In this document: positions 1 through 64,000 of the stretch, piece by piece
How positions within the stretch are numbered: position 1 is the first letter of the stretch
Layout of the letters: the number at the start of each line of letters is the position of its first letter
Virus record (IMG/VR): IMGVR_UViG_3300020178_000002
Location: 248,001 to 312,000 of that record
Direction: 5' to 3' (one strand)
DNA: 64,000 nucleotides
The notes under the pieces: model-generated
Databases searched by the model: none
The model's input: only the letters and a program-made list of their open reading frames with translations
Told to the model about the DNA's origin: nothing
Translations under genes and position numbers: made by a program

Positions 1-2
1 AA

Positions 3-2597
3 AAAAAGAACACAGGTGAAGGTGGTCTTGATACATGGTTTGCAGGGCATGGTGGTGGTAAACCTGATGAAAGAGCAACATGGGGTGATTGGGTTTCTAT
101 AACTCCTGTTAAGAAAACAATAACTAAAGAAGATGGATCTAAGAAGACATATGAACCAGGTGACATTGTTGGCCCATGTGGGATATCTAGTGACCCAGAG
201 TGGTCATCCATTACAGAGAATGGAAAAAAGCCCCTCAAATGTATGCCAAGAGAAAAAGCTCATGATATGGCAAAAAAAGACAGAGCAGAACTCGCTAAGA
301 ACAAGAAAAAACAAGAGAGTGGTGGAAAGAAGCCTACTAACACTCCTACCTTTTCTGAGGAAGCTAAAGAAGTTTTAGACAAGAAGTCTGCTCTAGGGAT
401 TACTAGAAACTCTAGGGCTGTATCGAAGCTGAAAAAAGCTATCTTACACCTTTTAGCTTTCTATGCAGAAGATCAAGACAAGAAGATTACAGAGTTCTTG
501 AGCCTTGTTTTGGATAAAGTCGAGTCTAGGCTTCAAAATCAGTTCAATATCAGAAGGTTTTCTTTAGAATCTGCTTCAATAAATAGGTATGACCCTTCTG
601 CAACTAACATTTCCCTTTACTATGCGATAAATGGGGGGAGTTATAGGGTAGACCTGAACATAGGGTATTCAAACCAATACTCTAGATTTAATAGCAATGT
701 TCCTTTGAGAAAGAGAATGGGTGTAGCTCTGTACTCCATAAAAAAGGTGGCAAGTAGTTCTATCTTAATCCCACCCCCACCCTCTGAAGAAGAACACCTC
801 CGAGAGCTTTCTGAAGTATCGTATCAGTATGAAAATAGATATAATGCTCCAGAGTTGCAGGACGCTTTAGATTCAAGTTCAGAACATCTTTTTTCAAATC
901 TCTTACTAGAACATGGTCATGTTGAGTCACCTGTTAACATCAAATCTATGATGGATGGGATTCTGGGAAGTATAGTTATTCATAAAAGCTTCTTCAATGT
1001 CTCAAGGCCTAATGTTCTAGCTAGCAAACATGGTATTCCATTTAAGTATGACTACTTAGAGTCTGCACAGACACCTAGCTACCCTAGTGGACACACAGCT
1101 CAGGCTTACTATGCTGCTCTCTTACTTGCTGATAAATACCCTCTCCTGAGAGAGGGTTTATTAAATATAGCCAGGATGGTTGAACAATCGAGAGTAGATA
1201 GAGGTGTCCATTACCCTTCAGACAACAAGGCAGGTAAACTACTCGCTACTGTTCTTTATGAGAATAAGAAGCTAGGAAAGAAAGCAGACTTCTTTAGAGA
1301 AGTATCTCCACCAGATTCTTTAACAAGTTTAAATCAAGGAAGTCATGGTAAGGATGAGAACCCCGATGGTGTAAATGACCACAGTTCTTTGCCTAATGGG
1401 GATTCAGCAAGGAATATAGGCAGACCTTCTCCAGATTCTCCTAATCTGAAGTATAAAGATCTTCACAATCAACCTAGACCTACAAATGTTATAGACAGAG
1501 GGTATGTGAATAACAGTGGTAGTGGTTCAGCGAGGGTCATACCTCAGTCTTTAAAACAAGCTGGTTCTCAACCTGCACAAGATTTAGCTGGTGTGAAGAC
1601 ATGGGTGACTAAGACCAGACAAGATCAAATAAATAATGACACTAACCCCGAAAAGACAAGAGCAGATTATGAAGACGGTAAGCCTCAGAGAGACAGAGTT
1701 CTACCTTTACCTAGTGGACACCCAGAGGGGAGAACGGAAGACAGGGCAGCACCGAAAGGATTTAATACTGTGCCCGATTCTAGTGGTCAGGGTGGACAGA
1801 ATAGACCACCGAAAGATCCAAGTGCATTAAAAGACCAACCAGAGGGTAAAGCACTACACGAAAGACCTCGATCTAGTGCTGTTCCAGGAGAGAACTATGG
1901 ACATCCTTATATAGATCAGTCTACTTCTACGGGTCTTAAACGCAGAATTGTGGGAAATACTGAATTCTGGGATGTTGAAGATGGTGAGGTTGTGGCTGGT
2001 CAGTCTAAGCGTAAGACCAACTATAGAATCAAACGCAGACTTAGGATGCGACCTAGTACAAAGTCTCTTCGCAAGAGAAGAACCAATGTACAACAAAGAA
2101 ATAGGCAACGGAAGCTATATAGAAAACGAATCAAGACAGACTCTAATTTTAGAAAGAACAGAAAAGACTATCGTAAGCAGTATTACAAGAAGCACAAAAA
2201 AAGCTCAGAAGGTGAAGTTCTTCCTTTTGAGACTCAAGGGCTAAAGAAAAGTAAGATGATTAAACAGATGCCTGCTCAAATAGATGAGATCTGGGATGTT
2301 GATGACAATGGTGAATTAATAAAAGTTGCTGTAAGGTCTTTGATGCCTCAAAAAAATAGACAGAAGAAGATGAAGGGTCAAGTCCGTATTGAATATGATA
2401 AGAAAAGAAGACGGATGTCCAAAGGTGAAAAGCACAAAGAGTCTCTCAGGGCTAAAAGAAGATATAATAGAAACCCCAATAGGGCTATAAAGTATCAACA
2501 AAACAGGAGAAAGAGGCCAAAGCCTTATAGTCGTAAGGAATTTGGTGGCCCTCGAACTAAAATCCAACAGAAAAAACAGAAAGAGAAAGATAAATGA
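3..2597 (+). CDS. 5'-truncated multi-domain protein: N-terminal W/C-containing module (DUF5872-like), PAP2/acid phosphatase domain, Pro/Gly-rich linker, two Arg/Lys-rich tracts
   Basis: The frame of ORF 243..2597 is open back to base 3 (KKNTGEGGLDTWFAGH...GPCG...PLKCMP). PAP2 motifs KxxFxxxRP, SYPSGH and SRVDRGVHYPSD are present. The DUF5872 resemblance is from memory only. Confidence 0.75.
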   Translation, partial: KKNTGEGGLDTWFAGHGGGKPDERATWGDWVSITPVKKTITKEDGSKKTYEPGDIVGPCGISSDPEWSSITENGKKPLKCMPREKAHDMAKKDRAELAKNKKKQESGGKKPTNTPTFSEEAKEVLDKKSALGITRNSRAVSKLKKAILHLLAFYAEDQDKKITEFLSLVLDKVESRLQNQFNIRRFSLESASINRYDPSATNISLYYAINGGSYRVDLNIGYSNQYSRFNSNVPLRKRMGVALYSIKKVASSSILIPPPPSEEEHLRELSEVSYQYENRYNAPELQDALDSSSEHLFSNLLLEHGHVESPVNIKSMMDGILGSIVIHKSFFNVSRPNVLASKHGIPFKYDYLESAQTPSYPSGHTAQAYYAALLLADKYPLLREGLLNIARMVEQSRVDRGVHYPSDNKAGKLLATVLYENKKLGKKADFFREVSPPDSLTSLNQGSHGKDENPDGVNDHSSLPNGDSARNIGRPSPDSPNLKYKDLHNQPRPTNVIDRGYVNNSGSGSARVIPQSLKQAGSQPAQDLAGVKTWVTKTRQDQINNDTNPEKTRADYEDGKPQRDRVLPLPSGHPEGRTEDRAAPKGFNTVPDSSGQGGQNRPPKDPSALKDQPEGKALHERPRSSAVPGENYGHPYIDQSTSTGLKRRIVGNTEFWDVEDGEVVAGQSKRKTNYRIKRRLRMRPSTKSLRKRRTNVQQRNRQRKLYRKRIKTDSNFRKNRKDYRKQYYKKHKKSSEGEVLPFETQGLKKSKMIKQMPAQIDEIWDVDDNGELIKVAVRSLMPQKNRQKKMKGQVRIEYDKKRRRMSKGEKHKESLRAKRRYNRNPNRAIKYQQNRRKRPKPYSRKEFGGPRTKIQQKKQKEKDK

Positions 2598-3229
2598 TTA
2601 TAGAAGCAAGTAATTTAGCAGTATTACAGTTTGTACTCTGCACCCTTAGAGCTGCTCACTGGTCTCATTGGACTAGCCATTGGCAAGTCAGAGGTGGTCA
2701 TTTTTATGGAGACCATGAAATGATGGATAGGATTTATAGTTCTTTAGTAGAAGAGATTGATCTTCTTGCAGAGAAGATTGCAGCTTCTGCTGGGTCAGAA
2801 GCATTAGATCCTGTTCCTCAAGCTCAACTTATGGCAAACAAGTTGCTTCCTATTGTTGAAATAAAGGGAGAAAAAGACCCTATAAAAAGGGCTTTGTTTG
2901 TAGAGGAGGCTTTGCAGTTCATATTCAAGCATTCTTATAACATCCTTAAGGAAAGAGATGCCTTGACTCTAGGTATGGATGATTTCCTCATGTCTATTGC
3001 AAGTGCTCACGAAACCAATCTTTATCTTTTGAGACAGAGATGTGATAGTAGACCTATGTCCCGTAAAGCCTTTAACAAATACAACCCCACAGAGCTTATC
3101 TTGCAGTTATATAGAGTCCTATACAAAAATGGTCTTACAGATACTGTTGAGTACTTAAATAAGCACAGAGTACCTAAGGTTGTAAATGATGCTTGGATAA
3201 ACAGGGGTAAACTCGAGCTTATCGACTAG
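2594..3229 (+). CDS. Dps/ferritin-like four-helix-bundle protein with C-terminal extension
   Basis: SHWQVRGGHFYGDHEMMDRIY...EEIDLLAEKI matches the Dps ferroxidase pattern HW-x2-G-x2-F-x3-H...D-x2-AE. Confidence 0.75.
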   Translation: MIIEASNLAVLQFVLCTLRAAHWSHWTSHWQVRGGHFYGDHEMMDRIYSSLVEEIDLLAEKIAASAGSEALDPVPQAQLMANKLLPIVEIKGEKDPIKRALFVEEALQFIFKHSYNILKERDALTLGMDDFLMSIASAHETNLYLLRQRCDSRPMSRKAFNKYNPTELILQLYRVLYKNGLTDTVEYLNKHRVPKVVNDAWINRGKLELID

Positions 3230-3251
3230 ATTCTATTGTTAAAAAAATAAT

Positions 3252-3275
3252 CCCCCCATGTCTGTATTTGATAAT
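3252..3275 (+). promoter_or_regulatory. Putative phage promoter class C5-7-N9-10-TTGATAA(T/G)
   Basis: CCCCCC-atgtctgtat-TTGATAAT upstream of 3316. The same pattern occurs at 4158-4181(+), 44499-44520(-), 47353-47376(-) and, with one mismatch, 48523-48544(-). Confidence 0.55.
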
Positions 3276-3315
3276 AAGAGTAAATACAGATTAAATTAGA
3301 AAAGGATTATTTATT

Positions 3316-3825
3316 ATGGCAATTCAAACAGTTGAAGTTAAAATTGAGAATCTCCCAGCCCACATTTCAGCCCCTTTCTATGGCAAGAATGTTGATGAGA
3401 ATGGGAACGCTCTTCCAAGCAAGAGAGAGAAGTCTTGGACATTCACCCTAAGTAATAGTCGGTTGAATACACACATGACTTTCAAGTCTGTTCGTTCAAA
3501 AGGTGACTACCTTACTGATCCCACAACTCTATATGTTATGGATGGTAATGATGTTTATGAGAGAATCGGTACTGTCGCTTTTGGTGTCTTCCGACCCTCA
3601 GCAGTAAATACCTCTCGGTTAGTCCTAGCACAAGAGACACTAAGCTGGTTATTGCAATCAACTCAAGAGGACATGGATAACTCTCCACACCTCAAGATTT
3701 ACGCTCAGTCTCGGTGTGCTAGGTGTGCTAGAAAGCTAACGAACCCCAACTCTATCGAGTTTTTCTTTGGGCCTATTTGTCGAGGCAAGGCAAACATTAG
3801 TAAGCCTGCTCAACCTAAGAAGTAA
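3316..3825 (+). CDS. Phage protein with C-terminal Zn-ribbon (DUF6011-like)
   Basis: RCARCARKLTNPNSIEFFFGPIC motif; AAGGA RBS upstream. Confidence 0.65.
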   Translation: MAIQTVEVKIENLPAHISAPFYGKNVDENGNALPSKREKSWTFTLSNSRLNTHMTFKSVRSKGDYLTDPTTLYVMDGNDVYERIGTVAFGVFRPSAVNTSRLVLAQETLSWLLQSTQEDMDNSPHLKIYAQSRCARCARKLTNPNSIEFFFGPICRGKANISKPAQPKK

Positions 3826-3944
3826 TTTACTTCAGTAGGTCTTTTATTGCACCAAAGAAGAATGGGGAATAAAAGACAAATATCATTGTGATGTATATGT
3901 AGCTCATAACTGAAACCTTTCAAAGCTTTTAGTTTTTTCGCCAT
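3810..3944 (-). CDS. Small hypothetical protein (44 aa)
   Basis: Internal ATG (MAKKLKALKG) of ORF 3810..4055 is preceded by AGGTGAG. Confidence 0.35.
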   Translation of the reverse strand: MAKKLKALKGFSYELHIHHNDICLLFPILLWCNKRPTEVNYFLG

Positions 3945-3978
3945 ATACTCACCTAAATAAGAAAAGGCAAGGCGGTTT

Positions 3979-4149
3979 ATGAATTTTTTTGACAGGTTTA
4001 TTTCTAAAAACCTAGACAATGCTTGGGTGATGCTTCCTATTAGCTCCCTATTCATGTTTGGCTATATTTTTTGCATCTCACTGTGGTTTTCTTCACCTAT
4101 AATTATTTTGATGGTGATCGCCCATTATTTAGATGCTTGGGGGTTATAG
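3979..4149 (+). CDS. Small hydrophobic membrane protein (56 aa), not in ORF track
   Basis: Manual translation: MNFFDRFISKNLDNAWVMLPISSLFMFGYIFCISLWFSSPIIILMVIAHYLDAWGL*. Confidence 0.4.
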   Translation: MNFFDRFISKNLDNAWVMLPISSLFMFGYIFCISLWFSSPIIILMVIAHYLDAWGL

Positions 4150-4219
4150 AAATATACCCCCCCCTCATTACTATTGATAATAATAGTAAATAACAACACA
4201 AAACAGAAACGAGGATATT

Positions 4220-4357
4220 ATGATTGTACTATACAGCATTATTTTAACAGCCAGCTATACAGTTCTACTAATGAGTGCTCTTGAGGTTCAGAATTAAATG
4301 ATTATTCACACAATTATTGTCATTCTAGTCATTAGTATTATCACTGATCTATGCTAG
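4220..4357 (+). CDS. Two tandem hydrophobic micro-ORFs (4220..4297, 25 aa; 4298..4357, 19 aa)
   Basis: MIVLYSIILTASYTVLLMSALEVQN* and MIIHTIIVILVISIITDLC*; GAGGA RBS, own promoter motif at 4158 and terminator at 4404. Confidence 0.4.
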
Positions 4358-4403
4358 TATATTAGTAACTATACTTTGACCTAATAGGTTTCAGTTATAG
4401 TCC

Positions 4404-4435
4404 AGCCTCTACTAATAGTAGGGGCTTTTCTTTTT
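4404..4435 (+). terminator. Intrinsic terminator
   Basis: AGCCTCTACT-aat-AGTAGGGGCT hairpin followed by a T-rich tract. Confidence 0.6.
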
Positions 4436-4447
4436 AGGGGAAGAAAT

Positions 4448-4681
4448 ATGGAAAAGAAAAAGCTATCTCCCCAAGCAATCGCAAACATTAAGATTAAGAA
4501 CTTGCGAAATAGAACTCCAGAAGAAGCTGAAGAAGCTCGTAGGAGATTCAGGGAGAACATGGAAAGTCAAGAGGTCTTAGAGTTCATTGAAAGAGAAGTG
4601 AGCCGACAGAACCTTGAAGACGAACACAAGAAAGCAAAAGACTATCTCAAAGAGAGACTAAAGCAGATTTACTCTAGGTAA
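4448..4681 (+). CDS. Hypothetical charged helical protein
   Basis: 77-aa ORF with AGGGGA RBS. Confidence 0.55.
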   Translation: MEKKKLSPQAIANIKIKNLRNRTPEEAEEARRRFRENMESQEVLEFIEREVSRQNLEDEHKKAKDYLKERLKQIYSR

Positions 4682-4720
4682 GTTGCTTAGTCCAGAGATA
4701 TTCTTTTGCCTTTTTTTTGC

Positions 4721-7700
4721 CTATTTTTTTCCGTACCTTCCGTTTATAGACCCTCTGAGATCATACCTAGATCTTTTAGGTGCTATTCTCTTTGAATCAG
4801 ATCCGCCTCTGCCTGTGTATCTACCACCTGTAGCAAAGCTTTTCCCACCAGCAAGAGGGTGAGATCCACCTCTTGAGCCTTGTGCGAAGTATCTGGTTTT
4901 ACCCATACTGTTTGAAGCTAACCAGATCATTCTAACAAGTGCATCAGACATATCGTCATGTTTCCCAGCAGTTTGCGGTGCTTCCACAGTAATAAGGTGT
5001 TTTGAATGCACTGTTTGCTGTAGCTCTAAAAGCTCTGCAATATAAGGTTCGTGACCATCTACATAAGGGTCTTTCTTGTTGTAGAGCTTTAGCTTCTTAT
5101 CCCACATCATGTCCTTAAAGTTTTGGAACATATTCGATGTGATTTGTTTAGTCATGTTGACAGAAGTCAGTTGTTTCAGCCCTCTCTTTTCGAGAGCTTG
5201 TTGAAAAGGAATCCCAGCCCATTGGTCAAAGATCCCTTCAGTGAAGAAGAACTTCTTAGAATACTCAAGAACCCAATCCGCAACATCATCAAACTCTAGT
5301 CTCTCTTTATCATGGTAGATGCCTTCACCAGCTTTTATTTGATCTACCAAGTCAAGAACTATCATATCGTCTTCAAGGTGTCCTATTGCTATTGCAGTAC
5401 CATCGCCAACCAAAGCTAAGTCGATTCCAACAAAGTGTGGCTTTCTAGCTGGTGCTGATCTCTTGGGAGATAGGCTTGGGTCTACACAAGCTAAAAGGTC
5501 TTCTTCTTTCTCAATCCAGCCTCTGGTTCTATCTGTAAACTCACCACCATACTCTGTAAAGAACACAGCAGCGTTTTTGAGGTAATGCTTTTCAAACTCT
5601 TGAGCAGGGACTGTGGGGTTTACTTCCCAAGTCGGTGCTTGTACAGCTAGGATATTATCAGCAGCCGCACCACCTCTCATACCTATTTGAAATAAGTTAT
5701 AAAATAGCCCTTGTCGGCCTAAAGGAGATGAAATAAGGATAACCCTACCCTCTACCTCTCCAATTGGCTTTGTGGGGTCTTCTGGGTCTTTAGCAGAATA
5801 TGCAGATGTCGAAGGTACGACAGCGTTATAAACTTCTTCTGCACCAGATTGACCTGTCTCTGTAAAGTGAGCAACCTCGTCAAGAATAACGCATATATTA
5901 CCAGCACCACGAAGACCTTTAGCGACACAAGACCTAAAGGTAACTTTCAGCGTTGCTTTTGCAGAGGGGTCTTCGATATACCTACCATATTTCTCTACAT
6001 CTGCTGGTGTCTGAAACCTTGCATATGAGAGAGTGTTATTTGCAGTGTAAGGGCCAAAAAATGCACAGTTTCGATAGTGTCCTGACACCTCTTGATAGAG
6101 AAGTCCAGCTTGGTCTTTATCGGTCGCTACTGATATAATCTGGATGTTATTTGAAGCAGGTAGGCCATAGAACTTTTGAGGGTTTTCTTTTTTAATAAGT
6201 TTATATGTCTCATAGGCAGCAATACAAGCAGAGATTGTTGTGTTGTGGTTCGTAAAGCCATTACCTACAAACATAGATCCATCTGGAACATTCAAGTCAA
6301 AGACATGGCTCTCAGATTCTTCAACTTTTCTAACTGGTTCAAATATGTAATCTTTATCTAGGATCTCATTTAGCTTAAGGATAGAAGATTCTGAAATCTT
6401 CGCTTCTTTTATGATACTTCTTACCTTTTCAAAGCTTGTGCTTTTCTGTCTTAAACCCAAGTCTTCATGGCTATTTAAGTAAGAGCTGATTCTAGGAGGT
6501 AGTCCTATTTCGCCACTCTTTGGGGTTGAGGTCATCCTTTTAGCTAGGGAGTCTAGCTTTTCTCTTTTCTCTTTTGAGATGAAGCCTATGTCCTTGTGGA
6601 AGATTCTGTATGAAGCCCATTTCTTTAGTCTGATTCTGTAGTAGGGCTTTCCATCTCTTATTGTTTCTTTTCGAGATGAGAACACTCCTAAGCTCAAGAG
6701 CAAGGTTTGAACCTGTTTACCTAGTAGTTCGCTTTTTGTTGTGAAAGAGACATCTCGTCTGTCTCTTGATACAGACCCATCTGTTTCAAAAAGACCTCTA
6801 ATAAAAGCACATTGAACATCTCTTGGTGATCTTAGTATAATGTCTGGTATGCATTTATCTTTATACTTTGCTTTAATCTTCCAGCCAAGATTGTGCAGGA
6901 ATTTTCTGAAGTTCTTGTCATAAACGACAATCTTACTACAGTTCTTATTTTTTTGAGGTATCTCAGCGACCTTTCCAAAAAGGGAAAACATGGTTAAGAT
7001 GAGGTTTTCTTTAAAAGAGTTATCTCCTACTGTCACAACAATACAGTTTTCTTCAGACCAAGATCCATCTCCAGCCAAGATACCTAACATCTCACCCCAA
7101 TCTTTTGTGAGATACTCTGGAAATCTTTTATTTGGGTTCAGGTCTTTAGTGTATTCATTTAGCTTTACATATTGGTCAGTGAATATACTTCTTTTGTGGT
7201 TCAGGCAGGTAATGTCTCCCTCTTTTAGGTTTTCAAGATATTTCCAAGAGATGTTTAAGTTCTTATCGAGGACTTTGATTCTATGGTTTCCAGTTCCTTC
7301 TAAAGTGTACCCTGATTCTGTTTCCAATTTGAAAGTAGGTTTTATACCACCATTGTAGAAGTAAGCTGCTCTTGCAGTTTTGCCACCTTCTTGTACAACC
7401 TTAACTGATATTTTTTGGTATTCAGGTGCATCAAGGGAAGAGTCTCCTAATGAATCTATACGAACCAAACCTTTATCTGTAGGTATCAGAGTATCTCCTG
7501 TAACGCATTTACCAGATCTTCGACCTATCGAGAGAATCATTTCCCTTCTTTGTTTTCCAGGTATGACCTCTCCTATATTGCATCTTCCCTCATCAAAAAG
7601 TTTTTTGAGGTAAGACTTTTCAGTGTGGGTTTCAACTTTGGTTCTAGTCCAATCAGAAATCTGGAAAGTTTCGACATCATCTAACTCTAAGCCATAGTGT

Positions 7701-7843
7701 GCTTTGAGTATAACTCTCTGTACAGGAAATAGGGTCATTTTTAGACCCCAAGAAGACTCTACAAACTCTATAATGTCTGCATCTTTTTCTGATTTTTTCC
7801 CAGCCCTAGCACTAGCACTTATAGCTACTGAGGATAAGCTCAT
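4721..7843 (-). CDS. terL: Terminase large subunit, intein-containing (about 618 aa after splicing)
   Basis: Walker A GRRSGK|T split by the intein, Walker B VILDEVAHF, ISSP coupling motif, nuclease motifs VGIDLA and HDDMSDA. Confidence 0.92.
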   Translation of the reverse strand: MSLSSVAISASARAGKKSEKDADIIEFVESSWGLKMTLFPVQRVILKAHYGLELDDVETFQISDWTRTKVETHTEKSYLKKLFDEGRCNIGEVIPGKQRREMILSIGRRSGKCVTGDTLIPTDKGLVRIDSLGDSSLDAPEYQKISVKVVQEGGKTARAAYFYNGGIKPTFKLETESGYTLEGTGNHRIKVLDKNLNISWKYLENLKEGDITCLNHKRSIFTDQYVKLNEYTKDLNPNKRFPEYLTKDWGEMLGILAGDGSWSEENCIVVTVGDNSFKENLILTMFSLFGKVAEIPQKNKNCSKIVVYDKNFRKFLHNLGWKIKAKYKDKCIPDIILRSPRDVQCAFIRGLFETDGSVSRDRRDVSFTTKSELLGKQVQTLLLSLGVFSSRKETIRDGKPYYRIRLKKWASYRIFHKDIGFISKEKREKLDSLAKRMTSTPKSGEIGLPPRISSYLNSHEDLGLRQKSTSFEKVRSIIKEAKISESSILKLNEILDKDYIFEPVRKVEESESHVFDLNVPDGSMFVGNGFTNHNTTISACIAAYETYKLIKKENPQKFYGLPASNNIQIISVATDKDQAGLLYQEVSGHYRNCAFFGPYTANNTLSYARFQTPADVEKYGRYIEDPSAKATLKVTFRSCVAKGLRGAGNICVILDEVAHFTETGQSGAEEVYNAVVPSTSAYSAKDPEDPTKPIGEVEGRVILISSPLGRQGLFYNLFQIGMRGGAAADNILAVQAPTWEVNPTVPAQEFEKHYLKNAAVFFTEYGGEFTDRTRGWIEKEEDLLACVDPSLSPKRSAPARKPHFVGIDLALVGDGTAIAIGHLEDDMIVLDLVDQIKAGEGIYHDKERLEFDDVADWVLEYSKKFFFTEGIFDQWAGIPFQQALEKRGLKQLTSVNMTKQITSNMFQNFKDMMWDKKLKLYNKKDPYVDGHEPYIAELLELQQTVHSKHLITVEAPQTAGKHDDMSDALVRMIWLASNSMGKTRYFAQGSRGGSHPLAGGKSFATGGRYTGRGGSDSKRIAPKRSRYDLRGSINGRYGKK
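6242..7507 (-). mobile_element. Intein (422 aa) with LAGLIDADG homing endonuclease
   Basis: Starts CVTGDTLI, ends VFDLNVPD...GNGFTNHN followed by T(+1); block B TGNHRI; LAGLIDADG helices MLGILAGDGS and AFIRGLFETDGS. Confidence 0.92.
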
Positions 7844-8502
7844 TATTTATCCTTTTCCATTGCTTTCTTTGCATCAATAATCCATTCAGGGTCATCTACC
7901 AAAGCCCCAAAAGTTGCAAACACACTTTCAGCTAGCTCTGGTCTAACCCCAGCTTCGTCACATGCTTTTCTGAAAGTCTCTGCAATGTGTCCAAATAGCT
8001 TTTTAAAAGCTTTTGATTCTAAATCTATCGACTTAGAGGACATGATCTCTTTTTTCTTGAGCCATGTATCACCAACTGCTCTCAAGGCATTAACTCTTCT
8101 GAGAGAGATTTGTGAAGTCGCTTCTCCCCTTCTCTCTGCTTCTTCTCTTTCAAAAGCAAGAGAGGCAGACTCTTCAGCAAGACCTACAAGCACTTGAGTT
8201 AAGACATTTTCTGACTCTGGTGCTTTTTTCGTTTCCTCTAAAACCTTGTCAGAGCTGACTTTGCTCTTTTTACGAGCTTGAAGATTATTTAAGCTCACAG
8301 AAGGGTTTGTCTTTTGAGTGTTGGCACTAGGTGAAGAGCTAGGAGATCCAGGCGTACCAAACATAACGTATGCTTCACCTGTTTTTGGGTTGATCTGGAT
8401 GCTATCTGTGGGCAAAACCTCTGATGGCTTTTTCCAGACTGACTTTCCGTATTCATTTCTTACTTGTACTCTAGTAGCACCTTTAGGGATAGGTATCGAC
8501 AT
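7843..8502 (-). CDS. Hypothetical protein, candidate terminase small subunit
   Basis: Helical 219-aa ORF whose stop overlaps the terL start; the assignment rests on position only. Confidence 0.4.
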   Translation of the reverse strand: MSIPIPKGATRVQVRNEYGKSVWKKPSEVLPTDSIQINPKTGEAYVMFGTPGSPSSSPSANTQKTNPSVSLNNLQARKKSKVSSDKVLEETKKAPESENVLTQVLVGLAEESASLAFEREEAERRGEATSQISLRRVNALRAVGDTWLKKKEIMSSKSIDLESKAFKKLFGHIAETFRKACDEAGVRPELAESVFATFGALVDDPEWIIDAKKAMEKDK

Positions 8503-8515
8503 GGCAACTTATCTT

Positions 8516-9181
8516 TCATAAAATCTCCATAGGAGAGAAGTTCTTATTCTGGAGCAGGTTAATATAAGAGCCTCCCTCCGTAAGAGTTGGGTCATATAAT
8601 ACATTACCATCCTTGTCTTCTAATATGAAAGGTGGGTCGCCAGCCAAGAGTAGGTAAGACAATGAATATATCTTGATAAAGACTTCATCTAGTACTCCAG
8701 AACTTTTAATGTGCAGGTGGTTTAAGTTATTAGGGTCTAGAGTTGATATTAGTCCAATCTTCATATCGTTTATGACATCATTAAGATCTGCAGCTACATC
8801 AAATTTGCTACCAGCACCTTCACCCTCTGCCCTACCGAAATACTCACCTGCTTTTAAAGCTGTAAGCCTATCTTCAAGCATATAAGACTTCCCAAAGATT
8901 TGGATTTGATCTTGAAGATAATAAGGTGGTGCATTTCCTAAGTTCTCATTTCCAAAGTCTGTTGTTTCTACTTTGAGAACTAAGAGGGTTTCTGCTTCTT
9001 TAACATTAGCAAGAACACCTGTTCCAAGTTGTGTTGTTATAACTTGAGACTCAAACACCTGTCTTGTAGGAACTGGGTTTCCAGCTTCCCCTTTAGAAGG
9101 GTCCGAAGACTTTTGACTGTGAGCGACTAGCATTTTAAATCTAGGTGATACGCTGATTCTTCTTCCATATCCAGAATACAT
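8516..9181 (-). CDS. Hypothetical protein (possible virion/head gene block)
   Basis: 221-aa ORF with GGAG RBS, co-oriented with terL. Confidence 0.55.
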   Translation of the reverse strand: MYSGYGRRISVSPRFKMLVAHSQKSSDPSKGEAGNPVPTRQVFESQVITTQLGTGVLANVKEAETLLVLKVETTDFGNENLGNAPPYYLQDQIQIFGKSYMLEDRLTALKAGEYFGRAEGEGAGSKFDVAADLNDVINDMKIGLISTLDPNNLNHLHIKSSGVLDEVFIKIYSLSYLLLAGDPPFILEDKDGNVLYDPTLTEGGSYINLLQNKNFSPMEIL

Positions 9182-9190
9182 CTCTACTCC

Positions 9191-11542
9191 TTAAATCTCA
9201 AAGCCACCAAAAAGGATGCCACCGAGTTTTTCAGAGCTTGGCATATCTTCTTGTAATTCAATATTTTCTGATGCGGTTAGGTTGAACTCACCCTCATCAT
9301 AGTTATTAACAAACAGAGAAGCTGTCTTCTCACTGTCGCTTGCATTAGCTAACCTGATCATCTCTTTTTGGTAGGTTGCAGGGCTTTCTACTATCTCTGT
9401 CACAGATGCAATGATTTGTTTGTTGTACTTTTGACAAGAACCCCCTGTATTAAACACACAAGACCCACACTTAGCTGTTTTTAATAAAGTAGGTATCTGG
9501 TTTGCTCTATGAACCAAAGATCCTTTATCACAGCCCTCTGTTCCTTTTGACATATAAGCATCTGCATCTACATAGGCATGGCCAGAGAGTCCTTCGTGTG
9601 CTTCTCTAATAGAGGCAATCCTTGAGCTATATTCATTAAGTACATTCTGGTCAAATCTGGTTGCAAGAAGTATATCAAGCTCTTCACCTGCAGCACCTTC
9701 ACTGATCTTTTGCCTAACCCATGTAGCAACTTTCATTTCAGAAGCTGACATCTTGTTAGACTTCTTTTGGCCTAACACATGTGCTGTTTCCTCACCAACA
9801 TATTGAGTAGCGGTTGAGGGTCTTGAAGCAAGGTCAAAAGCTTTTCTAACAAAGTCATTAGGGTCTTTGATAGATTCAATCTTCTTATAGTTATCTTGAC
9901 TTAGCAAACCTGTTGAAAGAAGCTTTTCAACTTTAGAGTGTGCCTCTTTCCAAAGGTTAGCACTTGCTCTTTTCTCTCTGTCTGGCACAGAGTCCAAAGC
10001 TTTGCTTCTATCTTTAACCATTCGGTGTTCTGTTAAGTTGTACTCACCATAAGATGCAGTTTTACTTGGCTTCTTAATGTACTTAACTACTGAAGCAAGC
10101 TTTTCTTCTGGAGTATTCTTGCCCTTAACAACTTTCTCAACTTCTTCAAAAGAGACAAGCCCTGCTTTCACGAGCTTTGAAACTTTCAAGGCAGCTTGTA
10201 ACTCCCTATTTTGAAGTTCTCTGTCTTCTTTCTTTGGTATGAGGACATTGCTTTGAACCTGTCTCTTCTTCATGTTGTGGTAAGAAGCAGATTTACCTTG
10301 ACCCTCATATTCAGAAATTTTTGTAGGCTGACTTGCTACAATATAGAGTCTTTCGATTTTTTGAGATGCTGTTCTGTCAGAATCTACAATGGCTGAAACT
10401 TGTTCTTCGTCTAAGAAGTTCTGTGCAACAAGTTCATGTGCAATTCTTTCTAGCTTCTTCTCGATTTTTGTTTGTTCAACTTCTTCATAAGATGCGACAA
10501 ATATGTTTTCTTCTCTGGCATTCTTTAGTTCTTCTTGTGCTTGATCTAAAGAAATAAGGCTCGCTTGGTCTATTTGCTGAGGAAACCATGTTGCAGACTT
10601 TTCTTCTCTAGCTACACGACCCTCAATTAAGTCAATAAATGCACTCTGAAGCCTCTCTTTTGAATTTCCAGATGCTACCTTTACCCCATAAGATTCGAGC
10701 TTAGGAAGCAAGCTTTTAGCAGCTTTATTCCAAGGTACTTCTTTAACAACTTCCATGCCTAAGAATCTGTCAAAGGCACAGTCTTTGTTTTTAGGAATGA
10801 TGTACATAGAGGTAGCACAACGTTTATTGATGACTTCGTTCCATCTGCCATTGAACAAACCTGGGAAGTGTTCTTCTTTAATATAAACACGACCATGTAG
10901 CCCATATTCAGAAGCAAGCTTAGACTTAGTTCTTAAGACATCTTTGCCCTCTACTTCTGAGAGTAGGTTCTTCATAGAGTGACCATAAGCAAGCTTTCTG
11001 TGTAGCTTCTCTTGCTTTTGTCTATAGTCATCTCCAGGTAAAGAGCTTTGGTCTTTTCTGTAAGAGTTTTGGTAAGGGATGTTTTTTCTATTGCTATTAG
11101 GGATTATGTTTATCCCATCAGTAGAAGCAGAGCCCCAAGCGTCTTGTAGAGTCATCAGTTGGTTAGCTTCAGGGTTTCCTGACTTGCCCTCTTCCATATC
11201 TTTAAGAACTTCTTCGAGAGATCTAAGTCCATCTAAATCGGGTTCTGGTTGACTGGCTAACCAAGAGTGGTCAACTAAGTTGATATTTTGACCAGCTTCT
11301 CTTGTGATTTCTTCAATGTTCAAATCAGTATTTGTGTTTATACCTAAAGGAATATCAGAGAAAGAGGGGCTGTCATTGGGAATCATTCCTTCAGGTAGGC
11401 CAGAAAGTCCCTTTGCTTCTGGTAGCCTTGCACCATCTAAGACACCATCATTGTAGTCTGTGTCAAAGTGGAAGCCATCTAGCATATAGTTAGACCCATT
11501 GGTCATGGAGTATCCTCCATTTGGTAGCTTACTCTCACTCAT
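9191..11542 (-). CDS. Large hypothetical protein with three internal helical repeats and a Cys-rich C-terminal domain
   Basis: 783 aa; repeated unit ending (A/K)xPxKxxxY(xG)...H; KCGSCVFNTGGSCQKY. Confidence 0.6.
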   Translation of the reverse strand: MSESKLPNGGYSMTNGSNYMLDGFHFDTDYNDGVLDGARLPEAKGLSGLPEGMIPNDSPSFSDIPLGINTNTDLNIEEITREAGQNINLVDHSWLASQPEPDLDGLRSLEEVLKDMEEGKSGNPEANQLMTLQDAWGSASTDGINIIPNSNRKNIPYQNSYRKDQSSLPGDDYRQKQEKLHRKLAYGHSMKNLLSEVEGKDVLRTKSKLASEYGLHGRVYIKEEHFPGLFNGRWNEVINKRCATSMYIIPKNKDCAFDRFLGMEVVKEVPWNKAAKSLLPKLESYGVKVASGNSKERLQSAFIDLIEGRVAREEKSATWFPQQIDQASLISLDQAQEELKNAREENIFVASYEEVEQTKIEKKLERIAHELVAQNFLDEEQVSAIVDSDRTASQKIERLYIVASQPTKISEYEGQGKSASYHNMKKRQVQSNVLIPKKEDRELQNRELQAALKVSKLVKAGLVSFEEVEKVVKGKNTPEEKLASVVKYIKKPSKTASYGEYNLTEHRMVKDRSKALDSVPDREKRASANLWKEAHSKVEKLLSTGLLSQDNYKKIESIKDPNDFVRKAFDLASRPSTATQYVGEETAHVLGQKKSNKMSASEMKVATWVRQKISEGAAGEELDILLATRFDQNVLNEYSSRIASIREAHEGLSGHAYVDADAYMSKGTEGCDKGSLVHRANQIPTLLKTAKCGSCVFNTGGSCQKYNKQIIASVTEIVESPATYQKEMIRLANASDSEKTASLFVNNYDEGEFNLTASENIELQEDMPSSEKLGGILFGGFEI

Positions 11543-12123
11543 CTTTTACTCCTATCACTTAAATAGTCTCTTGAAGGAACAGGTTTTCCATCTTCATCTA
11601 CAGGGGTGTCATTTTCTTCCTGCTCTTGCAAAGCCCAAGCTTCTGGGTCTTCTTTGATATCTTCAATATCTTCCATTACTTGCTCTAAGACTTTTGCTTG
11701 AGCAATTTGCCAATGGTCTGCTGTGACTTCATCATATAATGTGTCCGATAAAGCAGATAGGGCTTCTACAATATTCATATATTGTCTACGCATGGCTTTT
11801 ATTTCCATGATGTAGCCTCTACCCCCAAGATTCCCATCTGGAGATATGTCTCTAGACTTAATCTTTGCAAAAGTAGAATAAGCACTCATAGCGTGGCCTA
11901 AAGAAGAGAGTGTTGCTCTCAAAACTTTTGCCATATCTTTACTGCACTTTTTATTAAACTTATGCTCTGGGTCCATTAGCCTTCCACTTGGAGGGTGTTG
12001 TCCCCAAGCCCATGCATTAGAATCATCACCATGATCTTTAATAAAGCGAACTTCACCAGCAGTTTTTACTCTTTTGCTGGTTTGGTATCTTTGAGCTACT
12101 TTTTTAGGGTCGGCTGAACTCAT
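11539..12123 (-). CDS. Hypothetical protein with N-terminal KKVAQRY / VKTAG tag
   Basis: 194-aa ORF; late-type motif about 39 nt upstream. Confidence 0.6.
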   Translation of the reverse strand: MSSADPKKVAQRYQTSKRVKTAGEVRFIKDHGDDSNAWAWGQHPPSGRLMDPEHKFNKKCSKDMAKVLRATLSSLGHAMSAYSTFAKIKSRDISPDGNLGGRGYIMEIKAMRRQYMNIVEALSALSDTLYDEVTADHWQIAQAKVLEQVMEDIEDIKEDPEAWALQEQEENDTPVDEDGKPVPSRDYLSDRSKR

Positions 12124-12162
12124 TATAAATCCCCTCTGCCTGTGTTTACTGCAAAGAGGATT

Positions 12163-12175
12163 TATAAATAACTTA
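12163..12175 (-). promoter_or_regulatory. Putative late promoter motif TA(G/A)-N3-(A/T)TTTATA (loose consensus)
   Basis: TAAGTTATTTATA. Related elements occur at 13221(-), 14627(+), 15920(-), 30327(-), 37346(-), 44029(-), 58809(-) and 63181(+), each about 32-43 nt before a start codon. Confidence 0.55.
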
Positions 12176-13177
12176 TTAAGAATCTACACTTGTTTCAACA
12201 ATGTCAGTTAGTCTAGCTCTAAACTCTTCATGCCATGCTTTTTCACTAGGCATGTCAGCAGAAGAAGAAACGAAGTAAAGCTTACCTACGCTAGGATTGA
12301 TGGTTGTAAACCCACGACCATCTCTTTCTTCAATTAAGAAATAGAACTGATTGTCGCTGTTGTATCCTGCTGAGATGATATTACCCTCATAGTAGAGAAT
12401 TGAATAGTCTCCAATAGTTCCTTCCATTAAGTCAGAGAAGTTTCCATGTAGAGAAGTCTTCTTTTCTCTTTCCATTAACATTCTTGAAGTTAAATCTTTC
12501 CTTGCAGCAGGTGCTTTAGTTTTTCCACCTTTGTCATAGACAATAGCATATAGAGGTTTTGGTGCATTTGAACTCAAATAAGCTCCAATGTTTTTAAAAG
12601 CTCTGTATAGACCAACACCATCATGTGGGCTAAGGCTCTTCTCTCGAATAGTCTTTAAGAGTACTTCGATCTTTGCTTTTTCAATGTTAGCTTTAGCTTG
12701 ATCGTTCTTATCTTCGAACCTTTTAAGCTTTCTCTGGGCACTCTCTAGCTTTTTTGTAAGTCCACTGATTTTAACGGGATCTACTGCGATAAAGCTGAAC
12801 TTGTTTCCAGGCTTTCCATTTTGTAAAGAAATTGGAGCAACTTCAATAGTACAAGACTCTTTTAAATCTTCTGGTTTGTGGATCTTAGTGATCACACAAT
12901 AAATAGGGTTTTCTGGTGAGTGTGTGAGTGCACCACAGTTCTTCTTATTTAGAGGATGAGTGCATTTATCTCCATTTACTTTAACAACTTCACCTACCTC
13001 TAAAGGGCCTTTCCTAATGGAACGCTTTTCTCCCTTAGGTTTGATGTATACGCCTTCTCCTGAAAGATATGAGATAGTGGCATCTGGAGTCATTCCTTTT
13101 GGGAAAGCTGTTCTAGCCCAAGCTGCAAATGCTGCTGGGTCGTTTGTGAGCGAGCTTGCTGAAGATATTTTAGTCAT
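12176..13177 (-). CDS. Hypothetical protein
   Basis: 333-aa ORF with AAGGA RBS. Confidence 0.6.
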   Translation of the reverse strand: MTKISSASSLTNDPAAFAAWARTAFPKGMTPDATISYLSGEGVYIKPKGEKRSIRKGPLEVGEVVKVNGDKCTHPLNKKNCGALTHSPENPIYCVITKIHKPEDLKESCTIEVAPISLQNGKPGNKFSFIAVDPVKISGLTKKLESAQRKLKRFEDKNDQAKANIEKAKIEVLLKTIREKSLSPHDGVGLYRAFKNIGAYLSSNAPKPLYAIVYDKGGKTKAPAARKDLTSRMLMEREKKTSLHGNFSDLMEGTIGDYSILYYEGNIISAGYNSDNQFYFLIEERDGRGFTTINPSVGKLYFVSSSADMPSEKAWHEEFRARLTDIVETSVDS

Positions 13178-13336
13178 GGCTTAATCCTTTCATATTTTTT
13201 TTTATTTCCTATGTGTATTATATAAATATAAAGCCTACAAATAAAATAAAGAGAGCAATACTCCTTAGATTGTGAGCTCTAAATAAGAGAGCTTAGGTTG
13301 AAGCTCAACCCCCACAATTCTCTGAGGAGTATATTT

Positions 13337-14629
13337 ATGCAGGAAGCAGTACTTTTAGATACGAGTGTTTTAATTCATGACCCTCTTTCAATAAAAAGCT
13401 ATGGAGAAGGTGTTCAAGTTCTAATACCTATTTTTGTAGTCATGGAATTGGATGTTCTCAAGGACATGAGTAAAAGAGAGAAGGCTCATGTTGGTGCATT
13501 GGCTAGACAAGCTTCAAATCTGATTCTCGAAGCCATAAAAGACCAGTCTGTTATTATTGTCACACATCAAGATGCTGTTGACATCAAGTCTTTGGACAGA
13601 GCTTCTCAAATAAGATATGTGGACTTACTCATTTTACAGACCTCTATTTACCAGAACGAACACTACAACCTGACTTTGGTTTCTAAAGATGTGAACTTAA
13701 GGATTATCGCAGAGTCTTATGATATTAAGACCTCTGACTATGTTTCAGACTCAATTTCTTCAAACATCTATGATTCCTTAGGTCTAAGGGAGTTTATGCC
13801 AAATGCTGAATTTGCAACTTCTTTGATTAAGTCGTATTGGGAAGGTCCTGTTAATATTCCTTTTGATTCAGACTTCGAGGCATTTCAGAATGAGTATTTG
13901 TGGTTTACAGACTTCAATGGTAAGAAGCACACTTTTCAATATAAGGATTGGACTCTCTTTCCTGTAGATAAAGTTAGCACTTCTAAAGCTAAACCAAGAA
14001 ACCTTGAGCAAAGAGTTGCTTTAGATATGCTTCTTGATCCAGAGGTTCAACTTGTATCCCTTTTGGGTAAAGCAGGAACAGGCAAGACCTTTTTAGCTTT
14101 GGCAGCCGCTCTTGATCAAACAAGCCTATATAATAGAATCTTGTTATCTAAGCCTGTTGTTGATGTTGGCAAGGGTATCGGCTTCTTGCCTGGTTCTCTC
14201 TCAGAGAAGATGGAGCCTTGGATGCAAAGCTTCTTTGATAACTTAGACCAGATTAATCCTTTGTGGGACACTGCACCTATGGGAATGGAAGCTGGATCAA
14301 AAGAGATTTTCCTTGAAAAGAATCAAATTGAGATTCAACCGATACACTCAATAAGAGGTCGCTCTTTAAAGCAAGCTTACATGATTATAGATGAGGCTCA
14401 GAACTTAACAAAACATGAGATTAAGTCTATTATCACCAGAGCAGCAGAGGGTACTAAGGTTGTATTATTAGGCGACCCTTACCAAGTAGACCACCCTTAC
14501 TTAGACACGAACTCTAATGGCCTTGTTTATGTAATAGAGAAGATGAAAGGTCAGTCTATATTTGGTTGTGTTAGTCTACACAAGTCAGAAAGATCTACTT
14601 TATCAGACATTGCAGCAGATCTTTTGTAG
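13337..14629 (+). CDS. phoH: PIN-domain PhoH ATPase (PhoH2-type)
   Basis: PIN motifs LLDTSVLIHDP, ELD and VSKDVNLR; Walker A GKAGTGKT; IGFLPG; RGRS; IIDEAQN; GDPYQVD. Start moved to ATG 13337, which follows AGGAG. Confidence 0.92.
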   Translation: MQEAVLLDTSVLIHDPLSIKSYGEGVQVLIPIFVVMELDVLKDMSKREKAHVGALARQASNLILEAIKDQSVIIVTHQDAVDIKSLDRASQIRYVDLLILQTSIYQNEHYNLTLVSKDVNLRIIAESYDIKTSDYVSDSISSNIYDSLGLREFMPNAEFATSLIKSYWEGPVNIPFDSDFEAFQNEYLWFTDFNGKKHTFQYKDWTLFPVDKVSTSKAKPRNLEQRVALDMLLDPEVQLVSLLGKAGTGKTFLALAAALDQTSLYNRILLSKPVVDVGKGIGFLPGSLSEKMEPWMQSFFDNLDQINPLWDTAPMGMEAGSKEIFLEKNQIEIQPIHSIRGRSLKQAYMIIDEAQNLTKHEIKSIITRAAEGTKVVLLGDPYQVDHPYLDTNSNGLVYVIEKMKGQSIFGCVSLHKSERSTLSDIAADLL

Positions 14630-14676
14630 TGTTTTTATACTTTTCTTTGGTGAATGGCTGAATCAAAAGGAGTATT

Positions 14677-15219
14677 ATGTCTCTTTCATCAAAGCAAGAA
14701 AAGATACTAAAGAACTTTATCGGGAAAGAATACGTTAACCTCTACAAAAACTTCTCCCTAAGACACCACAGGGTTTCTGTAAAGTTAAAGAAGGTTATTC
14801 AAGGTTATGCGTCTGTTTATTCAGGCACGGAAAAAGGGATTGCATACTACAATGACTTTATCAAGTTGCCTGTTGTAGGTCTTAGTCTTCATCTTTTTTT
14901 TAAAACAGAGATAGACTATTACAAGATTGATGAGCCTTTCTTTTTAGGGAGGGCAAAGCCCAAGATTCTGGAAGCCCTTTCTGAAATCTTTTCACAAACT
15001 TTAGAGAATAAAAGGGATGTAGATATAGCTCGTTTCTTTGGGTTCACTGAGGAAGATATAGTTATCCCGAATGGTTTTGAGTTACATGAACCCTTTGACG
15101 AGACAGAGTATAACTTTGAAGTTGTAGATTACAGAAAAGATGGGGATAACTTAGCCCTCGAAATAAATTTCTGGATTAAGACTTATCCTCTTCTTGGGAA
15201 ATCTGGAGTTGGAATCTAA
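14677..15219 (+). CDS. Hypothetical protein
   Basis: 180-aa ORF with AAGGAG RBS and late-type motif upstream. Confidence 0.6.
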   Translation: MSLSSKQEKILKNFIGKEYVNLYKNFSLRHHRVSVKLKKVIQGYASVYSGTEKGIAYYNDFIKLPVVGLSLHLFFKTEIDYYKIDEPFFLGRAKPKILEALSEIFSQTLENKRDVDIARFFGFTEEDIVIPNGFELHEPFDETEYNFEVVDYRKDGDNLALEINFWIKTYPLLGKSGVGI

Positions 15220-15367
15220 GAGATTCATTTATCATTTGTATAGTAAAATCACCTCTAAAGGTATAGGTTTTACCTTTAACTACTATCTGAATCTCTTTAA
15301 AACCTTTAAGATCTTTTTTTTCGACTCCAATAAGTATCACAGGTTGAGTTGTGCTATATTCACTCAT
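15176..15367 (-). CDS. Small hypothetical protein
   Basis: 63-aa ORF coupled by ATGA overlap to the upstream gene. Confidence 0.45.
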   Translation of the reverse strand: MSEYSTTQPVILIGVEKKDLKGFKEIQIVVKGKTYTFRGDFTIQMINESLRFQLQISQEEDKS

Positions 15368-15882
15368 ACCTTTAATGGGTTGCCATCATCATCAAAGAGC
15401 CTTTCTACATCATAAGTCCCATCTTCAGAAACCTTAACACTCCAAAGGTCTTTAGTAGACTTGTGTACTAAAGCGTTCTCTCCAGATGCAATGTGGCTCA
15501 TAAGAGATGGACCACTTAATATGATGAAGTGTTCATCTAGGTTGGAAACTTTCATACTTGCCAGCTTCAAGAAGTCAGCAGGTACATTATCTATTTTGTT
15601 TCTGCCATCAAATCTAACAAAGATTTCATTTCCTAGATGAGTAGTAGGTCCATTAACAGTTTCAACAGTGACGACTGTTCCTTTAGTACCCGAAGATGGG
15701 AGTTGACCAGGTATTACAATGCCATTGTTAGTGAAAGCAACTACTCTAGAACCCTCTTTAAAAGTTGCAGCTTCTTTCTTATTTTTCCTACCTACAAGAT
15801 CTATCATATTTGTAGATAGGATAGCATCTATCCCAGAGGTCTTTGAGTTTGAAGTAAATGATATATCATTATTGTCCCACAT
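15364..15882 (-). CDS. Hypothetical protein (SH3/KOW-like middle, KxA tags)
   Basis: Probable start MWDNND at 15882; late-type motif about 38 nt upstream. Confidence 0.55.
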   Translation of the reverse strand: MWDNNDISFTSNSKTSGIDAILSTNMIDLVGRKNKKEAATFKEGSRVVAFTNNGIVIPGQLPSSGTKGTVVTVETVNGPTTHLGNEIFVRFDGRNKIDNVPADFLKLASMKVSNLDEHFIILSGPSLMSHIASGENALVHKSTKDLWSVKVSEDGTYDVERLFDDDGNPLKV

Positions 15883-15932
15883 AGTTATCTCTCTTTCTCT
15901 TTGTTTAAGAGTAGTCAGAGATAAATAAATTA

Positions 15933-16265
15933 TCAAATAAGGAACAAAGCATTATTTGTAAAGAACTTAAGGCTCTCCCTCAGAGGTCTGTTGCTTTCTG
16001 TTATTCTGATTTCGTAGGAAAGCTCTGTACCATAGAGGTCATCTTGTAGTTCTTCTCCAGAGGTATAGCAAAGTTTGTTGTCTCTTATGAGGTCACATCC
16101 TCTAGCAAACCACTTGTCTTGGGTGTGTTTTCTGATAAACAAGAGAACATCAGCAAAGTCGTCTGTTTCCACAGATTCAACCTGAGACTCTTCTTTGGTT
16201 GATTCATAGTTCTCGTCAGGGTTACCTTTTATTATTTCAAATAGCTGGCAAGTATATTTTTTCAT
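15933..16265 (-). CDS. Hypothetical protein
   Basis: 110-aa ORF with AAGGAAG RBS. Confidence 0.55.
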   Translation of the reverse strand: MKKYTCQLFEIIKGNPDENYESTKEESQVESVETDDFADVLLFIRKHTQDKWFARGCDLIRDNKLCYTSGEELQDDLYGTELSYEIRITESNRPLRESLKFFTNNALFLI

Positions 16266-16341
16266 GGTCTTCCTTTTTTTAATGTGGGGTATGTTAGTTC
16301 ATATAACTTGGTAAAGTAATTTATAAAATGGAGTTTCGTGT

Positions 16342-17268
16342 ATGAGATATATTTATTGGTCGCATTTAAAGATGATGCGAGAGTGTCCTCAAAAGTACCT
16401 TTGGTACAAAGGTCACCCTGACCATGATTTAGGTGCAGGGGTTGGAAAGCCTAAGCCTATTCCAGATGAGAACAGAGCTTCAGAACACCATCAGCTCATG
16501 GGTTCAGTCTTATCTAAGGTAGTGGAGTTGATGTACAACAATCAAATGTACTTAAAGCCTAAGACACTCCTTTCAGACTTAGAAGATATTGCACTAAAAG
16601 AGTTTGAGGAGTTAGAGAAGAAGCAATACATTCTTTGGACATACTTAACAAGGGATGAAGCGATAAACACCTGTACTAATGGTGTTAAGAACTTTTTAGA
16701 GATTGTTAAAACTAACAAGCTTTTAGGTCCTTACTCAGAGTCAGAGCTAAGAATGACACCACAGATCAACAAGTCTTTTAAAGTTTGTGGGATTGCAGAC
16801 CTTGTATTCAAGGACAAAGAAGGGAATACCTATATCTTAGATGGTAAAAATGCTTCTACTCCTATGAAGTATGAAGATGAAGATCAGTTAAGGTGGTATG
16901 CACTTTGTTTTCGTTTAGAGTATGGCTTTGTTCCAGACAAACTTGGCTTTTTCTATTTCAGATACCCCAAGTCTAACCCACCTAAAGACCAAGATCCTGA
17001 AACATGGACAGGTTTAGTGGAAATTTCGCTTTCAGAAGAAGACATTGAAAGACTTGGTAGAGAAGCTATTGAAACGAATAGAGCCATTGATAGAGGAGTT
17101 TTTGAAGCTAATCCTATACCAAAGCATTGCAATATGTGTACGTTTCAGCATATGTGTGAGCCACGCATAGAGCAAAGAAAGCGAAACGCAGCAAAAAGAA
17201 AGCCTAAAGATGAGGAGAAATTCTATAATGGCAATAACACTTTTACTTTAGGGAAAGGTAAATTTTAA
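16342..17268 (+). CDS. PD-(D/E)xK nuclease, Cas4/RecB-like with Fe-S cysteines
   Basis: ECPQKY, GIADLV...YILDGK, DQLRWYA and HCNMCTFQHMC. Confidence 0.85.
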   Translation: MRYIYWSHLKMMRECPQKYLWYKGHPDHDLGAGVGKPKPIPDENRASEHHQLMGSVLSKVVELMYNNQMYLKPKTLLSDLEDIALKEFEELEKKQYILWTYLTRDEAINTCTNGVKNFLEIVKTNKLLGPYSESELRMTPQINKSFKVCGIADLVFKDKEGNTYILDGKNASTPMKYEDEDQLRWYALCFRLEYGFVPDKLGFFYFRYPKSNPPKDQDPETWTGLVEISLSEEDIERLGREAIETNRAIDRGVFEANPIPKHCNMCTFQHMCEPRIEQRKRNAAKRKPKDEEKFYNGNNTFTLGKGKF

Positions 17269-17522
17269 TGGATGTAAAAGACTACCTTGAAAAGAAGAAT
17301 GATCTTGAGAGGAGAAAAGAAAGGCTTATTGGTAAGCTAGAAACCTCAAAAGAAAATCTTGCAAAAATTGATTCCAGGCTCAAGGAAAGAGGGATTGACC
17401 CCTCTACCTTAGATGACGAGATCGCTAGACTTAAATCAGAACATGAAAAACACATTAAGACTATTGGTGAGCTTTTGAAGAAAGCAGAAGAAGTCTTAAC
17501 TCGAATTGAAAATAGAATATAG
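17268..17522 (+). CDS. Short coiled-coil protein
   Basis: 84 aa with a heptad-like charged helical pattern. Confidence 0.6.
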   Translation: MDVKDYLEKKNDLERRKERLIGKLETSKENLAKIDSRLKERGIDPSTLDDEIARLKSEHEKHIKTIGELLKKAEEVLTRIENRI

Positions 17523-17535
17523 AAAGGGAACAGAA

Positions 17536-18729
17536 ATGCAGATTAATATTTCTACTCCAGACCTTAAAGAAGCACTGAGCTTGTCACAGAACACTCTTGG
17601 TACAAACTCAGATATTACTTCTCACTTTGTTTTTGTTAAAGAAGGCACTAATGCAAGTGTTCTTTCTTGTACTTTACCTCGAACTTTTACCAAAGTACCT
17701 TTGGTAGGAGCTACTGTCACAGGTGATGACCCTTTTACTGTCGAGGGCAAGCGTATCATGCAAGCCATCTCTGCTGTATCTGGTGTCCTTGAGATCAAGT
17801 CTGATGATGAGGGGGGTGTCTCTATTTCTCTTGAAAAAGGAGAGATTGCACTTCCATCACTAGACAGTGACAGTTTCCCACCTTGGATTACAAAGCTAGA
17901 GGAAGCGACTTCTATGAAGTCTATCTCGGCTTCCATTCTTTATGATGCAATTAACTCTTTGAAGAGTTATGTGTCAGTAGAAGAAAACCGAAGACCAGAG
18001 CTTGCTATGCTTTATGTCAGTGATGGCAAAGCATATGGGTGTGATGGTTTTGGTATGTCAGTAGCTCGACATGATGATCTTAATGGTATTGATCTCAAGA
18101 TTCACACAAAAGACTTAGCACCTCTTTCTAAGTTCCTAAAAGCAAATGATGGAGGTCTTATTGAGGTTCTTTCTGGAGAACAATGCTACTTCTTTAAAGC
18201 TCAGAATGGTGCTGTGTTTGGATTGACAGATCTTCCTCACACTTTCCCTCAAGTTGTTATCAACTATGCAGAAGCATTTGATTGGACACCTCACAAGGTG
18301 TGGGCTGTGACTAAATCAAGCCTAAACACCGCAATCAAGTTCTTACGAGCAGGTGCTGATACCTCTGATTGTAAAGTTTCATTTAATGATGAGGGTGACA
18401 TTCTAGCACCTTCTCTTTCTATGAGACCCTCAAGTGGAAAAGGTAGCCTAAGCTATAGTTTAGACTTAGCTAGTCTTCCTACTCCAGAGGAAGGTGTTGA
18501 GATTGTAGATCCTGGTGAGAAAATGTATCAAGATAGACAGAGTGAAGCTTCAGATGTAAGTATTGATTCTTTCTCTTTCAACTATCTTTATATGGTTCGT
18601 GCTATGGAGTCTTTATCAGAGAACATCTTCATTGGCTGTAATCAAGAGAACAACAAGGGTTATATGGTATTTAAGGCCATTCAACCTAGTGGTCTTGAAA
18701 CTGTATCTGTAGTAGGCTGGATGGTTTAA
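17536..18729 (+). CDS. DNA polymerase III beta-like sliding clamp
   Basis: About 397 aa; LPSLDSDSFP, ENRRPEL, YGCDGFGM (equivalent to ATDGHRL) and SFNYLYM (equivalent to GFNxxY). Start MQINIST. Confidence 0.75.
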   Translation: MQINISTPDLKEALSLSQNTLGTNSDITSHFVFVKEGTNASVLSCTLPRTFTKVPLVGATVTGDDPFTVEGKRIMQAISAVSGVLEIKSDDEGGVSISLEKGEIALPSLDSDSFPPWITKLEEATSMKSISASILYDAINSLKSYVSVEENRRPELAMLYVSDGKAYGCDGFGMSVARHDDLNGIDLKIHTKDLAPLSKFLKANDGGLIEVLSGEQCYFFKAQNGAVFGLTDLPHTFPQVVINYAEAFDWTPHKVWAVTKSSLNTAIKFLRAGADTSDCKVSFNDEGDILAPSLSMRPSSGKGSLSYSLDLASLPTPEEGVEIVDPGEKMYQDRQSEASDVSIDSFSFNYLYMVRAMESLSENIFIGCNQENNKGYMVFKAIQPSGLETVSVVGWMV

Positions 18730-18730
18730 T

Positions 18731-19345
18731 ATGGATATCGACTCTCGCTTCAATCGTCTTAAAACATTACAAAGTTCTTGTCTTGAAAGAATTGCTTCTT
18801 TGGAAGCAGAAACTTCAATGCTTGAGCTTCAGATAATGAAGACAACAGAGGCCAAAGCTATTTTAGACAAGATAGCAGAGGAAGAAGTGAAGCAAGGAGT
18901 CTCGGCTTATGTTAGCTTATTAGAAGAAGGTCTGAAAGCCATCTTCCCAGAACAAGATGTTGGGTTAAGTGCAGAGGTGACCAAAGTTAGAGGTAAAGTC
19001 TCTGTTAAGCTCAAGACGACATTTAAGGGTCAAGATGGTATTGAGGTAGAGGGAGAGGGCTTAGATGCGTTTGGTGGTGCTGTTGCAACCATTCAAAGCC
19101 TTTTGCTAAGAATATCTCTTATCCTCAAGAGAGGTTTGAGACCTTTCCTAATTCTCGATGAAACTTTCCCTGCTGTGGATTCTTCTAGGTCTGAGATTCT
19201 AGTAAGTTTTTTAAAGGTTCTTTGTGAGAGATTAGGCATGGATATACTATGTATTACGCATGACTCAACAATTGCAGAGGGTGCAGATATAGGATATAAA
19301 ATATACCCTAGTAAATCAGGTGCAAAGCTAAAGAGAATAACATGA
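18731..19345 (+). CDS. C-terminal half of an SbcC/Rad50-type ABC ATPase
   Basis: Signature-like FGGA, Walker B/D-loop LILDETFPAVD, H-loop CITHD; no Walker A. Confidence 0.75.
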   Translation: MDIDSRFNRLKTLQSSCLERIASLEAETSMLELQIMKTTEAKAILDKIAEEEVKQGVSAYVSLLEEGLKAIFPEQDVGLSAEVTKVRGKVSVKLKTTFKGQDGIEVEGEGLDAFGGAVATIQSLLLRISLILKRGLRPFLILDETFPAVDSSRSEILVSFLKVLCERLGMDILCITHDSTIAEGADIGYKIYPSKSGAKLKRIT

Positions 19346-19752
19346 GAACCAAAGGTGCGGTTAAGCATAAGCTTAAGCAAGTTAAACATCGCCTATTACA
19401 AAAAGCTGTTCGAAACAACCTAAGTAAGAAGCCTTGCAACTGTACGCACTCTGGTTTAGTTAGAGGCTCTGCATCAGAACCTTTATTTCATGTATGCTTG
19501 TTAGACTCTGATAAGCCAAAGGAATGGGAAGGCACTGTATGTGACCCTTCTGTTCCTAACACTTGTCCTTTTTTCAAGCCTACTAGAACTAAGGAAGAAA
19601 TAGAGATAGAGTTTAACACTAATTTTGAAAAGCTAATATCAGAGAATGATATTGGCAAGATTGCATCTAAGTACCCAGATGTAGCAGCTTTATTGTGGGT
19701 TCTTTCAGAAGAACAAGAGGATAGTAGTGATGATAGAGATAGTGAGACTTAA
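19342..19752 (+). CDS. Hypothetical Cys-rich protein
   Basis: 136 aa; PCNCxH...C...C...CPFF. Confidence 0.55.
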   Translation: MRTKGAVKHKLKQVKHRLLQKAVRNNLSKKPCNCTHSGLVRGSASEPLFHVCLLDSDKPKEWEGTVCDPSVPNTCPFFKPTRTKEEIEIEFNTNFEKLISENDIGKIASKYPDVAALLWVLSEEQEDSSDDRDSET

Positions 19753-20161
19753 GTCAAAAGGGAAAACTCCTTTGTTTATGGAAGTTGATGTTCCCCCTAT
19801 GTGTAAGCCTTTGTTGGTTGGCAGTAGTAAAGATGGCCTTTTAAGATGGGCTGAAAGTCCTTCTAATAGAAACACCATCTTAACTTGGGGGCAGGAATCC
19901 TCTATCGAAGAAGTCCTCACAGAAATGGTTAAAATGACCTTAGAGAGAGGTTTGGAAGAAAATTGGGGTGTGCATCAAGTTGACGAGAAAAGTGCCTTAG
20001 GACGAATGTCAGGTGTCGGCATTGAAGATGTTATAGTTAAAGAGGGTTTGGTTTTTCCAAAAGACCCCTCAGTTTTAGGTTCTTTGATCATTATGGACAA
20101 CCGACTTTTCCCTGTTTTACACAATGTGAAAAGAGGAATCTGTGTCATCAAAGAACCTTAG
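19727..20161 (+). CDS. Hypothetical protein
   Basis: 144-aa ORF within the operon. Confidence 0.5.
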   Translation: MMIEIVRLKSKGKTPLFMEVDVPPMCKPLLVGSSKDGLLRWAESPSNRNTILTWGQESSIEEVLTEMVKMTLERGLEENWGVHQVDEKSALGRMSGVGIEDVIVKEGLVFPKDPSVLGSLIIMDNRLFPVLHNVKRGICVIKEP

Positions 20162-20567
20162 CTTTATTAAAGGTGGTCTAAGAGAAGTTCACATTGAGAA
20201 TTCCATTAGACTATATAATCAAGTTCTCTATCATACTAAGAAGTACCCTTTTAGGTCACTTGCTTATGTTTTCTTTAACTTAAACAAAGAGATAGATGGA
20301 GAGTTCTTTGAGATGTCTCACTATCAAGGTTTTCATGATATGTGTGGTCGTTCTTGGTCTATTCATGGGATAGACGTAGATCTATTCTTAGATCTTAATA
20401 CAGACGTAATATCTCTCAAGCTAACTAAGGACAGTTGCTCTTTTCGAGAAGATAGGTCTTTAAAAAAGTTTAGCTATGAAGAAGTTATTGGAATCTTCAT
20501 GCCTTACTATTTGTTAAAGATAAGAAGTCTCTGGATGACTTTTAATTGTCCAGACCCTTCTCGATAG
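20142..20567 (+). CDS. Hypothetical protein
   Basis: 141-aa ORF within the operon. Confidence 0.45.
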   Translation: MSSKNLSFIKGGLREVHIENSIRLYNQVLYHTKKYPFRSLAYVFFNLNKEIDGEFFEMSHYQGFHDMCGRSWSIHGIDVDLFLDLNTDVISLKLTKDSCSFREDRSLKKFSYEEVIGIFMPYYLLKIRSLWMTFNCPDPSR

Positions 20568-21474
20568 CAGCAACAACACCCTTGCTTTCAACTTTGATGA
20601 TCTCTTGAATCACTTCTGGTTGATCTCCATACATTTCGAGAGCAATCTTAGCTCTCTTTGACCAATGCTTTGAGGTGTCCCATTCAACACCACCTGGAAG
20701 TACTTTGATCTTAGAGTTATCTTTACCAAGAGCAATCGCACCTTGTGCAGACTCTACTCCACCATCAATGACTTGGAGGATTTGCTTGTTCTCAAGGTCT
20801 TGTTCTTCAGTAGGAGTCATCTCTGGTTCTTCTTGAGCCACATTAAGCTTTGCAGAAACATCATCTTGAAGTTCAACAACAGGTTGAGAAGCAGTTTTGC
20901 TCATTTCAGTCACAGGAGCTTCAAGATTGTCTAGTTTTGAGATCTCGGCACTTGCTTGACTTCCATCAGAGATGACAGTCTTTTGCTTAGAAGATGTAGA
21001 AAGCTTGATCGTAGAAACAGTGTCAGCATCTTGCATTTCTGCAACACCATTTGTGACCTCTGCACCAGACTTATTCTCTACCTTTGCAACAGCAATAATA
21101 TCATCGTCTTGGCTTTCAACCACTAATGGGAATCTCTTTGTTTTTTCTCCCTCTTTCTTAGGGTTTACTTCTGCAACAGACCTTTCCTCATCATACACGC
21201 TTTGGACAGGCATTTCTTTTTTAGGTGCTGGTGCTGGTGCTGGTGTGACAGGTTCGCTTACTGCTGATTCTTCTTGTACAATAGAAAGCCAACCACGTTT
21301 AACACCAGCTTTTAGTTCAGGCATTTCAGTGGTTTGTCCACTAAACTTAAGTTGGAGACCATCATATTCAACAACCTCACCCTCATAGATATTTCTTTCA
21401 AGTCTTCCAAGGTGGATGATTGTGTTTGCACGAAGTTTAGTAAATGTACCTCTTTTGAATGAGAACTCGCTCAT
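20542..21474 (-). CDS. Hypothetical protein (folded termini, acidic flexible middle)
   Basis: 310 aa with GGAGG RBS; PAPAPAP linker. Confidence 0.6.
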   Translation of the reverse strand: MSEFSFKRGTFTKLRANTIIHLGRLERNIYEGEVVEYDGLQLKFSGQTTEMPELKAGVKRGWLSIVQEESAVSEPVTPAPAPAPKKEMPVQSVYDEERSVAEVNPKKEGEKTKRFPLVVESQDDDIIAVAKVENKSGAEVTNGVAEMQDADTVSTIKLSTSSKQKTVISDGSQASAEISKLDNLEAPVTEMSKTASQPVVELQDDVSAKLNVAQEEPEMTPTEEQDLENKQILQVIDGGVESAQGAIALGKDNSKIKVLPGGVEWDTSKHWSKRAKIALEMYGDQPEVIQEIIKVESKGVVAAIEKGLDN

Positions 21475-21551
21475 ATTTCCTCCATAATGTCGGTATCTAA
21501 GTATTACCTTTTATTTATACCGACATAATAGAGAGATTATGAGTAGAAAAC

Positions 21552-22133
21552 TCAATTAGGTTGGAAAATCTCACTGGTTTGTAAAGAAACCGAACCCTGT
21601 GAAGGCCTTTGCCACTTTATAATCATCCCTTCTCCACCACTATATTCCTGTGATCTTGCAACCAAAGTATATCTCTCTCCTGCAACAACATCATAAGTAC
21701 CTGTGCCTGAACCTTGACCTGTTCCATGACCACCATAATAAGTTGTAATGCTAGTTCCCTCTATGTGTATATCCCCACCATCATCTGAATCGACAGAGAA
21801 TGTGTAAGTACCTGTTTCTTTAGGTACGAAAAGGAAAGTCACTTCAACAGAAAAGTAGTTGCCACTATTAGGTACAGTAGCACCTGCACCTGTTAGTGTA
21901 GTATACACATTCCAATTAAGAGATACACTTCCACTTAAGCTCCCAGACCAACTCAAGTTTGTGTTTGAATTATTTACATCAAATAGCTTATCAAACTCTG
22001 TGGTGTTTTCAGGGTGGTCAGCATACTGAGATGTGCTGCCATTTCCAGCATGTGTGCTGAAGATACGAACATTGGTCACATTGTTTGTTAAAGGAGTCCT
22101 TACTGCCACAACTCCATGTAATGATTTCATCAT
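21552..22133 (-). CDS. PA14-domain carbohydrate-binding protein (fibre tip candidate)
   Basis: FVPKETGTYTFSVDSDDG...HG...EYSGGEGMIIKWQRP. Confidence 0.8.
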   Translation of the reverse strand: MMKSLHGVVAVRTPLTNNVTNVRIFSTHAGNGSTSQYADHPENTTEFDKLFDVNNSNTNLSWSGSLSGSVSLNWNVYTTLTGAGATVPNSGNYFSVEVTFLFVPKETGTYTFSVDSDDGGDIHIEGTSITTYYGGHGTGQGSGTGTYDVVAGERYTLVARSQEYSGGEGMIIKWQRPSQGSVSLQTSEIFQPN

Positions 22134-22144
22134 CTTTCTTCTCC

Positions 22145-22870
22145 TTAAACTAGAACAACATTATCAGTGGGTGAGCTATAATTTTGAGCAATCTGTGAAG
22201 CACTTAGCTCAACATCATAAACCCTCATTATTCCAAATCTACCATCAAAGTTTGTTCCATCTCCTTGGTTGGTTGCGTCTTGATACCCAAAGTTGTAATA
22301 AAAGTCACCTGTAGACTCTTCTGGTGAATCCCAAGCAACATTAACAGAACCAGAGAACTCGCCATCTAGGTAGCCTTTCACAGTTGTTCCATTATAGGTC
22401 AAGACCACTTGATGCCATTCATTAAATGAGATGTTGTCTGTAGCACCCGTAGAAGTAATCCCTGCCCCATTCCATAAGCCAAACTCAAGACTCCCATTGA
22501 CTATTTCTATTGAAGTGTGATGGTAGCTTATATCTGGTGTTGCTTGGGCATTGGCCTGCATAACAACACCATTATTTGTAGGGTATATCCATAACTCTGT
22601 TGAATGGATTTCTGTTAAAGAAGAGTTTAAATTTGCTGTAGTGATATAGTCATTTACAAAAGTGAAATAGCTACCACTAAAAGCTGGTGAGCCTGTAATA
22701 CTTCCATCTAGGCCATTACCAGAGATGTCTGTAATAACAGCACCATCACCATCTTGATAAGAAGATGTTTTAAAGGTGTTATAGTGAATGACCAAGTTGT
22801 CTGTCACTATCCCCCTAAAACTGCCTCTAGCTGAAACCACTACTCCATGAAATGTTTTCATCATATTCAT
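22145..22870 (-). CDS. LamG/concanavalin-A-like domain protein (fibre tip candidate)
   Basis: DISGNG, STELWIYP, NEWHQVVLTYNG..KGYLDG and FDGRFG..RVYDVELSASQIAQNY. Confidence 0.85.
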   Translation of the reverse strand: MNMMKTFHGVVVSARGSFRGIVTDNLVIHYNTFKTSSYQDGDGAVITDISGNGLDGSITGSPAFSGSYFTFVNDYITTANLNSSLTEIHSTELWIYPTNNGVVMQANAQATPDISYHHTSIEIVNGSLEFGLWNGAGITSTGATDNISFNEWHQVVLTYNGTTVKGYLDGEFSGSVNVAWDSPEESTGDFYYNFGYQDATNQGDGTNFDGRFGIMRVYDVELSASQIAQNYSSPTDNVVLV

Positions 22871-22898
22871 TCTCCTTAGTGGCTTTAGCTTATTGGCA

Positions 22899-23234
22899 TT
22901 AGACTCCTGTCAAATCTCCAAATAAATACCACTCGTCACTTGCTATCTTTACTAGGGTTGCTGCCCCATATTGTGTAGATATATAACGATTACCACTTAC
23001 AGAATTAATGGTAACACCAACTGCATTGCCAATGTTAAGTGTACCTGTGCCTTTACGGACTACAATAATCTGTGTTCCGATAGGGAAAGGAATATTGGCA
23101 TTTGTATCAACTAAAACACTTTTGGCAGTAGCACTGTTCATTTCAACCAAACCACCACCATCAGAAATGGCAAGGGTGTGGTTGTCAGTTACGCTGACTA
23201 TGTGGACTCTCTCTTTTTCAACTAAGTAGCTCAT
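22899..23234 (-). CDS. Small fibre adaptor/accessory protein
   Basis: FPIGTQIIVVRKGTG...GVTINS...QYGAATLVKIASDEWYLFGDL, a common phage fibre-terminal domain encoded here as a separate gene. Confidence 0.65.
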   Translation of the reverse strand: MSYLVEKERVHIVSVTDNHTLAISDGGGLVEMNSATAKSVLVDTNANIPFPIGTQIIVVRKGTGTLNIGNAVGVTINSVSGNRYISTQYGAATLVKIASDEWYLFGDLTGV

Positions 23235-23248
23235 TCAAAATCCCTTTC

Positions 23249-26200
23249 TTAGACTACATACCAAGCTGTTCCAAAAGCCATAAGAGTCAGAGAAGCACCT
23301 TGAACAACGTCTTTAGTAGCAGCACCATCTACTTCTTGACCACCACTACCATCAACAGTCAAGGTATTAGTGCCTGTGTTGAAAATCTGAAGCACATAAC
23401 CATCATACCCTGCTGTGAGGTCAAAGAGATTGACAGTGCCTGCTGTACCCCCATTGCTCAGGAAGTAAGCATGTTTATTTTCAACTGCGTCTGGAGCAGA
23501 GATGCTTACAGCATTAGTTGCAAAAGCAGGACTAGCACACTCGTAACGAGAACCTTCAGAAGCCTTAACAGTTACAACAGAATACTTACTACCAGCTCTG
23601 TCTACCTCAACCTCTCCCTCAAAAGTTGCCTTTTGAGCAGAGTCGATAGTAAGAGCAGTTGTTCCAGAGTTTAATGTGCTTCCAGAAGCTCCTGCTGAAG
23701 TAGTTTCAAATACAATCGAGCCACCATTTTCATTACCTGTGCTCGCACCTCCAGAGACAGTAAGACTTGAACCTGCACTATCAGCACCTGTTGCCCTACC
23801 ACCTCTTACTTTACTTAAGTCAAGTAATGCAAGCTCTGCATCTGTTCCTGGAACAGATGAGTCAGAACCATTAGAGTTAAGGGTTGTGTTGTCAGAGAAT
23901 AGTACAAATCTTTCAGCTTCGTCTGGTTGGAAAACTAAACCACCGAATCTGATTGCCAAACTATCATTACGATATTGGAAGTAGTGACCTGTATCTGCTT
24001 GGCTAGCTTGACCGCTACCTAAGAAAATCAATGGGTCTGTCATTCTAACAGTAGCACCTAAAGAGGTGATTGAGTTTACATTCAAGTCACCTGTGATTGT
24101 GACTGTATTAGGCAACCCTACTGTCACAGTACCATTACTGTTTGTAACAGAAATCTGGTTTGAAGTACCTTCAATTGTAAGTGCATTGTTTGTCTTCTGA
24201 TTGAAGTCGTATGTACTCCCTCCACCAGAATCCGTTGTTAGACTGAATAATGTATCATCTTCATGGATAATGACTTTACCAGCACCACCATCATTAGATA
24301 GCAACCAGCGATTAACACCCTCATCCCACTGAATAAATGTATTTGAGTCTGTTCCTCTGTCAACATAAATGAAAGCGTCTACATCTGCTGCTGCATTTGC
24401 CACACCCTCATTTAATGTTAAAGTTTTTGTCGTTGCGATAGTGACATTTTCATTAAAGGTTGCAACACCATCTACTTGTAAAGTACTCTCAAGAGTAGTT
24501 GCACCATTAGCTGTTAATGTGCCACCACCTGTTGTAGAAATATTTCCTGTTGTAGTGAGAGCATCGCTTCCAAAGTCAATTCCAGAGTTATCTCCTGTTG
24601 TGATAGAACCTGCTGCAAGAACCACCTTCGCTGCTTGGTCACTGTCTGCAATAATACTTCCTTCAGCTTGGACATTTCCAGCACCATTGAACTGCCAAAC
24701 ATTAGAACCCTCATCCCAATAGAAGATAGCGTCTGTGCCAGCAGTTGGTCTTGAAACAGTGATTCCAAAGTCATGTGCGTCAAGCTCTGCTGTATTATCA
24801 GAGTTGAACAGGATTGCACCTTGACTTGGGGTGTCAATCTCAATAACACCTGTCGAGGTTTTAATGTTCCCTGTTGCTGTGACAGTAGACAATGTGCTTA
24901 CAGCACCTGTCGTAGCAACTGTGAAGTTAGGGGCTGCTGTAATTGTTCCACCAACAGTGACCTGAGTCTCTGAATGTAGCTTTCCACCCTTAACAACAAA
25001 TGAATCTTCTGAGTCATCCCAATCAAGTTGGACATTTGCAGTAGTGTCATTGACCTTGAAGATTGAAACATCAGCGTCTGCTGTGTCCGAGTTAACAAGA
25101 ATCGCAACATTGTTTGTAGGTGCTGTCTTGATGTTTAAAGTATCATCAAGAGTAGACTGTCCTGTAACAGAAAGGGTAGTTCCTACATCAAGAGTAGTTC
25201 CCACAGTTAAATCAGCAGTTGTAGAGGTGCTTTGGTTCAATGTTGTTGTTAGAGCTGTAGTGTCGATAGTGAGGTAAGACTCACCTGCATTACCTTGCTT
25301 GATAACCAAAGCAGAGGCTTGAGTATCAGCAAGTTGTACTACAACCCCATCACCATCATTGTCAGAAAGAGTATTGATTGCAATGTCAGTAACATTTGAG
25401 ATTGCACTCTCTCCCATATCAATGCCTGCAACAGTGAGTGAAGAAGAAAGAGTCAAAGCACCTGCTGTTGTAAGAACAGCCGTTGTAGTTCCTGCTGAAG
25501 TTGTGTCTCCAACAGTAAGTGCATTACCACCTGCTTTACCTTGTAGGTGCAATCCAGATTGTGCGTTTACATTGAACTCGTTATTTGTCTCATCCCAAGA
25601 GATGATTGCATTTGTTAAAGTTCCTCTTTCAATAGTAATAAGAACAGCATCGTCTTCTTCTGCAGCACCCGTTAGGTCTGAGTTGAAGAGTATACCATTT
25701 GTATTTGTAGACTCTATCTTAAGGTCTGCTTTTAATGTTGAGATGCCATTCACACTAAGAGTAGAAGAAAGAGAAGTAGGTTGTACAAGAGTGATTAACT
25801 CAGACCCCTCTCTTGTATCAAAGGTCATGTAAGAGTCTGCGTTTCCATCAGTACTCAAATCTTTAATCTCAAGAGCATTTTCAATGTTATCTACAAGATT
25901 AATCTTGAAGCTACCTGTTGCAGCAGAAGAAGCTCTTAAGTCGTCTGTCTTAAGTTGACCTGTAACAGTAGTAATACTACTTGTGGTGTCTACATTAAGA
26001 ACATCAGTACCATTAGCTTTCTCTACCACAAAAGCAGAAGCAGAACCTGTTGTAACATTTAAAGTGTTGAGGATAGAGGTAGCACCTGCATTACTTACAC
26101 TAAATACATCAGCACCTACATTGATACCTGCATCTGGCTCGAACAAGGCACTTGTAATAGTGACCTTTGGAGTGTTGGTGTCAATGTTAAAGATTTCTGC

Positions 26201-29200
26201 ATTAGCTCCTGTTTCAACTTTGAAAGCTGTTGCAGAAGTCTTTGTTACCAGAACCTCGCCTGTTGTAGCTAAGTTATAGTTAGCACCATCAACAGTGAAC
26301 TTGTCAGTATCAACTGCAATTCCACCATTAGCGTTAACAATCCCTGCTGAAGTAATTGTGCTAGTTGTGGTTAGAGTACCAATCTTCAAGTCACCCCAAG
26401 TATCAGGATCACCAAAGTCTGTTTCTGTAGAAGCAACAGTAGTTGTACCCATCTTAAATGTGTCATCACCCTCATCGAAGAAGAAGATACCATCTTCTAC
26501 AGCATCTCCCAGACCATCAACACCACGCTCAAAGAAAAGACCAATGTCTCTACTGTTTTGAGCATTAGCAATACCTTGGTTAAGTCGGATTACAGAATCT
26601 GTCACATCAAGGTCTGTCGAGTTAATGGTTGTTAAAGTTCCATTGACAGTCATGTTAGTGCAGGTAATAGACCCTGTTGTTGTAAGATTCTCGTCATTGA
26701 AGTTGATAGTACCTGTAGCAGAAGTCAAAGACCCATTGTTAAAGGTAAAGTCAGCAATCTGAGAACCAACAGCAGTTGCTGTGATAGCACCTGTAACTCC
26801 AAGAGTACCACCTACAGAGGTGTTCCCATTAGAAGCATCTACTGTAAATTGGTCAGCACCGATGGTTAGGTTGCCAGCAGAGTTTAGAGCATTAGAGATC
26901 AACCATTCATCTTCACTCTCATCCCATTGGATATAAGAGTTTGTTAAAGCACCTCTTTCTACTTCAATTTTAGCATCTCTTTCTGCACCATTTCCTGTAG
27001 CGTCAGAGTTTAGAAGTATAATAGCGTTCTGAGCGTCAGCGTTCTGAGCTAGATCATCAGATCTAACATTCAAAGCACCTGCAAGAGTAGTTACACCATT
27101 AACATGGAACTGAGTAGCTGGAGCACTCTCATTGATACCTACCCTGTCAGTTGTTCCATTTGTAAACAATAGGTGGGTTTGATTGTCACCCTCAACTCTA
27201 AAGTCGAAAGCATTACCATCTTCATTAACAACAATGTTTCCACCATTAAGCCCGATAGCACCATTTGTGAAACTTGCTGTTCCTGAAAAAGTAATATTCT
27301 TGCTTACAGTGATTAACTCAGAACCATCTGTGGTATCTACTTTAAGATAGCTGGTAGCTCCCTCTTTAATCTCAAAAGAACCAGCAACATTGTCATCCAT
27401 AACAACGACAACTGTATTTCCAACACTTGAAATAGTTCCTAGAGAAATCTCTCCTACATTAGTAATGTTGCCATTACTAGCATTTAAAGAGGTAACAGTC
27501 GCATCACCAGCTCCTAGAGTACCTGTTGTAGACAGGTTATTGTCGTTGAAAGATAGGTTGTTATTAACATTTGTGGTCTGGATTTGACCATTTGTTATTT
27601 CAATATCTCCAACAGTAGATCCAGAGGCTAAGGTACTTTGACCTGTGACAGAAAGAGTACCATCAATAGAAGTATTTCCTGTTCCATCAGCAACAACGAA
27701 CTTATCAGTGTCTACTACAATACCACCATTAGCTGTTAATGTGCTGTCTACTATAAGAGTACCACCTATAGAAGTGTTGCCTGTTGTATCGGCAACAGTA
27801 AAGTTATCGGCAGTAATACCACCATTAGCTGTAAAACTACCATCCACAGTGAGAGCAGCGTCAGCATTTAATGTGTTTGAGAAGTTAGCTATGTTTGAGA
27901 AAGTTGTTTCTTGAGCTACAGTGATTAACTCGGCAGTGTTTGTAGTATCTACTTTAATATAGCTGGTAGCTCCCTCTTTAATCTCAAAAGCCCCAGCAAT
28001 ATTGTCATCCATAGCAACGACAACTGTAGTTCCTGCACTTGAAATAGTGCCGAGAGAAATCTCTCCCACGCTAGTAATGTTTCCACTACTAGCATTTAAA
28101 GAGGTAACAGTGGTAGCACCTGCACCCAGAGTTCCTGTTGTAGTAAGATCCTCATTTCCAAAGTCGATAGTACCTGTATCAGAAGTCAAAGAACCATTAT
28201 TAAAAGTAAAGTCAGCAATCTGAGAACCAACAGCAGTTGCTGTAATAGTGCTGGTCACAGTAAGAGTGCCACCTATAGAGGTATTTCCTGTTCCATCAGC
28301 AACAGAGAAGTTTTCTGCTGTGAGACCACCTGTTAGGGTAAGTAAGCCAGAGACAGTTGCTGTATTTAAGGAAGCATCTCCTGTTGAGGTAATGTTTAAT
28401 GAAGTCCAGTTGCCTGTTGTAGACACATTTTCATTACCGAAGTCAATACCAGCACCATCCGTAAAAGCTTCAATAGTAGTGCCTGTAAAAGTAAGACCTG
28501 CAAGTTGGTGACCATTGCTGTCTGTTGTGATAACACCAGCATTAGAGACAGTGAAGTTTGAAGCCCCATCTACAGCACCTTGAGAGATAGCACCTACAAT
28601 GTTAAGTCCATCACTTACAGAGAAGTATGCTGAAGACTCATCCCAAGAGAGGGTTGCATAAGTGATACCTCTATCTACACGGATAAGTGTTTCATCTTCA
28701 GCATTAGCCTCATCATGTCTAAAGGTAATGCCATTAGCTGAAGAATTACTAATGTTAATGTTCCTAGTGACAATCAAATCTTGTCCCACAGTAAGATCTG
28801 TTGCTGTAGAAGCATTGTGACTCAAAGCCCATGTGCTAGTTCCATTATTCCATTGCATGGTTGCATAGGTTGGTCCATTTGAGAGGGCGACAGCAATTGA
28901 AGCATTTGCTGGAGTATTATCTGTTACTACATCAGAGTTCAGGATAATGCTGTGGTCAGCATCTTTTTCAACGAGTACAGAACCTTGAGCAGTTATATCA
29001 CCTGTCAAAGTAGATGTGCTTCCAATGGTTAAAGTACCTGTTGTAGACAAGTTGTTATCATTGAAAGATAGGTTGTTATTAACATTTGTGGTCTGGATTT
29101 GCCCATCTGTTATTTCAATGTCACCAACAGTAGAGCCAGAAGCTAGTGTGCTTTGACCTGTGACAGAAAGAGTGCCATCAATAGAAGTGTTGCCTGTGCC

Positions 29201-30283
29201 ATCTCCTGCAACAGTGAACTTATCAGTGTCTACTGCAATACCTTCATTAGCATTTAACAAGCCTGAAAGTGTTGTGACCCCTGTGACACCAAGAGTTGTC
29301 GTAACGCTAATAGCACCTGTAGTTTCTAGGGATTTTAGCTTGAGGTCAGAGTAGTCTGTCGGGTTGAAGTCAGTATCCCCACCTGTACTACCATTCGGGG
29401 CTTGTGCTAGCTTAAAAATCTGATCTGTATTATCAAAGATAAATACCTGATCACCTTGAGCACCTGGGTTAGTGAAGAACAATCCGACATCACTTGCCAC
29501 ATCACCATTATTTAAGATCATCACAGGGTCTTCTACTGTGAGCTGGTCGGTGTTAATGGTTGTTAAAGTACCACTGACAGTTAAGTTTCCAGATACATTA
29601 AGATCGTTAGAGACAGTCAAGTCGTTTGCAATGGTGACATCATTAGGTAAGCCAACAGTGACAACAGTGCCATTGGTGTTGTTTCCATCATTGGTGACAG
29701 CTATTGTTGTCTCATTTGGAGTAGCAGTTAATGTTAAAGTCTGACCGAGAGGTAGGTTGTCAGTATTAGTGCCATCAGAAATTGTGATGGTACTGTTAGC
29801 CAATTTAGCATTCGTGACTTGACCCTCTTGGATGTTTACTGTTTGGATCGCATCTGTAGTGAGTGTAGCTACACCCAATGCGTCCACTTCTATATCACCA
29901 CTGAAAGTAATATTTTCCCATCTACCATCATTATCGTTGTCATAGATTAGGAATTGGGCTTCTCCAAGATTTGTTAATGTCACATCTGATAACCCTCCGA
30001 CAGTGATTCCACCACCAGAGTCAACGTATGCTTTGGTTGCGACATCCTGATTGTTTACAGGATCTGCAACATTTATCAATTTTTGACCATTGAAGTCGAC
30101 ATCTGCATTAGGTGAGATGTTTGAAAGCGTAGGGTGTGCAGTAGCAGTACCACCTTGTGTGCTTCCATCATGAACTCGAATGGTATTTAGTGTTGTATCA
30201 ACTGTTATCTCACCGACTGCTCCTGTGAACGAATTGTTCTCGGCAGTAGTTCCTCTTCTTAGTTGGACTCTACGGACTGACAT
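23249..30283 (-). CDS. Long tail/head fibre protein (2344 aa) with Mtd-type N-terminal domain
   Basis: VQLRRGTTAENNSFTGAVGEITVDTT...HDGSTQGG N-terminus; DVATKAYVD; T/G/N-rich beta repeats; internal duplications. Confidence 0.8.
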   Translation of the reverse strand: MSVRRVQLRRGTTAENNSFTGAVGEITVDTTLNTIRVHDGSTQGGTATAHPTLSNISPNADVDFNGQKLINVADPVNNQDVATKAYVDSGGGITVGGLSDVTLTNLGEAQFLIYDNDNDGRWENITFSGDIEVDALGVATLTTDAIQTVNIQEGQVTNAKLANSTITISDGTNTDNLPLGQTLTLTATPNETTIAVTNDGNNTNGTVVTVGLPNDVTIANDLTVSNDLNVSGNLTVSGTLTTINTDQLTVEDPVMILNNGDVASDVGLFFTNPGAQGDQVFIFDNTDQIFKLAQAPNGSTGGDTDFNPTDYSDLKLKSLETTGAISVTTTLGVTGVTTLSGLLNANEGIAVDTDKFTVAGDGTGNTSIDGTLSVTGQSTLASGSTVGDIEITDGQIQTTNVNNNLSFNDNNLSTTGTLTIGSTSTLTGDITAQGSVLVEKDADHSIILNSDVVTDNTPANASIAVALSNGPTYATMQWNNGTSTWALSHNASTATDLTVGQDLIVTRNINISNSSANGITFRHDEANAEDETLIRVDRGITYATLSWDESSAYFSVSDGLNIVGAISQGAVDGASNFTVSNAGVITTDSNGHQLAGLTFTGTTIEAFTDGAGIDFGNENVSTTGNWTSLNITSTGDASLNTATVSGLLTLTGGLTAENFSVADGTGNTSIGGTLTVTSTITATAVGSQIADFTFNNGSLTSDTGTIDFGNEDLTTTGTLGAGATTVTSLNASSGNITSVGEISLGTISSAGTTVVVAMDDNIAGAFEIKEGATSYIKVDTTNTAELITVAQETTFSNIANFSNTLNADAALTVDGSFTANGGITADNFTVADTTGNTSIGGTLIVDSTLTANGGIVVDTDKFVVADGTGNTSIDGTLSVTGQSTLASGSTVGDIEITNGQIQTTNVNNNLSFNDNNLSTTGTLGAGDATVTSLNASNGNITNVGEISLGTISSVGNTVVVVMDDNVAGSFEIKEGATSYLKVDTTDGSELITVSKNITFSGTASFTNGAIGLNGGNIVVNEDGNAFDFRVEGDNQTHLLFTNGTTDRVGINESAPATQFHVNGVTTLAGALNVRSDDLAQNADAQNAIILLNSDATGNGAERDAKIEVERGALTNSYIQWDESEDEWLISNALNSAGNLTIGADQFTVDASNGNTSVGGTLGVTGAITATAVGSQIADFTFNNGSLTSATGTINFNDENLTTTGSITCTNMTVNGTLTTINSTDLDVTDSVIRLNQGIANAQNSRDIGLFFERGVDGLGDAVEDGIFFFDEGDDTFKMGTTTVASTETDFGDPDTWGDLKIGTLTTTSTITSAGIVNANGGIAVDTDKFTVDGANYNLATTGEVLVTKTSATAFKVETGANAEIFNIDTNTPKVTITSALFEPDAGINVGADVFSVSNAGATSILNTLNVTTGSASAFVVEKANGTDVLNVDTTSSITTVTGQLKTDDLRASSAATGSFKINLVDNIENALEIKDLSTDGNADSYMTFDTREGSELITLVQPTSLSSTLSVNGISTLKADLKIESTNTNGILFNSDLTGAAEEDDAVLITIERGTLTNAIISWDETNNEFNVNAQSGLHLQGKAGGNALTVGDTTSAGTTTAVLTTAGALTLSSSLTVAGIDMGESAISNVTDIAINTLSDNDGDGVVVQLADTQASALVIKQGNAGESYLTIDTTALTTTLNQSTSTTADLTVGTTLDVGTTLSVTGQSTLDDTLNIKTAPTNNVAILVNSDTADADVSIFKVNDTTANVQLDWDDSEDSFVVKGGKLHSETQVTVGGTITAAPNFTVATTGAVSTLSTVTATGNIKTSTGVIEIDTPSQGAILFNSDNTAELDAHDFGITVSRPTAGTDAIFYWDEGSNVWQFNGAGNVQAEGSIIADSDQAAKVVLAAGSITTGDNSGIDFGSDALTTTGNISTTGGGTLTANGATTLESTLQVDGVATFNENVTIATTKTLTLNEGVANAAADVDAFIYVDRGTDSNTFIQWDEGVNRWLLSNDGGAGKVIIHEDDTLFSLTTDSGGGSTYDFNQKTNNALTIEGTSNQISVTNSNGTVTVGLPNTVTITGDLNVNSITSLGATVRMTDPLIFLGSGQASQADTGHYFQYRNDSLAIRFGGLVFQPDEAERFVLFSDNTTLNSNGSDSSVPGTDAELALLDLSKVRGGRATGADSAGSSLTVSGGASTGNENGGSIVFETTSAGASGSTLNSGTTALTIDSAQKATFEGEVEVDRAGSKYSVVTVKASEGSRYECASPAFATNAVSISAPDAVENKHAYFLSNGGTAGTVNLFDLTAGYDGYVLQIFNTGTNTLTVDGSGGQEVDGAATKDVVQGASLTLMAFGTAWYVV

Positions 30284-30339
30284 AGATTACTCCTTAAAAA
30301 ATGACTCTAATTTAATAAACGTGTTCTATATAAACACTA

Positions 30340-33300
30340 TTAAGAGACTAATACCCCATAGTCTTCTTTTGCATAAACAACTGCATCGTTAAGTCCAGAT
30401 CCATTCCAATCAGTACTAAAGTCAGTGTTTAATACGAAAGCATCTGCTACAGAACCATAATCTATGGTTTCAATGACTCTACCTAAAACGATCAAATCAG
30501 CAACAGCATTGACATTTGACTGTGTTGGTGTGCTAAGGAGAATAAGCTCTCCAGGGCTTGTTCCTACATCGTAGTCTGTTGAAGTGCCTAAAACAGTAGG
30601 AACGTATTTATTAAGACCATTAGCAGTGGTGTATCTTAAAACTTGCTTATCGGTATCAGGTGCTGCATTAACATCAGTTAAGTTGTTTGAGCTTACTTCC
30701 ACGCTTACATCAATGACATCACCTGCATCGTTATTTGCAAATGTTAAAGAATCTACACCTGTTGCAGTTCCTCCAGCAAGTGCAGTCGCAACTACATCTC
30801 TTGCTTTCTCATCGAAATTCTCAGCAACAAATTCTCCTGCATTAGAATCCCAAACAAGAACTTCATCTCCTGTAAATGCACCTGTGTTGATATTAACATC
30901 AGAATGTGTGGAAATAGATCCGAGATTAGTTAGATTCTCACCACTTATAGCACCTAGCTTACCATTCCCATCTGTAATAACTACTTTACCTGCATCTGCT
31001 ACACCACCTGTAATAGTTGTGTCTAGGGTAGATACATTACCTAGTCCAAGTGTGGTTCTTTGTGCAGTGTTATCAGCATCATCCAGTAACGCTAGACCTG
31101 CTGCTGTTATTGTTGAATTTGTTAAAGCCCCAGCCCCTGTTGTATGGAGTAGCTGATTATTCCCTAAAGGATTAAGGTCTGCTATTTCTTGAAGCAGGGT
31201 GTCTTGAGCTTGGACATCTGTTCCTATTGCTAAACCAAGAGTAGTTCTCTGTGCAGTATTATCAGCATCATCTAGTAATGCAAGACCTGCTGCTGTTATT
31301 GTGGCAGTTGTTAAAGCTCCAGCCCCTGTTGTATGGAAGAGTTTGTTATTTCCAGCAGGGTTTAGGTCAGCAAACTCTTGAAGTAGCGTATCTTGAGCTT
31401 GGACATCAGTTCCAATCTCAAGGTCTAAAGTTGCTTTTACTTGTGCCTTGGTTTGTGCAACAAAGTTATTCCCATCGCCTACAATGAAGTTTCCATCTGT
31501 ATTGGCTAATCCAGAGATGTCAGAAAGATTCCCTGTTAGTTGGATAGTTAATTCACCATTTGCATCGTCATAAGTAGTTGAAATACCTGTATCGTGGTTG
31601 TTGTTAACTAACAATCCACCTGCAATGTCTTGAACAAGTTCTGTTGTGTCTGTTAGGTCATTGACAGTAAGACCACGAACCCAAGCTGCTGTTACAATCT
31701 GGGTTGCATTTGCATTTTGAGCAGGTGCAGTGATTGTACCTGTGCCTGTTACAGTTATGTTTTTATCTAAAGAGACATTCTCACCAAGAATAATTTCTTC
31801 TGCTGTATTAGTTGTGACGAAAGTAAGGTATCCATTGCCACCCTCTGTAATATTAAGGGCAGATGGCTGATTGTCTGCAAGAGAAATCTCTGCTACAGAC
31901 AAAGAACCACCAAGAGTTAAGTTGCCATTGTTTAATAAAGGTATGTTCGCTGAGTTGGAAAGGTCTGTGGTAGAAATAGTTCTGTTACTGAAAGCACCTA
32001 GTGCATCACTTACAATAAAGTGGTTAAGGGCAGGATTTGCAATACTAACATCTCCTAGATCATCAAGGTTTGATCCAGCAGAAAGAAAATCTCCTGTGTT
32101 ATTCTGGGAAGCTGTACCCAGAGCTAATGCGGTGATAGAATCGCTCACCTGTCTGTCTGTATATGCGGTACTTGCTATTTTAGTGCTGTTATCACTTGCA
32201 GCCTGTGTTGTTACTTGCACTGTGCCTGTGAAAGTTTGATTTGCATTTAAGAGAGATATGTTCGCTGTATCAGATAAATCACTACTAGAGATAGTTCTAT
32301 TACTGAAAGCACCCAGAGCGTCACTTACAATAAAGTGATTGAGAGCAGGGTTTGCAATACTAACATCACCGAGATCATCAAGGTTTGATCCAGCAGCGAG
32401 AAAGTCTCCTACATTAGAGGTAGAAGCAGTTCCTAGCCCCAAGTCTCCAATTTCAGCAACTACAAAAGCTGTTGTTGCTATCTGGGTTGTATTTGTATTA
32501 ACAACAGCAGTAGGTGCTTCTGGAACGCCTGTAAATGTCGGTCCTGCAAGTCTGGCTACAGTATTATCCACAGAAGCTGTCATTGTGTTGGCAGCATCAT
32601 TATAAGTGAATGTTATATCGGTGTGGGCAGACCCATTTGTTATGAACAGTTCATTTACAGCGTCTTGTGCTGATTCTGTAGGTGCTTGAGCTACAAACGT
32701 ACTTACTCCATCCCAAACTAGAGTATGTCCAGCTTGAGCGTTTGAAGCGTCTATGTCTGAGATATTTGCTGAACTTAATGCAACACTCTCAAAAACATTA
32801 GCACCATTCGCTGTCGTGTAGATTAGTGCTTCTCCATTATTTGGAGCTAAGTTAGCGTCTACATCAGACAAGTGAGAGAGCTGTGTTATGTTCCCCCCTA
32901 CTTGGGCAACTACTGCTCTAACAAAGCTGGCAGTTGCAACCTCTCTACCAACAGAGTTATTGGCAGGGTTGTTTGCAGTGATTACAGCACCTGTTAAATC
33001 TATATCTCCTGATACAGTCAGATCTCCTGTAATAGTTTGGTTGGCATTTAAGAAAGCAATGTTGTTCGAGTCTGACAAGTTTGTTGTAGATAAAGCAACA
33101 TTATCAAAGGTGGCATTAACAGCATCATATATTAAAGCCTCACCAGCTTGTGGGTTTGCTAGTGTGACTAGTGAGGATGCTAAGAAATCTCCTACATTAG
33201 AGGTAGAAGCAGTTCCAAGTCCTGATTCAAAGTCAGCTATTTCAGCGACAACAAAAGCTGTTGTTGCTAATTGAGTTGTATTTGAATTAACAGCAGCAGT

Positions 33301-36300
33301 AGGTGCTGTGGGAACACCTGTTAGAGCAGGGTTGTTCAGTCTTGCAACAGTTGCATCTACAGAGTAGTCTATTCTATTATTAATGTCATCATAAGTAACA
33401 GTAATATCAGTCTGTTGACCTGCATTAATCATGCTACCGATAGCATCTTGTACTTCTTCAACTATTGTATTGTCCCCAACAATGAGGCTGCCTTGAGCGT
33501 TAAAGACAAGAATTTTATCTTGAGCTTTATTGGCTGTACTGACATCATTCAAGTCATTAATGGATGAAGTAGTTTTTATTAAACTTGTTCCATCACTAAG
33601 TTGGCTTGAAGAAAGCTGTGCATTCTCGAATACATTGTTTCCTGTATAAACCAAAACTTGATTAGTTAAAGGAGTTCCTGCTTGAGGATCATTTGTGATT
33701 GTCACATCACTCAAGCTATTAATAGCAGATCCTGTTGCTAAGAAGTCACCTGTATCATTTGTAACAGCAGTTCCAAATCCAAGAGTGACTCTTGCATTTA
33801 CTTGATCTAATGCTAATGAAGTCCTTGCTTGTGCTGGTGTTTTTAGAACAAGGTCATTCCCATCACCAGCTAAGAAGTTGTCTGCTGTGGGTTGTGCAAT
33901 AGCAGATATTTCTTCCAGCCTAGCATTTTGAGCTTGGACATCAGTCCCAATCTCAAGATTTAGGTGTGCAACTGGGTCAGCAGAGGCGATTAAATCCCTA
34001 CCTTGTTGAGTTATGTCAGCAGTAGCATAGGTATTAGCACCTGTTGTGTAGATTATTTTATTGGCTGCTTGAGGATTTAACCCAGCAATAGATACAAGAG
34101 ATGCTTGTAGAGTTGCAGTAACATTTCCATCATTTACTCCACCATCATCAGTATAGGCGAAAGTAATGCCTGCACTGTGGTTTGCATGAGCAAACTGAGC
34201 ACCTACAACGTCTTGGATAGATTCTGTAGATCCTGTGAAATCAGAGACTGTTAAAGCTCTAACCCAAGCAGAAGTAACAATATGATTATCATTTGCATTA
34301 GCAGCAGGTGCTAGGATAGTACCTGTACTTGTGATAGACAGACTTCCTGTTGCTGAGATATTTCCTTGAGAAGAAACATTTCCTAGTCTTAGGTTTGCAT
34401 CTGAGATACCTGCCACAGCACTAAAGTCTGTTGTGTTTACATCAACAGCACCACTGTGTAATGCTAGTCTGAAGGTATCATCTCCTTCATCCCAGAAGAT
34501 AACTGCATCATCTAAGTCCCCTCTTGTTAAAAGAAAACCTAGATCATTAGCATTGTTTCCTACAAAACCATTATTAAGTTCAATTACACTATCTGCTACT
34601 GCCAAGTTATTTTGGTTATTGATATTTTGAACACCATTAACAGTTAAGTTTTGAACAGTGATGTCACCACCTGTAGTTAGACTTGTGTTTCCAAAGTCAA
34701 TAGTTCCTGTACTATCTACAATAGAACCAGAACTAATATCCATTGTGCCATCTATTTCAACGGGCTTTAATAATCTAATTTCTTCAGCACCATCTGTGGT
34801 GTCTACCTCAATGTAAGAAACATTATTGGTAGACTCTTCAACTTTAAGGGCTATCGGCTGGTTGTCTGTAATGTTGAGCTGTACTAAGTTACCCTTTGCA
34901 GAGATTGTATTAAGCTCAATGTCATCAACATTTCCAATATTTTGGTTATTGAGGTTTGCTCCAGAAGATAAAGTTGAGATTCCATTTACAGAGAAGTTTC
35001 CTGTTACACCTGTATTTCCATTTAGAGCATTAACAACAAAGGCATTGTTACCTACAATAAGATCTCCACCTATGTTTATTTGATTAACTCCGAAATCAAT
35101 ACCTCCATTGTTAGAGGTTGTGATTGAGTTATCTGCAAGAACAAGATTTCCAATAGAAGACCCAGATTGTGCAGTAAATACTTTTCCAAATATTATACTT
35201 TCTGTGTTGTCTGTTGTATTGAAGGTTAGGTAAGCATTAGCTCCTTCAGCTACAACAAGAGCTGCTCCATTATTGTCTGGGATAGATATGGAAGAAGTGG
35301 ATAGTGAATTTACTGTCGTAGCCCCTGCATTTAGAGTTCCTGTTGTACTTATATTTATAGCACTGAAAGAAACATCTCCACCTGCACTGTTTATTGTTGC
35401 ATTGTTTCCATTAGGTGTAATGGAAAGCGAGACAGCATCTGTTAATGGGTTGATTACATTCAAACCACCATCCATAGAAGAGAGTCCATCTACATCTAAA
35501 GTACCAAGAACTGCTGTGTTTCCTGTCAACCCATCCACAGTAAATAGGTTGCTTACATTGATTCCACCATTTGGTTTTAAGACGTTTGTTAAAACTAGCT
35601 CGTCATTATTGTTTAGAAGAGGTACTTTTGAGCCATTCGACAGATCTGTGGTTGATATGGTTCTATTTAAGTAATTACCAAATCCATTATTCACAAGAAA
35701 TTGACTGGGTGCATTACCGTTAAGGCTCACATCACTTAAATCATTTAACCCTGATCCACTTGCTAAGAAATCACCTGTGGCAGAAGTAGATGCAGTTCCT
35801 AAACCAAGAGCATTTCTTGCATCTTGACCAGAGAGGATTGTAAACTGATTCCCATTACCTACAATGAAGTTGTTATTTCCATTGTTAAGTCCAGCAAGGA
35901 TGTCTAGTTGTGCAGATTGGGTTTGTACATCTGTTCCAATCTCAAGACCCAAAGCTGTTCTAGCTTGTGCTGGTGTATTGAGTCCGAAGTTGAGACCATC
36001 ACTTATCAAGATATTATTTACAGCATGTCCTACATTAACAATATCTTGAAGAGAATTAGAAAGTGTGGCTCTTACCTCAGAGCTTGGGTCATCATAAGCA
36101 AAAGTAATTCCTGTACTATGGTTTAGATGACTAAACTGAGCACCTACAATATCTTCAACTTCTTCTTGGGTAAATCCTGTGTTGGGTGGGTCTTGTTGCA
36201 CAAGGACACCACCAACAACTTGTAATATCTTTCCATTAACTAGACCTGCACCAAAGTCAATGTCAGAAAGATCTCCTGCTGAAGAAGCATTTGTTAAAAG

Positions 36301-37305
36301 ATTTGCTCCATCTGATAAATCTAGGGTTGATATGATCCTATTCTCAAAGTTAGCTCCATTATGGACAATGAAATGATTATTAGCAGCACCAGCTATGGTG
36401 ACATCATTTAGATCATTGAGTTCAGATACAGAGCTTACTAATCCAGGTGCAAAAGAACCATTGTTATAAACAATAGTTTCTCCATTTTGGATATTCTGAA
36501 TACTCACATCAGAGAGAAGTCCGATGCTAGGCAATGCTGTGAGGTTTGAACCATCTAAAGCAGGCAGTGTGTTTTGAACAGTGATTTCTAAGACATTGCC
36601 AGCGTTTGTACCAAAGTCTTTTGTTGAAGCAGTTCCTAATGCTGGGGTGTCTGCTAGATCATTGTAAGAGAGTGCTTGGTTTACAAAGCTAACACCATTG
36701 TGTCTTAAAACTTCTCCATCTAAAGCACCTGCAACTACAACATCAAGTAGGTTATCAATAGAGAGATGGTCTATAGTAACACTTCCAGATATTTGAGAGT
36801 TGTCGTCATCATAAGTCCAAGTTATGCCCCCACCATCGGTAAACATTGCCCCAACAAAGTCTTCAATATTTTCTTGGGTGAACCCACCACCACCATTAGC
36901 AGGGTCTACTTGTTGGAATACTCCACCTACTGCTTGTAGTATTTTTCCATTTACAATCCCATCGCCCAAATCTACATCTGTGAGTTCACCTATAGAAGTT
37001 GCATTGAGTATGCCCAGATTTGTTCTTGCATCAGCTTGAGCTTGTACTCCGAGATCTGCAATCTCAGAGAGTACGTTATCGGCCACAAGGAAGTTTTGAG
37101 GGTTGCTTCCATTCAAGGTTTCAATCTCGATTATTGCGTCTTGAATTGCAGCATGGACTTCTGCTGGATAATCGTTTGTCCAAACAACTCCATTTCTTCG
37201 GATATTTCCAACAGAGGTAAAACCATTTTCATCAGAAGTTACTGTGAAAGTGTAAACCCCAAAAGAAGTGACTACTTCATAGTTCTTACTAATTGCATCT
37301 GCCAT
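30340..37305 (-). CDS. Long fibre protein (2321 aa)
   Basis: Repeats LxDLxDV, GTDVQAQ, ARTxLGLG, PxAPTA...TTQxATTAFV and E.VQDxVG; C-terminal DYG motifs. Confidence 0.8.
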   Translation of the reverse strand: MADAISKNYEVVTSFGVYTFTVTSDENGFTSVGNIRRNGVVWTNDYPAEVHAAIQDAIIEIETLNGSNPQNFLVADNVLSEIADLGVQAQADARTNLGILNATSIGELTDVDLGDGIVNGKILQAVGGVFQQVDPANGGGGFTQENIEDFVGAMFTDGGGITWTYDDDNSQISGSVTIDHLSIDNLLDVVVAGALDGEVLRHNGVSFVNQALSYNDLADTPALGTASTKDFGTNAGNVLEITVQNTLPALDGSNLTALPSIGLLSDVSIQNIQNGETIVYNNGSFAPGLVSSVSELNDLNDVTIAGAANNHFIVHNGANFENRIISTLDLSDGANLLTNASSAGDLSDIDFGAGLVNGKILQVVGGVLVQQDPPNTGFTQEEVEDIVGAQFSHLNHSTGITFAYDDPSSEVRATLSNSLQDIVNVGHAVNNILISDGLNFGLNTPAQARTALGLEIGTDVQTQSAQLDILAGLNNGNNNFIVGNGNQFTILSGQDARNALGLGTASTSATGDFLASGSGLNDLSDVSLNGNAPSQFLVNNGFGNYLNRTISTTDLSNGSKVPLLNNNDELVLTNVLKPNGGINVSNLFTVDGLTGNTAVLGTLDVDGLSSMDGGLNVINPLTDAVSLSITPNGNNATINSAGGDVSFSAINISTTGTLNAGATTVNSLSTSSISIPDNNGAALVVAEGANAYLTFNTTDNTESIIFGKVFTAQSGSSIGNLVLADNSITTSNNGGIDFGVNQINIGGDLIVGNNAFVVNALNGNTGVTGNFSVNGISTLSSGANLNNQNIGNVDDIELNTISAKGNLVQLNITDNQPIALKVEESTNNVSYIEVDTTDGAEEIRLLKPVEIDGTMDISSGSIVDSTGTIDFGNTSLTTGGDITVQNLTVNGVQNINNQNNLAVADSVIELNNGFVGNNANDLGFLLTRGDLDDAVIFWDEGDDTFRLALHSGAVDVNTTDFSAVAGISDANLRLGNVSSQGNISATGSLSITSTGTILAPAANANDNHIVTSAWVRALTVSDFTGSTESIQDVVGAQFAHANHSAGITFAYTDDGGVNDGNVTATLQASLVSIAGLNPQAANKIIYTTGANTYATADITQQGRDLIASADPVAHLNLEIGTDVQAQNARLEEISAIAQPTADNFLAGDGNDLVLKTPAQARTSLALDQVNARVTLGFGTAVTNDTGDFLATGSAINSLSDVTITNDPQAGTPLTNQVLVYTGNNVFENAQLSSSQLSDGTSLIKTTSSINDLNDVSTANKAQDKILVFNAQGSLIVGDNTIVEEVQDAIGSMINAGQQTDITVTYDDINNRIDYSVDATVARLNNPALTGVPTAPTAAVNSNTTQLATTAFVVAEIADFESGLGTASTSNVGDFLASSLVTLANPQAGEALIYDAVNATFDNVALSTTNLSDSNNIAFLNANQTITGDLTVSGDIDLTGAVITANNPANNSVGREVATASFVRAVVAQVGGNITQLSHLSDVDANLAPNNGEALIYTTANGANVFESVALSSANISDIDASNAQAGHTLVWDGVSTFVAQAPTESAQDAVNELFITNGSAHTDITFTYNDAANTMTASVDNTVARLAGPTFTGVPEAPTAVVNTNTTQIATTAFVVAEIGDLGLGTASTSNVGDFLAAGSNLDDLGDVSIANPALNHFIVSDALGAFSNRTISSSDLSDTANISLLNANQTFTGTVQVTTQAASDNSTKIASTAYTDRQVSDSITALALGTASQNNTGDFLSAGSNLDDLGDVSIANPALNHFIVSDALGAFSNRTISTTDLSNSANIPLLNNGNLTLGGSLSVAEISLADNQPSALNITEGGNGYLTFVTTNTAEEIILGENVSLDKNITVTGTGTITAPAQNANATQIVTAAWVRGLTVNDLTDTTELVQDIAGGLLVNNNHDTGISTTYDDANGELTIQLTGNLSDISGLANTDGNFIVGDGNNFVAQTKAQVKATLDLEIGTDVQAQDTLLQEFADLNPAGNNKLFHTTGAGALTTATITAAGLALLDDADNTAQRTTLGLAIGTDVQAQDTLLQEIADLNPLGNNQLLHTTGAGALTNSTITAAGLALLDDADNTAQRTTLGLGNVSTLDTTITGGVADAGKVVITDGNGKLGAISGENLTNLGSISTHSDVNINTGAFTGDEVLVWDSNAGEFVAENFDEKARDVVATALAGGTATGVDSLTFANNDAGDVIDVSVEVSSNNLTDVNAAPDTDKQVLRYTTANGLNKYVPTVLGTSTDYDVGTSPGELILLSTPTQSNVNAVADLIVLGRVIETIDYGSVADAFVLNTDFSTDWNGSGLNDAVVYAKEDYGVLVS

Positions 37306-37401
37306 AATTATTGCCTCTCTTATGATGTCTCTATTTTATTAATCTTATTAAAAGACTATTAGAACACAGTATAACTCATTAGCTGATTTAAGGAGATTAT
37401 A

Positions 37402-38358
37402 ATGAATAAGGTAAGAGCTTCTTTTCTAAACCTGGTAGAGGAAAAAGGCGGTTTTGTGTGCCATCACGCACACTTTGATAAATCTCATTTAATAACCCCA
37501 GAGATTCTGAGAAAAAGTCAATCTAGCCTTCAAGAAAAGTGGTACATATACAGAGACTTGAAAGAATCTTACACTAGGGAAGATCTAAGACTTCGTATGG
37601 TTCGATGTATTGAAAAAATGCGATCTCAAGGTGTTAACAAATGTAAAACCTTCATAGATGCAGACCAGATTGTAGGTTTGACTCCTATGGAAGTTGCTGT
37701 TGAGCTAAAGAAAGAGTACTCAGCTAAAGGCTTTGATCTGCTTCTGGCAGTTCAGCCTCTTGAGGGAGTTCTAAATCCTTTTGCTAGAGAGATTTTTGTT
37801 AAAGCCTGTGGAATGGCTGACGTTGTTGGAGGTCTTCCAGATAGAGACAAAGAGCCACTATCTCATATGGACTTTATTTTAAGCCTAGCAAAAGATTTAG
37901 GCAAAGACCTTGATGTTCATGTTGGTCAAAACAACATACCCTCTGAACAAGAATCCGAGATGGTTGTTGATAAAGTTAAAGAGCATAACATGGAGGGTAG
38001 AGTGAACTTGGTTCATGCAATCTCTTTATCTTGCCAAACCAAAAGCAAGAGGAAAGAGGTTATACAAAAGATTAAAGATACCAATACAGGTGTGATTGTG
38101 TGCCCCTCTGCTGCAATAAGTATGAAGCAACAATCTAATGTTTCCGCCCCTATCCATAATTCCATAGCTCCTGTCTTAGAAATGCTTGAAGCTGGTGTAG
38201 ATGTAATGTTAGGTGTGGATAACATACATGACCTATTCATGCCTTTGGTTGATGGAGACCTATGGTTTGAGTGTAGGCTGATGATGGAAGCAATAAGATG
38301 CTATGACTTGGAACTGATTTCTAAAATAGCTTCAAATAAAAGAGGTTTTAATGATTAA
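37402..38358 (+). CDS. Metal-dependent amidohydrolase, cytosine deaminase-like
   Basis: HHAHFDK, DVHV, VHAIS, IVCP and GVDNIHD metal-ligand pattern of the CodA family; exact substrate uncertain. Confidence 0.75.
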   Translation: MNKVRASFLNLVEEKGGFVCHHAHFDKSHLITPEILRKSQSSLQEKWYIYRDLKESYTREDLRLRMVRCIEKMRSQGVNKCKTFIDADQIVGLTPMEVAVELKKEYSAKGFDLLLAVQPLEGVLNPFAREIFVKACGMADVVGGLPDRDKEPLSHMDFILSLAKDLGKDLDVHVGQNNIPSEQESEMVVDKVKEHNMEGRVNLVHAISLSCQTKSKRKEVIQKIKDTNTGVIVCPSAAISMKQQSNVSAPIHNSIAPVLEMLEAGVDVMLGVDNIHDLFMPLVDGDLWFECRLMMEAIRCYDLELISKIASNKRGFND

Positions 38359-39592
38359 AAGATATGAACACCCTAAGATTAAAAAGATCTTCTCTCCTGA
38401 ACAGAGGCTTTCTTATTTTGTAGACATCGAAAGATACGCATCTCTTTATCATGGAGTTGAAATACCAGATATAAACATAGATTCCCTGCTTTGTAGTATG
38501 GATGAATGTGAAAAGATCACGAAGCATGAGACAGTTGCTTTCTTACAAGCTCTTTCTTATCAGTTAGATGATATTTCAAATCTTCACTTTGGTATGACAA
38601 GCTCTGATGTTTTAGATACCTGTCTTTCTTTACAAATCAAAGAAGCATCTAGTGTTTTGGAAGATGAGATAAAGATTCTTCTCACTAGCCTTAAGACTTT
38701 CTGCTTAAAGAATAAGAATACTCTTATGGTAGGTAGATCTCATGGTAAAGCAGGTGAATTGATCAGCTTAGGGTTTTCTTTTCTTTCTTACTATAAAGAA
38801 TGGGAGAGGAACTTAGATAGACTCACTCATGCTAGAGAAGAAGTCTCTTATGGGATGGTTTCTGGTCCTATGGGTAACTTTTCAAACATTAATAGAGAGA
38901 AAGAAGACTTTATTTGCTCTAGATTAGGGATCAAACCAGAGCCTGTTTCAACTCAAGTTATTCCAAGAGATAGACATTCCTATCTTATGTGTGTACTAGG
39001 CATCATTGGAGCATCTCTCGAAAGATTATCCACACACATTAGAAACTTGAGTCAGTCTGGCATTGAAGAAATTTCTGAATCCTTTTCCGTTTCCCAAACA
39101 GGGAGTTCGGCTATGCCACATAAGAAGAACCCTATCTTATCAGAAAATGTGACAGGACTTGCCAGACTGTTAAAAAGTTATGTCTCTCCCTCTTTAGATA
39201 ATGTTTCCCTCTGGTTTGAAAGGGATATGAGTCATTCTTCTGTTGAGAGGGTGACAATAGAAGATGCGTTTCACTTATCATGCTTTGCAGTCAAAAGAAT
39301 GACTTTTGTCATTGATAGGCTTTCTGTTCATAAAGAGTCTTTGGATAAAAACATTGAAAGAGAAGGCAATCACATTTATTCTCACTCTGTTCTTTGCCAT
39401 CTTATGAAAAAAGGTGTAGACAGACATGAGGCATATCGCTTCATTCAAAAGGTCACTCAGGGAAACAAGGACTTATTTAAAGAATTAGAGACTTCCTATC
39501 CCGAGCATAAGGTAGGACAAGTGGTATTATTTAATGAATGTGTGTCAAACATAGATCATATTTTTAGGAATGTATTTGGAGATTCTAAATGA
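38351..39592 (+). CDS. purB: Adenylosuccinate lyase
   Basis: HFGMTSSDVLDT, GRSHG, STQVIPRDRH, GSSAMPHKKNP and ERDMSHSSVER. Confidence 0.95.
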   Translation: MIKRYEHPKIKKIFSPEQRLSYFVDIERYASLYHGVEIPDINIDSLLCSMDECEKITKHETVAFLQALSYQLDDISNLHFGMTSSDVLDTCLSLQIKEASSVLEDEIKILLTSLKTFCLKNKNTLMVGRSHGKAGELISLGFSFLSYYKEWERNLDRLTHAREEVSYGMVSGPMGNFSNINREKEDFICSRLGIKPEPVSTQVIPRDRHSYLMCVLGIIGASLERLSTHIRNLSQSGIEEISESFSVSQTGSSAMPHKKNPILSENVTGLARLLKSYVSPSLDNVSLWFERDMSHSSVERVTIEDAFHLSCFAVKRMTFVIDRLSVHKESLDKNIEREGNHIYSHSVLCHLMKKGVDRHEAYRFIQKVTQGNKDLFKELETSYPEHKVGQVVLFNECVSNIDHIFRNVFGDSK

Positions 39593-40806
39593 GTACAACG
39601 GCAGTTATAGGTGGTCAATGGGGTGATGAGGGTAAAGGTAAGATTGTTGACTTTCTTTCAGAAGGTGCAGACTATTGTGTTCGCTTTCAAGGTGGCAGTA
39701 ATGCAGGTCATACTATCACAGTAAACGATCAAGTGTATAAGCTCAGATTATTGCCCTCAGGAGTCCTTAGAGGTTCAACGGGTGTTCTTGGTGCTGGTAT
39801 GGTTATAAACCTTGATGTGCTTCAATCTGAAGTCTCTTATCTACAAGAAAGAGGGATAGAGCCAAAGTTCTTTATTGATCATAGAGCACATCTTGTCACT
39901 CCAGAGCATATTTCCAATGATGTTCTTCGAGAGAAAGAATCTGGAAACAGAATTGGCACTACAAGAAATGGTATTGGCCTTTGTTATGAAGATAAAGCAA
40001 GAAGAACAGGTCTTCGTGCAGGAGATCTACTAACAGACTTTGATTCTAAGGTAGATGCCTTTCTTAAGTTTTATGATAACAGCCCTCGTGTTAAGTTAGG
40101 TCTGGTGAAAGTTTTGAATGAGTGGAAAGACACTTGGTCTAAATACATTCGTACAGACCTCACAGATGTTCTATATAGAGCAATGCATATAGAAGATAAG
40201 GAAGTTGTTATTGAAGGGGCACAGGGGACTCTCTTGGATGTTTCACATGGAACATATCCTTTCGTTACATCTTCTCATACAATAGCCCCAAGCATTGCAG
40301 CAGGAGTAGGTGCTTCTTTACCAAGAGACTATAACTGCATTGGTGTTTTTAAAGCATACTGCACTAGAGTTGGCAAAGGGGGCTTCCCATCAGAAGATTT
40401 TACAGAAGATGGAGATGCTTTACAGAGAATCGGTAAAGAGGTAGGTGTTGTCACAAAGAGAGTTAGAAGATGTGGCTGGCTTAACCTTGATGATATGATT
40501 TATGCGAACCAGCTTAATGGCTTCACTTCAATTGTTTTAACAAAAGTGGATGTCTTAGATGGATTCTCTAAAGTTAAAGTAATGTATAAGGGTGATTTGC
40601 AAACTCTAGATGGTTGGGCAGGTTCAGGAGATGCCAAAACTTGGCTTGAGCTACCAGAGAATCTTATGAAGTTTATTGATTACATTCAAGAGAAAACAGG
40701 TGTTTCAGTTACCATGATTTCTAATGGTCCAGATCGCAAGGACACAATAATGCACCCTTTTTTAACTATGCCAAAACTTGAAACCACACCTAGCATGGAG
40801 CTTTAA
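39589..40806 (+). CDS. purA: Adenylosuccinate synthetase
   Basis: [38 protein letters not shown] and RRCGW. Confidence 0.96.
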
Positions 40807-40807
40807 T

Positions 40808-41860
40808 ATGAGAATTGAAACAGAGTCGAAGCTGGACTTCAAAGATGTATTGTTTAAGCCAAAGAGATCAACTCTGACCTCTCGAAAAGAAGTAGATCTA
40901 AATAGGGATTTCAAGTTCCCTCATAGTAATCGTGTCTGGAGTGGTGTTCCTATTGTAGCAGCCAACATGGACACTGTTGGAACTATTGAAGCAGGTAAGG
41001 TTCTTTCTCAGAACAATATGCTAACTTGTCTCCATAAACATTACACTGAAGATGAGTATGTAGACCTCTATAATTGGGTATATGCGAACCAAGGCTCTAC
41101 TTATGCTTCCTATTGGGCTTACTCTATGGGTATTTCAGATGAGGAGTTTGCTAGATTAGAATCAGTCCAGAAGAAAACTTCTGGTAAGATTACTACAATC
41201 TGTATTGATGTCGCTAATGGATATACTGAGAGGTTCATTAACTTTGTTTCTAAGGTTAGAAACAGATATCCAGAAGCGATTATTATTGCAGGTAATGTCG
41301 TGACTGCTGAAATAACAGAGCAGCTTATCCTAGCAGGTGCAGACATAGTAAAAGTTGGGATAGGGTCAGGGAGCGTTTGTACGACTCGTATTCAAGCTGG
41401 TGTAGGCTATCCTCAGTTGAGTGCAGTTATTGAGTGTGCAGATGCAGCACATGGTTTGAATGGTCGGATTATGTCTGATGGTGGTTGTACTTGTCCTGGA
41501 GATGTAGCTAAGGCATTTGGTGGTGGGGCTGACTTTGTAATGCTGGGTGGTATGCTTGCAGGTCATGTTGAGAACCTTAAGCTAGATGACCAAGGAAATG
41601 CTTTATTTTATGGTATGTCATCAGATACAGCTATGGACAAGTATCATGGTGGTGTTAACGAGTATCGCTCATCAGAGGGTAGGACAGTATCTCTTGACCA
41701 AAGAGGCAATATAAAAGACACCATTCAAGACATACTTGGTGGAGTTCGTTCAACTTGTACTTATATTGGTGCGAGTGAGCTTCGTGAGCTGAGTAAATGC
41801 ACGACTTTTATTCGTGTTTCTCAGCAGTACAACCCTGTGTATGAAAGCAAGACTGTTTAA
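40808..41860 (+). CDS. guaC: GMP reductase (E. coli GuaC-type)
   Basis: [24 protein letters not shown]-terminus, [31 protein letters not shown] and [14 protein letters not shown]; no CBS domains. Confidence 0.93.
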
Positions 41861-43047
41861 ACCTTAACAGGGTCTCGCTTATTCTTGTAATAAGCAGTTA
41901 TGATTTTAGCAGTGCCTGTATCCTTATCAAACTCAAAGGCTACAGTTAAGTTTTTGGTCATAGGGTCTGTCCACTCAGCTTGCATTCCATAATCTATAGC
42001 TGAGATTAAGTCTTTAGCTCTTAGGTTGTATTCATTCCTCTCGTAATACTTCTCAAGATTAAAGAAGAAAGATTTCAGTTTGTGTACTGAAATACCTCTC
42101 TGATCCATTCTGTATTGAGCATGTGAACTGATGCAGAATTGTTTAATCTTATTTAGACCACTTTTATTGCAATCTACATAGGTATAAACCTCTCTGGCTT
42201 CACTGTTAGGTATGTTCTGACCTTGTTCAAGCTTTTTGATGAGTCTTAGTTCAAGGTTGTGATCAGCGACATTTTTAATAATCCTGTCTCTGGTATGTTC
42301 TATCCCACCTGGTTTTCCTAAAGGGGGGACTAGATCAGCCTTTTTCAGAGTTTTCTTTAAATCTTGGATTTCTCTCTGGAGCGTTTTACTCAAATCCTTG
42401 ATCTCTTTCCTCGTTTTGTTCCCATCCTCCTCAATAGTTTCCTCTAATATGTAACTAGTTGAAAAAGAACCAAAGGCTTTTTTTTCTCTGCTAAGGGTTT
42501 TAATCTCTTGGTTGAGTTCGTTAAGCATCTTCGATGCAGTACGAATCTGAGAAGCTCTTTTACCTCTGCTGAAGAGTCTCTTTAAGAATCTGACCCCCTT
42601 GCCTACAAGGGAGTACTTCTCCTCGATTTTTTCTTTTAGGTCTTCAAGAACTGTTCCATACTCTTTGAGGTACTCAGGCTGACCCATTAGCTCACCTAAT
42701 TCAAAAGCAAGTTTTTCTAACTCTTTGTCTTTTTCTGCCTTAGAAATGTCTCTTTTCATTTCTTTTATCCTGAACTTACGCTCAATTTTTCGAGCTGCCT
42801 TGTCTTCTTTTTCTCTTTTAACTCCTTCAATGAACTTTCTTAGTCGGTAGTTATCTAATTTTTTTTGCTTAATGGTCGCTAAAAAGCCATCAAGTACCGA
42901 ACCATATTCTTCAACATACTCTGGTTGAGCCTGTAAGCCAACAACCTCTTTTTCTAGGTCATCTAGGTCTTTGTCATTTATTTTATCTCTAGATACACGC
43001 TTGCTGATGTCTTTTATAGCTTCTTCTCTTTCAAGTAAGGTCTGCAT
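41857..43047 (-). CDS. Modular protein: duplicated helical unit, [10 protein letters not shown] tag, C-terminal DUF4258-like putative RNase
   Basis: [15 protein letters not shown]...KIITAYY at the C-terminus; the tag module is shared with the adjacent gene. Confidence 0.55.
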
Positions 43048-43146
43048 ATCTTATCCTTTTTATTTTCCTTGGTTCTTGAGATCTCTAATCTCTTGGTTAA
43101 TTTCGTTAAGCATCTTCGATGCAGTACGAATCTGAGAAGCTCTTTT
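42517..43146. repeat. Identical 45-bp direct repeat (42517-42561 and 43102-43146) inside a shared ~70-aa module of two adjacent genes
   Basis: ttcgttaagcatcttcgatgcagtacgaatctgagaagctctttt is present twice. Confidence 0.9.
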
Positions 43147-43995
43147 CCCTTTGCTGAACATATTCTTGAGATACTTGATGCCTTTACCTACAAGTGAGTA
43201 CTTCTTCTCAATAGTTTCGTGCATTTCTTTCAGAACATTTTCATAGACTTTGGAGTATAGAGGGTCTGCCTCTAAAGCACCTACCTCAACAGCAAGTTCT
43301 TCTAAGTCTCTATCTTTTCTTGAGCTCTTAATAGCTCTGCCTAGATCCTTAATGGTGTCCTGCATCTCTTGCTCTAATATAGTGAATCCCTTATGGGGGA
43401 AGTTCATAGTGATCTCTACACTAAGACCCTCCACCATGCTTAGATTAGCACCTGTGAAATCTGGGTTTAGTAAGACAGCTTTGCTAAAACTTGCTTCTGT
43501 AAGATTACTGCCTTTGAAGTCAGCACTTCTTAGTTGAACATTAGTGAAGTCAGCACTTGTAAGATCAGCACCAGAGAAGTCAGGTTTTGTTCCTTTAGCG
43601 ATGTAGAATTGACTGCCTCTTAGGATGCTTTTTCTAAAGTCTGTTCCATTCAAGGTAGAACCACTGAGTTCAGCACTTCTGAGGTCAGCATCTTGTAGGT
43701 TTGCTTTTGTTAAATCTGCATAATCTAATTTGGCTTGTCTGAGATCTGCTGATTTCAAAGTAGCATCACTTAGATCAGCTTTGGTTAGTATTGCTCTTGC
43801 TAAGTCAGCACCTGTGAAGTCTGCTTCCATTAACTTAGAATTTTCGAGAGAAGACCCATGAAACGTAGCACCTCTCAGATCAGACTCTCTAAGGTCTATT
43901 TCTCTGAGATCCATATTTTTAAAAACACCTCTGGGAGCTTTTGTTTGTGGCATTACAGCTCTTTCGAGGTCTTCTTTTGTATAGTCTTTACTCAT
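43060..43995 (-). CDS. Pentapeptide-repeat protein with C-terminal shared tag module
   Basis: A(D/N)(L/F)xx repeats (ADFTG ADLAR AILTK ADLSD...). Confidence 0.9.
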   Translation of the reverse strand: MSKDYTKEDLERAVMPQTKAPRGVFKNMDLREIDLRESDLRGATFHGSSLENSKLMEADFTGADLARAILTKADLSDATLKSADLRQAKLDYADLTKANLQDADLRSAELSGSTLNGTDFRKSILRGSQFYIAKGTKPDFSGADLTSADFTNVQLRSADFKGSNLTEASFSKAVLLNPDFTGANLSMVEGLSVEITMNFPHKGFTILEQEMQDTIKDLGRAIKSSRKDRDLEELAVEVGALEADPLYSKVYENVLKEMHETIEKKYSLVGKGIKYLKNMFSKGKRASQIRTASKMLNEINQEIRDLKNQGK

Positions 43996-44040
43996 GGTTC
44001 TTAACCCTTTCTTTTTTTAGAAAGAGATTATAAATAAACA

Positions 44041-44078
44041 AAAAAAAGCCCCACTTCCCAAATGGAAAGCAGGGCTTT
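44041..44078 (-). terminator. Intrinsic terminator
   Basis: AAAGCCC...GGGCTTT hairpin with a T run on the minus strand. Confidence 0.55.
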
Positions 44079-44098
44079 AGAAACCTATGAGCTTGAAA

Positions 44099-44461
44099 TT
44101 ATTTGTTTGAGTAAACAATGAGTAGCTTACCGAGTTCTTTTTTAACCTTTTTCAGAGAAATGCTAGGTTCTAGTTTGCTGATAAGTACGCTATCTCCGAA
44201 CTGAAGTAGCTGGACTGTATCTTCTAGTGTTGTGAGATTTAATGTTCCCATTGAAGCATTCTTCAAATGTACTGTGTCACCCACAATACTGTAAGTTGTG
44301 TTTTTCTGGAGAACTACCTCTAAGACCATAAGCTCTTTTTTATAGTTGTTGTATTTACATAGAATCAGATTAGACTCTAGAGTCTCATCACAACCCTCTG
44401 GCTTTGTAGCAAACACATTGGTAGAGATAAGTAGTAAGATTCCGATTAGTAAGTTTTGCAT
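44099..44461 (-). CDS. Hypothetical exported protein
   Basis: Signal-peptide-like start MQNLLIGILLLISTNVFA. Confidence 0.6.
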   Translation of the reverse strand: MQNLLIGILLLISTNVFATKPEGCDETLESNLILCKYNNYKKELMVLEVVLQKNTTYSIVGDTVHLKNASMGTLNLTTLEDTVQLLQFGDSVLISKLEPSISLKKVKKELGKLLIVYSNK

Positions 44462-44542
44462 ATTAGATTCCTTTCATTGTCGTATATATCTACTTTATAT
44501 TATCAATCCCCCTAAGGGGGTCTGTTCTTTTTAGGTCTTTTT

Positions 44543-45253
44543 ATGAAAATAATCTTATCTCCACCCTTCAGTAATTTGGCTTTAACAAACCTTTATCCTA
44601 ACACCACAAGAATCATTGGCACATACACTCTAAATAAGAGAAGGGGTTTGTGGAGAGTTCTTACTACCCTTAAGAAAACAAACAGGGGCTGGGTAAATAA
44701 TGTAGGCTTAAGGAATGGTGGTATTACGACAGTCCCAAACAAACCTTTCATAGTCTCTATTGCAGAGCTTGAGTCAGGTGATTGGTTACAGATGCTGAAT
44801 CATTTATCTACTTTGGATAATATTCTGGGGGTAGAGCTTAATATCTCTTGCCCTAATGCTCAGGTTAAAGGGGTGGGAGAAGATCTTCTGCGTAGCTTCA
44901 ATGATACTTTTAATAATGTATTTGTTAAAGTTCCTCATAACTACCCAGAGCGTCACCTTTTTAGCTTGATAGAGTGTGGTGCAAAGGTTATTCATATTTC
45001 TAATACGAAGAAGACAGAGGTTGGTTCTCTCTCTGGTGTGGAGTTGATACAAAAAAACCTCCAAACCATTAAAACAGTGAAGAAGCATTATCCTCATGTT
45101 AAAGTGGTTGGAGGTGGTGGTATATACAACTTAGAATCAGCTAAACAGTATATAGAAGCAGGTGCAGACTACATTTCTTTGTCTACAAGTTTGCTTAGAC
45201 CTTTTCGGACATATTTCCTAATTAAAGGATTACATACCTTCTTAGCTGACTGA
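44543..45253 (+). CDS. pyrD: Compact dihydroorotate dehydrogenase-like flavoprotein (family 1)
   Basis: NNVGLRNGG, ELNISCPN, HISNT, GSLSG, VVGGGGI and AGADYISL; only 236 aa. Confidence 0.75.
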   Translation: MKIILSPPFSNLALTNLYPNTTRIIGTYTLNKRRGLWRVLTTLKKTNRGWVNNVGLRNGGITTVPNKPFIVSIAELESGDWLQMLNHLSTLDNILGVELNISCPNAQVKGVGEDLLRSFNDTFNNVFVKVPHNYPERHLFSLIECGAKVIHISNTKKTEVGSLSGVELIQKNLQTIKTVKKHYPHVKVVGGGGIYNLESAKQYIEAGADYISLSTSLLRPFRTYFLIKGLHTFLAD

Positions 45254-45509
45254 AGCTTAAGAAGTATGCTTCTTGAGTTCCTCTTTCGAGAACTTCAACT
45301 ATTGGCTTTTCATATTCAGTGTTGTATAAGATCGAAGCCCTGACATTCTGACCTCTGTTTCCTCTGTTCTGACTTTTGACTATTACAGGCCAGTTGTACT
45401 CTTCTTTGTGTTCAGAGTAAGGAGTTGCTTCATATACTCTTTTAGCTGAGGGCTTTCCAAGTATTCTTATTAGAGTATACACTCTATCTTCTTTTAGACT
45501 GTCTAACAT
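45222..45509 (-). CDS. Hypothetical protein
   Basis: 95-aa ORF lying antisense between pyrD and pyrF-pyrE. Confidence 0.45.
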   Translation of the reverse strand: MLDSLKEDRVYTLIRILGKPSAKRVYEATPYSEHKEEYNWPVIVKSQNRGNRGQNVRASILYNTEYEKPIVEVLERGTQEAYFLSFSQLRRYVIL

Positions 45510-45525
45510 CTAGGTGTCCTTTCGT

Positions 45526-46638
45526 ATGATTAAAAAAGTATGTGTTGGTTTAGATCTTCCTATTAATAGTTCTTTAGAAGACTATATAAAAATTATTAAC
45601 GAGGTTGGCTCTACAAGCTACAAAGTCAACCCTGCCTTTGTATCGCCCCATATAATGCCATTGCTTGCTTCTGAACTCAATATAAGGGGCTTCTTTTGGA
45701 TATATGATGGTAAGCTGGGTGATGTTCCTCATACAAATGAGAGATATGCAGATTATGTATTCAATCAGCTAGGTGCAAATGCAGTCACCTTAAATCCTTT
45801 TGTTGGTCTGGAGGCACTTGAGCCTTTCTTTCAATATGAAGATAGATACTCTTTTGTTCTTTGTAAAACTACCAACTCTGGAGATAAAAAAGCTCAGTCT
45901 GCTATGTATACAGACATAATTTCTTTAGCTTCCGAGAGAAGCAATGTAGGTATTGTCTACTCGTCACTAGATTCTGAGGGTTTGAGAGCAGTATCAGAAG
46001 GCAACTTTTTGATACTTGCACCTGGAGTGGGCTCACAAGGTGGCTCTGCTGCAGTAGATGAGTTGAATATTCTTTATACAGTAAGTAGGACTATAATAAA
46101 TTCACCTGACCCCCGTGAGACTTATCTTGAAATCAAAGGTGGTGTTGAAGCTATTCTCTTAGAGAGTTTGAGGTCTAGGGGTTTCATTAAAGAAGGTCAG
46201 TTTACACTTTCAAGTGGTCTTTCTTCTAACTACTATATTGACTTAAGGTGTCTTTCTTCTGACATAGACTTCTACCAAGAGGTATGTTTGCTTTTGTCTA
46301 GGCAAATAAAAACCCCTGATATACTAGGTGTCGAGAGTGGAAGCATATCTCTAGCTTCTTCTCTTGCTTGTCTTCTAGATAAACCTTTTGGTTTTGTTAG
46401 AAAGACTGCAAAGTCACATGGTACATCAAGGGTTGTTGAGGGTATCTCAGAGGGAGAAGCAACAGTTGTAGATGATGTTTTAACAACTGGTAGTAGTCTT
46501 ATAAAGGCTGTTTTAAATGCTAGAGCCTCTGGTATCTATGTCAGTGAAGTTTTAGTTGTAATAGAAAGAGTTGGTTATGGTGGTAGAGAAGCTCTTGAGA
46601 GTTATGGTATTAAAGTCAATTCTTTAGCGAGACTTTAG
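45526..46638 (+). CDS. pyrFE: Fused OMP decarboxylase + orotate phosphoribosyltransferase (PyrF-PyrE)
   Basis: OMPDC motifs DGKLGDVPHT, AVTLNPFVG and LAPGVGSQGG; OPRT motifs FTLSSG..SNYYIDLR, VRKxxKxHG and VVDDVLTTGSS. Start is 45514 or 45526. Confidence 0.9.
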   Translation: MIKKVCVGLDLPINSSLEDYIKIINEVGSTSYKVNPAFVSPHIMPLLASELNIRGFFWIYDGKLGDVPHTNERYADYVFNQLGANAVTLNPFVGLEALEPFFQYEDRYSFVLCKTTNSGDKKAQSAMYTDIISLASERSNVGIVYSSLDSEGLRAVSEGNFLILAPGVGSQGGSAAVDELNILYTVSRTIINSPDPRETYLEIKGGVEAILLESLRSRGFIKEGQFTLSSGLSSNYYIDLRCLSSDIDFYQEVCLLLSRQIKTPDILGVESGSISLASSLACLLDKPFGFVRKTAKSHGTSRVVEGISEGEATVVDDVLTTGSSLIKAVLNARASGIYVSEVLVVIERVGYGGREALESYGIKVNSLARL

Positions 46639-46961
46639 AGCCGACCTTTTGCAATTAGCTCTTTTTCAATCTTCTCTGCCAGAGAGAGATAAACCTTTTG
46701 GTTTTGTTTTTCTGTCCATTGAGCAGATTGGCTCAGGATTCGGTTCTGCTTGTCTGTCAAGAATACAAACCAATTTCCTTTTGCTTCTACCTTATAAATC
46801 AGGTGGTCTGTGAAGTGGCTTGTGCTTTTAACAACTTTCCAGCTTTCGACAGGCACTAGGTTGAAACTGTTTCTGTTTAGGTATTTCCAAACAGCCATTT
46901 GTACTGCTTGTGGTGCTTCATTGTCTTTTGTGGTGAATAGTGGGTATTTTGCTTTAATCAT
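46635..46961 (-). CDS. Hypothetical protein
   Basis: 108-aa ORF coupled to the upstream gene. Confidence 0.55.
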   Translation of the reverse strand: MIKAKYPLFTTKDNEAPQAVQMAVWKYLNRNSFNLVPVESWKVVKSTSHFTDHLIYKVEAKGNWFVFLTDKQNRILSQSAQWTEKQNQKVYLSLAEKIEKELIAKGRL

Positions 46962-47317
46962 TATTTTAGTCCTTTTTTGTAATCACTTGGGTTGATTTTG
47001 TCTGCTAATTGGTGTGCTGCAATCATTTGAGCTTCTATTACAGAAGTAAGATTCTTTAGATTCACATATGTAATTCCATGATAAGAATTGAGTCTTGTAT
47101 TAGAAGCTTCGGAAGACCAGCCCTCAAAATAAACTCCATGTTCATCTGTAGCAATAACTGTCAGCCTGAAGTATCTTGTGAGCTTACGCATAGGGTCGGT
47201 ATGGTGGTATCCTTTTTTGGCAGCTTCACCATCACCGAACTTCTCCGTTAAAGATTTTTCAAAGAATGGCAATAGTAAATAGTCTTTCTTTATAGCTTGT
47301 AAAAATTCTTTTTTCAT
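46961..47317 (-). CDS. Hypothetical protein
   Basis: Probable start MKKEF after AAGGAA; C-run promoter upstream. Confidence 0.55.
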   Translation of the reverse strand: MKKEFLQAIKKDYLLLPFFEKSLTEKFGDGEAAKKGYHHTDPMRKLTRYFRLTVIATDEHGVYFEGWSSEASNTRLNSYHGITYVNLKNLTSVIEAQMIAAHQLADKINPSDYKKGLK

Positions 47318-47382
47318 AATAGATTCCTTTTTTGTGTAAGTGTTATAAACTCTTATCAAAATTGTTTAAGGGGGGGTTAAAA

Positions 47383-47775
47383 ATGCCTGTTCGTACTATA
47401 GTAGTTATTTGCTTATCTTTATCTTATCTGATGTTATTTGGTTTCATTGCTAGAGAACCCCAAGAGAGGTTTGTTCTATATGCTGTGCCAGAGTCTAAAG
47501 GTTGTATTTACCCAATAAACGAGATAAAGGAGACCAAAGTAGAGCTAAGGCATGTCATTCCCTATACGAAGATACATACTTGTAAATATGATGATTCCAA
47601 AAGACTCATTAGTGTTAAGACATATAACTTTGAGATAGGCTATCAAATGAAAAAGCCCACCCATGAAATAATCTATCATTGGGTGGGCACTAGGTTGAGT
47701 AAGGTCTCTTTTCGAGAGGCTTCTCATGGTCAGGGCGAAGTTGATGTTAGAGTCCTTGAGTTTTCAAAGAAATAA
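47383..47775 (+). CDS. Hypothetical membrane-anchored protein
   Basis: N-terminal TM segment MPVRTIVVICLSLSYLMLFGFI. Confidence 0.5.
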   Translation: MPVRTIVVICLSLSYLMLFGFIAREPQERFVLYAVPESKGCIYPINEIKETKVELRHVIPYTKIHTCKYDDSKRLISVKTYNFEIGYQMKKPTHEIIYHWVGTRLSKVSFREASHGQGEVDVRVLEFSKK

Positions 47776-48346
47776 AACCAATGATTGGAAACTTAGCCTG
47801 ACCTTGTTTTCTAAGGCTTTGAGGGATATTAGCAAATCTAAAGTCAGCACCCTCAATGATTGCACCTGTGAAATCACAGCTAGAAACATCAGCTCCTGTG
47901 AAATCAGCCCCTCGTAAATCAGCGTTTACAAAAGATACCTCTTTGAGAACACTATCCGAGAAATCAGCCCCTCTGAGGTCTGATCTATAAAAGCTGGCTT
48001 TCTCTGCTTCTGTCCCTGCAAAATTAGCTCCGATAAGGGTTGCTTGAGCGAAGCTCACCTTTTCTAGCTTTGCAAACTCTAAATCTAAGCTTACTCCATA
48101 AGACTCATTTAAGTTGACCTTAGAGAGTTCAGCTTCGCTAAAGGTAGCGTTTGTTAGTTCGCAATTTTTCATAACAGAGTCTTTAATGACCAGCCCTGAA
48201 ATGTTTGAGTTTACGAACTGGCAATCTGTTAGATTGCATTCATAGATTCCGACATCAATTCCAGAAGAAAGTGTAAAGTCAGAGCCTGTTAAATCCTCAT
48301 TTGAAGAGGACTCTAAAATTGTATTTGTGTTATCTTGGAATCTCAT
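47747..48346 (-). CDS. Pentapeptide-repeat protein
   Basis: ANFAG, SDLRG, ADFSD, ADLRG and ADFTG repeats. Confidence 0.88.
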   Translation of the reverse strand: MRFQDNTNTILESSSNEDLTGSDFTLSSGIDVGIYECNLTDCQFVNSNISGLVIKDSVMKNCELTNATFSEAELSKVNLNESYGVSLDLEFAKLEKVSFAQATLIGANFAGTEAEKASFYRSDLRGADFSDSVLKEVSFVNADLRGADFTGADVSSCDFTGAIIEGADFRFANIPQSLRKQGQAKFPIIGFISLKTQGL

Positions 48347-48347
48347 A

Positions 48348-48482
48348 TTAGCCCCCAAACCCTACGGGTGTCATTGCAATGCAATATCCCAAGGTAGCTA
48401 GAGCAACCCAGATTAACAGAAGAAGTGAAATTCCTAGTTGAGTGAGGAATGATTTAATCCCGTTTGCAAAAATCTTGTACAT
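48348..48482 (-). CDS. Small single-TM protein (44 aa), not in ORF track
   Basis: MYKIFANGIKSFLTQLGISLLLLIWVALATLGYCIAMTPVGFGG*; AGGAG RBS. Confidence 0.5.
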   Translation of the reverse strand: MYKIFANGIKSFLTQLGISLLLLIWVALATLGYCIAMTPVGFGG

Positions 48483-48606
48483 GCAAAACTCCTTTTAAAA
48501 ATAAATGTTTACTTATTACTACTTATCGAAACCTAAATAGGGGGTGTGAAAAAAAGGCTCTTTTGGTATAGTTAAGGTGTTAATTTGTTCGATATGAGGA
48601 AATAAA

Positions 48607-49128
48607 ATGGGAAACAAGACATTAATTTTGGTTCGAGGTTTAAGTGGGTCTGGAAAAACAGACCTTGCAGATCTAATTGTAGGGGATAATGATGAAAGAG
48701 CATCAATCGCAATGGATGATTACTTTTATGATGACGAAGGCAATTTCAAATTTGTGCCAGAGAAATTAAAGACAGCTCATGAATGGTGCTTGAGAGGGTG
48801 TGAAGAACACATGAAAGAAGGTCTTGAGGTTGTTGTTGTTCACAATATCTTTACTAGGAAGTGGGAAGTTGATCCATATCTCGGTATTGCAAAGGATAAT
48901 GGCTACCGAGTTCATATTATAAACCTCTATGATAGAGGTATGAACGACTATGAGCTTTCAGAGCAAAGTGACCACAACATAAACCCAGGTCTCATTCAAC
49001 GACAGAGAAAGAGATGGGATAAGGATGTCTACAGAGATAAGGTAATGAAACCTCAAAGACCTTTTTATGACAGAGGTTATGATAGAGGTTATGACAGAGG
49101 CTACCGCCAGAGAAAACCTTGGTACTAA
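48607..49128 (+). CDS. P-loop kinase (AAA_33 / polynucleotide-kinase-like)
   Basis: LVRGLSGSGKT, DDYF, AHEWC and VVHNIF. Confidence 0.8.
   Translation: MGNKTLILVRGLSGSGKTDLADLIVGDNDERASIAMDDYFYDDEGNFKFVPEKLKTAHEWCLRGCEEHMKEGLEVVVVHNIFTRKWEVDPYLGIAKDNGYRVHIINLYDRGMNDYELSEQSDHNINPGLIQRQRKRWDKDVYRDKVMKPQRPFYDRGYDRGYDRGYRQRKPWY
49066..49101 (+). repeat. 3 x 12-bp tandem repeat encoding (YDRG)3
   Basis: tatgacagaggt tatgatagaggt tatgacagaggc. Confidence 0.85.
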
Positions 49129-49129
49129 G

Positions 49130-49591
49130 ATGTCTATAAGAGTAGGTAATATTGTTATCCTCCATGAAAAAGGGAAGGAATATCAGGATTACTTGGTCTT
49201 GTGCATAGAAAGAAACCCTACTTTTTTTTTAGGTGTTATTGGCATAGGCTCTCAAGTCTTCAACTTTATTACAGTGGATAAAGTTGAAGATCTGATTTTG
49301 AATGATGTCTTTGAACCAGAGACAGTAGATTTGCCTGGTACTTTTAAGATAGAGCGTGAAGATGCATTAGAAGCAGACCAACAACGAGAAGAAGTTTTCC
49401 GTAGAGGTGACCTAGTTAGCTTTTCATATTTAGAGCAAGGTGCAGAACTAAGCATTACAGGCTACTATTTAGATGTTTCTGCTGAGAAAGACTATGTTCT
49501 TATTTCGGAGAGAGGTGTGACTGTTAGAAGATTTTGGGAAGTACCTGTCACTTCGGTTGTTCTCATTTCCCAGCTTCCACTTCGTCTTTAA
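49130..49591 (+). CDS. Hypothetical protein
   Basis: Probable start MSIRVG immediately after the kinase stop. Confidence 0.5.
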   Translation: MSIRVGNIVILHEKGKEYQDYLVLCIERNPTFFLGVIGIGSQVFNFITVDKVEDLILNDVFEPETVDLPGTFKIEREDALEADQQREEVFRRGDLVSFSYLEQGAELSITGYYLDVSAEKDYVLISERGVTVRRFWEVPVTSVVLISQLPLRL

Positions 49592-49684
49592 ACCAAGGAT
49601 CTGTTTGATCTTTATACTTTAATGGTCTTGGGTCATCTTCTATGAAGAACCCTGCTATTGTGAAGATCGAGATAATTGTAATAG

Positions 49685-50119
49685 CTAACATATTGAATCC
49701 TTGTAATTTTTAATTGCCCTATAGCAGTTTGATTTGTTTTCATACCCTAATGCATCCGCTATTTCTTGGTATGTCATATTTTTTTCTGTTCTTAAAGTGT
49801 AAGCAGCTTTGGCCATACTTTGTTTCCTATAAGGAAGCTCTATATTTTTATTATTACAGAATATGGCTATTCTGGTTTGAGCAGTTGTTTCTCCTATATT
49901 GAGATACAATGCAATATCTTTTAGAGACATGCCATTCACATATAGGTCATAACACTTTTTGTGATTGACACTTGGTCTAGGGAAAGAGAGTTGATGTCTT
50001 AGTGCATAGTTTCTTACTATGTGTTTGGAATCTTCTTCCCTAAACCCTAAAGAGCTACCTATTTCTTTATGTGTCATTCCTTGCATATACATTTGATATG
50101 CTTGTTCAGATTTTTGCAT
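49685..50119 (-). CDS. Protein with three tandem helix-turn-helix motifs
   Basis: GMTHKEIGSSLG, GMSLKDIALYLN and NMTYQEIADALG. Confidence 0.75.
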   Translation of the reverse strand: MQKSEQAYQMYMQGMTHKEIGSSLGFREEDSKHIVRNYALRHQLSFPRPSVNHKKCYDLYVNGMSLKDIALYLNIGETTAQTRIAIFCNNKNIELPYRKQSMAKAAYTLRTEKNMTYQEIADALGYENKSNCYRAIKNYKDSIC

Positions 50120-50417
50120 CTTTCACTACTTCTACTTTTTCAGCTAAGGAAGACATTCTCTTTTCCATGCTTGAAATAAGCTTTCTGTCTTCTTTAGATA
50201 AAGAGTAAAGGTTTGACCTCTGTTCAAAAGAAACAACACACAGGCCGTATTCTAGGCTTGTTTTCAATCCTCTATCTAAAACTTCAAGCCATAAGAGAGA
50301 TGCTGTAAATGCATCACACTCTTCTTCCACAGAAAGATGTATGTGTGGACATCCTTTTTCAATTTTTATCTTCAAGGCATTAGCTAGAGAAGGTTCTATA
50401 TAGAGGATTGGTTTCAT
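50106..50417 (-). CDS. Hypothetical protein
   Basis: 103-aa ORF with AAGGA RBS. Confidence 0.5.
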   Translation of the reverse strand: MKPILYIEPSLANALKIKIEKGCPHIHLSVEEECDAFTASLLWLEVLDRGLKTSLEYGLCVVSFEQRSNLYSLSKEDRKLISSMEKRMSSLAEKVEVVKDAKI

Positions 50418-50426
50418 TTTGATTCC

Positions 50427-51377
50427 TTAGTTGCCAAACAAGTCTTCCCACCAGCAGGCACAATCCCATTTCTTTTGTGTGATATGGTGGTGTCCAATTA
50501 CACCTGTAAAGTCATTAATCAAATAATTCTTATCGACAACACCATGATAGAAATCACCATCATAAGACTGTCCATCAGAGCCACAAGGGAACTGATAAGG
50601 TATCTCTAATACGTCACAAAGAGACTTAACTGCTTCTTGTACAGCAAGTTTAACTCTTGGTTCAAGTGTTAGTACTTTCTTGTCACCTCTACCTGTATTA
50701 TTATCCATTGTATCAATTCGATAGCCTTTCTTTGTGTAGTGATCTTTCCACTTCAAAGAAGGCTGCTGACAAATGTCAATACCGACAGAATAACTATTAG
50801 CCCACCCAGCATGCCAAGACTTATGGTTTAAGTCCATGTATTGATAAACAGTTGCAATACCCTCTGGTGAAACACCGATTCCTGCATGTGAGCTTACTTT
50901 TCTGTCTGGGCTTGAAAATACTCTATAACAGTGGTGAGGGTCAAGGCCACCCCAATGCACAACAATAAAGGTAGGCTTTCTTCCATTTCGAGATGAGAAG
51001 TGACCAAATCTATGGAGATCAAGACCGCCTCTTTGATCAAAGTTCTTAAAGACAACTTCTTCATGGCTGTCTACTTTGATTCTTCTGTCATTATAAGTCC
51101 AGAAAGGTTCATGGGCTTCAACAAAGTCAAACTTCTTTAAAAGAGCAGACCATGTTCCTCTGCCTAGTTTCCCATCAACACTTGCACCTGCTCCAAAGGT
51201 ATCTTCTTGAAATGCTTCTACTGCAAGTGCGAAGTCTTCACTCTCATGGCAAGAGCCTAGACCAGGATAACAATTAATAGCACTTTCAGGGATAATACCT
51301 TCCCAGCCAACAGATGAAGAAGCTTTCTTATTATATGCACAAGCTGATGATCTTGTTTGTATTATTACAGATGACAT
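50427..51377 (-). CDS. N-acetylmuramoyl-L-alanine amidase (Amidase_2) with peptidoglycan-binding-like N-terminus; probable endolysin
   Basis: VEAFQ...VDGKLGRGTW, FIVVHW, VSSH, SWHAGWANSYSVGID and IGHHHI...KWDC. Confidence 0.82.
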   Translation of the reverse strand: MSSVIIQTRSSACAYNKKASSSVGWEGIIPESAINCYPGLGSCHESEDFALAVEAFQEDTFGAGASVDGKLGRGTWSALLKKFDFVEAHEPFWTYNDRRIKVDSHEEVVFKNFDQRGGLDLHRFGHFSSRNGRKPTFIVVHWGGLDPHHCYRVFSSPDRKVSSHAGIGVSPEGIATVYQYMDLNHKSWHAGWANSYSVGIDICQQPSLKWKDHYTKKGYRIDTMDNNTGRGDKKVLTLEPRVKLAVQEAVKSLCDVLEIPYQFPCGSDGQSYDGDFYHGVVDKNYLINDFTGVIGHHHITQKKWDCACWWEDLFGN

Positions 51378-51406
51378 ATCTATTTTCCTTTCTGTGAGTT
51401 TTACAC

Positions 51407-52792
51407 ATGTCTCTACATTTATTTATACCCTCTATAAATGAAATCTTAGCTCTTTTAATAAAAAGTCATGCTTCTTCTGGAGGCACTGTTTTGTTATCAA
51501 GGGCAGGCAAGGTTTGGAATAACCCCTCTACTAAGTCTATACTTAATGCTTGGCATCCAAAAGACATCGCAGGGAAACTACTTCAGAATTCTTTTTTAGA
51601 GCTTTGTGATGGTGGTGATGGTGGCAAAATGTCTGTGTTCATCGCCTGCTCACTGATAAAAAGCTTCTATCGGTTAAGTGTCTCAGAAGATTATCAAGAG
51701 AAGAATGTTAAAGAATCCTTGTCTGGTATTCTAGGGCAAATAAAAGCTTTTCCCTCTAGTGAAGATATTTTAATAAAAGTGGGTCTTCAGAGTGGTCTGG
51801 ATATAGAGGATGTTAAAAGTGTAGCTCAATCTATCTCGCTATCTGGTGCTTCTTCTTCACACATCTCTTTAGAGAAATGGGAGGGTGTAGGCTGTGAGGT
51901 CATACAGACAGACTCTTTCCTTGCTAATTTGAAGATACATTCAGATAAAGAAGTCTATCTCAAGGGTGCTATGTTCGTCTTATTTCAGAAACCACTCTTT
52001 GAGGTAAAAGAGATAGTTCCAGTTATGGAATTCATGTCTTCTTTTGAAGGTAGGCCTTTAGTTGTAATAGCCCCGATGGTTGGTGGTGGAGCTCTCAAAA
52101 CGATAAATCTTAATAGGAACAAAGGAGTTTTGGAAGCTTATGCTTGTGATGCACCAAGAGTAACTTGGTCAGAAGGCTGGCTTGAAGATATGGCTTCCTT
52201 TACAGGTGCAACAGTCTATAATACTTCATTTGATTCAGAGTTTAAGCCTGTGTTTTTTGGTTCTGCTTTAGAGGTAGTTTTAAACTACAATGAAATGGTC
52301 GTCACTCCTTATGATGAACATGTTGAAAGAACATCAGAGAGAGCAGACTTTCTTTTAAAAGAAGCTGAACTTTCTCCTTTCCCTCATACTCAGGATACTT
52401 TGAGGAAAAGAGCCAATGCTCTGAATGGTACTTTAGTTAGATTAAAAGTTGGTGGTGTAACAGAGTCAGAATCTAGGTGGAGAAGGGTTCTTATTGAAAA
52501 AGCTCTTATCTCAATGTCTGATGTAAATCGCTCTGGCTATGTTAAAGGTTCTATTCCCTGTTTGTATAATATAGAAACAAACAATCCAATACTAGAGAGA
52601 GCATTAAAGTCACCTTTCAATGTTGTTTGTCACAATTTAGGTAAGGCTGTTAATGATAAAACAGTCTGGGAGTCTCCCTTGTTGTATGAGCTTTTTCCAG
52701 CTTCTCGACTTTCAAATTTGATAACAAAAGCAGTTTCAGTGGCTACCACTATTGGTTCAGTAAGTCACATTGTAGAAAAGGAAAAAAGATGA
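51407..52792 (+). CDS. Highly divergent GroEL-like chaperonin
   Basis: GGDG, GRPLVVIA, LEDMASFTGA and LRKRANALNGTLVRLKVGGVTESE map onto GroEL landmarks; only 461 aa. Confidence 0.75.
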   Translation: MSLHLFIPSINEILALLIKSHASSGGTVLLSRAGKVWNNPSTKSILNAWHPKDIAGKLLQNSFLELCDGGDGGKMSVFIACSLIKSFYRLSVSEDYQEKNVKESLSGILGQIKAFPSSEDILIKVGLQSGLDIEDVKSVAQSISLSGASSSHISLEKWEGVGCEVIQTDSFLANLKIHSDKEVYLKGAMFVLFQKPLFEVKEIVPVMEFMSSFEGRPLVVIAPMVGGGALKTINLNRNKGVLEAYACDAPRVTWSEGWLEDMASFTGATVYNTSFDSEFKPVFFGSALEVVLNYNEMVVTPYDEHVERTSERADFLLKEAELSPFPHTQDTLRKRANALNGTLVRLKVGGVTESESRWRRVLIEKALISMSDVNRSGYVKGSIPCLYNIETNNPILERALKSPFNVVCHNLGKAVNDKTVWESPLLYELFPASRLSNLITKAVSVATTIGSVSHIVEKEKR

Positions 52793-53100
52793 AGATTCTA
52801 AAAAGATATGAAATCCCTTTAGATGATGTAAACGAAATTATGATGAACATAGAGTCATACCAGAGAATGCTAAATTTTTATGGGGAGTGGGTGGAGAAGC
52901 ATGGGGAATATGATTATGTAGACGAGAGGGTTCGAGACCTATCTGGCATTCTCTGTGAGTATTTGATTGCAAGAGAATATGTAAAAGAGGGTGCGAGGAC
53001 ATTTGGTGATGATAAGACAGTTTATGCATCTGTTGAGTTGGAGTTTAAAAAGAAGTACCCAAATCTCGAATACCCTTTTTCAAAGGTTTCAGGCAAATGA
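52789..53100 (+). CDS. Hypothetical protein
   Basis: 103-aa ORF with overlapping start/stop on both sides. Confidence 0.55.
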   Translation: MKILKRYEIPLDDVNEIMMNIESYQRMLNFYGEWVEKHGEYDYVDERVRDLSGILCEYLIAREYVKEGARTFGDDKTVYASVELEFKKKYPNLEYPFSKVSGK

Positions 53101-53744
53101 TTATTACAATATTAAGAAAGCCTTTAGAGGGAAGCGTAGCTGATAATGTACTTAAACATGGTTGTGGTGCTTTAAACATAGATGCGTCAAGAGTTTCCTC
53201 TCACGACAAAACAAAAAACCACAGTCGCAAGCCAGAGGCTTCTAAACCAAAAGGCATTTATGGAGACTCAAAAGAACAAGAGACACATCAGACAAAGGGT
53301 CAAGAGATTGGTAGGTTTCCTGCTAACTTTATTCTGACTCACCGAGAGGGCTGTGAGTTAAAAGGCACTAAGAAAATTAAAAGTTCTTCTGGAAGAGGTG
53401 CTGTGAAAAAAGAGTCCTCTGCTGAAAAGTTGGGTAATCAAGGATATTCTTACTCTAAAGAGTCAAGAAAAGAAGGTACTGTTATGATTTGTCATGTAGA
53501 TGAAGATGGGAAAGAGACAGTAGCAGATTGGGCTTGTGTAGAGGGTTGTCCTGTTAAAGAGATAGATCGACAAAGTGGTTCGATAAAGAGTGGTGGTCGC
53601 TCTGCCAAAAACTACGCAGACAGCGATTCTGATCGGCTTGTCTATGGAGGGTTCTCTGGAGTGGCGAAAGAAATACAGCCCTCAAGTGGTGGTGCTTCTA
53701 GGTTCTTTAAACAGTTTAAGAAAGAAGAATCAAATGAACCCTAA
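53097..53744 (+). CDS. DNA methyltransferase middle subunit, copy 1
   Basis: RKPLEGSVADNVLKHGCGALNID...GRFPAN...GGASRFF, the central blocks of phage beta-class N4/N6 MTases. Confidence 0.75.
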   Translation: MIITILRKPLEGSVADNVLKHGCGALNIDASRVSSHDKTKNHSRKPEASKPKGIYGDSKEQETHQTKGQEIGRFPANFILTHREGCELKGTKKIKSSSGRGAVKKESSAEKLGNQGYSYSKESRKEGTVMICHVDEDGKETVADWACVEGCPVKEIDRQSGSIKSGGRSAKNYADSDSDRLVYGGFSGVAKEIQPSSGGASRFFKQFKKEESNEP

Positions 53745-54186
53745 GCATCTTTCTGTAAGAGTGAAGCAATGTGACCTCATAGCTTCAAACTCTCCCTGTC
53801 CAAGAAGAAAAGTAGGTGCTCTTATCATAGACCCAGATAACAATGTTGTTATTAGTGAGGGGTATAATGGTACTCCTAGAAGTTCTGATAAGCAGTATTG
53901 TGGTGGCTCTGTCTGTAGAAGGACAGAGGATAATATAAAGAGTGGTACTAGGAATGATGTTGGATGTCACCACGCTGAAATGAATGCAATACTAAATGCA
54001 ACTAGGGTAGGGCAGTCTACTCTAGGTAAATGGTTAATTGTAAACTGTGACCCTTGTCTCATGTGTGCAAAAGCAATTCACCACAGTGGGATAGTGAGAG
54101 TTTACTGTCCTAAAGAGTTCTCTGGGAATCATAAAGAAGGTCTAAAATATCTTCTTGAAAACAGTATTGAGGTAGAAGATTTATGA
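53734..54186 (+). CDS. dCMP deaminase
   Basis: CPRRKVGA, GYNG, HAEMNA and PCLMCAK; start MNPKHL. Confidence 0.9.
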   Translation: MNPKHLSVRVKQCDLIASNSPCPRRKVGALIIDPDNNVVISEGYNGTPRSSDKQYCGGSVCRRTEDNIKSGTRNDVGCHHAEMNAILNATRVGQSTLGKWLIVNCDPCLMCAKAIHHSGIVRVYCPKEFSGNHKEGLKYLLENSIEVEDL

Positions 54187-54302
54187 GTAAAGTAGTTATT
54201 TGCAAAAGATGTGGCAAAGACTTAAAATATGGCTGGAAATGTTCTGCAAGACCTGATTTGTCTTGTGTTCCTTATTCTAAATACTTAGAGGGTAAGCCAT
54301 GA
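54183..54302 (+). CDS. Small Cys4 peptide (39 aa), not in ORF track
   Basis: MSKVVICKRCGKDLKYGWKCSARPDLSCVPYSKYLEGKP*; ATGA overlaps at both ends. Confidence 0.5.
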   Translation: MSKVVICKRCGKDLKYGWKCSARPDLSCVPYSKYLEGKP

Positions 54303-54979
54303 GGGTAGTTTGTATTTCAGATACTCATAATCAGCATGATAAAATAGATCTTCCAGATGGGGATGTTTTAATCCATGCTGGTGATTGGACAGGTACAGGA
54401 ACTCAGAGACAAGTTATAAGCTTTATTCGCTGGTTTGCTAGTCAACCTCATAAGCATAAGATACTTATTGCAGGAAACCATGAAGTAACTATGGACACTG
54501 ATTTCTATAAGCAAGCATGGCCTTCTTTTCATAAGGAACAGCTTCCTTATCAAGATATTAAAGATTATGTCTTGAGAGAAGAAGATATTTTCTACTTAGA
54601 AAATAGTGAAGTTGTGATAGAGGGTGTTAAATTTTATGGGAGTCCTTATCAACCTGCTTTTGGTGGCTGGGCTTTTGGTGCTAATAGAGGATTTGAAACA
54701 AAGTCTACTTGGTCTAAGATACCAGAAGATACAGATGTTCTTATTACTCATGGACCACCTAAAGATATAGGAGATAGGTTAGAGATTGGTGACTGTGTTG
54801 GGTGTGAGGATCTTCTTTATAGGATAAGAGAAGTTAAACCCTCACTTCACATCTTTGGTCATATACATGAGGGGTATGGTGAATATAAAATTGGAGATAC
54901 TGTCTTTTTAAATGCTTCGATCTGTGATGAAAACTATAAGTTGACAAATAAACCTTTAGAATGGGAGTTGGATAAGTGA
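54299..54979 (+). CDS. Metallophosphoesterase (calcineurin-like, MPPED/239FB-type)
   Basis: CISDTH, HAGD, IAGNHE, LITHGPP and HIFGHIHE. Confidence 0.9.
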   Translation: MRVVCISDTHNQHDKIDLPDGDVLIHAGDWTGTGTQRQVISFIRWFASQPHKHKILIAGNHEVTMDTDFYKQAWPSFHKEQLPYQDIKDYVLREEDIFYLENSEVVIEGVKFYGSPYQPAFGGWAFGANRGFETKSTWSKIPEDTDVLITHGPPKDIGDRLEIGDCVGCEDLLYRIREVKPSLHIFGHIHEGYGEYKIGDTVFLNASICDENYKLTNKPLEWELDK

Positions 54980-55593
54980 TTATTACAATATTAAGAAAGC
55001 CTTTAGAGGGGAGTGTGGCAGATAATGTTTTAAAACATGGTTGTGGTGCATTGAATATAGATGCTTCTAGGATTAGTACCTCTGACAACCTCAATGGCGG
55101 AGCTTATGCTGAGTCTGCGAGTGAGAGACATGACGGAAAAGAGAACTGGAGGTATGAACGAGGTAAAGCAGGAGAGTATGAGCAACCGAAAGGCAGGTGG
55201 CCTGCTAACTTTATCCTCATGCATAAAGAGGGTTGTGAGTTAAAAGGAACTAAGAAAGTAAAGTCGAATGGTCATTGGACTCAAAAAGCAAATATTGGGA
55301 AGTTCTATGAGGGGGGTTGGAATCATCAAGAAATAGATGAGGGGAACAAGATGTCTGATGAAGATGGGAAAGAGGCTGTAGCAGATTGGGCTTGTGTAGA
55401 GGGTTGTCCTGTTCAGAGTTTAGATGCCCAAACAGGCATCTTGCGTAGTGGCAAAGATGTAAATCCAACAACTTCAAAAGTTAGTGGCTTTTTTGGTCAA
55501 ACAGATAACTACTATTCGGCAAAGTCGAATTATGGGGATAGCGGAGGTGCTTCTAGGTTCTTCAAGCAATTCAAGAAAGGAAATGAAAAATGA
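54976..55593 (+). CDS. DNA methyltransferase middle subunit, copy 2
   Basis: Same conserved blocks as copy 1 with different linkers; GTG start. Confidence 0.75.
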   Translation: MIITILRKPLEGSVADNVLKHGCGALNIDASRISTSDNLNGGAYAESASERHDGKENWRYERGKAGEYEQPKGRWPANFILMHKEGCELKGTKKVKSNGHWTQKANIGKFYEGGWNHQEIDEGNKMSDEDGKEAVADWACVEGCPVQSLDAQTGILRSGKDVNPTTSKVSGFFGQTDNYYSAKSNYGDSGGASRFFKQFKKGNEK

Positions 55594-56132
55594 TAGAGAT
55601 TAAAATAGGTGATTGCACCGAAAGACTAAAAGATTTAGAGGACAACTCAGTTGATGCTGTTATATCAGACCCTCCTTATGGGCTTAAATTTATGTCTAAG
55701 GGCTGGGATGATATAGGTGATGGCAGCCAGCAAAGAGAATGGCACAGAAAGTGGCTTACAGAGGCATACAGAGTTCTTAAGCCTAATGGAGTTATTAAAG
55801 CTTTCTCTGGGTCGAGAACTTTCCACCATCTGATAGCAATGATGGAAGAGATAGGGTTTGAAGACTTAAAAGTGGAGTCTTGGAGTTATGGTTCAGGTTT
55901 TCCTAAGTCTCACAATGTGAGCAAAGCGATAGATAAGTTAGGTGGTCGTCAATATAAGGCAATACCTGCTTCTGGTGTAGGGTTTATGAACTCAGATAAA
56001 GAGAACTGGAATGCTTGTCACAACCAACTCATTCCTGTCTCAGAAGAAACAGAAGAAGCTAAAGTTTGGAATGGTTGGGGTACGGCTCTTAAACCTTCAT
56101 GGGAGCCTGTCTGTGTTGGAGTTAAGAAATGA
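55590..56132 (+). CDS. DNA N4/N6 methyltransferase N-terminal (DPPY catalytic) subunit
   Basis: GDC...VDAVISDPPYG, RVLKP, WSYGSGFPKS and GWGTALKPSWEP; no SAM-binding motif I. Confidence 0.85.
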   Translation: MIEIKIGDCTERLKDLEDNSVDAVISDPPYGLKFMSKGWDDIGDGSQQREWHRKWLTEAYRVLKPNGVIKAFSGSRTFHHLIAMMEEIGFEDLKVESWSYGSGFPKSHNVSKAIDKLGGRQYKAIPASGVGFMNSDKENWNACHNQLIPVSEETEEAKVWNGWGTALKPSWEPVCVGVKK

Positions 56133-56734
56133 TTATTACAATATTAAGAAAGCCCCTAGAAGGGAGCGTAGCAGATAATGTGCTGAAACATGGATGTGGT
56201 GCTTTGAACATAGATGCCACTAGGATTGGTTTAGAGACTATGGTTTCTAGGTCTATGGGTAGTCTAGGGGTTATGCACGATGATAATTGGGAATCTAAAC
56301 CTATTGAAGCTAAAGAAGCCACAGGCAGGTGGCCTGCTAACTTTATCCTCATGCATAAAGAGGGTTGTGAGTTAAAAGGCTCTAAAAAAATTAAAGAGGG
56401 CAAAGCTAATAAAGATAAGGGTGGCTCATTTAGAGAAGTGGGTCTTTATGAAGATGGGTTGAAGACTAGAGCTGTAGACCATTTTCAAGGAGAAGAAGAG
56501 ATAGAAGATTGGGCTTGTGTAAAGGATTGTCCTATTAGGAAACTAGACCTGCAAAGTGGTCAAGTCAAAGGTTGGTCGAGTCAAAACCATAATACTTTTA
56601 ATCCATATCAAGGAAACTCGTTCCACAACTCGTCAACCCAAAGACAAGGATATAAAGAGGGGTATAACGATGATGGAGGGGCTTCTCGGTTCTTCAAGCA
56701 ATTTAAGAAAGGTAATGAAAAATGGAAGATATGA
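56129..56734 (+). CDS. DNA methyltransferase middle subunit, copy 3
   Basis: Same conserved blocks; lies in colinear position between the N and C subunits. Confidence 0.75.
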   Translation: MIITILRKPLEGSVADNVLKHGCGALNIDATRIGLETMVSRSMGSLGVMHDDNWESKPIEAKEATGRWPANFILMHKEGCELKGSKKIKEGKANKDKGGSFREVGLYEDGLKTRAVDHFQGEEEIEDWACVKDCPIRKLDLQSGQVKGWSSQNHNTFNPYQGNSFHNSSTQRQGYKEGYNDDGGASRFFKQFKKGNEKWKI

Positions 56735-57495
56735 TTGAGTATTTTAAAGTAATGATAACCCCACCTGTAGAAGAGCCTATTATCTTAGTAGGTAAGCCCT
56801 CTGAGATTGATTATACCAGCTTCATGGCTTTAGAGGGGGCTTCCATCGTTCCCATATATAACCCATCTGTACATGGGATCATTTTACTTGGAGAACCCAC
56901 AGAGGAAGAATCGAGTTTAATCAATGAGATTCTACTTCCAGGTGCTCATGTTATTCTTATCCCAGAAGATATTGGATATAAGGGTGTTATCTCCCTTGAA
57001 GACAAGGGTGGTTTAGAAGTTAGAGATGCCATTTTTGTAGCAGACGAGAACTCAGAGTTCTGCTATACTTCTAAAGCAAGTAGAGGTGAGCGAGAAGCAG
57101 GTCTTTCTAACTTCGATGAGAAAGAGGGTCATGGTACATTTAGGGCAACTAGAGATCAAGCTATGCTAACAGGTTCTGGTAATGTTAGGGACAACAAGCG
57201 TAAGAATATCCATCCTACTGTTAAGCCAATAGAGATAATGGAATGGTGTGCTAGAGATATAGAACCTAGCTCTACTGTTGTAGACCCTTTTATGGGGTCT
57301 GGAACAACAGGTATCGCTATGTCTAAACTACACCATGACTTTGTAGGGATAGAGCTTAATCCTGAATATGCTAAAATATGTGAGGCGAGGATGAAGTATT
57401 GGAAACCTGTGGACACAAAGATTATTTCAGAGAACCCTGTCGAAGAAGAAGACCAACAGGTCTTCACAGGGCAAGTTTCTCTATTTGACTTTTAG
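56722..57495 (+). CDS. DNA methyltransferase C-terminal (SAM-binding) subunit
   Basis: FCYTSKASxxERxxGL, NIHPTVKP, VVDPFMGSGTTG and FVGIELNPEY. Confidence 0.85.
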   Translation: MEDMIEYFKVMITPPVEEPIILVGKPSEIDYTSFMALEGASIVPIYNPSVHGIILLGEPTEEESSLINEILLPGAHVILIPEDIGYKGVISLEDKGGLEVRDAIFVADENSEFCYTSKASRGEREAGLSNFDEKEGHGTFRATRDQAMLTGSGNVRDNKRKNIHPTVKPIEIMEWCARDIEPSSTVVDPFMGSGTTGIAMSKLHHDFVGIELNPEYAKICEARMKYWKPVDTKIISENPVEEEDQQVFTGQVSLFDF

Positions 57496-58769
57496 TAGAG
57501 GTTACGCTCAAAACGTGCAGCTACTCTTTCTGCTAGCATTTCTTCTTGAGATGCTTTGCGAAGCAGGAGCTTCTTCACAGATCGACCAAGACTCATATCC
57601 ATCTTTGTGGCTCTGTCGGTCTTTATTCCTCTTAGGTTAACCTTTGTGAGGTCAACACCTGTAAGGTCAGCACCATGTAGAGTAGCACCTGTAAGGTCAG
57701 CACCAGAAAGGTCTACATTTCTAAGATCAGTTCCTGTCAGATCAGCATCTTTTAGAGTAGCACCTTTTAAAGATTTTGCCTTTGAAAGGTCAGCATACTC
57801 TAGGCTAGCACCAGAAAGGTCAGCACCAGAAAGATCAGATCTTTCAAAGTCAGCACCAGAAAGGTCAGCTCCTTTTAAAGATGTTCCTGAGAATACAACT
57901 TCTGTAAAGTCACAATTAGAGAGATTAGCTCTGTCAAGAACAGCAGCACTAAAGTCTGACCCTGTAAAGTCTACACCAATAGCTTTGCAACCAGAAAAAT
58001 CAGCACCATTGAACTTGGTGTTCTTTACATCAGAAGCATCAGCAAATTTCCCTCCCACATACTTAATGCCTGCAAGATTGCATCTTGTAAAGGTTGTTCC
58101 TTCTAGACCATCTTCGTCAGTAATGGTGATGCCTTTTAAGTGGGTTGAAATTAGAGTAGAGTCTTTAAAAGAAGCTATTTCATCTACTCCTGTAAATTTA
58201 ACTCCTGTTAAAATGTTGTCTTGGAACTCTACACCTAAGAGATTAGCACTTGTAAAGTCTGTGGCAGTTATACCATCTGCGTTTGTAAAATCAGCACCGA
58301 TTAAAGTAGCTTTTGTAAAATCTGTTCCAGTTAAGCAACTTAGTTGTAAGTTAGCACCTGTTAGGTTAGCACCTTTAAAGTCACTACCTTTTAGATTTGC
58401 ACCTTCAAAATCAGCTCTGAGTAGTTTAAACCCAGCAAAGTTTGATAGCTCAATCTCGGATTCTTGGAAATTTGTGTGGCTCAGATCATTTTTCGGAATA
58501 CCAAGGCTAGTAAAGTCTGTCTGGTTGAAGTTTATTTCAGAAAGATCTTTATTCTTCAGTACTCCAGCCACAGATTTAATGTCGTCAGGATAGCTGTTTA
58601 AGTATTCTTTGACTTTACCGCCTTCGAGAGCTTTTTGATAAGCTTCATCTTTTTCTCGGAATTCTTTTAGCTCTTTGCCTTGAAGAGCTGGTTCAGCAGC
58701 ATACATTCTCTCCATATATGCTTTTCTTTTCATTCTCATACGAGCTTCGTAATATGATCTTCTTCTCAT
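57492..58769 (-). CDS. Pentapeptide-repeat protein with basic terminal tags
   Basis: Long ADLSG/ANLTG runs; N-terminus KRKAY, C-terminus RKASQEEMLAERVAARF. Confidence 0.9.
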   Translation of the reverse strand: MRRRSYYEARMRMKRKAYMERMYAAEPALQGKELKEFREKDEAYQKALEGGKVKEYLNSYPDDIKSVAGVLKNKDLSEINFNQTDFTSLGIPKNDLSHTNFQESEIELSNFAGFKLLRADFEGANLKGSDFKGANLTGANLQLSCLTGTDFTKATLIGADFTNADGITATDFTSANLLGVEFQDNILTGVKFTGVDEIASFKDSTLISTHLKGITITDEDGLEGTTFTRCNLAGIKYVGGKFADASDVKNTKFNGADFSGCKAIGVDFTGSDFSAAVLDRANLSNCDFTEVVFSGTSLKGADLSGADFERSDLSGADLSGASLEYADLSKAKSLKGATLKDADLTGTDLRNVDLSGADLTGATLHGADLTGVDLTKVNLRGIKTDRATKMDMSLGRSVKKLLLRKASQEEMLAERVAARFERNLY

Positions 58770-58869
58770 TGGTTTACCCTTTTCAGTAAATGTACAGCAA
58801 AGTAGTTTTATAAATGATCTACAAAAAAGATTTTGATAATAGGATTACTAACAGTCTTATGGAGAAGCT

Positions 58870-59058
58870 ATGATAGAAGTTATTAAAGATGTGCCTTTAA
58901 AGTGTTTTAATGATGGTAAGACATACCTTGTAAAAGCAGGTACTCAATTCCACATTGTTGAAAGAAAGGGTGTTTTTTACTTGAGATACAAGCACCTGTA
59001 CTTTACTTTTGTAGAAGGCACTGTAGCCAGAAACCCACGATTTTTTAAAAGTGTGTGA
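58870..59058 (+). CDS. Small hypothetical protein
   Basis: 62 aa; GGAG RBS; TTGATAAT upstream. Confidence 0.5.
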   Translation: MIEVIKDVPLKCFNDGKTYLVKAGTQFHIVERKGVFYLRYKHLYFTFVEGTVARNPRFFKSV

Positions 59059-59084
59059 AAAAGTTATATCTCACCCTCTATTAT

Positions 59085-59092
59085 TGTATAAT
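59085..59092 (+). promoter_or_regulatory. Sigma70-like -10 element driving tRNA units
   Basis: TGTATAAT 10 nt before the tRNA; the same 8-mer occurs at 59700 and 61092, and TATAAT at 61593. Confidence 0.6.
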
Positions 59093-59102
59093 ATAGATAT
59101 GT

Positions 59103-59176
59103 GGGCCTTTAGCTCAGTTGGTTAGAGCACCCGACTCATAATCGGGCGGTCCTGGGTTCAAGCCCCAGAGGGCCCA
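59103..59176 (+). tRNA. tRNA with CAT anticodon, probably tRNA-Ile2 (reads ATA after lysidine modification); CCA not encoded
   Basis: Full cloverleaf; anticodon arm CCCGA-CTCATAA-TCGGG; body resembles bacterial Ile2 tRNAs. Elongator Met is not excluded. Confidence 0.85.
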
Positions 59177-59182
59177 CTACAA

Positions 59183-59216
59183 AGGAAGCATCTTTATGAG
59201 GGCTTCCTTTTTTTTA
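59183..59216 (+). terminator. Intrinsic terminator
   Basis: AGGAAGC...GCTTCCT hairpin followed by a T run. Confidence 0.65.
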
Positions 59217-59232
59217 TCTTGAGGGATGTCAC

Positions 59233-59466
59233 ATGGGAAGTACTAAACTTGTTATAGAAGAAACCACAAATGGGTGGGTGGTCAAAACACTTGATTGTGA
59301 AGGTGTGGAGATTACCTATGTTTATGAAGACCTTGAGGGTACTGATTCTTCTAGGGCTAAGGCTTTCAAGAGGTTATTGTTTGAACACTTCTCCCATGTG
59401 TTTGCTAGTAAACGTAAAGCTGGGTTAGATGTTATGGTTCTGGAGAAAGGTTGGGGAGAAGTATGA
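59233..59466 (+). CDS. Hypothetical protein
   Basis: 77 aa; GAGGG RBS. Confidence 0.55.
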   Translation: MGSTKLVIEETTNGWVVKTLDCEGVEITYVYEDLEGTDSSRAKAFKRLLFEHFSHVFASKRKAGLDVMVLEKGWGEV

Positions 59467-59672
59467 AAAGGACTTTATTTATTAAAAAGAATGGTGCTGA
59501 GTTCTACAAGGAACTGAGTAAAGAAGAGAGGAGACAGAAAGTCATCTCTTTAGAGGTACAGAAGAAAACTACAGCAATGCAAGTAGCTAAAGACCCTATG
59601 CTTTTGTTTGGGTCTGCTGTTAAATACAAGCGTTGTGTTGAAGCTGGTTTCTTGAGCTTCAAAGAAATCTGA
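59463..59672 (+). CDS. Hypothetical protein
   Basis: Start MKRT overlaps the previous stop. Confidence 0.5.
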   Translation: MKRTLFIKKNGAEFYKELSKEERRQKVISLEVQKKTTAMQVAKDPMLLFGSAVKYKRCVEAGFLSFKEI

Positions 59673-59713
59673 AAAAACTCCTTGTTTTAGTCTCGGCTTT
59701 GTATAATAACTAT

Positions 59714-59987
59714 GTCGGTCATGTTAGACCTTTGTTCTTTGACATTTAGAACAACTCCTTAGGGAGGCTTCCTACAGGTAAAGCTGTTGGGTTGTGTGGT
59801 ATGCCCTTTCACCTCTTTGGTTAGGAGGTGTCTCCTGCTCTGTTGTTCCGTGGAGTGGGGCAAAACGGAACGCTTATCATATCTGATCTCTATTTGGTGA
59901 GATTTAGGGTTCGATTCCCACAGATGTGCTAGGCCCTCTTAAATTTAGCTCATTTTGAACGGTGTGTATCTAACTTTCGAGGGTCTA
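59714..59987 (+). ncRNA. Structured non-coding leader: several hairpins, a shortened tRNA-like element (59878-59929) and a stem-closed RNA (59930-59987)
   Basis: GTTCCGT/ACGGAAC; CATATCTG/CAGATGTG with a GGG-TTCGATT-CCC T-loop; TAGGCCCTC/GAGGGTCTA. Confidence 0.55.
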
Positions 59988-59993
59988 ATTTTT

Positions 59994-60066
59994 GCTGGTG
60001 TAGCTCAATTGGCAGAGCAACTGATTTGTAATCAGTAGGTTATGGGTTCAAGTCCCTTCACCAGCT
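59994..60066 (+). tRNA. tRNA-Thr(TGT)
   Basis: Cloverleaf; ACTGA-TTTGTAA-TCAGT; no CCA. Confidence 0.92.
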
Positions 60067-60071
60067 TTTTT

Positions 60072-60143
60072 GGGTTGTTAGCTCAATGGTAGAGCACACG
60101 ACTTTTAATCGTTAGGTTCTGGGTTCGAGTCCCAGACGACCCA
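60072..60143 (+). tRNA. tRNA-Lys(TTT)
   Basis: Cloverleaf; ACGA-CTTTTAA-TCGT; no CCA tail after the discriminator. Confidence 0.92.
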
Positions 60144-60190
60144 CTTTGAATTTTTGCTAAAGTCATCACGCTGGTTCAAGGATAATAATA

Positions 60191-60496
60191 ATGAGCGAGA
60201 AAAAAACATATACGATAAGAAGAAAATATGGTTGGGATGTTTACTCATACCATGTTGGTTGGAAAGAGATTGAGCTAACTGAGGAACAAATCGCAGAGGT
60301 TCGTGCTAATCCTGACTTGCTTGATGACGATGAATGGTTAGATAAAGCCTTTGATTGGGTTGATATGGATGAGGAGGAGTTGGTCACAGACTCTTGGTGT
60401 AAGGGTGGTGTTGACCAAATTCCCCTAGAGACTGAGATTGATTTCTACATTGAGGATCTTACAGGAGAAGAAGATGAGTCGGAAGATCAAGGTTAA
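60191..60496 (+). CDS. Acidic hypothetical protein, paralog 1
   Basis: LVTDSWCKGGVDQIP motif shared with the next gene. Confidence 0.65.
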   Translation: MSEKKTYTIRRKYGWDVYSYHVGWKEIELTEEQIAEVRANPDLLDDDEWLDKAFDWVDMDEEELVTDSWCKGGVDQIPLETEIDFYIEDLTGEEDESEDQG

Positions 60497-60800
60497 ATAC
60501 GAGTGGACCATCTGGGCTCACTACGAAGGGTATAAAGAGATTGATGTTGATGAACACCCAGAGCTTTTAGAGAAGATCAAAGACAACTTTGAATCTATCG
60601 AGGACTTACAAACCGACATGAATACATGGGACTATGTTTGTGAGGATATTTGTGAGATCGAAGGTGAACATCTTGTATCTGATGAATGGTGTAAGGGTGG
60701 GGTTAATCAGATGCCTTTCAAGGTTGAACTAACCAACATTGAATTTGATGAACTTTTACATCCAGAAGAGGATGAAGAAGATGATAAACCTAAAGGATAA
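60474..60800 (+). CDS. Acidic hypothetical protein, paralog 2
   Basis: LVSDEWCKGGVNQMP; start MSRKIK after AGGAG. Confidence 0.65.
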   Translation: MSRKIKVKYEWTIWAHYEGYKEIDVDEHPELLEKIKDNFESIEDLQTDMNTWDYVCEDICEIEGEHLVSDEWCKGGVNQMPFKVELTNIEFDELLHPEEDEEDDKPKG

Positions 60801-61069
60801 TGGTTATGGGTGAGAGAGAAGACTTGATTGAAAGATACAAGGAAGCAAACCTAAAGAGAATAAAATATGGCTTTTTGAGTGCTATCTGTTTTCCTGTTGG
60901 GTTTCACTTGATTTTAATCATAAGTCATATTTTAGATATTGATCTTTTGTTTCCCATACTCTTTTTTATTGTTCTTCCTGTTTCTCAAATAGCTTTTATA
61001 GCTTTATGGTTTAGTAATCATACTCACCAGAGTGATTTAGAAGCAAGGATAAAAATAAAGTCAAAATAA
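60800..61069 (+). CDS. Two-TM membrane protein
   Basis: Two hydrophobic stretches in 89 aa. Confidence 0.55.
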   Translation: MVMGEREDLIERYKEANLKRIKYGFLSAICFPVGFHLILIISHILDIDLLFPILFFIVLPVSQIAFIALWFSNHTHQSDLEARIKIKSK

Positions 61070-61147
61070 TTGTTGGCTTCTAGTCCTTTATTGTATAATA
61101 CATACATGAGCTTGCCTTATAGCTTAATATTAAAGGCAACTCTTTAA

Positions 61148-61219
61148 GCATCAGTAGCTCAGTGGAAGAGCAGTGGCCTTCTAAGCCATTGGTCGTAGGT
61201 TCAAATCCTACCTGATGTA
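61148..61219 (+). tRNA. tRNA-Arg(TCT)
   Basis: Cloverleaf; GTGGC-CTTCTAA-GCCAT. Confidence 0.92.
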
Positions 61220-61221
61220 CT

Positions 61222-61298
61222 CGACAAAGCTCTCTCCCAGTATTTAAGGTTGGATTTAAGTCCTGTTAGACATGTTGAACAGCATTGGGGCTTTGTCG
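61222..61298 (+). ncRNA. Stem-closed structured spacer RNA
   Basis: 11-bp stem CGACAAAGCTC/GGGCTTTGTCG fills almost the whole inter-tRNA spacer. Confidence 0.5.
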
Positions 61299-61303
61299 TA
61301 CTT

Positions 61304-61376
61304 GCACTCATAGCTCAGTTGGAAGAGCACCACTTTCCTAAAGTGGGGGTCGCAGGTTCAAGCCCTGCTGGGTGTA
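61304..61376 (+). tRNA. tRNA-Arg(CCT)
   Basis: Cloverleaf; CCACT-TTCCTAA-AGTGG. Confidence 0.92.
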
Positions 61377-61377
61377 C

Positions 61378-61452
61378 TAGGTTCTCTATATTTTTTTGTA
61401 GTTTACAAGAAGCGAGAAAGAATAACTTTGCTAGAGTTGTTTAGAGAACCTA
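61378..61452 (+). ncRNA. Three-way-junction spacer RNA
   Basis: Perfect 11-bp stem TAGGTTCTCTA/TAGAGAACCTA enclosing two hairpins. Confidence 0.5.
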
Positions 61453-61458
61453 ACTTAT

Positions 61459-61500
61459 ACACTTGTTAGGTTTTTGCAGGTTCGAGTCCTGTCAAGTGTT
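61459..61500 (+). ncRNA. tRNA minihelix (acceptor stem + T arm only)
   Basis: ACACTTG-10 nt-GCAGG-TTCGAGT-CCTGT-CAAGTGT-T. Confidence 0.65.
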
Positions 61501-61503
61501 CTG

Positions 61504-61571
61504 GCTCTCCCCTACTTTATTTTTTAATCATTAGAGAAAATTAGGCAAAAGTAGAGGAGAGCTTTTTTTTT
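61504..61571 (+). terminator. Long stem-loop with T tract (terminator and/or small RNA)
   Basis: 14/15-bp stem GCTCTCCCCTACTTT/AAAGTAGAGGAGAGC followed by T9. Confidence 0.55.
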
Positions 61572-61626
61572 ATTTTTCCTTTCGTGTGTCGGTATAATTA
61601 AGTTGAGCATGTTGCTCAATCTCCAA

Positions 61627-61640
61627 ACACACACACACAC
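61627..61640 (+). repeat. (AC)7 dinucleotide run in a 5' UTR
   Basis: acacacacacacac immediately upstream of the AAAGGA RBS of 61658. Confidence 0.85.
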
Positions 61641-61657
61641 ATGAAAGGATATATCCT

Positions 61658-61861
61658 ATGGGAGATAATAAAAGGAACGCTTACGAGATCAGAGAGTCTC
61701 TTCTTGGTATGGCTATTGGCATTTTATCAGATCGAGATTCGAGACTGCGTGAGAATGAGTACTTGAAGCCAGAAGGCAATCGTCAGCCTGTTGAAGGTTA
61801 TGATGTTGATGAGGTTATCAAGATTGCTAATAAGCTAGACTCTTTTGTGAGTCAAAGTTAA
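61658..61861 (+). CDS. Small phage-type protein
   Basis: NAYEIRESLLGMA...DEVIKIANKLDSFVS pattern recalled from large phages; own -10 element and RBS. Confidence 0.65.
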   Translation: MGDNKRNAYEIRESLLGMAIGILSDRDSRLRENEYLKPEGNRQPVEGYDVDEVIKIANKLDSFVSQS

Positions 61862-61863
61862 TT

Positions 61864-61985
61864 ATATAAGTGCGGTGATAGCATACAGGGTTCTACTAAC
61901 TATTTTCGTATATACGACCCAGTGAGGAATAAGACAAGTTAGGAATACTCACTTACTTGCAGGTTTTAACCCTGCCACTTATATT
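61864..61985 (+). ncRNA. Enlarged tRNA-like RNA (acceptor-like stem + T-like arm, ~86-nt insert)
   Basis: ATATAAGTG/CACTTATAT stem stacked on GCAGG-TTTTAAC-CCTGC; internal stems TCGTA/TACGA and AGTGAG/CTCACT. Confidence 0.5.
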
Positions 61986-61994
61986 ACTAGCTTA

Positions 61995-62060
61995 CACCCC
62001 ACATGGTTTTCCATGTTAGCTAGGTTCAGGTCTTTTGTTGTTGTGATCTGAATTGGGGTG
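61995..62060 (+). ncRNA. Three-way-junction spacer RNA
   Basis: CACCCC/GGGGTG closes ACATGG/CCATGT and GTTCAGGTC/GATCTGAAT. Confidence 0.5.
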
Positions 62061-62065
62061 ACTAA

Positions 62066-62138
62066 GGACCATTCGTCTAGGGGTCTAGGACTCCAGCCTT
62101 TCACGCTGGCAACACGGGTTCAAATCCCGTATGGTTCA
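62066..62138 (+). tRNA. tRNA-Glu(TTC)
   Basis: Cloverleaf; CCAGC-CTTTCAC-GCTGG. Confidence 0.92.
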
Positions 62139-62141
62139 TTA

Positions 62142-62176
62142 AAGCCTTTCCTATTCTTAGGAAGGGCTTTTTTTTT
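62142..62176 (+). terminator. Intrinsic terminator
   Basis: AAGCCTTTCCTA-ttct-TAGGAAGGGCTT followed by a T run. Confidence 0.75.
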
Positions 62177-62251
62177 GGCTTGTGGAAGCCTAGCTTTTAT
62201 AAGTTAGGGTGGACTCACAGTGAGCCAAATACTTTAATAGGAGAAAAGATT

Positions 62252-62839
62252 ATGAATCTTGACATTGAAAATGGCACAATTATTACTTTCCATACACAAA
62301 GAGTTGGGAAGAAAGACTTAAAAAAAGATGGTGGGGTACATCGAGGTAGACACCATGTTAAAGTAACTATGCTTGTTGGAACAGACTATAAAACTGTCGC
62401 TGGTATTGACTTTATGAAGCTCTATGAGAAAAATCCTGATGACTACTACGACAAGTTTAATTCTATGGGCATTGTTGAAGACATGGACAAATGGGCATTT
62501 AGTTGTGCTTGGCACAGCAGAAGTCTTTATGAAGGGTTGTACGAAAGCTCAAGAGGCGAAAACACTTACAATAAGCATTTTGATGTTTATGACCCACATC
62601 CTTGTGGTGTTCGTGGTGTCCTAGTCCACAAAGAAACAGGAGGCATCTATCTTATGGGGATTTTAATCAATGAAGAGATTGTTGAAGAAGATCCTAATGG
62701 TGATGCAAGAAAGAGTACATACTCTAAAGAGCGTAAGATTGTTAGAGCTATCCAGAAAGAGTTTGGACTCGTTTCAGGTAAGTGGAGAAGCTATAAGCTT
62801 CCTGCTGGAACAACAATCAATGGTCTTGAAGCCAAATAG
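62252..62839 (+). CDS. Hypothetical protein
   Basis: Probable start MNLDIE after AGGAG. Confidence 0.6.
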   Translation: MNLDIENGTIITFHTQRVGKKDLKKDGGVHRGRHHVKVTMLVGTDYKTVAGIDFMKLYEKNPDDYYDKFNSMGIVEDMDKWAFSCAWHSRSLYEGLYESSRGENTYNKHFDVYDPHPCGVRGVLVHKETGGIYLMGILINEEIVEEDPNGDARKSTYSKERKIVRAIQKEFGLVSGKWRSYKLPAGTTINGLEAK

Positions 62840-62850
62840 GATTATTTCAA

Positions 62851-63183
62851 ATGGGATTAGATCAAACAGCTTTCATTCGTAAAGAAGGCGAAAAAGACAC
62901 TACTATAATGACTTGGAGGAAACACGCTAACCTTGAGGGCTGGATGCATGAGTTGTATCGAGACAAAGGTAACGAGGGTGTTTTTAATCAAGAAGAAGTA
63001 TCTTTAACAAAAGAAGACTTAACCCGACTCATGGAAGAGAACAACGAAGGCTTAGATGAAGCCTGTGGCTTCTTTTGGGGTGTTTCTGATGAAGAAGATA
63101 AGATAAACACAACCTTATTCATTATCCAAGCTCTTGAAGCCCTTGAAAAGGGGTATGAGGTGATCTACACATCTTGGTGGTAG
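62851..63183 (+). CDS. Phage-type hypothetical protein
   Basis: MGLD...WRKHANLEGWM...GFFWG...YTSWW pattern recalled from phages. Confidence 0.7.
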   Translation: MGLDQTAFIRKEGEKDTTIMTWRKHANLEGWMHELYRDKGNEGVFNQEEVSLTKEDLTRLMEENNEGLDEACGFFWGVSDEEDKINTTLFIIQALEALEKGYEVIYTSWW

Positions 63184-63225
63184 TTTATTTATAGGTCACT
63201 CTATAGAAAAGCGAAGGAGATATGA

Positions 63226-63981
63226 ATGTCTAAAATAAAACAACTTGAAATGAGAATTGCCAGACTAGAGAAACAATCTGCAATGACTATGGAAAACAAA
63301 AACAAGATACTAGGTAAGGGTTGTTATGTAAGCCTTAGCAAAGGTGGTAACATCAAACTAGTAGAGCAGTTTCCAAAAATAAAAAGAGGTATGACTCTCA
63401 GGGTAACTGAGTGGAATCGTCTTACTTATCTGTGGAGGCTTGATAATTTTCCAGAGTTGAAATCACAAAACCTCTTTGACAATGATCTAAGGCGAAAAAT
63501 TAGATATGCTGACTATGATCGAGCTAAGAAGATTATTCAATCTAAGATTGATGAAGTCAAAAAAGAGACTTACAACAATCGAGTTAGGCATCTGAAGAAA
63601 GATTTAAAAAATCTTGGAGGAAACCCATACCCATCCAAGCTCTTTAAGGTTTTGGAAAAAAATACCAAAGCACATGAAGAAGTTAAGAAAGCTATTGAGG
63701 TAGAGCCTTATCACTATGAAGACATAGAGGCTAGAGGTAAAGACTTCTCTATAGAAGTAAGATGGGATTACTCTAAGATAGAAGCAGATGGCAGTTATAA
63801 AGACCCTTATGAGGGAATGAGTACTTTCTACACTACAAAGACAAGAGCAAGTGCTAGGAATCTATGGTATCTGGTGAGCAGCATGGGTCATGACATAGAA
63901 GATTATACTTTAGAGGAGTTCCTTGCCTTAGCAAAGAGTAAGAGAATATCTTTAAGGTATGTTCCTAGTATTTGGAGATAG
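63226..63981 (+). CDS. Hypothetical protein with N-terminal LEMRIARLEKQSA tag
   Basis: 251 aa; AAGGAG RBS; late-type motif at 63181. Confidence 0.65.
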   Translation: MSKIKQLEMRIARLEKQSAMTMENKNKILGKGCYVSLSKGGNIKLVEQFPKIKRGMTLRVTEWNRLTYLWRLDNFPELKSQNLFDNDLRRKIRYADYDRAKKIIQSKIDEVKKETYNNRVRHLKKDLKNLGGNPYPSKLFKVLEKNTKAHEEVKKAIEVEPYHYEDIEARGKDFSIEVRWDYSKIEADGSYKDPYEGMSTFYTTKTRASARNLWYLVSSMGHDIEDYTLEEFLALAKSKRISLRYVPSIWR

Positions 63982-64000
63982 TACATAGGCTCTGTTATGG

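Follow-up and report, generated by a model that had tools for sequence, protein, structure and literature searches.

Predicted head-protease cleavage sites and terminal targeting peptides in a Bacillus phage G-like jumbo phage of 312 kb

The scaffold of herpesviruses, an in-frame nested product, and their assemblin (peptidase S21) are cut at release (R) and maturation (M) sites with an Ala|Ser scissile pair and Val/Leu/Ile at P3; the M site of HSV-1 lies 25 residues from the end. In phage T4, a capsid targeting sequence, a leader of ~10 residues found on a handful of unrelated proteins (IPI-III, Alt), is removed by the prohead protease gp21, which cuts after Glu (L/I-x-E), and expression of the carriers is tied to that of structural genes. 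In phiKZ, 201phi2-1 and SPN3US, one prohead protease (gp175, gp245) cuts many head and ejection proteins at a short motif, and these giant phages often have several cut sites per propeptide (PMC10052503). This motif is S/A/G-x-E with cutting after Glu, and the SPN3US propeptides are N-terminal, apart from protease self-cleavage. Encapsulin cargo-loading peptides are short C-terminal tails that dock diverse cargo, including ferritin-like proteins, inside an HK97-fold shell and are not cleaved.

The record IMGVR_UViG_3300020178_000002 is the complete genome of an uncultured, Bacillus-phage-G-like jumbo phage. As judged by MCP identity, its nearest relatives are Bacillus phage G (38%), Tunturiibacter phage Tunturi_5 (47%) and the uncultured phage LR745208.1 (89%). 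A preliminary description of part of this genome (the window, 64,000 nucleotides) had proposed a window-wide code in which K/R-x-A peptides, cleaved after Ala, load varied cargo into the head. Motif statistics, site positions and conservation, the fold and family of the protease and the link to a promoter-like motif were computed directly. The system proved to be genome-wide, with the key evidence outside the window.

Genome-wide, [KR]-x-A-S occurs 131 times versus 57.8 expected from whole-protein shuffles (z 10), and the enrichment persists under 12-residue block shuffles (z 9.9) and after paralog collapse (95 versus 48.7, z 6.6). Position by position, enrichment is confined to K/R, A and S, with x favouring T/V/L/I, and two words of the motif rank 4th and 7th among 8000 gapped words. 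Order controls with eight same-composition permutations were flat (z -2.6 to 3.8), and neither the variants with Ser replaced by Thr, Gly or Ala or Ala by Gly, nor [ILV]xAS, were enriched. The loose K/R-x-A, in contrast, occurs 796 times versus 699 expected (1.14x), and its sites in the window that are not followed by Ser ([KR]xA[^S]) number 120 versus 119 expected. The real motif is [KR]-x-A-S, which, unlike K/R-x-A, is strongly enriched over a composition-matched background, as the preliminary description had asked of its code. The window itself contains 30 sites versus 10.8 expected (z 5.8), or 19 versus 9.9 if the 783-aa protein and a single paralog are left out (p 0.0025). Sites favour protein ends, with 33 in the last 30 residues (6.1 expected, z 11) and 15 in the first 30 (5.7 expected), and 29 proteins have one at most 34 residues from the end. 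As chance alone would give ~58 of the 131 sites, single sites cannot be called. Chance could explain those in an amidohydrolase (37402), an adenylosuccinate lyase (38351), a PIN-PhoH protein (13298) and a tail-fibre-like protein (22899). The six sites of a helicase-like protein (genome ORF 201998) count against a role in the head.

Table 1. Positions of motif-bearing proteins, terminal peptides and promoter-like words (window coordinates unless stated otherwise)
Feature	Position	Strand	Remarks
783-aa protein (9191)	9191..11542	-	nine [KR]xAS sites
9191, sites 1-3	10910-10921, 10670-10681, 10364-10375	-	
9191, sites 4-6	10283-10294, 10091-10102, 10052-10063	-	
9191, sites 7-9	9962-9973, 9611-9622, 9317-9328	-	
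Pentapeptide-repeat protein, 311 aa (43060)	43060..43995	-	Pfam PF00805, E 3.7e-38
43060 C-terminal tag, KRAS	43135-43146	-	25 residues from end
43060 C-terminal tag, RTAS	43117-43128	-	19 residues from end
396-aa protein (41857)	41857..43047	-	N-terminal half paralogous to C-terminal module of 43060
41857 KRAS/RTAS pair	42550-42561, 42532-42543	-	aa 163-172, N-terminal half
Pentapeptide-repeat protein, 425 aa (57492)	57492..58769	-	Pfam PF00805, E 1e-59
57492 RKAS	57549-57560	-	19 residues from C-terminus, then tail SQEEMLAERVAARFERNLY
KIAS and tail SKYPDVAALLWVL	19657..19752	+	C-terminus of ORF 19342-19752
REAS	47713..47724	+	17 residues from C-terminus of ORF 47332-47775 (147 aa, without annotation)
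CTTTATAG	47288-47295		upstream of ORF 47332-47775
KVAS, then SSILIPPPP	744..755	+	before PAP2 phosphatase domain; ORF begins before the window, ends 2597
KLAS	15556..15567	-	ORF 15364-15936, 64 residues from end
Ferritin/Dps-like ORF (2594)	2594..3229	+	RKAF cited in preliminary description
N-terminal leader MSKIKQLEMRIARLEKQSA	63226..63294	+	ORF 63226-63981 (251 aa); leader HMM E 1.9e-11
TATTTATA promoter-like word	12163..12170	-	40 nt upstream of ORF 11539-12123
TATTTATA	44029-44036	-	34 nt upstream of 43060..43995
ATTTATA	58809-58815	-	40 nt upstream of 57492..58769
TATTTATA-similar word	13221-13228	-	
TATTTATA-similar word	63186-63193	+	
TATTTATA-similar word	30329-30335	-	fibre gene 23249-30283
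Head module (protease, acidic scaffold, MCP)	174-181 kb of genome		outside window

The features of the window are listed in Table 1. All strings quoted in the preliminary description are present in the ORFs named there, but about half are not instances of [KR]-x-A-S: RKAS (57492), KRAS and RTAS (41857, 43060), KLAS (15364) and KVAS, KTAS and KRAS, which belong to the nine sites in 9191, match the motif, whereas RKAF, KKAF, KKADL, KRKAY, KEAA, VKTAG and KKVAQ do not. The 783-aa protein has no match in Pfam or PHROG and its ESM Atlas model has a pLDDT of 0.42; it is a candidate internal head protein or ejection protein, processed at several sites, and its LR745208 orthologue also has multiple sites, one of which aligns with KVAS at aa 288. 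Its assignment as the portal was rejected, the portal being genome ORF 243860-245527. The block common to 41857 and 43060 is present but represents a module duplicated in adjacent genes; at its C-terminal end (aa 306-386), far downstream of the KRAS/RTAS pair, 41857 has a match to the nuclease-toxin-like DUF4258 (PF14076) at 24.5 bits, slightly below the cut-off of 25. The tail of 19342 is of the K-x-AS-x-YP type, and its LR745208 orthologue keeps the YP tail with KIAS changed to EIAI, which makes the KIAS site weaker evidence. As a single site, KVAS before the PAP2 domain is only a possible site and may be due to chance, and KLAS in 15364, internal and not conserved in LR745208, is probably background. 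The ferritin-like protein, named as cargo in the preliminary description, has neither [KR]xAS nor the leader described below, which places it outside the system on sequence grounds, and the single site of the PIN-PhoH protein lies inside the PIN domain and is probably a chance occurrence.

The prohead protease, which the preliminary description had suggested seeking, was located in the head module (phrog_18299, E 1.6e-16), as was the MCP (phrog_2522, E 8.5e-51). An alignment of the protease with 110 homologues, 48-95% identical (111 sequences in all), has [KR]-x-A-S just N-terminal of the protease domain, at position 25, in 100 sequences and right after the final conserved block in ~98, where the linker is variable in sequence and length. 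In an AlphaFold2 model, both flanking sites fall in segments with pLDDT below 50. In structural comparisons, the protease is closest to T4 gp21 (Z 7.7), with 34 herpesvirus protease entries next (Z 5.1-6.9), all of these scores being modest. Sequence similarity to herpesvirus assemblin was not detectable, PF03420 (S77) had no match in the 312-kb genome, and tblastn gave weak similarity to proteases of Erwinia and Pseudomonas jumbo phages. Phage proteases of the phiKZ type, which cut after Glu (PMC10052503), are among its sequence relatives, and this counts against cutting at Ala|Ser. In the scaffold, a site lies 21-24 residues from the end in all 85 distinct C-terminal tails, and three aligned site columns are filled in 76, 44 and 82 of the 85. 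Scaffolds contain 2-14 sites each, and that of the 312-kb phage includes a leader-like helix, EEKVARIERLANAL; its MCP and portal have no [KR]-x-A-S. The motif thus flanks the head-maturation protease domain and recurs ~22 residues before the scaffold C-terminus, and its most likely role is therefore that of a cut site in head assembly, as in herpesviruses.

The T4 and phiKZ systems, to which the preliminary description had compared the code, are not the nearest analogues, as their proteases cut after Glu; the nearest A|S precedent is herpesvirus assemblin, whose scissile pair is the one predicted here. The site directly after the protease domain resembles the R site, the site at a fixed distance from the scaffold C-terminus resembles the M site, and the phage protease has its own long C-terminal extension. 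Unlike in herpesviruses, P3 is Lys/Arg, the scaffold is encoded by a separate gene and the motif, a predicted cut site, is spread across ~50 further proteins, otherwise unrelated, with common end peptides. With T4 the phage shares a short N-terminal leader on unrelated proteins and expression tied to structural genes, but the leader is longer (20-25 residues), helical and ends in a K-x-A/S junction, and there are 28 leaders and 29 C-terminal tails. The strong C-terminal bias of its sites sets the phage apart from SPN3US. No encapsulin-type tag was seen in the 312-kb phage; encapsulin tags have another consensus.

The leader has the consensus I-x-x-LE-x-R(I/V)A-x-LEK-x-(A/S) and was found by HMM on 28 proteins, which comprise a family of seven paralogs, also ending in the K-x-AS-x-YP tail, and 21 singletons without detectable mutual similarity beyond the leader. 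RIARLE, noted earlier as a recurrent helix, has 14 exact copies in the genome versus 0 expected, but the window contains a single copy, in the one leader found there (63226); the accompanying 'xVAxR(Y/F)' (6 occurrences versus 1.2 expected) is not a separate motif. Homologues of ORF 63226-63981 (75-85% identity) keep the leader with a junction of variable length. About 84 IMG/VR loci carry the leader, several large contigs with 2-7 copies, and their consensus is MRRSASEIIxxLExRIARLEKx[AS][SAT]. The junction has K/R at position 1 in 52/55 and A/S at position 3 in 50/55, and is mostly K-x-A-G or K-x-S-S/A. This departs from strict K-x-A-S, and the leader may be uncut, or cut under looser rules. 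Leader genes cluster at 146-163 kb of the genome, and two (183199 and 183903) directly follow the MCP gene.

The most enriched 7/8-mer upstream of genes is TATTTATA, and of 61 matches to TATTTATA-like words, 40 precede a start codon by 30-49 nt. The copy at 12163..12170 heads the operon 11539 > 9191 > ... > TerL. Operons headed by such a word include 35 of 50 tagged genes versus 125 of 289 others (OR 3.1, p 6e-4), together with the protease, scaffold, MCP and one fibre gene. The link to a putative late promoter thus holds as an association with a motif, every gene named in the preliminary description being in such an operon, but the second fibre gene (30340) is not in one.

Phage G, Tunturi_5 and LR745208 have the same MCP and protease families. 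In these phages, too, [KR]xAS follows the protease domain and occurs close to the ends of the scaffold or portal and within large proteins encoded beside the terminase. The scaffold sites of LR745208 align with those of the 312-kb phage, although some other sites are not conserved. In Tunturi_5, the protease has a site 20 residues from its end and the scaffold one 16 residues from its own, and a protein annotated as 'DNA ejection protein' has five; in phage G, two sites follow the protease domain and others lie near both portal ends. Genome-wide enrichment is weaker in the three relatives (z 2.4-3.0 versus 9-10) and the C-terminal bias is at most weak. None of them has the RIARLE leader, but LR745208 and phage G have their own, different leaders on 7 and about 10 proteins, ending in K-E-A and K-K-S/A, respectively, some of them encoded inside head modules.

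That the short motifs merely follow from Lys/Ala/Ser-rich composition, with no system behind them, is barely credible. Composition accounts for the small excess of loose K/R-x-A, which is nil in the window without Ser-followed sites, and for the expected background of [KR]xAS, and this explanation still stands for K/R-x-A and for isolated single sites. For [KR]xAS and the leader it is refuted by both types of shuffle set against the flat permutations, by the count of RIARLE, and by the conserved placement of sites across about 100 homologues of the protease and 85 of the scaffold. Duplication of genes and shuffling of modules within the phage, with no common tag function, could underlie the module shared by 41857 and 43060, the leader and tail common to the seven paralogs, and the YP tail of 19342 that persists in LR745208 without K-x-AS. 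As the source of the shared peptides in general this is nevertheless improbable, since the enrichment survives paralog collapse, the 21 singletons are dissimilar outside the leader, and the motif recurs within variable linkers of distant protease homologues. Leader codons also differ at synonymous sites, indicating selection on the peptide itself, not on DNA.

Basophilic kinases classically recognise Ser with a basic residue at the third position upstream. [KR]-x-A-S fits this pattern, and some sites lie in the helicase-like protein and in helices of the protease C-terminal domain. The motif might hence serve for modification and not for proteolysis, as by a Ser kinase needing K/R at -3. This is distinctly improbable given the strict requirement for Ala at -1, the failure of Thr to replace Ser and the strong C-terminal bias, and given that sites in disordered linkers bracket the protease domain and a further one is fixed near the scaffold end, a geometry matching the herpesvirus R and M sites. 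An unlikely arrangement, though one deserving some weight, is that the motif is cut in head core proteins only, while the leader and tails address their proteins elsewhere, possibly to the tail, membrane, replication compartment or a chaperone, or form coiled-coil oligomers. The heptad-like I/L pattern of the leader does resemble generic coiled coils, and its junction deviates from the strict motif. However, leader genes lie beside and inside the head module and share the promoter-like motif with head genes, the different leaders of the relatives are also on genes in their head modules, the paralog family combines the leader with K-x-AS tails, and the scaffold contains a leader-like helix.

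A head-protease site cut at A|S, as in herpesvirus assemblin, together with targeting peptides is thus the preferred reading of the whole and is considered reasonably probable. The core of the preliminary description, an address peptide with cleavage after Ala linked to head assembly and late expression, is in part supported, indirectly, by the sites around the protease domain and near the scaffold end, by their recurrence in phage G, Tunturi_5 and LR745208, and by the leader on otherwise unrelated proteins. Cleavage of the motif, its position and the routing of tagged proteins into the head are inferences. A protease with the herpesvirus/T4 gp21 protease fold would most likely recognise [K/R]-x-A-S and cut between Ala and Ser, releasing itself by cuts on either side of its catalytic domain and removing the final ~22 residues of the scaffold, presumably a shell-binding tail. 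The same motif would link ~50 further proteins to two types of short terminal peptide, the amphipathic N-terminal leader and helical C-terminal tails starting directly after K-x-A|S. These peptides would serve for docking inside the procapsid and later be cut off. After tag removal, these proteins, which include pentapeptide-repeat proteins, a JmjC-type enzyme, a DUF4258 domain protein and many unknowns, would remain as internal or ejected head proteins.

The phage record is complete (312,136 bp, with direct terminal repeats according to IMG/VR), the window covers its bases 248,001-312,000, and all counts given here refer to a gene set of 339 proteins predicted by simple longest-ORF calls. The preliminary description had proposed that K/R-x-A junctions mark unrelated proteins, and every string quoted for this was found in the ORF named. 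Judged against a composition-matched background of within-protein shuffles, the loose K/R-x-A form does not behave as a code, occurring 796 times genome-wide versus 699 expected, just 1.14-fold, and in the window K/R-x-A followed by a residue other than Ser is found 120 times versus 119 expected. In contrast, K/R-x-A-S is strongly enriched, with 131 copies versus 58 expected in the genome (z 10) and 30 versus 10.8 in the window (z 5.8), or 19 versus 9.9 when the 783-aa protein and one paralog are set aside. About half of the original examples (RKAS, KRAS/RTAS, KLAS and KVAS/KTAS/KRAS) are genuine, whereas RKAF, KKAF, KKADL, KRKAY, KEAA, VKTAG and KKVAQ are not. The string 'xVAxR(Y/F)', considered as a motif of its own, has too few cases, each of them a variant form of the leader or tail helices.

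In a position-by-position scan, enrichment was confined to K/R (z 7.7 and 7.5), Ala (z 11) and Ser (z 11), with T, V, L or I favoured at the x position. An unbiased scan of all 8000 words of the form a-x-b-c ranked R.AS fourth and K.AS seventh; the top word, A.LE, derives from the N-terminal leader. As the enrichment is equal when 12-residue blocks are shuffled (z 9.9), local composition does not explain it, and it persists when paralogs are collapsed (95 versus 48.7 expected, z 6.6). Genome-wide controls comprising eight permutations of the same letters, replacement of Ser by Thr, Gly or Ala and replacement of Ala by Gly were not enriched, nor was [ILV]xAS (115 versus 108 expected, z 0.8).

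The sites are concentrated at protein ends, with 33 in the last 30 residues versus 6.1 expected (z 11) and 15 in the first 30 versus 5.7 expected. In 29 proteins a site lies no more than 34 residues from the C-terminus, and is followed by a short, mostly amphipathic tail, such as K-x-A-S-x-YP...LE, SQEEMLAERVAARFERNLY or a further 17-residue sequence (not shown). Two of the six window ORFs with C-terminal sites, 22899 (tail-fibre-like) and 37402 (amidohydrolase), may represent background. The latter belongs to a nucleotide-metabolism block that also encodes adenylosuccinate lyase, adenylosuccinate synthetase, IMP dehydrogenase/GMP reductase and an OMP decarboxylase-phosphoribosyltransferase fusion. 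The window also includes members of a multi-copy family of proteins of ~180-340 aa, nearly all matching one and the same LR745208 protein (533 aa). The 783-aa protein contains nine sites, including KVAS, KTAS and KRAS. An ESM Atlas search with it returned no usable fold or relative, and its assignment as the portal was ruled out as the portal is encoded elsewhere. The single RQAS inside the PIN domain of a PIN-PhoH fusion protein (phrog_2765, E 2.4e-88) is probably due to chance.

Coordinates of the genes and regions discussed (window, positions in the 64,000-nt stretch; genome, positions in the whole record)
Feature	Sequence	Position	Strand
ORFs with a C-terminal K/R-x-A-S site	window	19342, 22899, 37402, 43060, 47332, 57492	
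Large terminase	window	4721-7843	-
783-aa protein	window	9191-11542	
PIN-PhoH fusion protein	window	13298-14629	+
PA14-domain ORF	window	21552	
Laminin-G/ConA-like ORF	window	22145	
Tail-fibre-tip-like ORF	window	22899	
Two fibre genes	window	23249-37305	-
Nucleotide-metabolism block	window	37402-41860, 45514-46638	+
Multi-copy family	window	53097-57495	+
Multi-copy family	genome	75088, 75888, 95712, 246902	
ORF with N-terminal leader	window	63226-63981	
Head module (outside the window)	genome	173.9-181.4 kb	
Protease, acidic scaffold, decoration-like protein, MCP (in this order)	genome	176.6-181.4 kb	
Scaffold	genome	178152-179819	
Helicase-like protein	genome	201998-205123	
Portal	genome	243860-245527	
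Match to multi-copy family	LR745208	281945-283546	
Leader genes (examples)	LR745208.1	398171-398575	-
		351838-352536	+
		389893-390948	-
MKRLIKK genes (examples)	phage G, NC_023719.1	16055-16369, 28218-28733, 73330-73689	

The prohead protease called for in the preliminary description was found in the head module as a 513-aa head-maturation protease (genome ORF 176592-178133; PHROGs, phrog_18299, E 1.6e-16), the true start of which is probably Met52 and the protease domain of which spans about residues 80-320; the MCP of the same module has 292 aa (PHROGs). The protease is homologous to the annotated proteases gp331 of Tunturi_5 and gp19 of phage G, while the Pfam S77, S78, S21 and HK97 capsid models had no match in the genome, and a PDB sequence search with the protease profile returned no protease, only low-complexity noise. 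Using VIA-align, the best structural match of the protease domain (residues 33-265 of an AlphaFold2 model) was T4 gp21 (Z 7.7, 130 residues, rmsd 3.0), followed by 34 herpesvirus protease entries (Z 5.1-6.9), with unrelated folds at or below 4.6. The modelled domain thus appears to share the seven-stranded beta-barrel fold of S21, S77 and S78 enzymes, though at modest Z scores. In a 50-sequence alignment H58, H130, S137, S181, H207, H224, H232 and S247 are invariant.

The protease carries five K/R-x-A-S sites. Its homologues number 1,470 metagenomic hits, Tara Oceans included, several of which carry inteins. In an alignment of 111 sequences (its own and 110 of the homologues listed; 48-95% identity), 100 have a site ahead of the catalytic domain, and in about 98 a site, sometimes two, is present in the variable linker immediately after the last conserved block. 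Both flanking sites fall in segments modelled with low confidence (residues 1-31 and 269-317). Co-folding of the protease domain with the C-terminal tail of ORF 57492 gave a score of 0.00, i.e. 'no answer', which weighs neither way. The scaffold, located between the protease and MCP genes, is a very acidic protein of 555 aa with six sites. Every one of the 85 distinct scaffold C-terminal tails shows a site at a distance of 21-24 residues from the end, and at three aligned columns sites are present in 76, 44 and 82 of the 85. The scaffold also includes long Asp/Met/Glu-rich repeats that in many homologues score as EF-hand calcium-binding motifs (PF13405, PF13202, PF00036).

The RIARLE helix noted in the preliminary description was confirmed, with 14 copies versus 0 expected, each near an N-terminus. 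An iterated HMM extended this to 28 proteins with the leader I-x-x-LE-x-R(I/V)A-x-LEK-x-(A/S), all at the N-terminus or at a plausible alternative N-terminus. Past the leader these proteins form one family of seven members and 21 singletons; cargo that can be recognised comprises, for example, a pentapeptide-repeat protein and a JmjC/cupin enzyme, and most have no annotation. As synonymous codon positions in the leaders vary freely, it is the peptide that is conserved, and an origin at the DNA level, as a repeat or recombination site, was ruled out. The window has a single copy, and the few homologues of that ORF retain the leader with a varying junction. In IMG/VR, a degenerate DNA pattern for I..LE.RIARLEK identified 84 loci, and several large contigs (107-376 kb) have 2-7 copies each. 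The leader consensus in these contigs, MRRSASEIIxxLExRIARLEKx[AS][SAT], indicates that in these relatives the helix often has K/R-x-A-S-like words on both sides.

A near-identity DNA search of the phage collection gave no match. As judged by MCP identity, the nearest records are the uncultured phage LR745208.1 (89%), Tunturiibacter phage Tunturi_5 (47%), Bacillus phage G (38%) and cluster C mycobacteriophages (29%). The scaffold sites of LR745208 align with those found here. The Tunturi_5 protease and scaffold carry sites 20 and 16 residues from their respective ends, and a further five occur in the annotated 'DNA ejection protein'. Phage G has two sites beyond its protease domain, and its portal carries one close to either end. 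Genome-wide enrichment is modest in LR745208, Tunturi_5 and phage G (z 2.4, 2.6 and 3.0 among the three) compared with z 9-10 in this phage. The RIARLE leader was absent from LR745208 in a local HMM search. Seven LR745208 proteins of different lengths instead share a 30-residue leader, M(T)TLRSKLIRLAHxNPALRPxLLPLLKEA(G/A/M), which has no sequence relationship with RIARLEK but ends in K-E-A, as does the commonest RIARLEK junction; one of the genes lies between the scaffold and decoration genes. In phage G, about ten proteins start with MKRLIKK(S/A), ending K-K-S or K-K-A and in one case extended to MKRLIKKAS, and one of these genes lies between the portal and protease genes. This sequence is possibly a short propeptide. 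Virion proteomics data exist for phage G, and the particle-proteome table includes many non-structural proteins.

The preliminary description had further suggested that most of the tagged genes, or the first genes of their operons, share a putative late promoter with the fibre genes. The most enriched upstream words are TATTTATA and near variants, 40 of 61 such hits being 30-49 nt ahead of a start codon. Of the 50 tagged genes, 35 belong to operons with this word at their head, versus 125 of 289 other genes (OR 3.1, p 6e-4), and these operons include the genes for the protease, scaffold, MCP and TerL. All of the genes originally named and fibre gene 23249 are in such operons, but fibre gene 30340 is not, and neither is the portal gene. 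Given the genes that it accompanies, the word would represent a late promoter. Across the whole genome, GATAATA ranks second to ATTTATA in upstream enrichment, and possibly marks a further class of promoter. The large terminase (1040 aa) includes a LAGLIDADG homing-endonuclease intein at aa 134-534, and its 639-aa LR745208 orthologue has none. The fibre genes lie side by side as ORFs of 2344 and 2321 aa, and after them come small ORFs with laminin-G/ConA-like, PA14 and tail-fibre-tip-like domains.

The explanation that best fits these findings is that the head-maturation protease recognises K/R-x-A-S, and that proteins are addressed to the procapsid by terminal peptides attached through this motif. 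The motif statistics, the site positions, their conservation, the protease fold and the promoter association are observed here; cleavage at the motif, the exact bond cut and the packaging of tagged proteins are what we infer from this arrangement. Several observations count against the simple form of this reading. About 58 of the 131 sites are expected by chance, and neither the MCP nor the portal of this phage has any. The junction of the leader follows the strict motif only loosely, as K or R follows RLE in 52 of 55 cases and A or S is found two positions later in 50, while only 7 of the 55 have an exact K/R-x-A-S. A 1041-aa helicase-like protein (phrog_1967) has six sites, one being 14 residues from its end; either this enzyme is packaged or it cautions against taking every multi-site protein for a head protein.

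The arrangement resembles the R and M sites of herpesvirus assemblin, which likewise occur after the protease domain and near the scaffold end (~22 residues from it here) and include an Ala-Ser pair, though assemblin has a hydrophobic V, L or I at P3 where a basic K or R is found here. The T4 and phiKZ-type proteases, cited as precedents in the preliminary description, cut after Glu (PMC10052503). Like the T4 capsid targeting sequence, the leader is a short N-terminal peptide on otherwise unrelated proteins (28 carriers, 21 without further similarity), though with greater length, much wider use and a different junction. No report of a K/R-x-A-S rule with a cut between Ala and Ser for phage G or its relatives was found in the literature searched. 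The 2020 paper on the phage G capsid, which reportedly mentions a candidate protease, was outside that search, and a prior description there is therefore possible.

A broader proposal is put forward tentatively, and we consider it somewhat less probable than its converse. A large, mostly uncultured clade of giant phages (>1,400 metagenomic protease homologues, with phage G as the cultured outlier) would use a modular capsid cargo code, consisting of a lineage-specific, interchangeable address helix, a basic-x-Ala-Ser site cut between Ala and Ser, and a protease of the assemblin fold. The address helices would be RIARLEK here, TLRSKLIRLAH...LLKEA in LR745208 and MKRLIKK in phage G. In this phage ~15% of proteins would be loaded, trimmed and presumably injected, with pentapeptide-repeat DNA mimics, a JmjC-type enzyme and a nuclease-like domain among the cargo. 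This would be by far the largest tagged cargo set known for any virus, and would provide a ready-made packaging tag.

If the protease assignment of the motif is correct, it would supply, from sequence alone, a head-protease cleavage rule for a very widespread giant-phage clade, such that mature ends and the sets of internal or ejected proteins could be read directly in hundreds of uncultured genomes. Two relatives in culture, phage G and Tunturi_5, would allow this prediction to be tested. The ~50 proteins predicted to be packaged, most of which have no known function, would be good candidates for early host takeover or anti-defence roles, and the short peptides might be used for loading foreign proteins into large capsids. 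A phage protease with the same Ala-Ser bond and site geometry as herpesvirus assemblin would also strengthen the picture of a shared ancestry of capsid assembly.

What the first reader, a model, noticed from the sequence alone, without database searches (positions are those of the whole stretch)
37402..41860. Four-gene operon that would convert G and C nucleotides into A and U
Seen: a tightly coupled operon of codA-like deaminase, purB, purA and guaC. Established chemistry: GuaC turns GMP into IMP, PurA+PurB turn IMP into AMP, and cytosine deaminase turns cytosine into uracil; dCMP deaminase (53734) gives dUMP for dTMP. Every step runs GC to AT, and no guaA, guaB or pyrG is in the window. Inference: an AT-rich phage rebalances pools recycled from a more GC-rich host. 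It could also drain GTP or offset nucleotide-depleting defences. I do not recall this full set as a described phage module.
Basis: partly seen in the sequence, partly recalled or inferred. Interest (0 to 1): 0.75.

Follow-up and report, generated by a model that had tools for sequence, protein, structure and literature searches.

The report
Phage operon turning guanine nucleotides into adenine
A 312-kb marine phage carries intact purB, purA and guaC genes that together can turn GMP into AMP, but the "cytosine deaminase" in front of them belongs to an uncharacterised enzyme family that lacks the deaminase's catalytic residues and is linked by gene neighbourhood to UMP synthesis.

Summary
The four-gene operon is real (37402-41860, + strand, overlapping or abutting stop and start codons). 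It lies in a 39% GC jumbo-phage contig from salt-marsh and coastal metagenomes.

PurB, PurA and GuaC pass curated family cut-offs and keep their catalytic residues, so GMP -> IMP -> adenylosuccinate -> AMP is well supported. The trio recurs, in a different gene order, in at least two other divergent marine jumbo-phage contigs.

The first gene has a cytosine-deaminase/AtzC fold. It belongs to the uncharacterised PRK06886/HI_0842 family, in which CodA's Glu217, Asp314 and Gln156 are invariably Gln, Asn and Leu. In bacteria and phages it repeatedly sits beside pyrD and a pyrF-pyrE fusion. Most bacterial copies carry a CarB-type allosteric (MGS-like) domain. The "cytosine to uracil" step is therefore unproven.

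A PyrD-like gene and a UMP synthase lie 3-5 kb downstream. The region is a broader nucleotide-supply island rather than a pure GC-to-AT converter.

The GC-gap idea has indirect support. Cultured phages with this GuaC type (Cr30, Xoo-sp13, RAS14, XacN1) read 38-50% GC at the sampled loci, and their hosts are about 64-67% GC (host values recalled, not measured). The window's tRNAs read the phage's A-rich codons.

The host is unknown, and the other 248 kb of the genome were not examined.

The parts
37390..37395 (+). AAGGAG ribosome-binding site, 6 nt upstream of the first ATG. It lies in the 96-nt AT-rich gap that separates the operon from the divergent 2321-aa gene.
   Evidence: Sequence read. 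Only a weak promoter-like match (9 of 12) at 37299-37326.
37402..38358 (+). Amidohydrolase of the PRK06886/HI_0842 family (318 aa). It has a cytosine-deaminase/AtzC-like barrel without the beta-sandwich domain. The metal ligands H22, H24, H173, H205 and D273 are kept. CodA E217, D314 and Q156 are replaced by Q176, N274 and L120. Substrate unknown.
38351..39592 (+). purB, adenylosuccinate lyase (413 aa, Thermotoga/Bacillus type). The catalytic His (GRSHG), the TKHE His and the GSSAMPHKKNP serine loop are intact.
39589..40806 (+). purA, adenylosuccinate synthetase (405 aa, short Campylobacter/Helicobacter-like type). It has the GDEGKGK P-loop with the catalytic Asp and a TKVD guanine-specificity motif. 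It is not PurZ.
40808..41860 (+). guaC, GMP reductase (350 aa, E. coli/human type, no CBS domain). The GSVCTTR Cys/Thr loop and YRSSEGRT Glu are intact. This copy has no intein. Sibling strains with 99% identical flanking GuaC sequence carry a 142-aa intein between G188 and S189.
44543..45253 (+). Compact PyrD-like FMN barrel (236 aa). It keeps the class-1 dihydroorotate dehydrogenase ELNISCPN cysteine loop and a GGGGI loop.
45514..46638 (+). UMP synthase-like fusion: OMP decarboxylase (N-terminal) plus orotate phosphoribosyltransferase (C-terminal).
   Evidence: best solved match is Leishmania UMP synthase 3qw4, E 1e-35.
53734..54186 (+). dCMP deaminase (151 aa) with HAE and PCxxC zinc motifs.
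59103..62138 (+). tRNA cluster (context only): Met-CAT, Thr-TGT, Lys-TTT, Arg-TCT, Arg-CCT, Glu-TTC. These read the phage's preferred A-rich codons.

Best explanation
The operon is part of a nucleotide-supply island of a marine jumbo phage.

Shown by sequence:
- GuaC, PurA and PurB are intact and orthodox.
- By established chemistry they convert GMP to IMP (NADPH, releasing NH3), IMP plus aspartate plus GTP to adenylosuccinate, and adenylosuccinate to AMP plus fumarate. Guanine ribonucleotides are used both as substrate and as energy source to make adenine nucleotides.

Inferred:
- An AT-rich phage (39% GC, GC3 29%) uses this route to shift a G-rich ribonucleotide pool towards the A it needs. 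That pool would be host RNA breakdown products and free GTP/GMP, from a host that is probably more GC-rich.
- The dCMP deaminase pushes dC towards dU and dT.
- The first gene is not a proven cytosine deaminase. It is an uncharacterised CDA/AtzC-fold hydrolase that most likely serves the pyrimidine (orotate/UMP) branch together with the PyrD-like gene and the UMP synthase downstream. It may be a non-canonical dihydroorotase-type enzyme or a variant pyrimidine hydrolase or deaminase.
- The phage copy lacks the CarB-type nucleotide-sensing domain that nearly all the sampled bacterial copies carry. This would free it from feedback control.
For: Enzyme identity and residues.

Tight coupling.

Recurrence of the trio:
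- L104/L008 (247-kb contig, 41% GC): purB-guaC-purA.
- L105 (219 kb, 31% GC): purA-guaC, with purB 7 kb away.
- Protein identities to the window are only 46-51% (PurA, PurB) and 76-77% (GuaC).
- The three genes resemble different bacterial subtypes: Thermotoga/Bacillus-type PurB, Campylobacter/Helicobacter-type short PurA and E. coli/human-type GuaC. The operon therefore looks assembled in phages rather than copied whole.

GC-gap support:
- GuaC loci of cultured phages read 38% GC (Cr30), 40% (Xoo-sp13), 43% (RAS14) and 50% (XacN1). Their hosts Caulobacter, Xanthomonas and Stenotrophomonas are about 64-67% GC (my knowledge).
- 80 sampled IMG/VR GuaC contigs have a median GC of 39%: 79 lie at 34-46% and one at 21%.
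- The phage tRNAs read AGA, AGG, ACA, AAA and GAA. AGA plus AGG make up 81% of its Arg codons.

First gene:
- Family and residues.
- Neighbourhood with pyrD and pyrF-pyrE in five bacterial loci (L025, L029, L071, L081, L113) and in phage loci L009, L115, L004 and the window.
- MGS/CarB-allosteric-like domain in 78 of 80 bacterial loci.

Fragments identical to purB, purA and guaC occur in three metatranscriptome assemblies from the same habitat. This is weak evidence, because DNA carry-over is not excluded.
Against: - The host is unknown, so the GC gap is untested for this phage.
- The trio also occurs in a 31% GC contig (L105), whose host need not be GC-rich.
- The sampled GuaC contigs are related to each other and were chosen by similarity to a low-GC query. 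Their uniformly low GC is not an independent test.
- Only 64 of 312 kb were examined, so guaA, guaB or pyrG could lie elsewhere.
- GuaC uses GMP, not dGMP, so host DNA breakdown is not directly served.
- UMP synthesis is not AT-specific.
- For the first gene, structure places it far from dihydroorotases (VIA Z 16.7, against 38 for cytosine deaminase). No carboxylated-lysine position is evident. A dihydroorotase-type role rests on gene neighbourhood alone.
- In one related lineage (L004/L005), purB is absent and guaC is reduced to a 59-codon remnant while gene 1 and purA persist. The four genes are therefore not an obligate unit.
Confidence: 0.55

Rival explanations
1. Gene 1 is a working cytosine (or cytidine/CMP-type) deaminase, so the operon converts both G to A and C to U.
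For: - The best structural matches are cytosine and 5-methylcytosine deaminases (Foldseek TM 0.83, VIA Z 38).
- The metal ligands are kept.
- A salvage deaminase next to pyrD and pyrF/E, or under UMP-type regulation, would also make sense.
Against: - CodA Glu217, Asp314 and Gln156 are invariably Gln, Asn and Leu in 26 diverse members.
- CodA equivalog models score 60-89 bits against cut-offs of 403-483.
- The beta-sandwich domain is absent.
- The family (HI_0842) is uncharacterised.
Confidence: 0.2
2. This is a general nucleotide or energy boost with no compositional purpose. The phage simply raises adenylate (ATP) and UMP supply for a large genome and a long infection, as other huge phages do with nucleotide genes.
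For: - Purine and pyrimidine genes sit together.
- The trio occurs in phages from 31 to 41% GC.
- A true PurA also occurs in a 735-kb uncultured phage, LR756501.
Against: - GuaC specifically removes guanine nucleotides, which a general boost would not need.
- No G- or C-forming enzyme lies in the window.
- Cultured GuaC phages all show a large GC gap to their hosts.
Confidence: 0.2
3. This is counter-defence or host shut-off. The module drains GTP/GMP, or regenerates AMP from IMP after adenine-nucleotide-deaminating or ATP-degrading defences.
For: Only the chemistry supports it. PurA and PurB rebuild AMP from IMP, and GuaC plus PurA consume GMP and GTP.
Against: No defence or anti-defence gene was recognised next to the operon. 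The PADLOC library was not searched. The neighbours are biosynthetic.
Confidence: 0.05

Closest known systems
GMP reductase genes annotated in Caulobacter phage Cr30 and in Xanthomonas/Stenotrophomonas jumbo phages XacN1, Xoo-sp13, RAS14 and CM1
   Same: Same GuaC subtype (42-48% identity over 97% of the protein). The phage loci are low in GC (38-50%).
   Different: There guaC stands alone, with no purA, purB or PRK06886 gene within the 6-20 kb shown on each side. The phages are unrelated to this one: no DNA match, and structural proteins do not match. I found no paper on its role in phages.
PurZ/PurB pathway for 2-aminoadenine (Z) DNA in phages S-2L and PhiVC8
   Same: A phage-borne PurA-family synthetase works with an adenylosuccinate lyase.
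   Different: The window's enzyme scores 125 bits on the PurZ model (cut-off 300). It passes a PurA model and keeps the GDEGKGK loop. Solved PurZ chains match only at E 1e-11. GuaC has no place in the Z pathway.
Bacterial purine interconversion genes guaC, purA and purB
   Same: Same three reactions, with catalytic residues conserved.
   Different: In E. coli the three genes are scattered (my knowledge). Here they are translationally coupled in a phage, and they are of three different bacterial subtypes.
E. coli cytosine deaminase CodA and triazine hydrolase AtzC
   Same: Same (beta/alpha)8 barrel. The HxH, His, His and Asp metal site is kept. The HxHxDK and DNIxD motifs are shared with AtzC.
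   Different: The acid at the HxxE/HxxD position is Gln. Asp314 is Asn (as in AtzC). Gln156 is Leu. There is no beta-sandwich domain. It is a separate curated family with no known function.
Nucleotide-biosynthesis auxiliary genes of marine cyanophages and huge phages (pur and pyr genes, thyX, RNR)
   Same: Phage-encoded steps of host nucleotide pathways. pyrE-type genes are known in cyanophages (my knowledge).
   Different: Those sets are mostly de novo steps. A dedicated G-to-A interconversion trio was not found in the searched literature.

Membership tests
Cytosine deaminase CodA (EC 3.5.4.1) | Scores above the curated equivalog cut-off | tested here: not met
   PRK07583 88.7 bits against 403. 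PRK09230 60 against 483. PRK07572 62.8 against 438.
Cytosine deaminase CodA (EC 3.5.4.1) | Metal ligands His61, His63, His214 and Asp313, plus His246 | tested here: met
   H22, H24, H173, D273 and H205 are invariant in 26 members and align to CodA.
Cytosine deaminase CodA (EC 3.5.4.1) | Catalytic Glu217 (HxxE), Asp314 and substrate-binding Gln156 | tested here: not met
   They align to invariant Gln176, Asn274 and Leu120.
Cytosine deaminase CodA (EC 3.5.4.1) | N- and C-terminal beta-sandwich domain flanking the barrel | tested here: not met
   The protein is 318 aa and aligns only to CodA residues about 53-365 of 427.
PRK06886 / HI_0842 amidohydrolase family (function unknown) | Scores above the curated cut-off | tested here: met
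   366.1 bits against 340. The best Swiss-Prot fold match is HI_0842, at 36% identity.
Dihydroorotase (PyrC) | Sequence or fold membership in a dihydroorotase family; binuclear site with a carboxylated Lys after strand 4 | tested here: not met
   No PyrC model is among the hits. The best dihydroorotase fold match has Z 16.7 at rank 50. The strand-4 end is GGLPD, with no Lys.
Dihydroorotase (PyrC) | Gene neighbourhood with the following pathway steps (pyrD, pyrE, pyrF) | tested here: met
   Adjacent to pyrD plus a pyrF-pyrE fusion in L025, L029, L113 and L071, and to pyrF/E in L081. Near PyrD-like or PyrF-like genes in phage loci L115, L009, L004 and the window.
Dihydroorotase (PyrC) | Catalyses carbamoyl-aspartate <-> dihydroorotate | not testable with these tools
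   Needs an enzyme assay or pyrC complementation.
Adenylosuccinate lyase PurB | Equivalog score; catalytic His and Ser loop | tested here: met
   TIGR00928 341.3 bits against 326.2. GRSHG, TKHE and GSSAMPHKKNP align to the T. maritima enzyme 1c3u.
Adenylosuccinate synthetase PurA | Equivalog score; GDEGKGK P-loop with the catalytic Asp; (S/T)KxD guanine motif | tested here: met
   PRK01117 403.5 bits against 402, which is marginal. TIGR00184 366.9 is below its cut-off of 395.55. The GDEGKGK and TKVD motifs are present. 294 bits to C. jejuni PurA 3r7t.
PurZ (succino-amino-deoxyadenylate synthase) | Scores above the curated cut-off | tested here: not met
   NF038379 125.1 bits against 300. Solved PurZ chains match at E 4e-11 to 7e-11 over short stretches only.
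GMP reductase GuaC | Equivalog score; catalytic Cys, Thr and Glu; no CBS subdomain | tested here: met
   PRK05096 538.3 bits against 397. TIGR01305 500 against 492. GSVCTTR and SEG align to human GMPR2 2a7r at 444 bits. IMPDH models score far below their cut-offs.

The most novel reading that the evidence does not exclude
The PRK06886/HI_0842 amidohydrolases may be an unrecognised enzyme of pyrimidine nucleotide synthesis. One possibility is a mononuclear, cytosine-deaminase-fold replacement for dihydroorotase. In bacteria the enzyme is normally governed by a fused CarB-type nucleotide-sensing domain. Phages would carry it without that domain, next to a self-assembled GMP-to-AMP operon, to escape host feedback control and bias pools towards A and U/T.
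Probability: 0.3. Interest if true: 0.75.

Novelty: new variant of a known kind. Interest (0 to 1): 0.55.

Why it matters
Phage genes for nucleotide metabolism are well known. A dedicated, conserved route that turns guanine nucleotides into adenine nucleotides has apparently not been described for phages.

It offers a concrete, testable mechanism for how AT-rich phages cope with G-rich host pools. A culturable test system exists, because Cr30 and the Xanthomonas jumbo phages carry guaC.

The analysis also gives the first functional lead for a widespread uncharacterised amidohydrolase family. That family is present in at least 360 bacterial species' genomes and in many phages, and the lead ties it to UMP synthesis and to nucleotide-sensing regulation.

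Tried and rejected
- Modified-base (2-aminoadenine) pathway: rejected. The synthetase is PurA, not PurZ.
- Capture of a whole host operon: unlikely. The three purine genes are of different bacterial subtypes, their GC3 (27-31%) matches the phage, and no purA or guaC lies near the amidohydrolase in 80 bacterial loci; one weak PurB-like match (25% identity) was seen in L036.
- Near-DNA search of known phages: no match. The 783-aa conserved protein matched only one uncultured 485-kb phage, so no cultured relative and no host could be inferred.
- Conserved neighbours of the MGS-fused bacterial amidohydrolase: none beyond within-clade synteny.
- Riboswitches or other RNA families around the operon: none.
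- Promoter and terminator scans: no more hits than in shuffled sequence.
- Literature: nothing on a phage purB-purA-guaC module, on PRK06886, or on phage GMP reductase function. HI0842 has only an automatic 'AtzC-like' label.
- Organism names for the closest GuaC and amidohydrolase clusters: none on record.
- Metatranscriptome contigs: exact fragments of purB, purA and guaC are present, but DNA carry-over cannot be excluded and coverage is sparse.
- IMG/VR GuaC survey: the 80 loci returned exclude the closest relatives and are biased by similarity. I use them only as a hint.


Full report
WHAT THE WINDOW IS

The window is the last 64 kb of a 312-kb IMG/VR contig, IMGVR_UViG_3300020178_000002. 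Its GC content is 39.1%.

It has phage character:
- two tandem ORFs of 2344 and 2321 aa, one with an Mtd_N domain;
- a PIN-PhoH fusion;
- a peptidoglycan amidase;
- DNA methyltransferases;
- a protein containing an intein;
- six tRNA genes;
- many ORFs with no family match.

Exact copies occur in salt-marsh metagenomes, and slightly diverged copies occur in marine metagenomes. No cultured phage resembles it at the DNA level. One conserved 783-aa protein matches only an uncultured 485-kb phage.

THE OBSERVATION

Four + strand ORFs fill 37402-41860. They are bounded upstream by the divergent giant gene and downstream by a convergent, 4-nt-overlapping ORF.

The junctions are tight:
- Gene 1 and purB overlap by 8 nt.
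- purB and purA share ATGA.
- The purA stop and the guaC ATG at 40808 are 1 nt apart.
- AAGGAG precedes the first ATG.

guaC most likely starts at ATG 40808 (350 aa) rather than at the TTG at 40778. This follows from homologue lengths and from gene calls in sibling contigs.

THE THREE PURINE ENZYMES

All three are orthodox.
- PurB passes TIGR00928 (341 bits against 326). It keeps the catalytic His, the second His and the GSSAMPHKKNP serine loop of the T. maritima enzyme.
- PurA passes PRK01117 only narrowly (403.5 against 402). It is a short, Campylobacter/Helicobacter-like form. It has the GDEGKGK loop with the catalytic Asp and a TKVD guanine motif. It scores 125 against a cut-off of 300 on the PurZ model, so it does not make 2-aminoadenine.
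- GuaC passes both GMP-reductase equivalogs (538 against 397, and 500 against 492). It matches human GMPR2 at 444 bits with the Cys/Thr loop and the Glu intact. It lacks a CBS domain.

By established chemistry the three enzymes convert GMP to AMP, and they spend a second guanine nucleotide (GTP) in doing so.

THE FIRST GENE

By fold it is indeed cytosine-deaminase-like. The AlphaFold2 model has pLDDT 91. The best matches are Klebsiella 5-methylcytosine deaminase (TM 0.83), E. coli CodA (VIA Z 38) and AtzC (Z 35).

It fails the tests for being CodA:
- CodA models score 60-89 bits against cut-offs above 400.
- The beta-sandwich domain is missing.
- In an alignment of 26 diverse members the metal ligands are invariant, but CodA's Glu217, Asp314 and Gln156 correspond to invariant Gln176, Asn274 and Leu120.

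It belongs to NCBIfam PRK06886, 'hypothetical protein' (366 bits against 340). Its nearest reviewed relative is the uncharacterised H. influenzae protein HI_0842.

It shares HxHxDK and DNIxD motifs with AtzC. Many invariant Lys and Arg residues lie after strand 1 and in the following helix. This suggests an anionic substrate, but that is an inference.

CONTEXT OF THE AMIDOHYDROLASE FAMILY

The family occurs in at least 360 bacterial species' genomes, including Desulfobulbaceae, Thioploca/Beggiatoa, Competibacteraceae, Hyphomicrobium, Gemmataceae and Myxococcota. No bacterial copy is more than 55% identical to the phage protein.

In 78 of the 80 best loci the gene carries an N-terminal MGS-like domain. 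That domain's best family match is the allosteric domain of carbamoyl-phosphate synthase CarB.

Neighbourhood findings:
- The two unfused loci in that set (L025, L029) and a third unfused contig (L113) all place the gene beside a full-length pyrD and a pyrF-pyrE fusion.
- Two fused loci (L071, L081) have pyrF/E immediately downstream. In L071 the genes overlap by 4 nt and pyrD follows.
- In phages the gene lies next to a PyrF-like gene (L009) or 1.2 kb from a PyrD-like gene (L115, 296 kb). In the window and in L004 it lies within 7 kb of a PyrD-like gene and a UMP synthase.

The window's PyrD-like protein is compact (236 aa) but keeps the class-1 ELNISCPN cysteine loop. The fusion protein best matches Leishmania UMP synthase.

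The family is therefore tied to the orotate/UMP branch. The step just before PyrD is dihydroorotase, itself an amidohydrolase. However, this protein is structurally far from dihydroorotases (Z 16.7) and has no evident carboxylated-lysine position. A dihydroorotase-type role is a lead and nothing more. A variant pyrimidine deaminase or hydrolase remains possible.

IS THE MODULE MORE THAN CHANCE?

Yes.
- A 247-kb contig (L104, the same phage as L008; 41% GC) has purB-guaC-purA beside PIN-PhoH, dCMP deaminase and ThyX, with the amidohydrolase about 3.5-4.6 kb downstream of the trio.
- A 219-kb contig (L105, 31% GC) has purA-guaC, with purB 7 kb away.
- Identities to the window are 46-51% for PurA and PurB and 76-77% for GuaC, so the association is old.
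- The module is also labile. L004/L005 (47% GC) keep the amidohydrolase and purA, lack purB, and retain only a 59-codon remnant of guaC.
- GuaC alone is much commoner. More than 590 IMG/VR loci encode a relative. None of 80 sampled loci had purA or purB within 10 kb.

THE GC-TO-AT MOTIVE

In favour:
- Every cultured phage with this GuaC type has a low-GC locus: Cr30 38%, Xoo-sp13 40%, RAS14 43%, XacN1 50%.
- Their hosts (Caulobacter, Xanthomonas, Stenotrophomonas) are about 64-67% GC. These host values come from my own knowledge and were not measured here. The cultured examples represent only two independent lineages.
- The 80 environmental GuaC contigs have a median GC of 39%: 79 lie at 34-46% and one at 21%. 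They are related to each other and were selected by similarity to a low-GC query, so this is not an independent test.
- The window's tRNAs (Arg-TCT, Arg-CCT, Thr-TGT, Lys-TTT, Glu-TTC) read its favoured A-rich codons. AGA plus AGG make up 81% of Arg codons. This fits a host that under-supplies those tRNAs.
- No GuaA, GuaB, PyrG or canonical PyrC is in the window.

Against, or limiting:
- The host is unknown.
- 248 kb of the genome were not seen.
- The trio also sits in a 31% GC phage.
- UMP synthesis feeds C as well as U and T.
- GuaC works on GMP, not dGMP. The pool being shifted is therefore the ribonucleotide pool. Ribosomal RNA is G-rich whatever the genome GC (my knowledge), so the module could pay off even without a large genomic GC gap.

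VERDICT

- The G-to-A leg is sound and conserved.
- The C-to-U leg through gene 1 is unproven and disfavoured by the active-site residues.
- The operon is one part of a wider purine-plus-pyrimidine supply island.

I found no paper describing a phage purB-purA-guaC module or a role for phage GMP reductase. I rate the finding as a new variant of a known kind (nucleotide-metabolism auxiliary genes), of moderate interest. A more novel possibility attaches to the amidohydrolase family.

Noticed in passing
window 41371/41372 (between GuaC codons G188 and S189); L098, L099, L101 and L102 at 13407-14885: Sibling strains carry a 142-aa Hint-domain intein in guaC, two residues before the catalytic Cys (GIGSG | SVCTTR); the GuaC sequence on either side is 99% identical to the window's. 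The window copy has no intein. A marine metagenome contig shows the same 439-nt insertion. This is a presence/absence polymorphism of an intein in an auxiliary metabolic gene.
   Followed up: partly
L018-L097 (for example L022 5518-6945; protein P0062): Bacterial PRK06886 amidohydrolases are nearly all fused to an N-terminal MGS-like domain that resembles the IMP/UMP-binding allosteric domain of CarB. Phage copies lack this domain.
   Followed up: partly
window 23249-30283 and 30340-37305 (- strand): Two tandem giant ORFs of 2344 and 2321 aa. One has an Mtd_N (tropism determinant) domain, and matches within related loci show internally repeated segments. They are probably fibre or host-recognition proteins. 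The amidohydrolase gene lies directly beside this pair in several related phages.
   Followed up: no
window 4721-7843 (- strand): A 1040-aa protein interrupted by an intein with a LAGLIDADG homing-endonuclease domain. The host protein was not identified.
   Followed up: no
window 41857-43047, 43060-43995, 47747-48358 and 57492-58769 (- strand): Three pentapeptide-repeat proteins. In addition, a 396-aa ORF with a weak DUF4258 match shares a 97-aa segment (58% identity) with the C-terminus of the neighbouring pentapeptide protein.
   Followed up: no
L004/L005 10979-11155: A related 47% GC phage keeps the amidohydrolase and purA, lacks purB, and has only a 59-codon C-terminal remnant of guaC (81% identity) with no intact ORF. 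This looks like decay of the module.
   Followed up: partly
L107 and two contigs of 244-364 kb: A 339-aa GuaC clade (64% identity) lies in large phage-like contigs next to ribosomal protein S21, Hsp70, Hsp20, ClpS, heme oxygenase and a ferredoxin-dependent bilin reductase.
   Followed up: no
window 13298-14629, 51407-52792, 55590-56132 and 56722-57495: A PIN-PhoH fusion, a divergent GroEL-like chaperonin (461 aa), and two DNA N6/N4 methyltransferases, one with weak CcrM likeness.
   Followed up: no

Follow-up and report, generated by a model that had tools for sequence, protein, structure and literature searches.

Dockerins are small, highly conserved C-terminal modules found on many cellulosomal enzymes and presumed to share one receptor. 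Among pentapeptide-repeat proteins, the structures of QnrB1, MfpA and AlbG are dimers formed through C-terminal helices. In phages, the systems with which a protein address may be compared are the capsid-targeting sequence of T4 and the propeptides of the head ejection proteins of phiKZ and SPN3US (PMC5694885, PMC7411985). The DUF4258 domain is placed among the BECR RNases (PMC11980606, bioRxiv 10.64898/2026.08.28.747851), and none of its members has yet been assayed (PMC11980606); Ntox49, whose signature is given as 'H, [KR]', has been recorded for caudoviruses and for MuF head proteins (PMC3482391).

Genomic context

The window analysed is a stretch of 64,000 nt (positions 248,001 to 312,000 of IMG/VR record IMGVR_UViG_3300020178_000002) from the complete 312-kb genome of an uncultured jumbo phage of salt-marsh and marine samples, which is large and apparently lytic. 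Both of the adjacent genes to which the first-pass annotation drew attention are present as ORFs in the form that it gave, and they constitute a two-gene operon, g311 followed by g396 on the same strand, with a 12 nt spacer that contains an AAGGA ribosome-binding site (Table 1). Downstream, g396 overlaps by 4 bp with a convergent gene of GMP-reductase-like type, and the pair is surrounded by nucleotide-metabolism and not by structural genes. An orthologue of g311 is found in the nearest relative (L020) with its position kept, and the orthologues of g396 (P0003, 99 % identity, and P0004, 86 %) have an architecture identical to that of g396. Contigs from RNA libraries cover both genes, a weak line of evidence in view of possible DNA carry-over. 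Neither gene has a DNA or protein match in the GenBank phage collection, and comparison of the terminase and of a conserved protein of 330 aa recovered as relatives only LR745208.1 and LR756511.1, both from unannotated, uncultured huge phages.

Table 1. Features of the g311-g396 locus; positions are those of the window
Feature	Position	Strand	Extent and evidence
Intrinsic-terminator-like hairpin	44045..44078	(-)	15-bp stem and T run; closes the gene upstream of g311 and marks where the g311-g396 unit begins
g311	43060..43995	(-)	311 aa, P0002; pentapeptide-repeat protein with the module as its end; ORF and Pfam Pentapeptide, E 3.7e-38
Pentapeptide-repeat beta-helix, g311	43426..43926	(-)	~aa 24-190; Pfam PF00805, PF13599 and PF13576 stretches
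Full module, g311	43069..43377	(-)	aa 207-309, extreme C-terminus; family profile A2, E 1.5e-46
45-bp identical run, g311 copy	43102..43146	(-)	exact string comparison with 42517-42561
g396	41857..43047	(-)	396 aa, P0001; half-module, linker helix, full module, degenerate leader, DUF4258 domain
Half-module, g396 N-terminus	42862..43032	(-)	aa 6-62; profile A2 positions 6-62, E 2e-13
Full module, g396	42481..42792	(-)	aa 86-189, internal; profile A2, E 4.9e-49
45-bp identical run, g396 copy	42517..42561	(-)	codes [15 protein letters not shown]; exact string comparison
Linker, g396	42337..42480	(-)	aa 190-237; disordered, then degenerate-leader-like helix ([17 protein letters not shown])
DLxPPLGxPGG motif, g396	42304..42336	(-)	aa 238-248; opens the C-terminal domain family
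C-terminal alpha/beta domain, g396	41860..42303	(-)	aa 249-396; DUF4258/Ntox49-like BECR core, aa 299-392

The module shared by g311 and g396

That the two genes have a module in common, as was first proposed, is amply supported: BLASTP aligns residues 94-190 of g396 (P0001) with residues 215-311 of g311 (P0002) without gaps (56 of 97 residues identical, E 6e-33), and the run of 45 identical bp is exact. The common region is larger than the ~70 aa originally suggested, measuring ~105 aa (58 % identity) and comprising four predicted helices. Its placing, C-terminal in g311 and internal in g396, agrees with the profile A2 coordinates, and the repetition of its helical part at the N-terminus of g396 is likewise recovered (P0001 residues 3-62 against P0002 residues 205-265, E 3e-6); of the four helices this half-module has 1-3, the basic helix 4 being absent. 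AlphaFold2 models the g311 module as a closed monomeric bundle of four helices (pLDDT 86.9, pTM 0.73), and in the model of full-length g396 the module helices fall at residues 107-121, 124-146 and 152-191. The first three helices are acidic and the fourth, which is long, is basic; in g311 the net charge is -5 over helices 1-3 and +8 over helix 4. Two signatures, KYSxVGKG and [11 protein letters not shown], characterize the module; mean identity over its columns is 70 % and the polar residues R81, S83, Q84 and R86 are invariant. If the new module is defined by its four helices, its length of ~105 aa, both signatures and a position at the extreme C-terminus, g311 fits entirely, whereas in g396 the domain is present but internal, with the half-copy in addition.

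Family scans over the module with Pfam, PHROGs and NCBIfam gave no match. Fold searches found best E-values of 0.76 in the PDB with Foldseek and 0.83 in BFVD, a VIA-wide search gave a best Z of 7.8, which is under the meaningful level for helical bundles, and shape and feature searches of the Atlas returned nothing distinctive; none of these suggests a partner for the module, and neither family nor fold comparison points to a function. At the DNA level the g396 and g311 modules are 70 % identical overall, the 45 bp segment being the longest identical run. The same codon is used at 18 consecutive positions (permutation p ~0.02), a pattern that is suggestive of gene conversion or of a recombination joint but is not decisive.

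A profile search run exhaustively over 1.84 billion (1.84e9) representative proteins yielded 42 module matches, all the genuine ones lying within this phage group; the possibility, allowed for at the outset, that the module occurs nowhere else is thus not borne out, further copies having been found across the group. Two proteins among the 42 (P0170 and P0180) were set aside as spurious, being judged repeat or coiled-coil proteins. In nearly all matches the module ends 0-3 residues short of the C-terminus. A separate search found 24 proteins with the module as their sole common part, and the parts that stand ahead of it are pentapeptide beta-helices (in about half), other uncharacterized domains, or almost nothing, as in the module-only proteins. 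When 48 module members were scanned with Pfam, 23 were found to have pentapeptide repeats, nine were of 170 aa or less and the rest were domainless; a DUF4258 match was found in one, itself a pentapeptide protein.

The related phage G001 carries at least nine copies of the module, five of them in tandem, and this block stands as an insertion between two genes that are direct neighbours in the 312-kb phage. Proteins P0016 and P0019 are identical at 131 of 133 positions before the module and at 70 of 96 inside it, with tails of different subtypes; because near-identical N-termini are thus joined to different module subtypes, the module is swapped between genes by recombination. The tail of P0153 is a mosaic. 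With recombination visible and unrelated N-terminal parts preceding the module in ~46 protein clusters, its original description as a shuffled, portable unit was apt, and by its distribution it is to be regarded as a clade-specific multigene family that can count at least nine genes in one genome, frequently arranged in tandem.

The C-terminal domain of g396 and its origin

The assignment of a DUF4258-type domain to the C-terminus of g396 has also held. Residues 306-386 score 24.5 bits against Pfam DUF4258 (PF14076) within the whole protein, just under the cut-off of 25, and residues 230-396 in isolation score 26.7 bits against that cut-off (E 6.9e-6, profile positions 1-70 of 71); three of the five family members tested have a DUF4258 Pfam match. 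The His and Arg/Lys of the Ntox49 signature are present in g396 as the HAxxRM motif, and H309, Q311, M314, D315 and R317 are invariant in all 78 homologues, with R313 in 77. Modelling gives residues 249-396 a pLDDT of >90, with values of <50 at residues 234-242 and, in the linker, at 195-206, and a linker helix at 209-236. Foldseek places PfiT, HigB2 and RelE first, weakly (E 0.2-2), and the VIA results for residues 299-392 (Z 5.1 for CdiA-CT and 4.6-5.0 for RelE-type toxins including HigB2) are weak too, as are those of the Atlas, where the TM-score is 0.61 to DUF4258 and BrnT clusters and the look-alikes are DUF4258, BrnT, RelE and ParE; weak as they are, these results are consistent. Sequence searches of the PDB with this domain produced nothing useful. 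From its signature residues and modelled fold, the domain is a probable RNase toxin domain of the BECR type, although the fold matches are weak alone and the Pfam score is barely over the cut-off.

A word search with residues 236-396 retrieved only two orthologues, and a profile search reached further homologues. The DUF4258 subfamily to which g396 belongs has ~300 proteins, and all four of the genomic contexts examined are phage-like; of the opening motif, D238, L239, P241, L243, G244, P246, G247 and G248 show no variation among the 78 homologues. As first noted, there is no obvious antitoxin beside g396, its neighbours being g311 upstream and the GMP-reductase-like gene downstream, neither of them antitoxin-like, and no conserved small partner gene was found beside the homologues of g396 that were examined.

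The nearest homologues of g396 residues 236-396 are stand-alone proteins (55-62 % identity), which in related phages are 186-196 aa long and consist of an N-terminal leader, the DLxPPLGxPGG motif and DUF4258 (Ntox49); they have a true leader where g396 has its linker helix. Since the C-terminal domain is a stand-alone gene in these phages, g396 is best read as the product of a fusion between a module-only gene and a downstream leader-bearing DUF4258 gene, in preference to the earlier view of an effector built around a central module. A protein encoded on a 317-kb phage contig (P0166), with pentapeptide repeats, module and DUF4258 in that order, is a second, independent fusion. As it stands, the result is what the sequences document well: a new domain family and a gene fusion.

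The leader is a conserved segment of ~22 aa borne by 31 proteins of the 312-kb phage, 27 of which have it at their very N-terminus; it is also present on the stand-alone DUF4258 homologues. PHROGs was run on nine structural-block proteins (six leader-bearing and three conserved neighbours), and the sole match was that of a 1603-aa neighbour to tail sheath, with none for the six leader-bearing proteins. A search for a T4-type prohead protease (PF03420) found no match here, nor in any control genome, and is thus uninformative.

Possible roles of the module

The explanation that we favour, and to which as a whole we give about an even chance, is that the module docks varied heads to a shared partner or to each other, and that the DUF4258 domain is an RNase for host RNA. 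The module would be a protein-protein docking or assembly domain that follows dockerin-like logic, and the heads that it ties would be DNA-mimic-like pentapeptide proteins and, in g396, an RNase; the shared partner would probably be a phage-made complex, possibly inside the virion. The DUF4258 domain of g396 would then be an active enzyme, and an antitoxin would be unneeded, either in view of the lytic lifestyle or through latency of the enzyme until it is processed or delivered. The existence of module-only proteins speaks against the module being just a tag, and its conservation and invariant polar residues point to a common binding surface, although the high conservation could instead reflect frequent gene conversion. 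Against this explanation, g311 and g396 lie in a metabolic and not in a structural region. If the module does dock, its partner would reveal in what way the phage uses an RNase and DNA-mimic-like pentapeptide proteins while it infects its host.

We consider it unlikely that the module is, in line with the targeting role first proposed, a virion-loading signal which binds the prohead interior, the portal or the scaffold, the pentapeptide proteins and the RNase being packed as cargo and ejected into the host with the DNA. Ntox49/DUF4258 toxins are known as C-terminal cargo of caudovirus MuF head proteins (PMC3482391, PMC5576092), the tandem modules of G001 are embedded in a run of leader-bearing genes that lies upstream of the one for the tail sheath, and the module nearly always has a free terminus, all of which would suit such a signal. 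The last 20 residues of the module are also faintly leader-like, but in hhalign the leader and module profiles are not significantly related (P 0.04, probability 1.3%). As a virion address the leader, present on 31 proteins, is the better candidate, and its occurrence together with the module in P0026 and P0157 means that the two are not simple alternatives; moreover, module-only proteins would be tags without cargo, and the metabolic location of the two genes speaks against loading as well.

Doubtful too is a role for the module as a self-association domain through which pentapeptide proteins form dimers or oligomers with no external partner, in the manner of Qnr and MfpA. Half of the module members are pentapeptide proteins, and known proteins of this kind dimerize via C-terminal helices; the acidic three-helix part could pair with the basic helix 4 across subunits, and half-modules that lack helix 4 do occur. 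At ~105 aa, however, the module greatly exceeds a dimerization helix in size, and in conservation as well; it is also found on non-pentapeptide and minimal proteins, its AlphaFold2 model is already closed as a monomer, and of the roughly a dozen pentapeptide genes of the 312-kb phage only g311 carries it.

A bolder and quite improbable reading is that leader and module are two combinable address elements which bring effectors, among them DNA-mimic pentapeptide proteins and a BECR RNase, into a virion-borne or early-acting complex delivered to the host; given the faint likeness of the module's last helix to the leader, the two might even bind one receptor. If true, this would amount to a new code by which cargo is loaded into giant phage capsids. 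Least probable is a role as inhibitor in cis, with the module as an antitoxin or immunity domain fused to the DUF4258 RNase, which would explain the missing antitoxin neighbour: two independent fusions do put it directly ahead of DUF4258, and DUF4258 loci run antitoxin-then-toxin, with fused toxin-antitoxin genes known (PMC11980606), but toxin domains are absent from 46 of the 48 module proteins, no module gene adjoins the stand-alone DUF4258 genes of relatives, and G001 has its modules and no DUF4258 match (in a record that is 57% complete). Complex prediction between the DUF4258 domain and the module (score 0.00) speaks neither for nor against binding.

Comparison with known systems

Residues 24-190 of g311 form a canonical pentapeptide beta-helix like those of Qnr, MfpA and HetL (PF00805, 129 bits in six stretches), and these families have no counterpart of its C-terminal module; the NCBIfam models for all three score far under their cut-offs (Qnr 60.3 bits against 240, MfpA 51.6 bits against 360). 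The C-terminal domain of g396 resembles DUF4258/Ntox49 in matching the near-full Pfam profile, including the H-x-x-x-R-M motif, and differs in having ~60 additional residues on its N-terminal side, which begin with DLxPPLGxPGG. Unlike DUF4258/Ntox49 toxins, g396 has neither an antitoxin nor an immunity neighbour, and its domain is fused behind a module-only protein. The subfamily with DLxPPLGxPGG would give this toxin family its first biological setting.

The leader on 31 proteins recalls T4 and phiKZ, where a short terminal address is common to many phage proteins, although it shows no consistent fit to the cleavage consensus of either T4 (L/I-x-E) or phiKZ (S/A/G-x-E). The module departs further from such addresses, being C-terminal, ~105 aa long and folded. 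With dockerins it has no relation in sequence or fold, and no cohesin-like partner is known, but the logic is alike, in that many C-termini of one genome carry the same module. Among the many proteins of obscure purpose in huge phages, this combinatorial grammar of one clade, with a constant C-terminal module, varied heads and a separate N-terminal leader, makes a testable system of dozens of orphan genes.

Pfam finds no MuF (SPP1 gp7-like) domain in g396 (P0001) at E up to 1. The module proteins nonetheless resemble MuF toxins (PMC5576092) and polymorphic toxins (PMC3482391) in joining a constant domain to varied effectors, in their recombination and in having a BECR RNase as cargo. They differ in having no immunity gene and in belonging to a large, apparently lytic phage, where those of MuF are temperate, and the order of polymorphic toxins is reversed, with the constant part C-terminal and the variable parts N-terminal.

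The gene pair and its genomic setting

The neighbouring genes g396 (product P0001, 396 aa) and g311 (product P0002, a pentapeptide-repeat protein of 311 aa) have in common a helical module of about 105 residues, and the findings are a new domain family, restricted to one phage clade, and a gene fusion, represented by g396, that is recurrent in this phage group. The two copies (P0001 residues 94–190 and P0002 residues 215–311) align without gaps at 58 % identity (E-value, 6e-33), which bears out the shared module noted in the first-pass annotation, and the 45 identical bp that it described are located at window positions 42517–42561 and 43102–43146. The same codon is used at 41 of the 55 positions with identical residues, including a run of 18 (permutation p ~0.02), and the 45 bp run, which falls within the most conserved stretch, is plausibly a recombination joint. 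The repetition of the helical part at the g396 N-terminus was likewise recovered, the first three module helices recurring at P0001 residues 3–62 (profile E-value, 2e-13). A genome search for further copies, also suggested at that stage, found the helical half once more, as a weak fourth copy in a 159 aa ORF (genome positions 14549–15028, plus strand; L004:1306–1785), which has only helices 1–3 (E-value, 1e-5) followed by unrelated sequence and adjoins a 214 aa pentapeptide gene.

The two genes are separated by a 12 nt spacer with a ribosome-binding site and are preceded by a strong terminator-like hairpin (44078–44045), and they therefore form one unit. Contigs from four metatranscriptome libraries fall on both genes, with mismatch-free pieces at 42249–42488 in two salt-marsh runs and, in two marine runs, pieces 90–98 % alike that fall on g311 and on the 3′ half of g396; these weakly suggest transcription, DNA carry-over being possible. 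In the marine relatives the sequence right after the g311 stop is unlike g396 (loose end at 43059), so the junction between the genes is variable. The 5′ third of g396 (42573–42966) is covered by no contig, the 3′ half being 98 % alike, so that, given also the divergence past the g311 stop, the N-terminal region of this protein may vary between strains.

The virus record (312,136 bp, bases 248001–312000 forming the window) has direct terminal repeats and is rated complete, its relatives among GenBank phages are only unannotated uncultured huge phages, and the public runs containing the window stretch are salt-marsh, estuary and marine metagenomes; the source is therefore an uncultured jumbo phage. 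Besides several pentapeptide-repeat genes, the window contains an intein-bearing terminase, two ORFs of ~2,300 aa and six tRNA genes. On either side of the intein the ORF matches terminase large subunits, with 62 % identity to uncultured phage LR745208.1, and an Mtd_N (major tropism determinant N-terminal) domain at the start of the first giant ORF points to a function as a fibre or in receptor binding. The nucleotide-metabolism block includes putative adenylosuccinate lyase-, adenylosuccinate synthetase- and GMP reductase-like genes, read from motifs, as well as a dihydroorotate dehydrogenase-like gene and an OMP decarboxylase–phosphoribosyltransferase fusion, both supported by Pfam matches of the orthologues in the nearest relative (L020).

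Coordinates of features in the window and, where marked G000, elsewhere in the phage genome; the leader-bearing loci are examples
Feature	Coordinates	Strand
1040 aa ORF with intein including LAGLIDADG domain	4721–7843	−
PIN–PhoH fusion protein (PIN_4, then PhoH-like ATPase)	13298–14629	+
Leader-bearing locus	18731–19345	+
Giant ORF, 2344 aa (adjacent to next)	23249–30283	−
Giant ORF, 2321 aa	30340–37305	−
Nucleotide-metabolism genes, one side of pair	37402–41860	+
g396	41857–43047	−
g311	43060–43995	−
Nucleotide-metabolism genes, other side	44543–46638	+
Pentapeptide-repeat gene	47747–48358	−
Pentapeptide-repeat gene	57492–58769	−
tRNA cluster (Met, Thr, Lys, Arg-TCT, Arg-CCT, Glu)	59103–62138	+
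Leader-bearing locus	63226–63981	+
Leader-bearing locus	G000 90020–92425	
Leader-bearing tandem block	G000 149987–158523	
Leader-bearing locus	G000 183199–184802	
Leader-bearing pentapeptide gene	G000 225808–226434	

The module family

AlphaFold2 modelling on 25 family members gave helices at module positions 2–20, 24–39, 41–61 and 67–105 (pLDDT 86.9, pTM 0.73); in g311 the net charge is −5 for helices 1–3 and +8 for helix 4. Pfam, PHROGs and NCBIfam gave no family placement, and no placement was obtained from PDB and BFVD using Foldseek, from a VIA-wide search (best Z 7.8) or from the ESM Atlas. A profile search of all 1.84 billion representative proteins returned 42 matches at E ≤1e-3 (36 at ≤1e-10), two of which are spurious repeat proteins; these numbers show a genuine but narrow family. 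Alignment columns average 70 % identity and include many invariant polar positions, and the module ends 0–3 residues from the C-terminus in almost every member.

The description of the module as portable stands, since it follows pentapeptide, family-less or minimal N-terminal parts. Pentapeptide repeats are present in 23 of the 48 scanned members (one of these also matches DUF4258), nine are module-only proteins (≤170 aa) and the remainder have N-terminal parts without a family. In G001, a 177-kb fragment of a related phage (57 % complete), the module is present in nine copies or more, five of them in a tandem block that interrupts a gene pair contiguous in this phage and lies in a region running into the tail sheath gene. 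The homologues P0016 and P0019 are identical at 131 of 133 positions upstream of the module but at 70 of 96 inside it, their tails representing the two different subtypes; from this contrast and the mosaic module tail of P0153, it follows that recombination exchanges the module and its parts.

The N-terminal leader

A second element, distinct from the module, is a near-identical leader (consensus about QQIRSLEMRIARLEKEAG) on 31 ORFs of this genome, at the extreme N-terminus in 27. Nine bearers are arranged as the tandem block ahead of the tail sheath region, and the 31 also include a pentapeptide protein. Of the dozen or so pentapeptide-repeat genes spread across the genome, g311 is the only one with the full module, and the gene for that protein has the leader instead. 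Many genes of related phages and stand-alone DUF4258 homologues also carry the leader; in L013 a stand-alone DUF4258 gene lies among six leader-bearing genes, and P0026 combines leader, pentapeptide repeats and module in one protein. The likeness of module positions 86–105 (RTASQMLNQLNKEIxDLKKE) to the leader (RTAAQQIRSLEMRIARLEKE) is not significant (hhalign P 0.04, probability 1.3 %).

The g396 C-terminal domain and gene fusion

The DUF4258-like tip recognized at first pass is supported by the excised g396 residues 230–396, which match Pfam DUF4258 across the whole profile (26.7 bits; cut-off 25). A five-member profile of the domain collected 291 relatives of 92–292 aa, and in 78 aligned homologues H309, Q311, M314, D315 and R317 do not vary and R313 hardly does. 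The core (residues 299–392) gives Z 4.6–5.1 with CdiA-CT, RelE and HigB2 and resembles Atlas clusters of DUF4258, BrnT, RelE and ParE. DUF4258 is placed among the BECR RNases and overlaps Ntox49, none of its members having been characterized so far (PMC11980606; bioRxiv 10.64898/2026.08.28.747851), and Ntox49 has been recorded in caudoviruses and in MuF head proteins (PMC3482391). The profile match, invariant residues, weak but consistent fold likeness and literature thus support the prediction that this domain is probably an RNase. The four genomic contexts examined for its relatives are phage-like, with inteins and homing endonucleases, and contain no toxin–antitoxin partner.

The motif DLxPPLGxPGG (g396 residues 238–248; window 42304–42336, minus strand) is invariant in 78 of 78 DUF4258-subfamily homologues, model confidence being low at residues 234–242, which include part of it. 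In the wider family RVAxR(Y/F)L precedes it, and that motif is found again downstream of the domain or at the ends of proteins (P0028, P0032, P0044 and P0053), as though flagging junctions between domains. Because its pTM is 0.47, the full-length g396 model (pLDDT 88.6) does not fix the placement of the domains relative to one another.

The nearest homologues of residues 236–396 are stand-alone proteins (186–196 aa, 55–62 % identity) that start with a short leader, canonical in P0100, immediately before DLxPPLGxPGG; in g396, residues ~222–237 look like a degenerate form of the leader helix behind a disordered linker. Module-only proteins exist in relatives, and the syntenic site of G001 has one module-only gene and one leader-bearing gene, with no DUF4258 gene at this site of the 57 % complete genome. 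In P0166, from a 317-kb phage contig, pentapeptide repeats, module and DUF4258 domain are joined seamlessly, and in P0181, a third mosaic, a module-tail remnant passes directly into a leader, with further repeats. Module-ending and leader-starting genes are thus often neighbours and have repeatedly fused. Downstream of the g396 orthologue P0004, L020:7208–7852 (plus strand) encodes a leader and a helical half-module (profile E-value, 2e-8), its place in this phage being taken by the convergent GMP-reductase-like gene.

Possible roles of the module and leader

The module would best be read as a domain for docking to, or assembly with, a single common partner, because it is conserved across paralogues with unrelated heads, has a free C-terminus, occurs in many copies per genome, forms module-only proteins and co-occurs with the leader; we give this reading, taken jointly with the fusion and RNase readings, roughly an even chance. 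The targeting role put forward at first pass is a candidate. That the module is purely a virion-loading tag seems unlikely, and we hold it equally doubtful that it is a plain dimerization domain; inhibition of the RNase in cis is highly improbable. Module and leader may also constitute an address code. The head proteins of T4 and phiKZ/SPN3US offer an analogy (PMC5694885, PMC7411985) by which the leader would likely serve as an address for the virion or as a propeptide; its sequence matches neither of the known cleavage consensuses.
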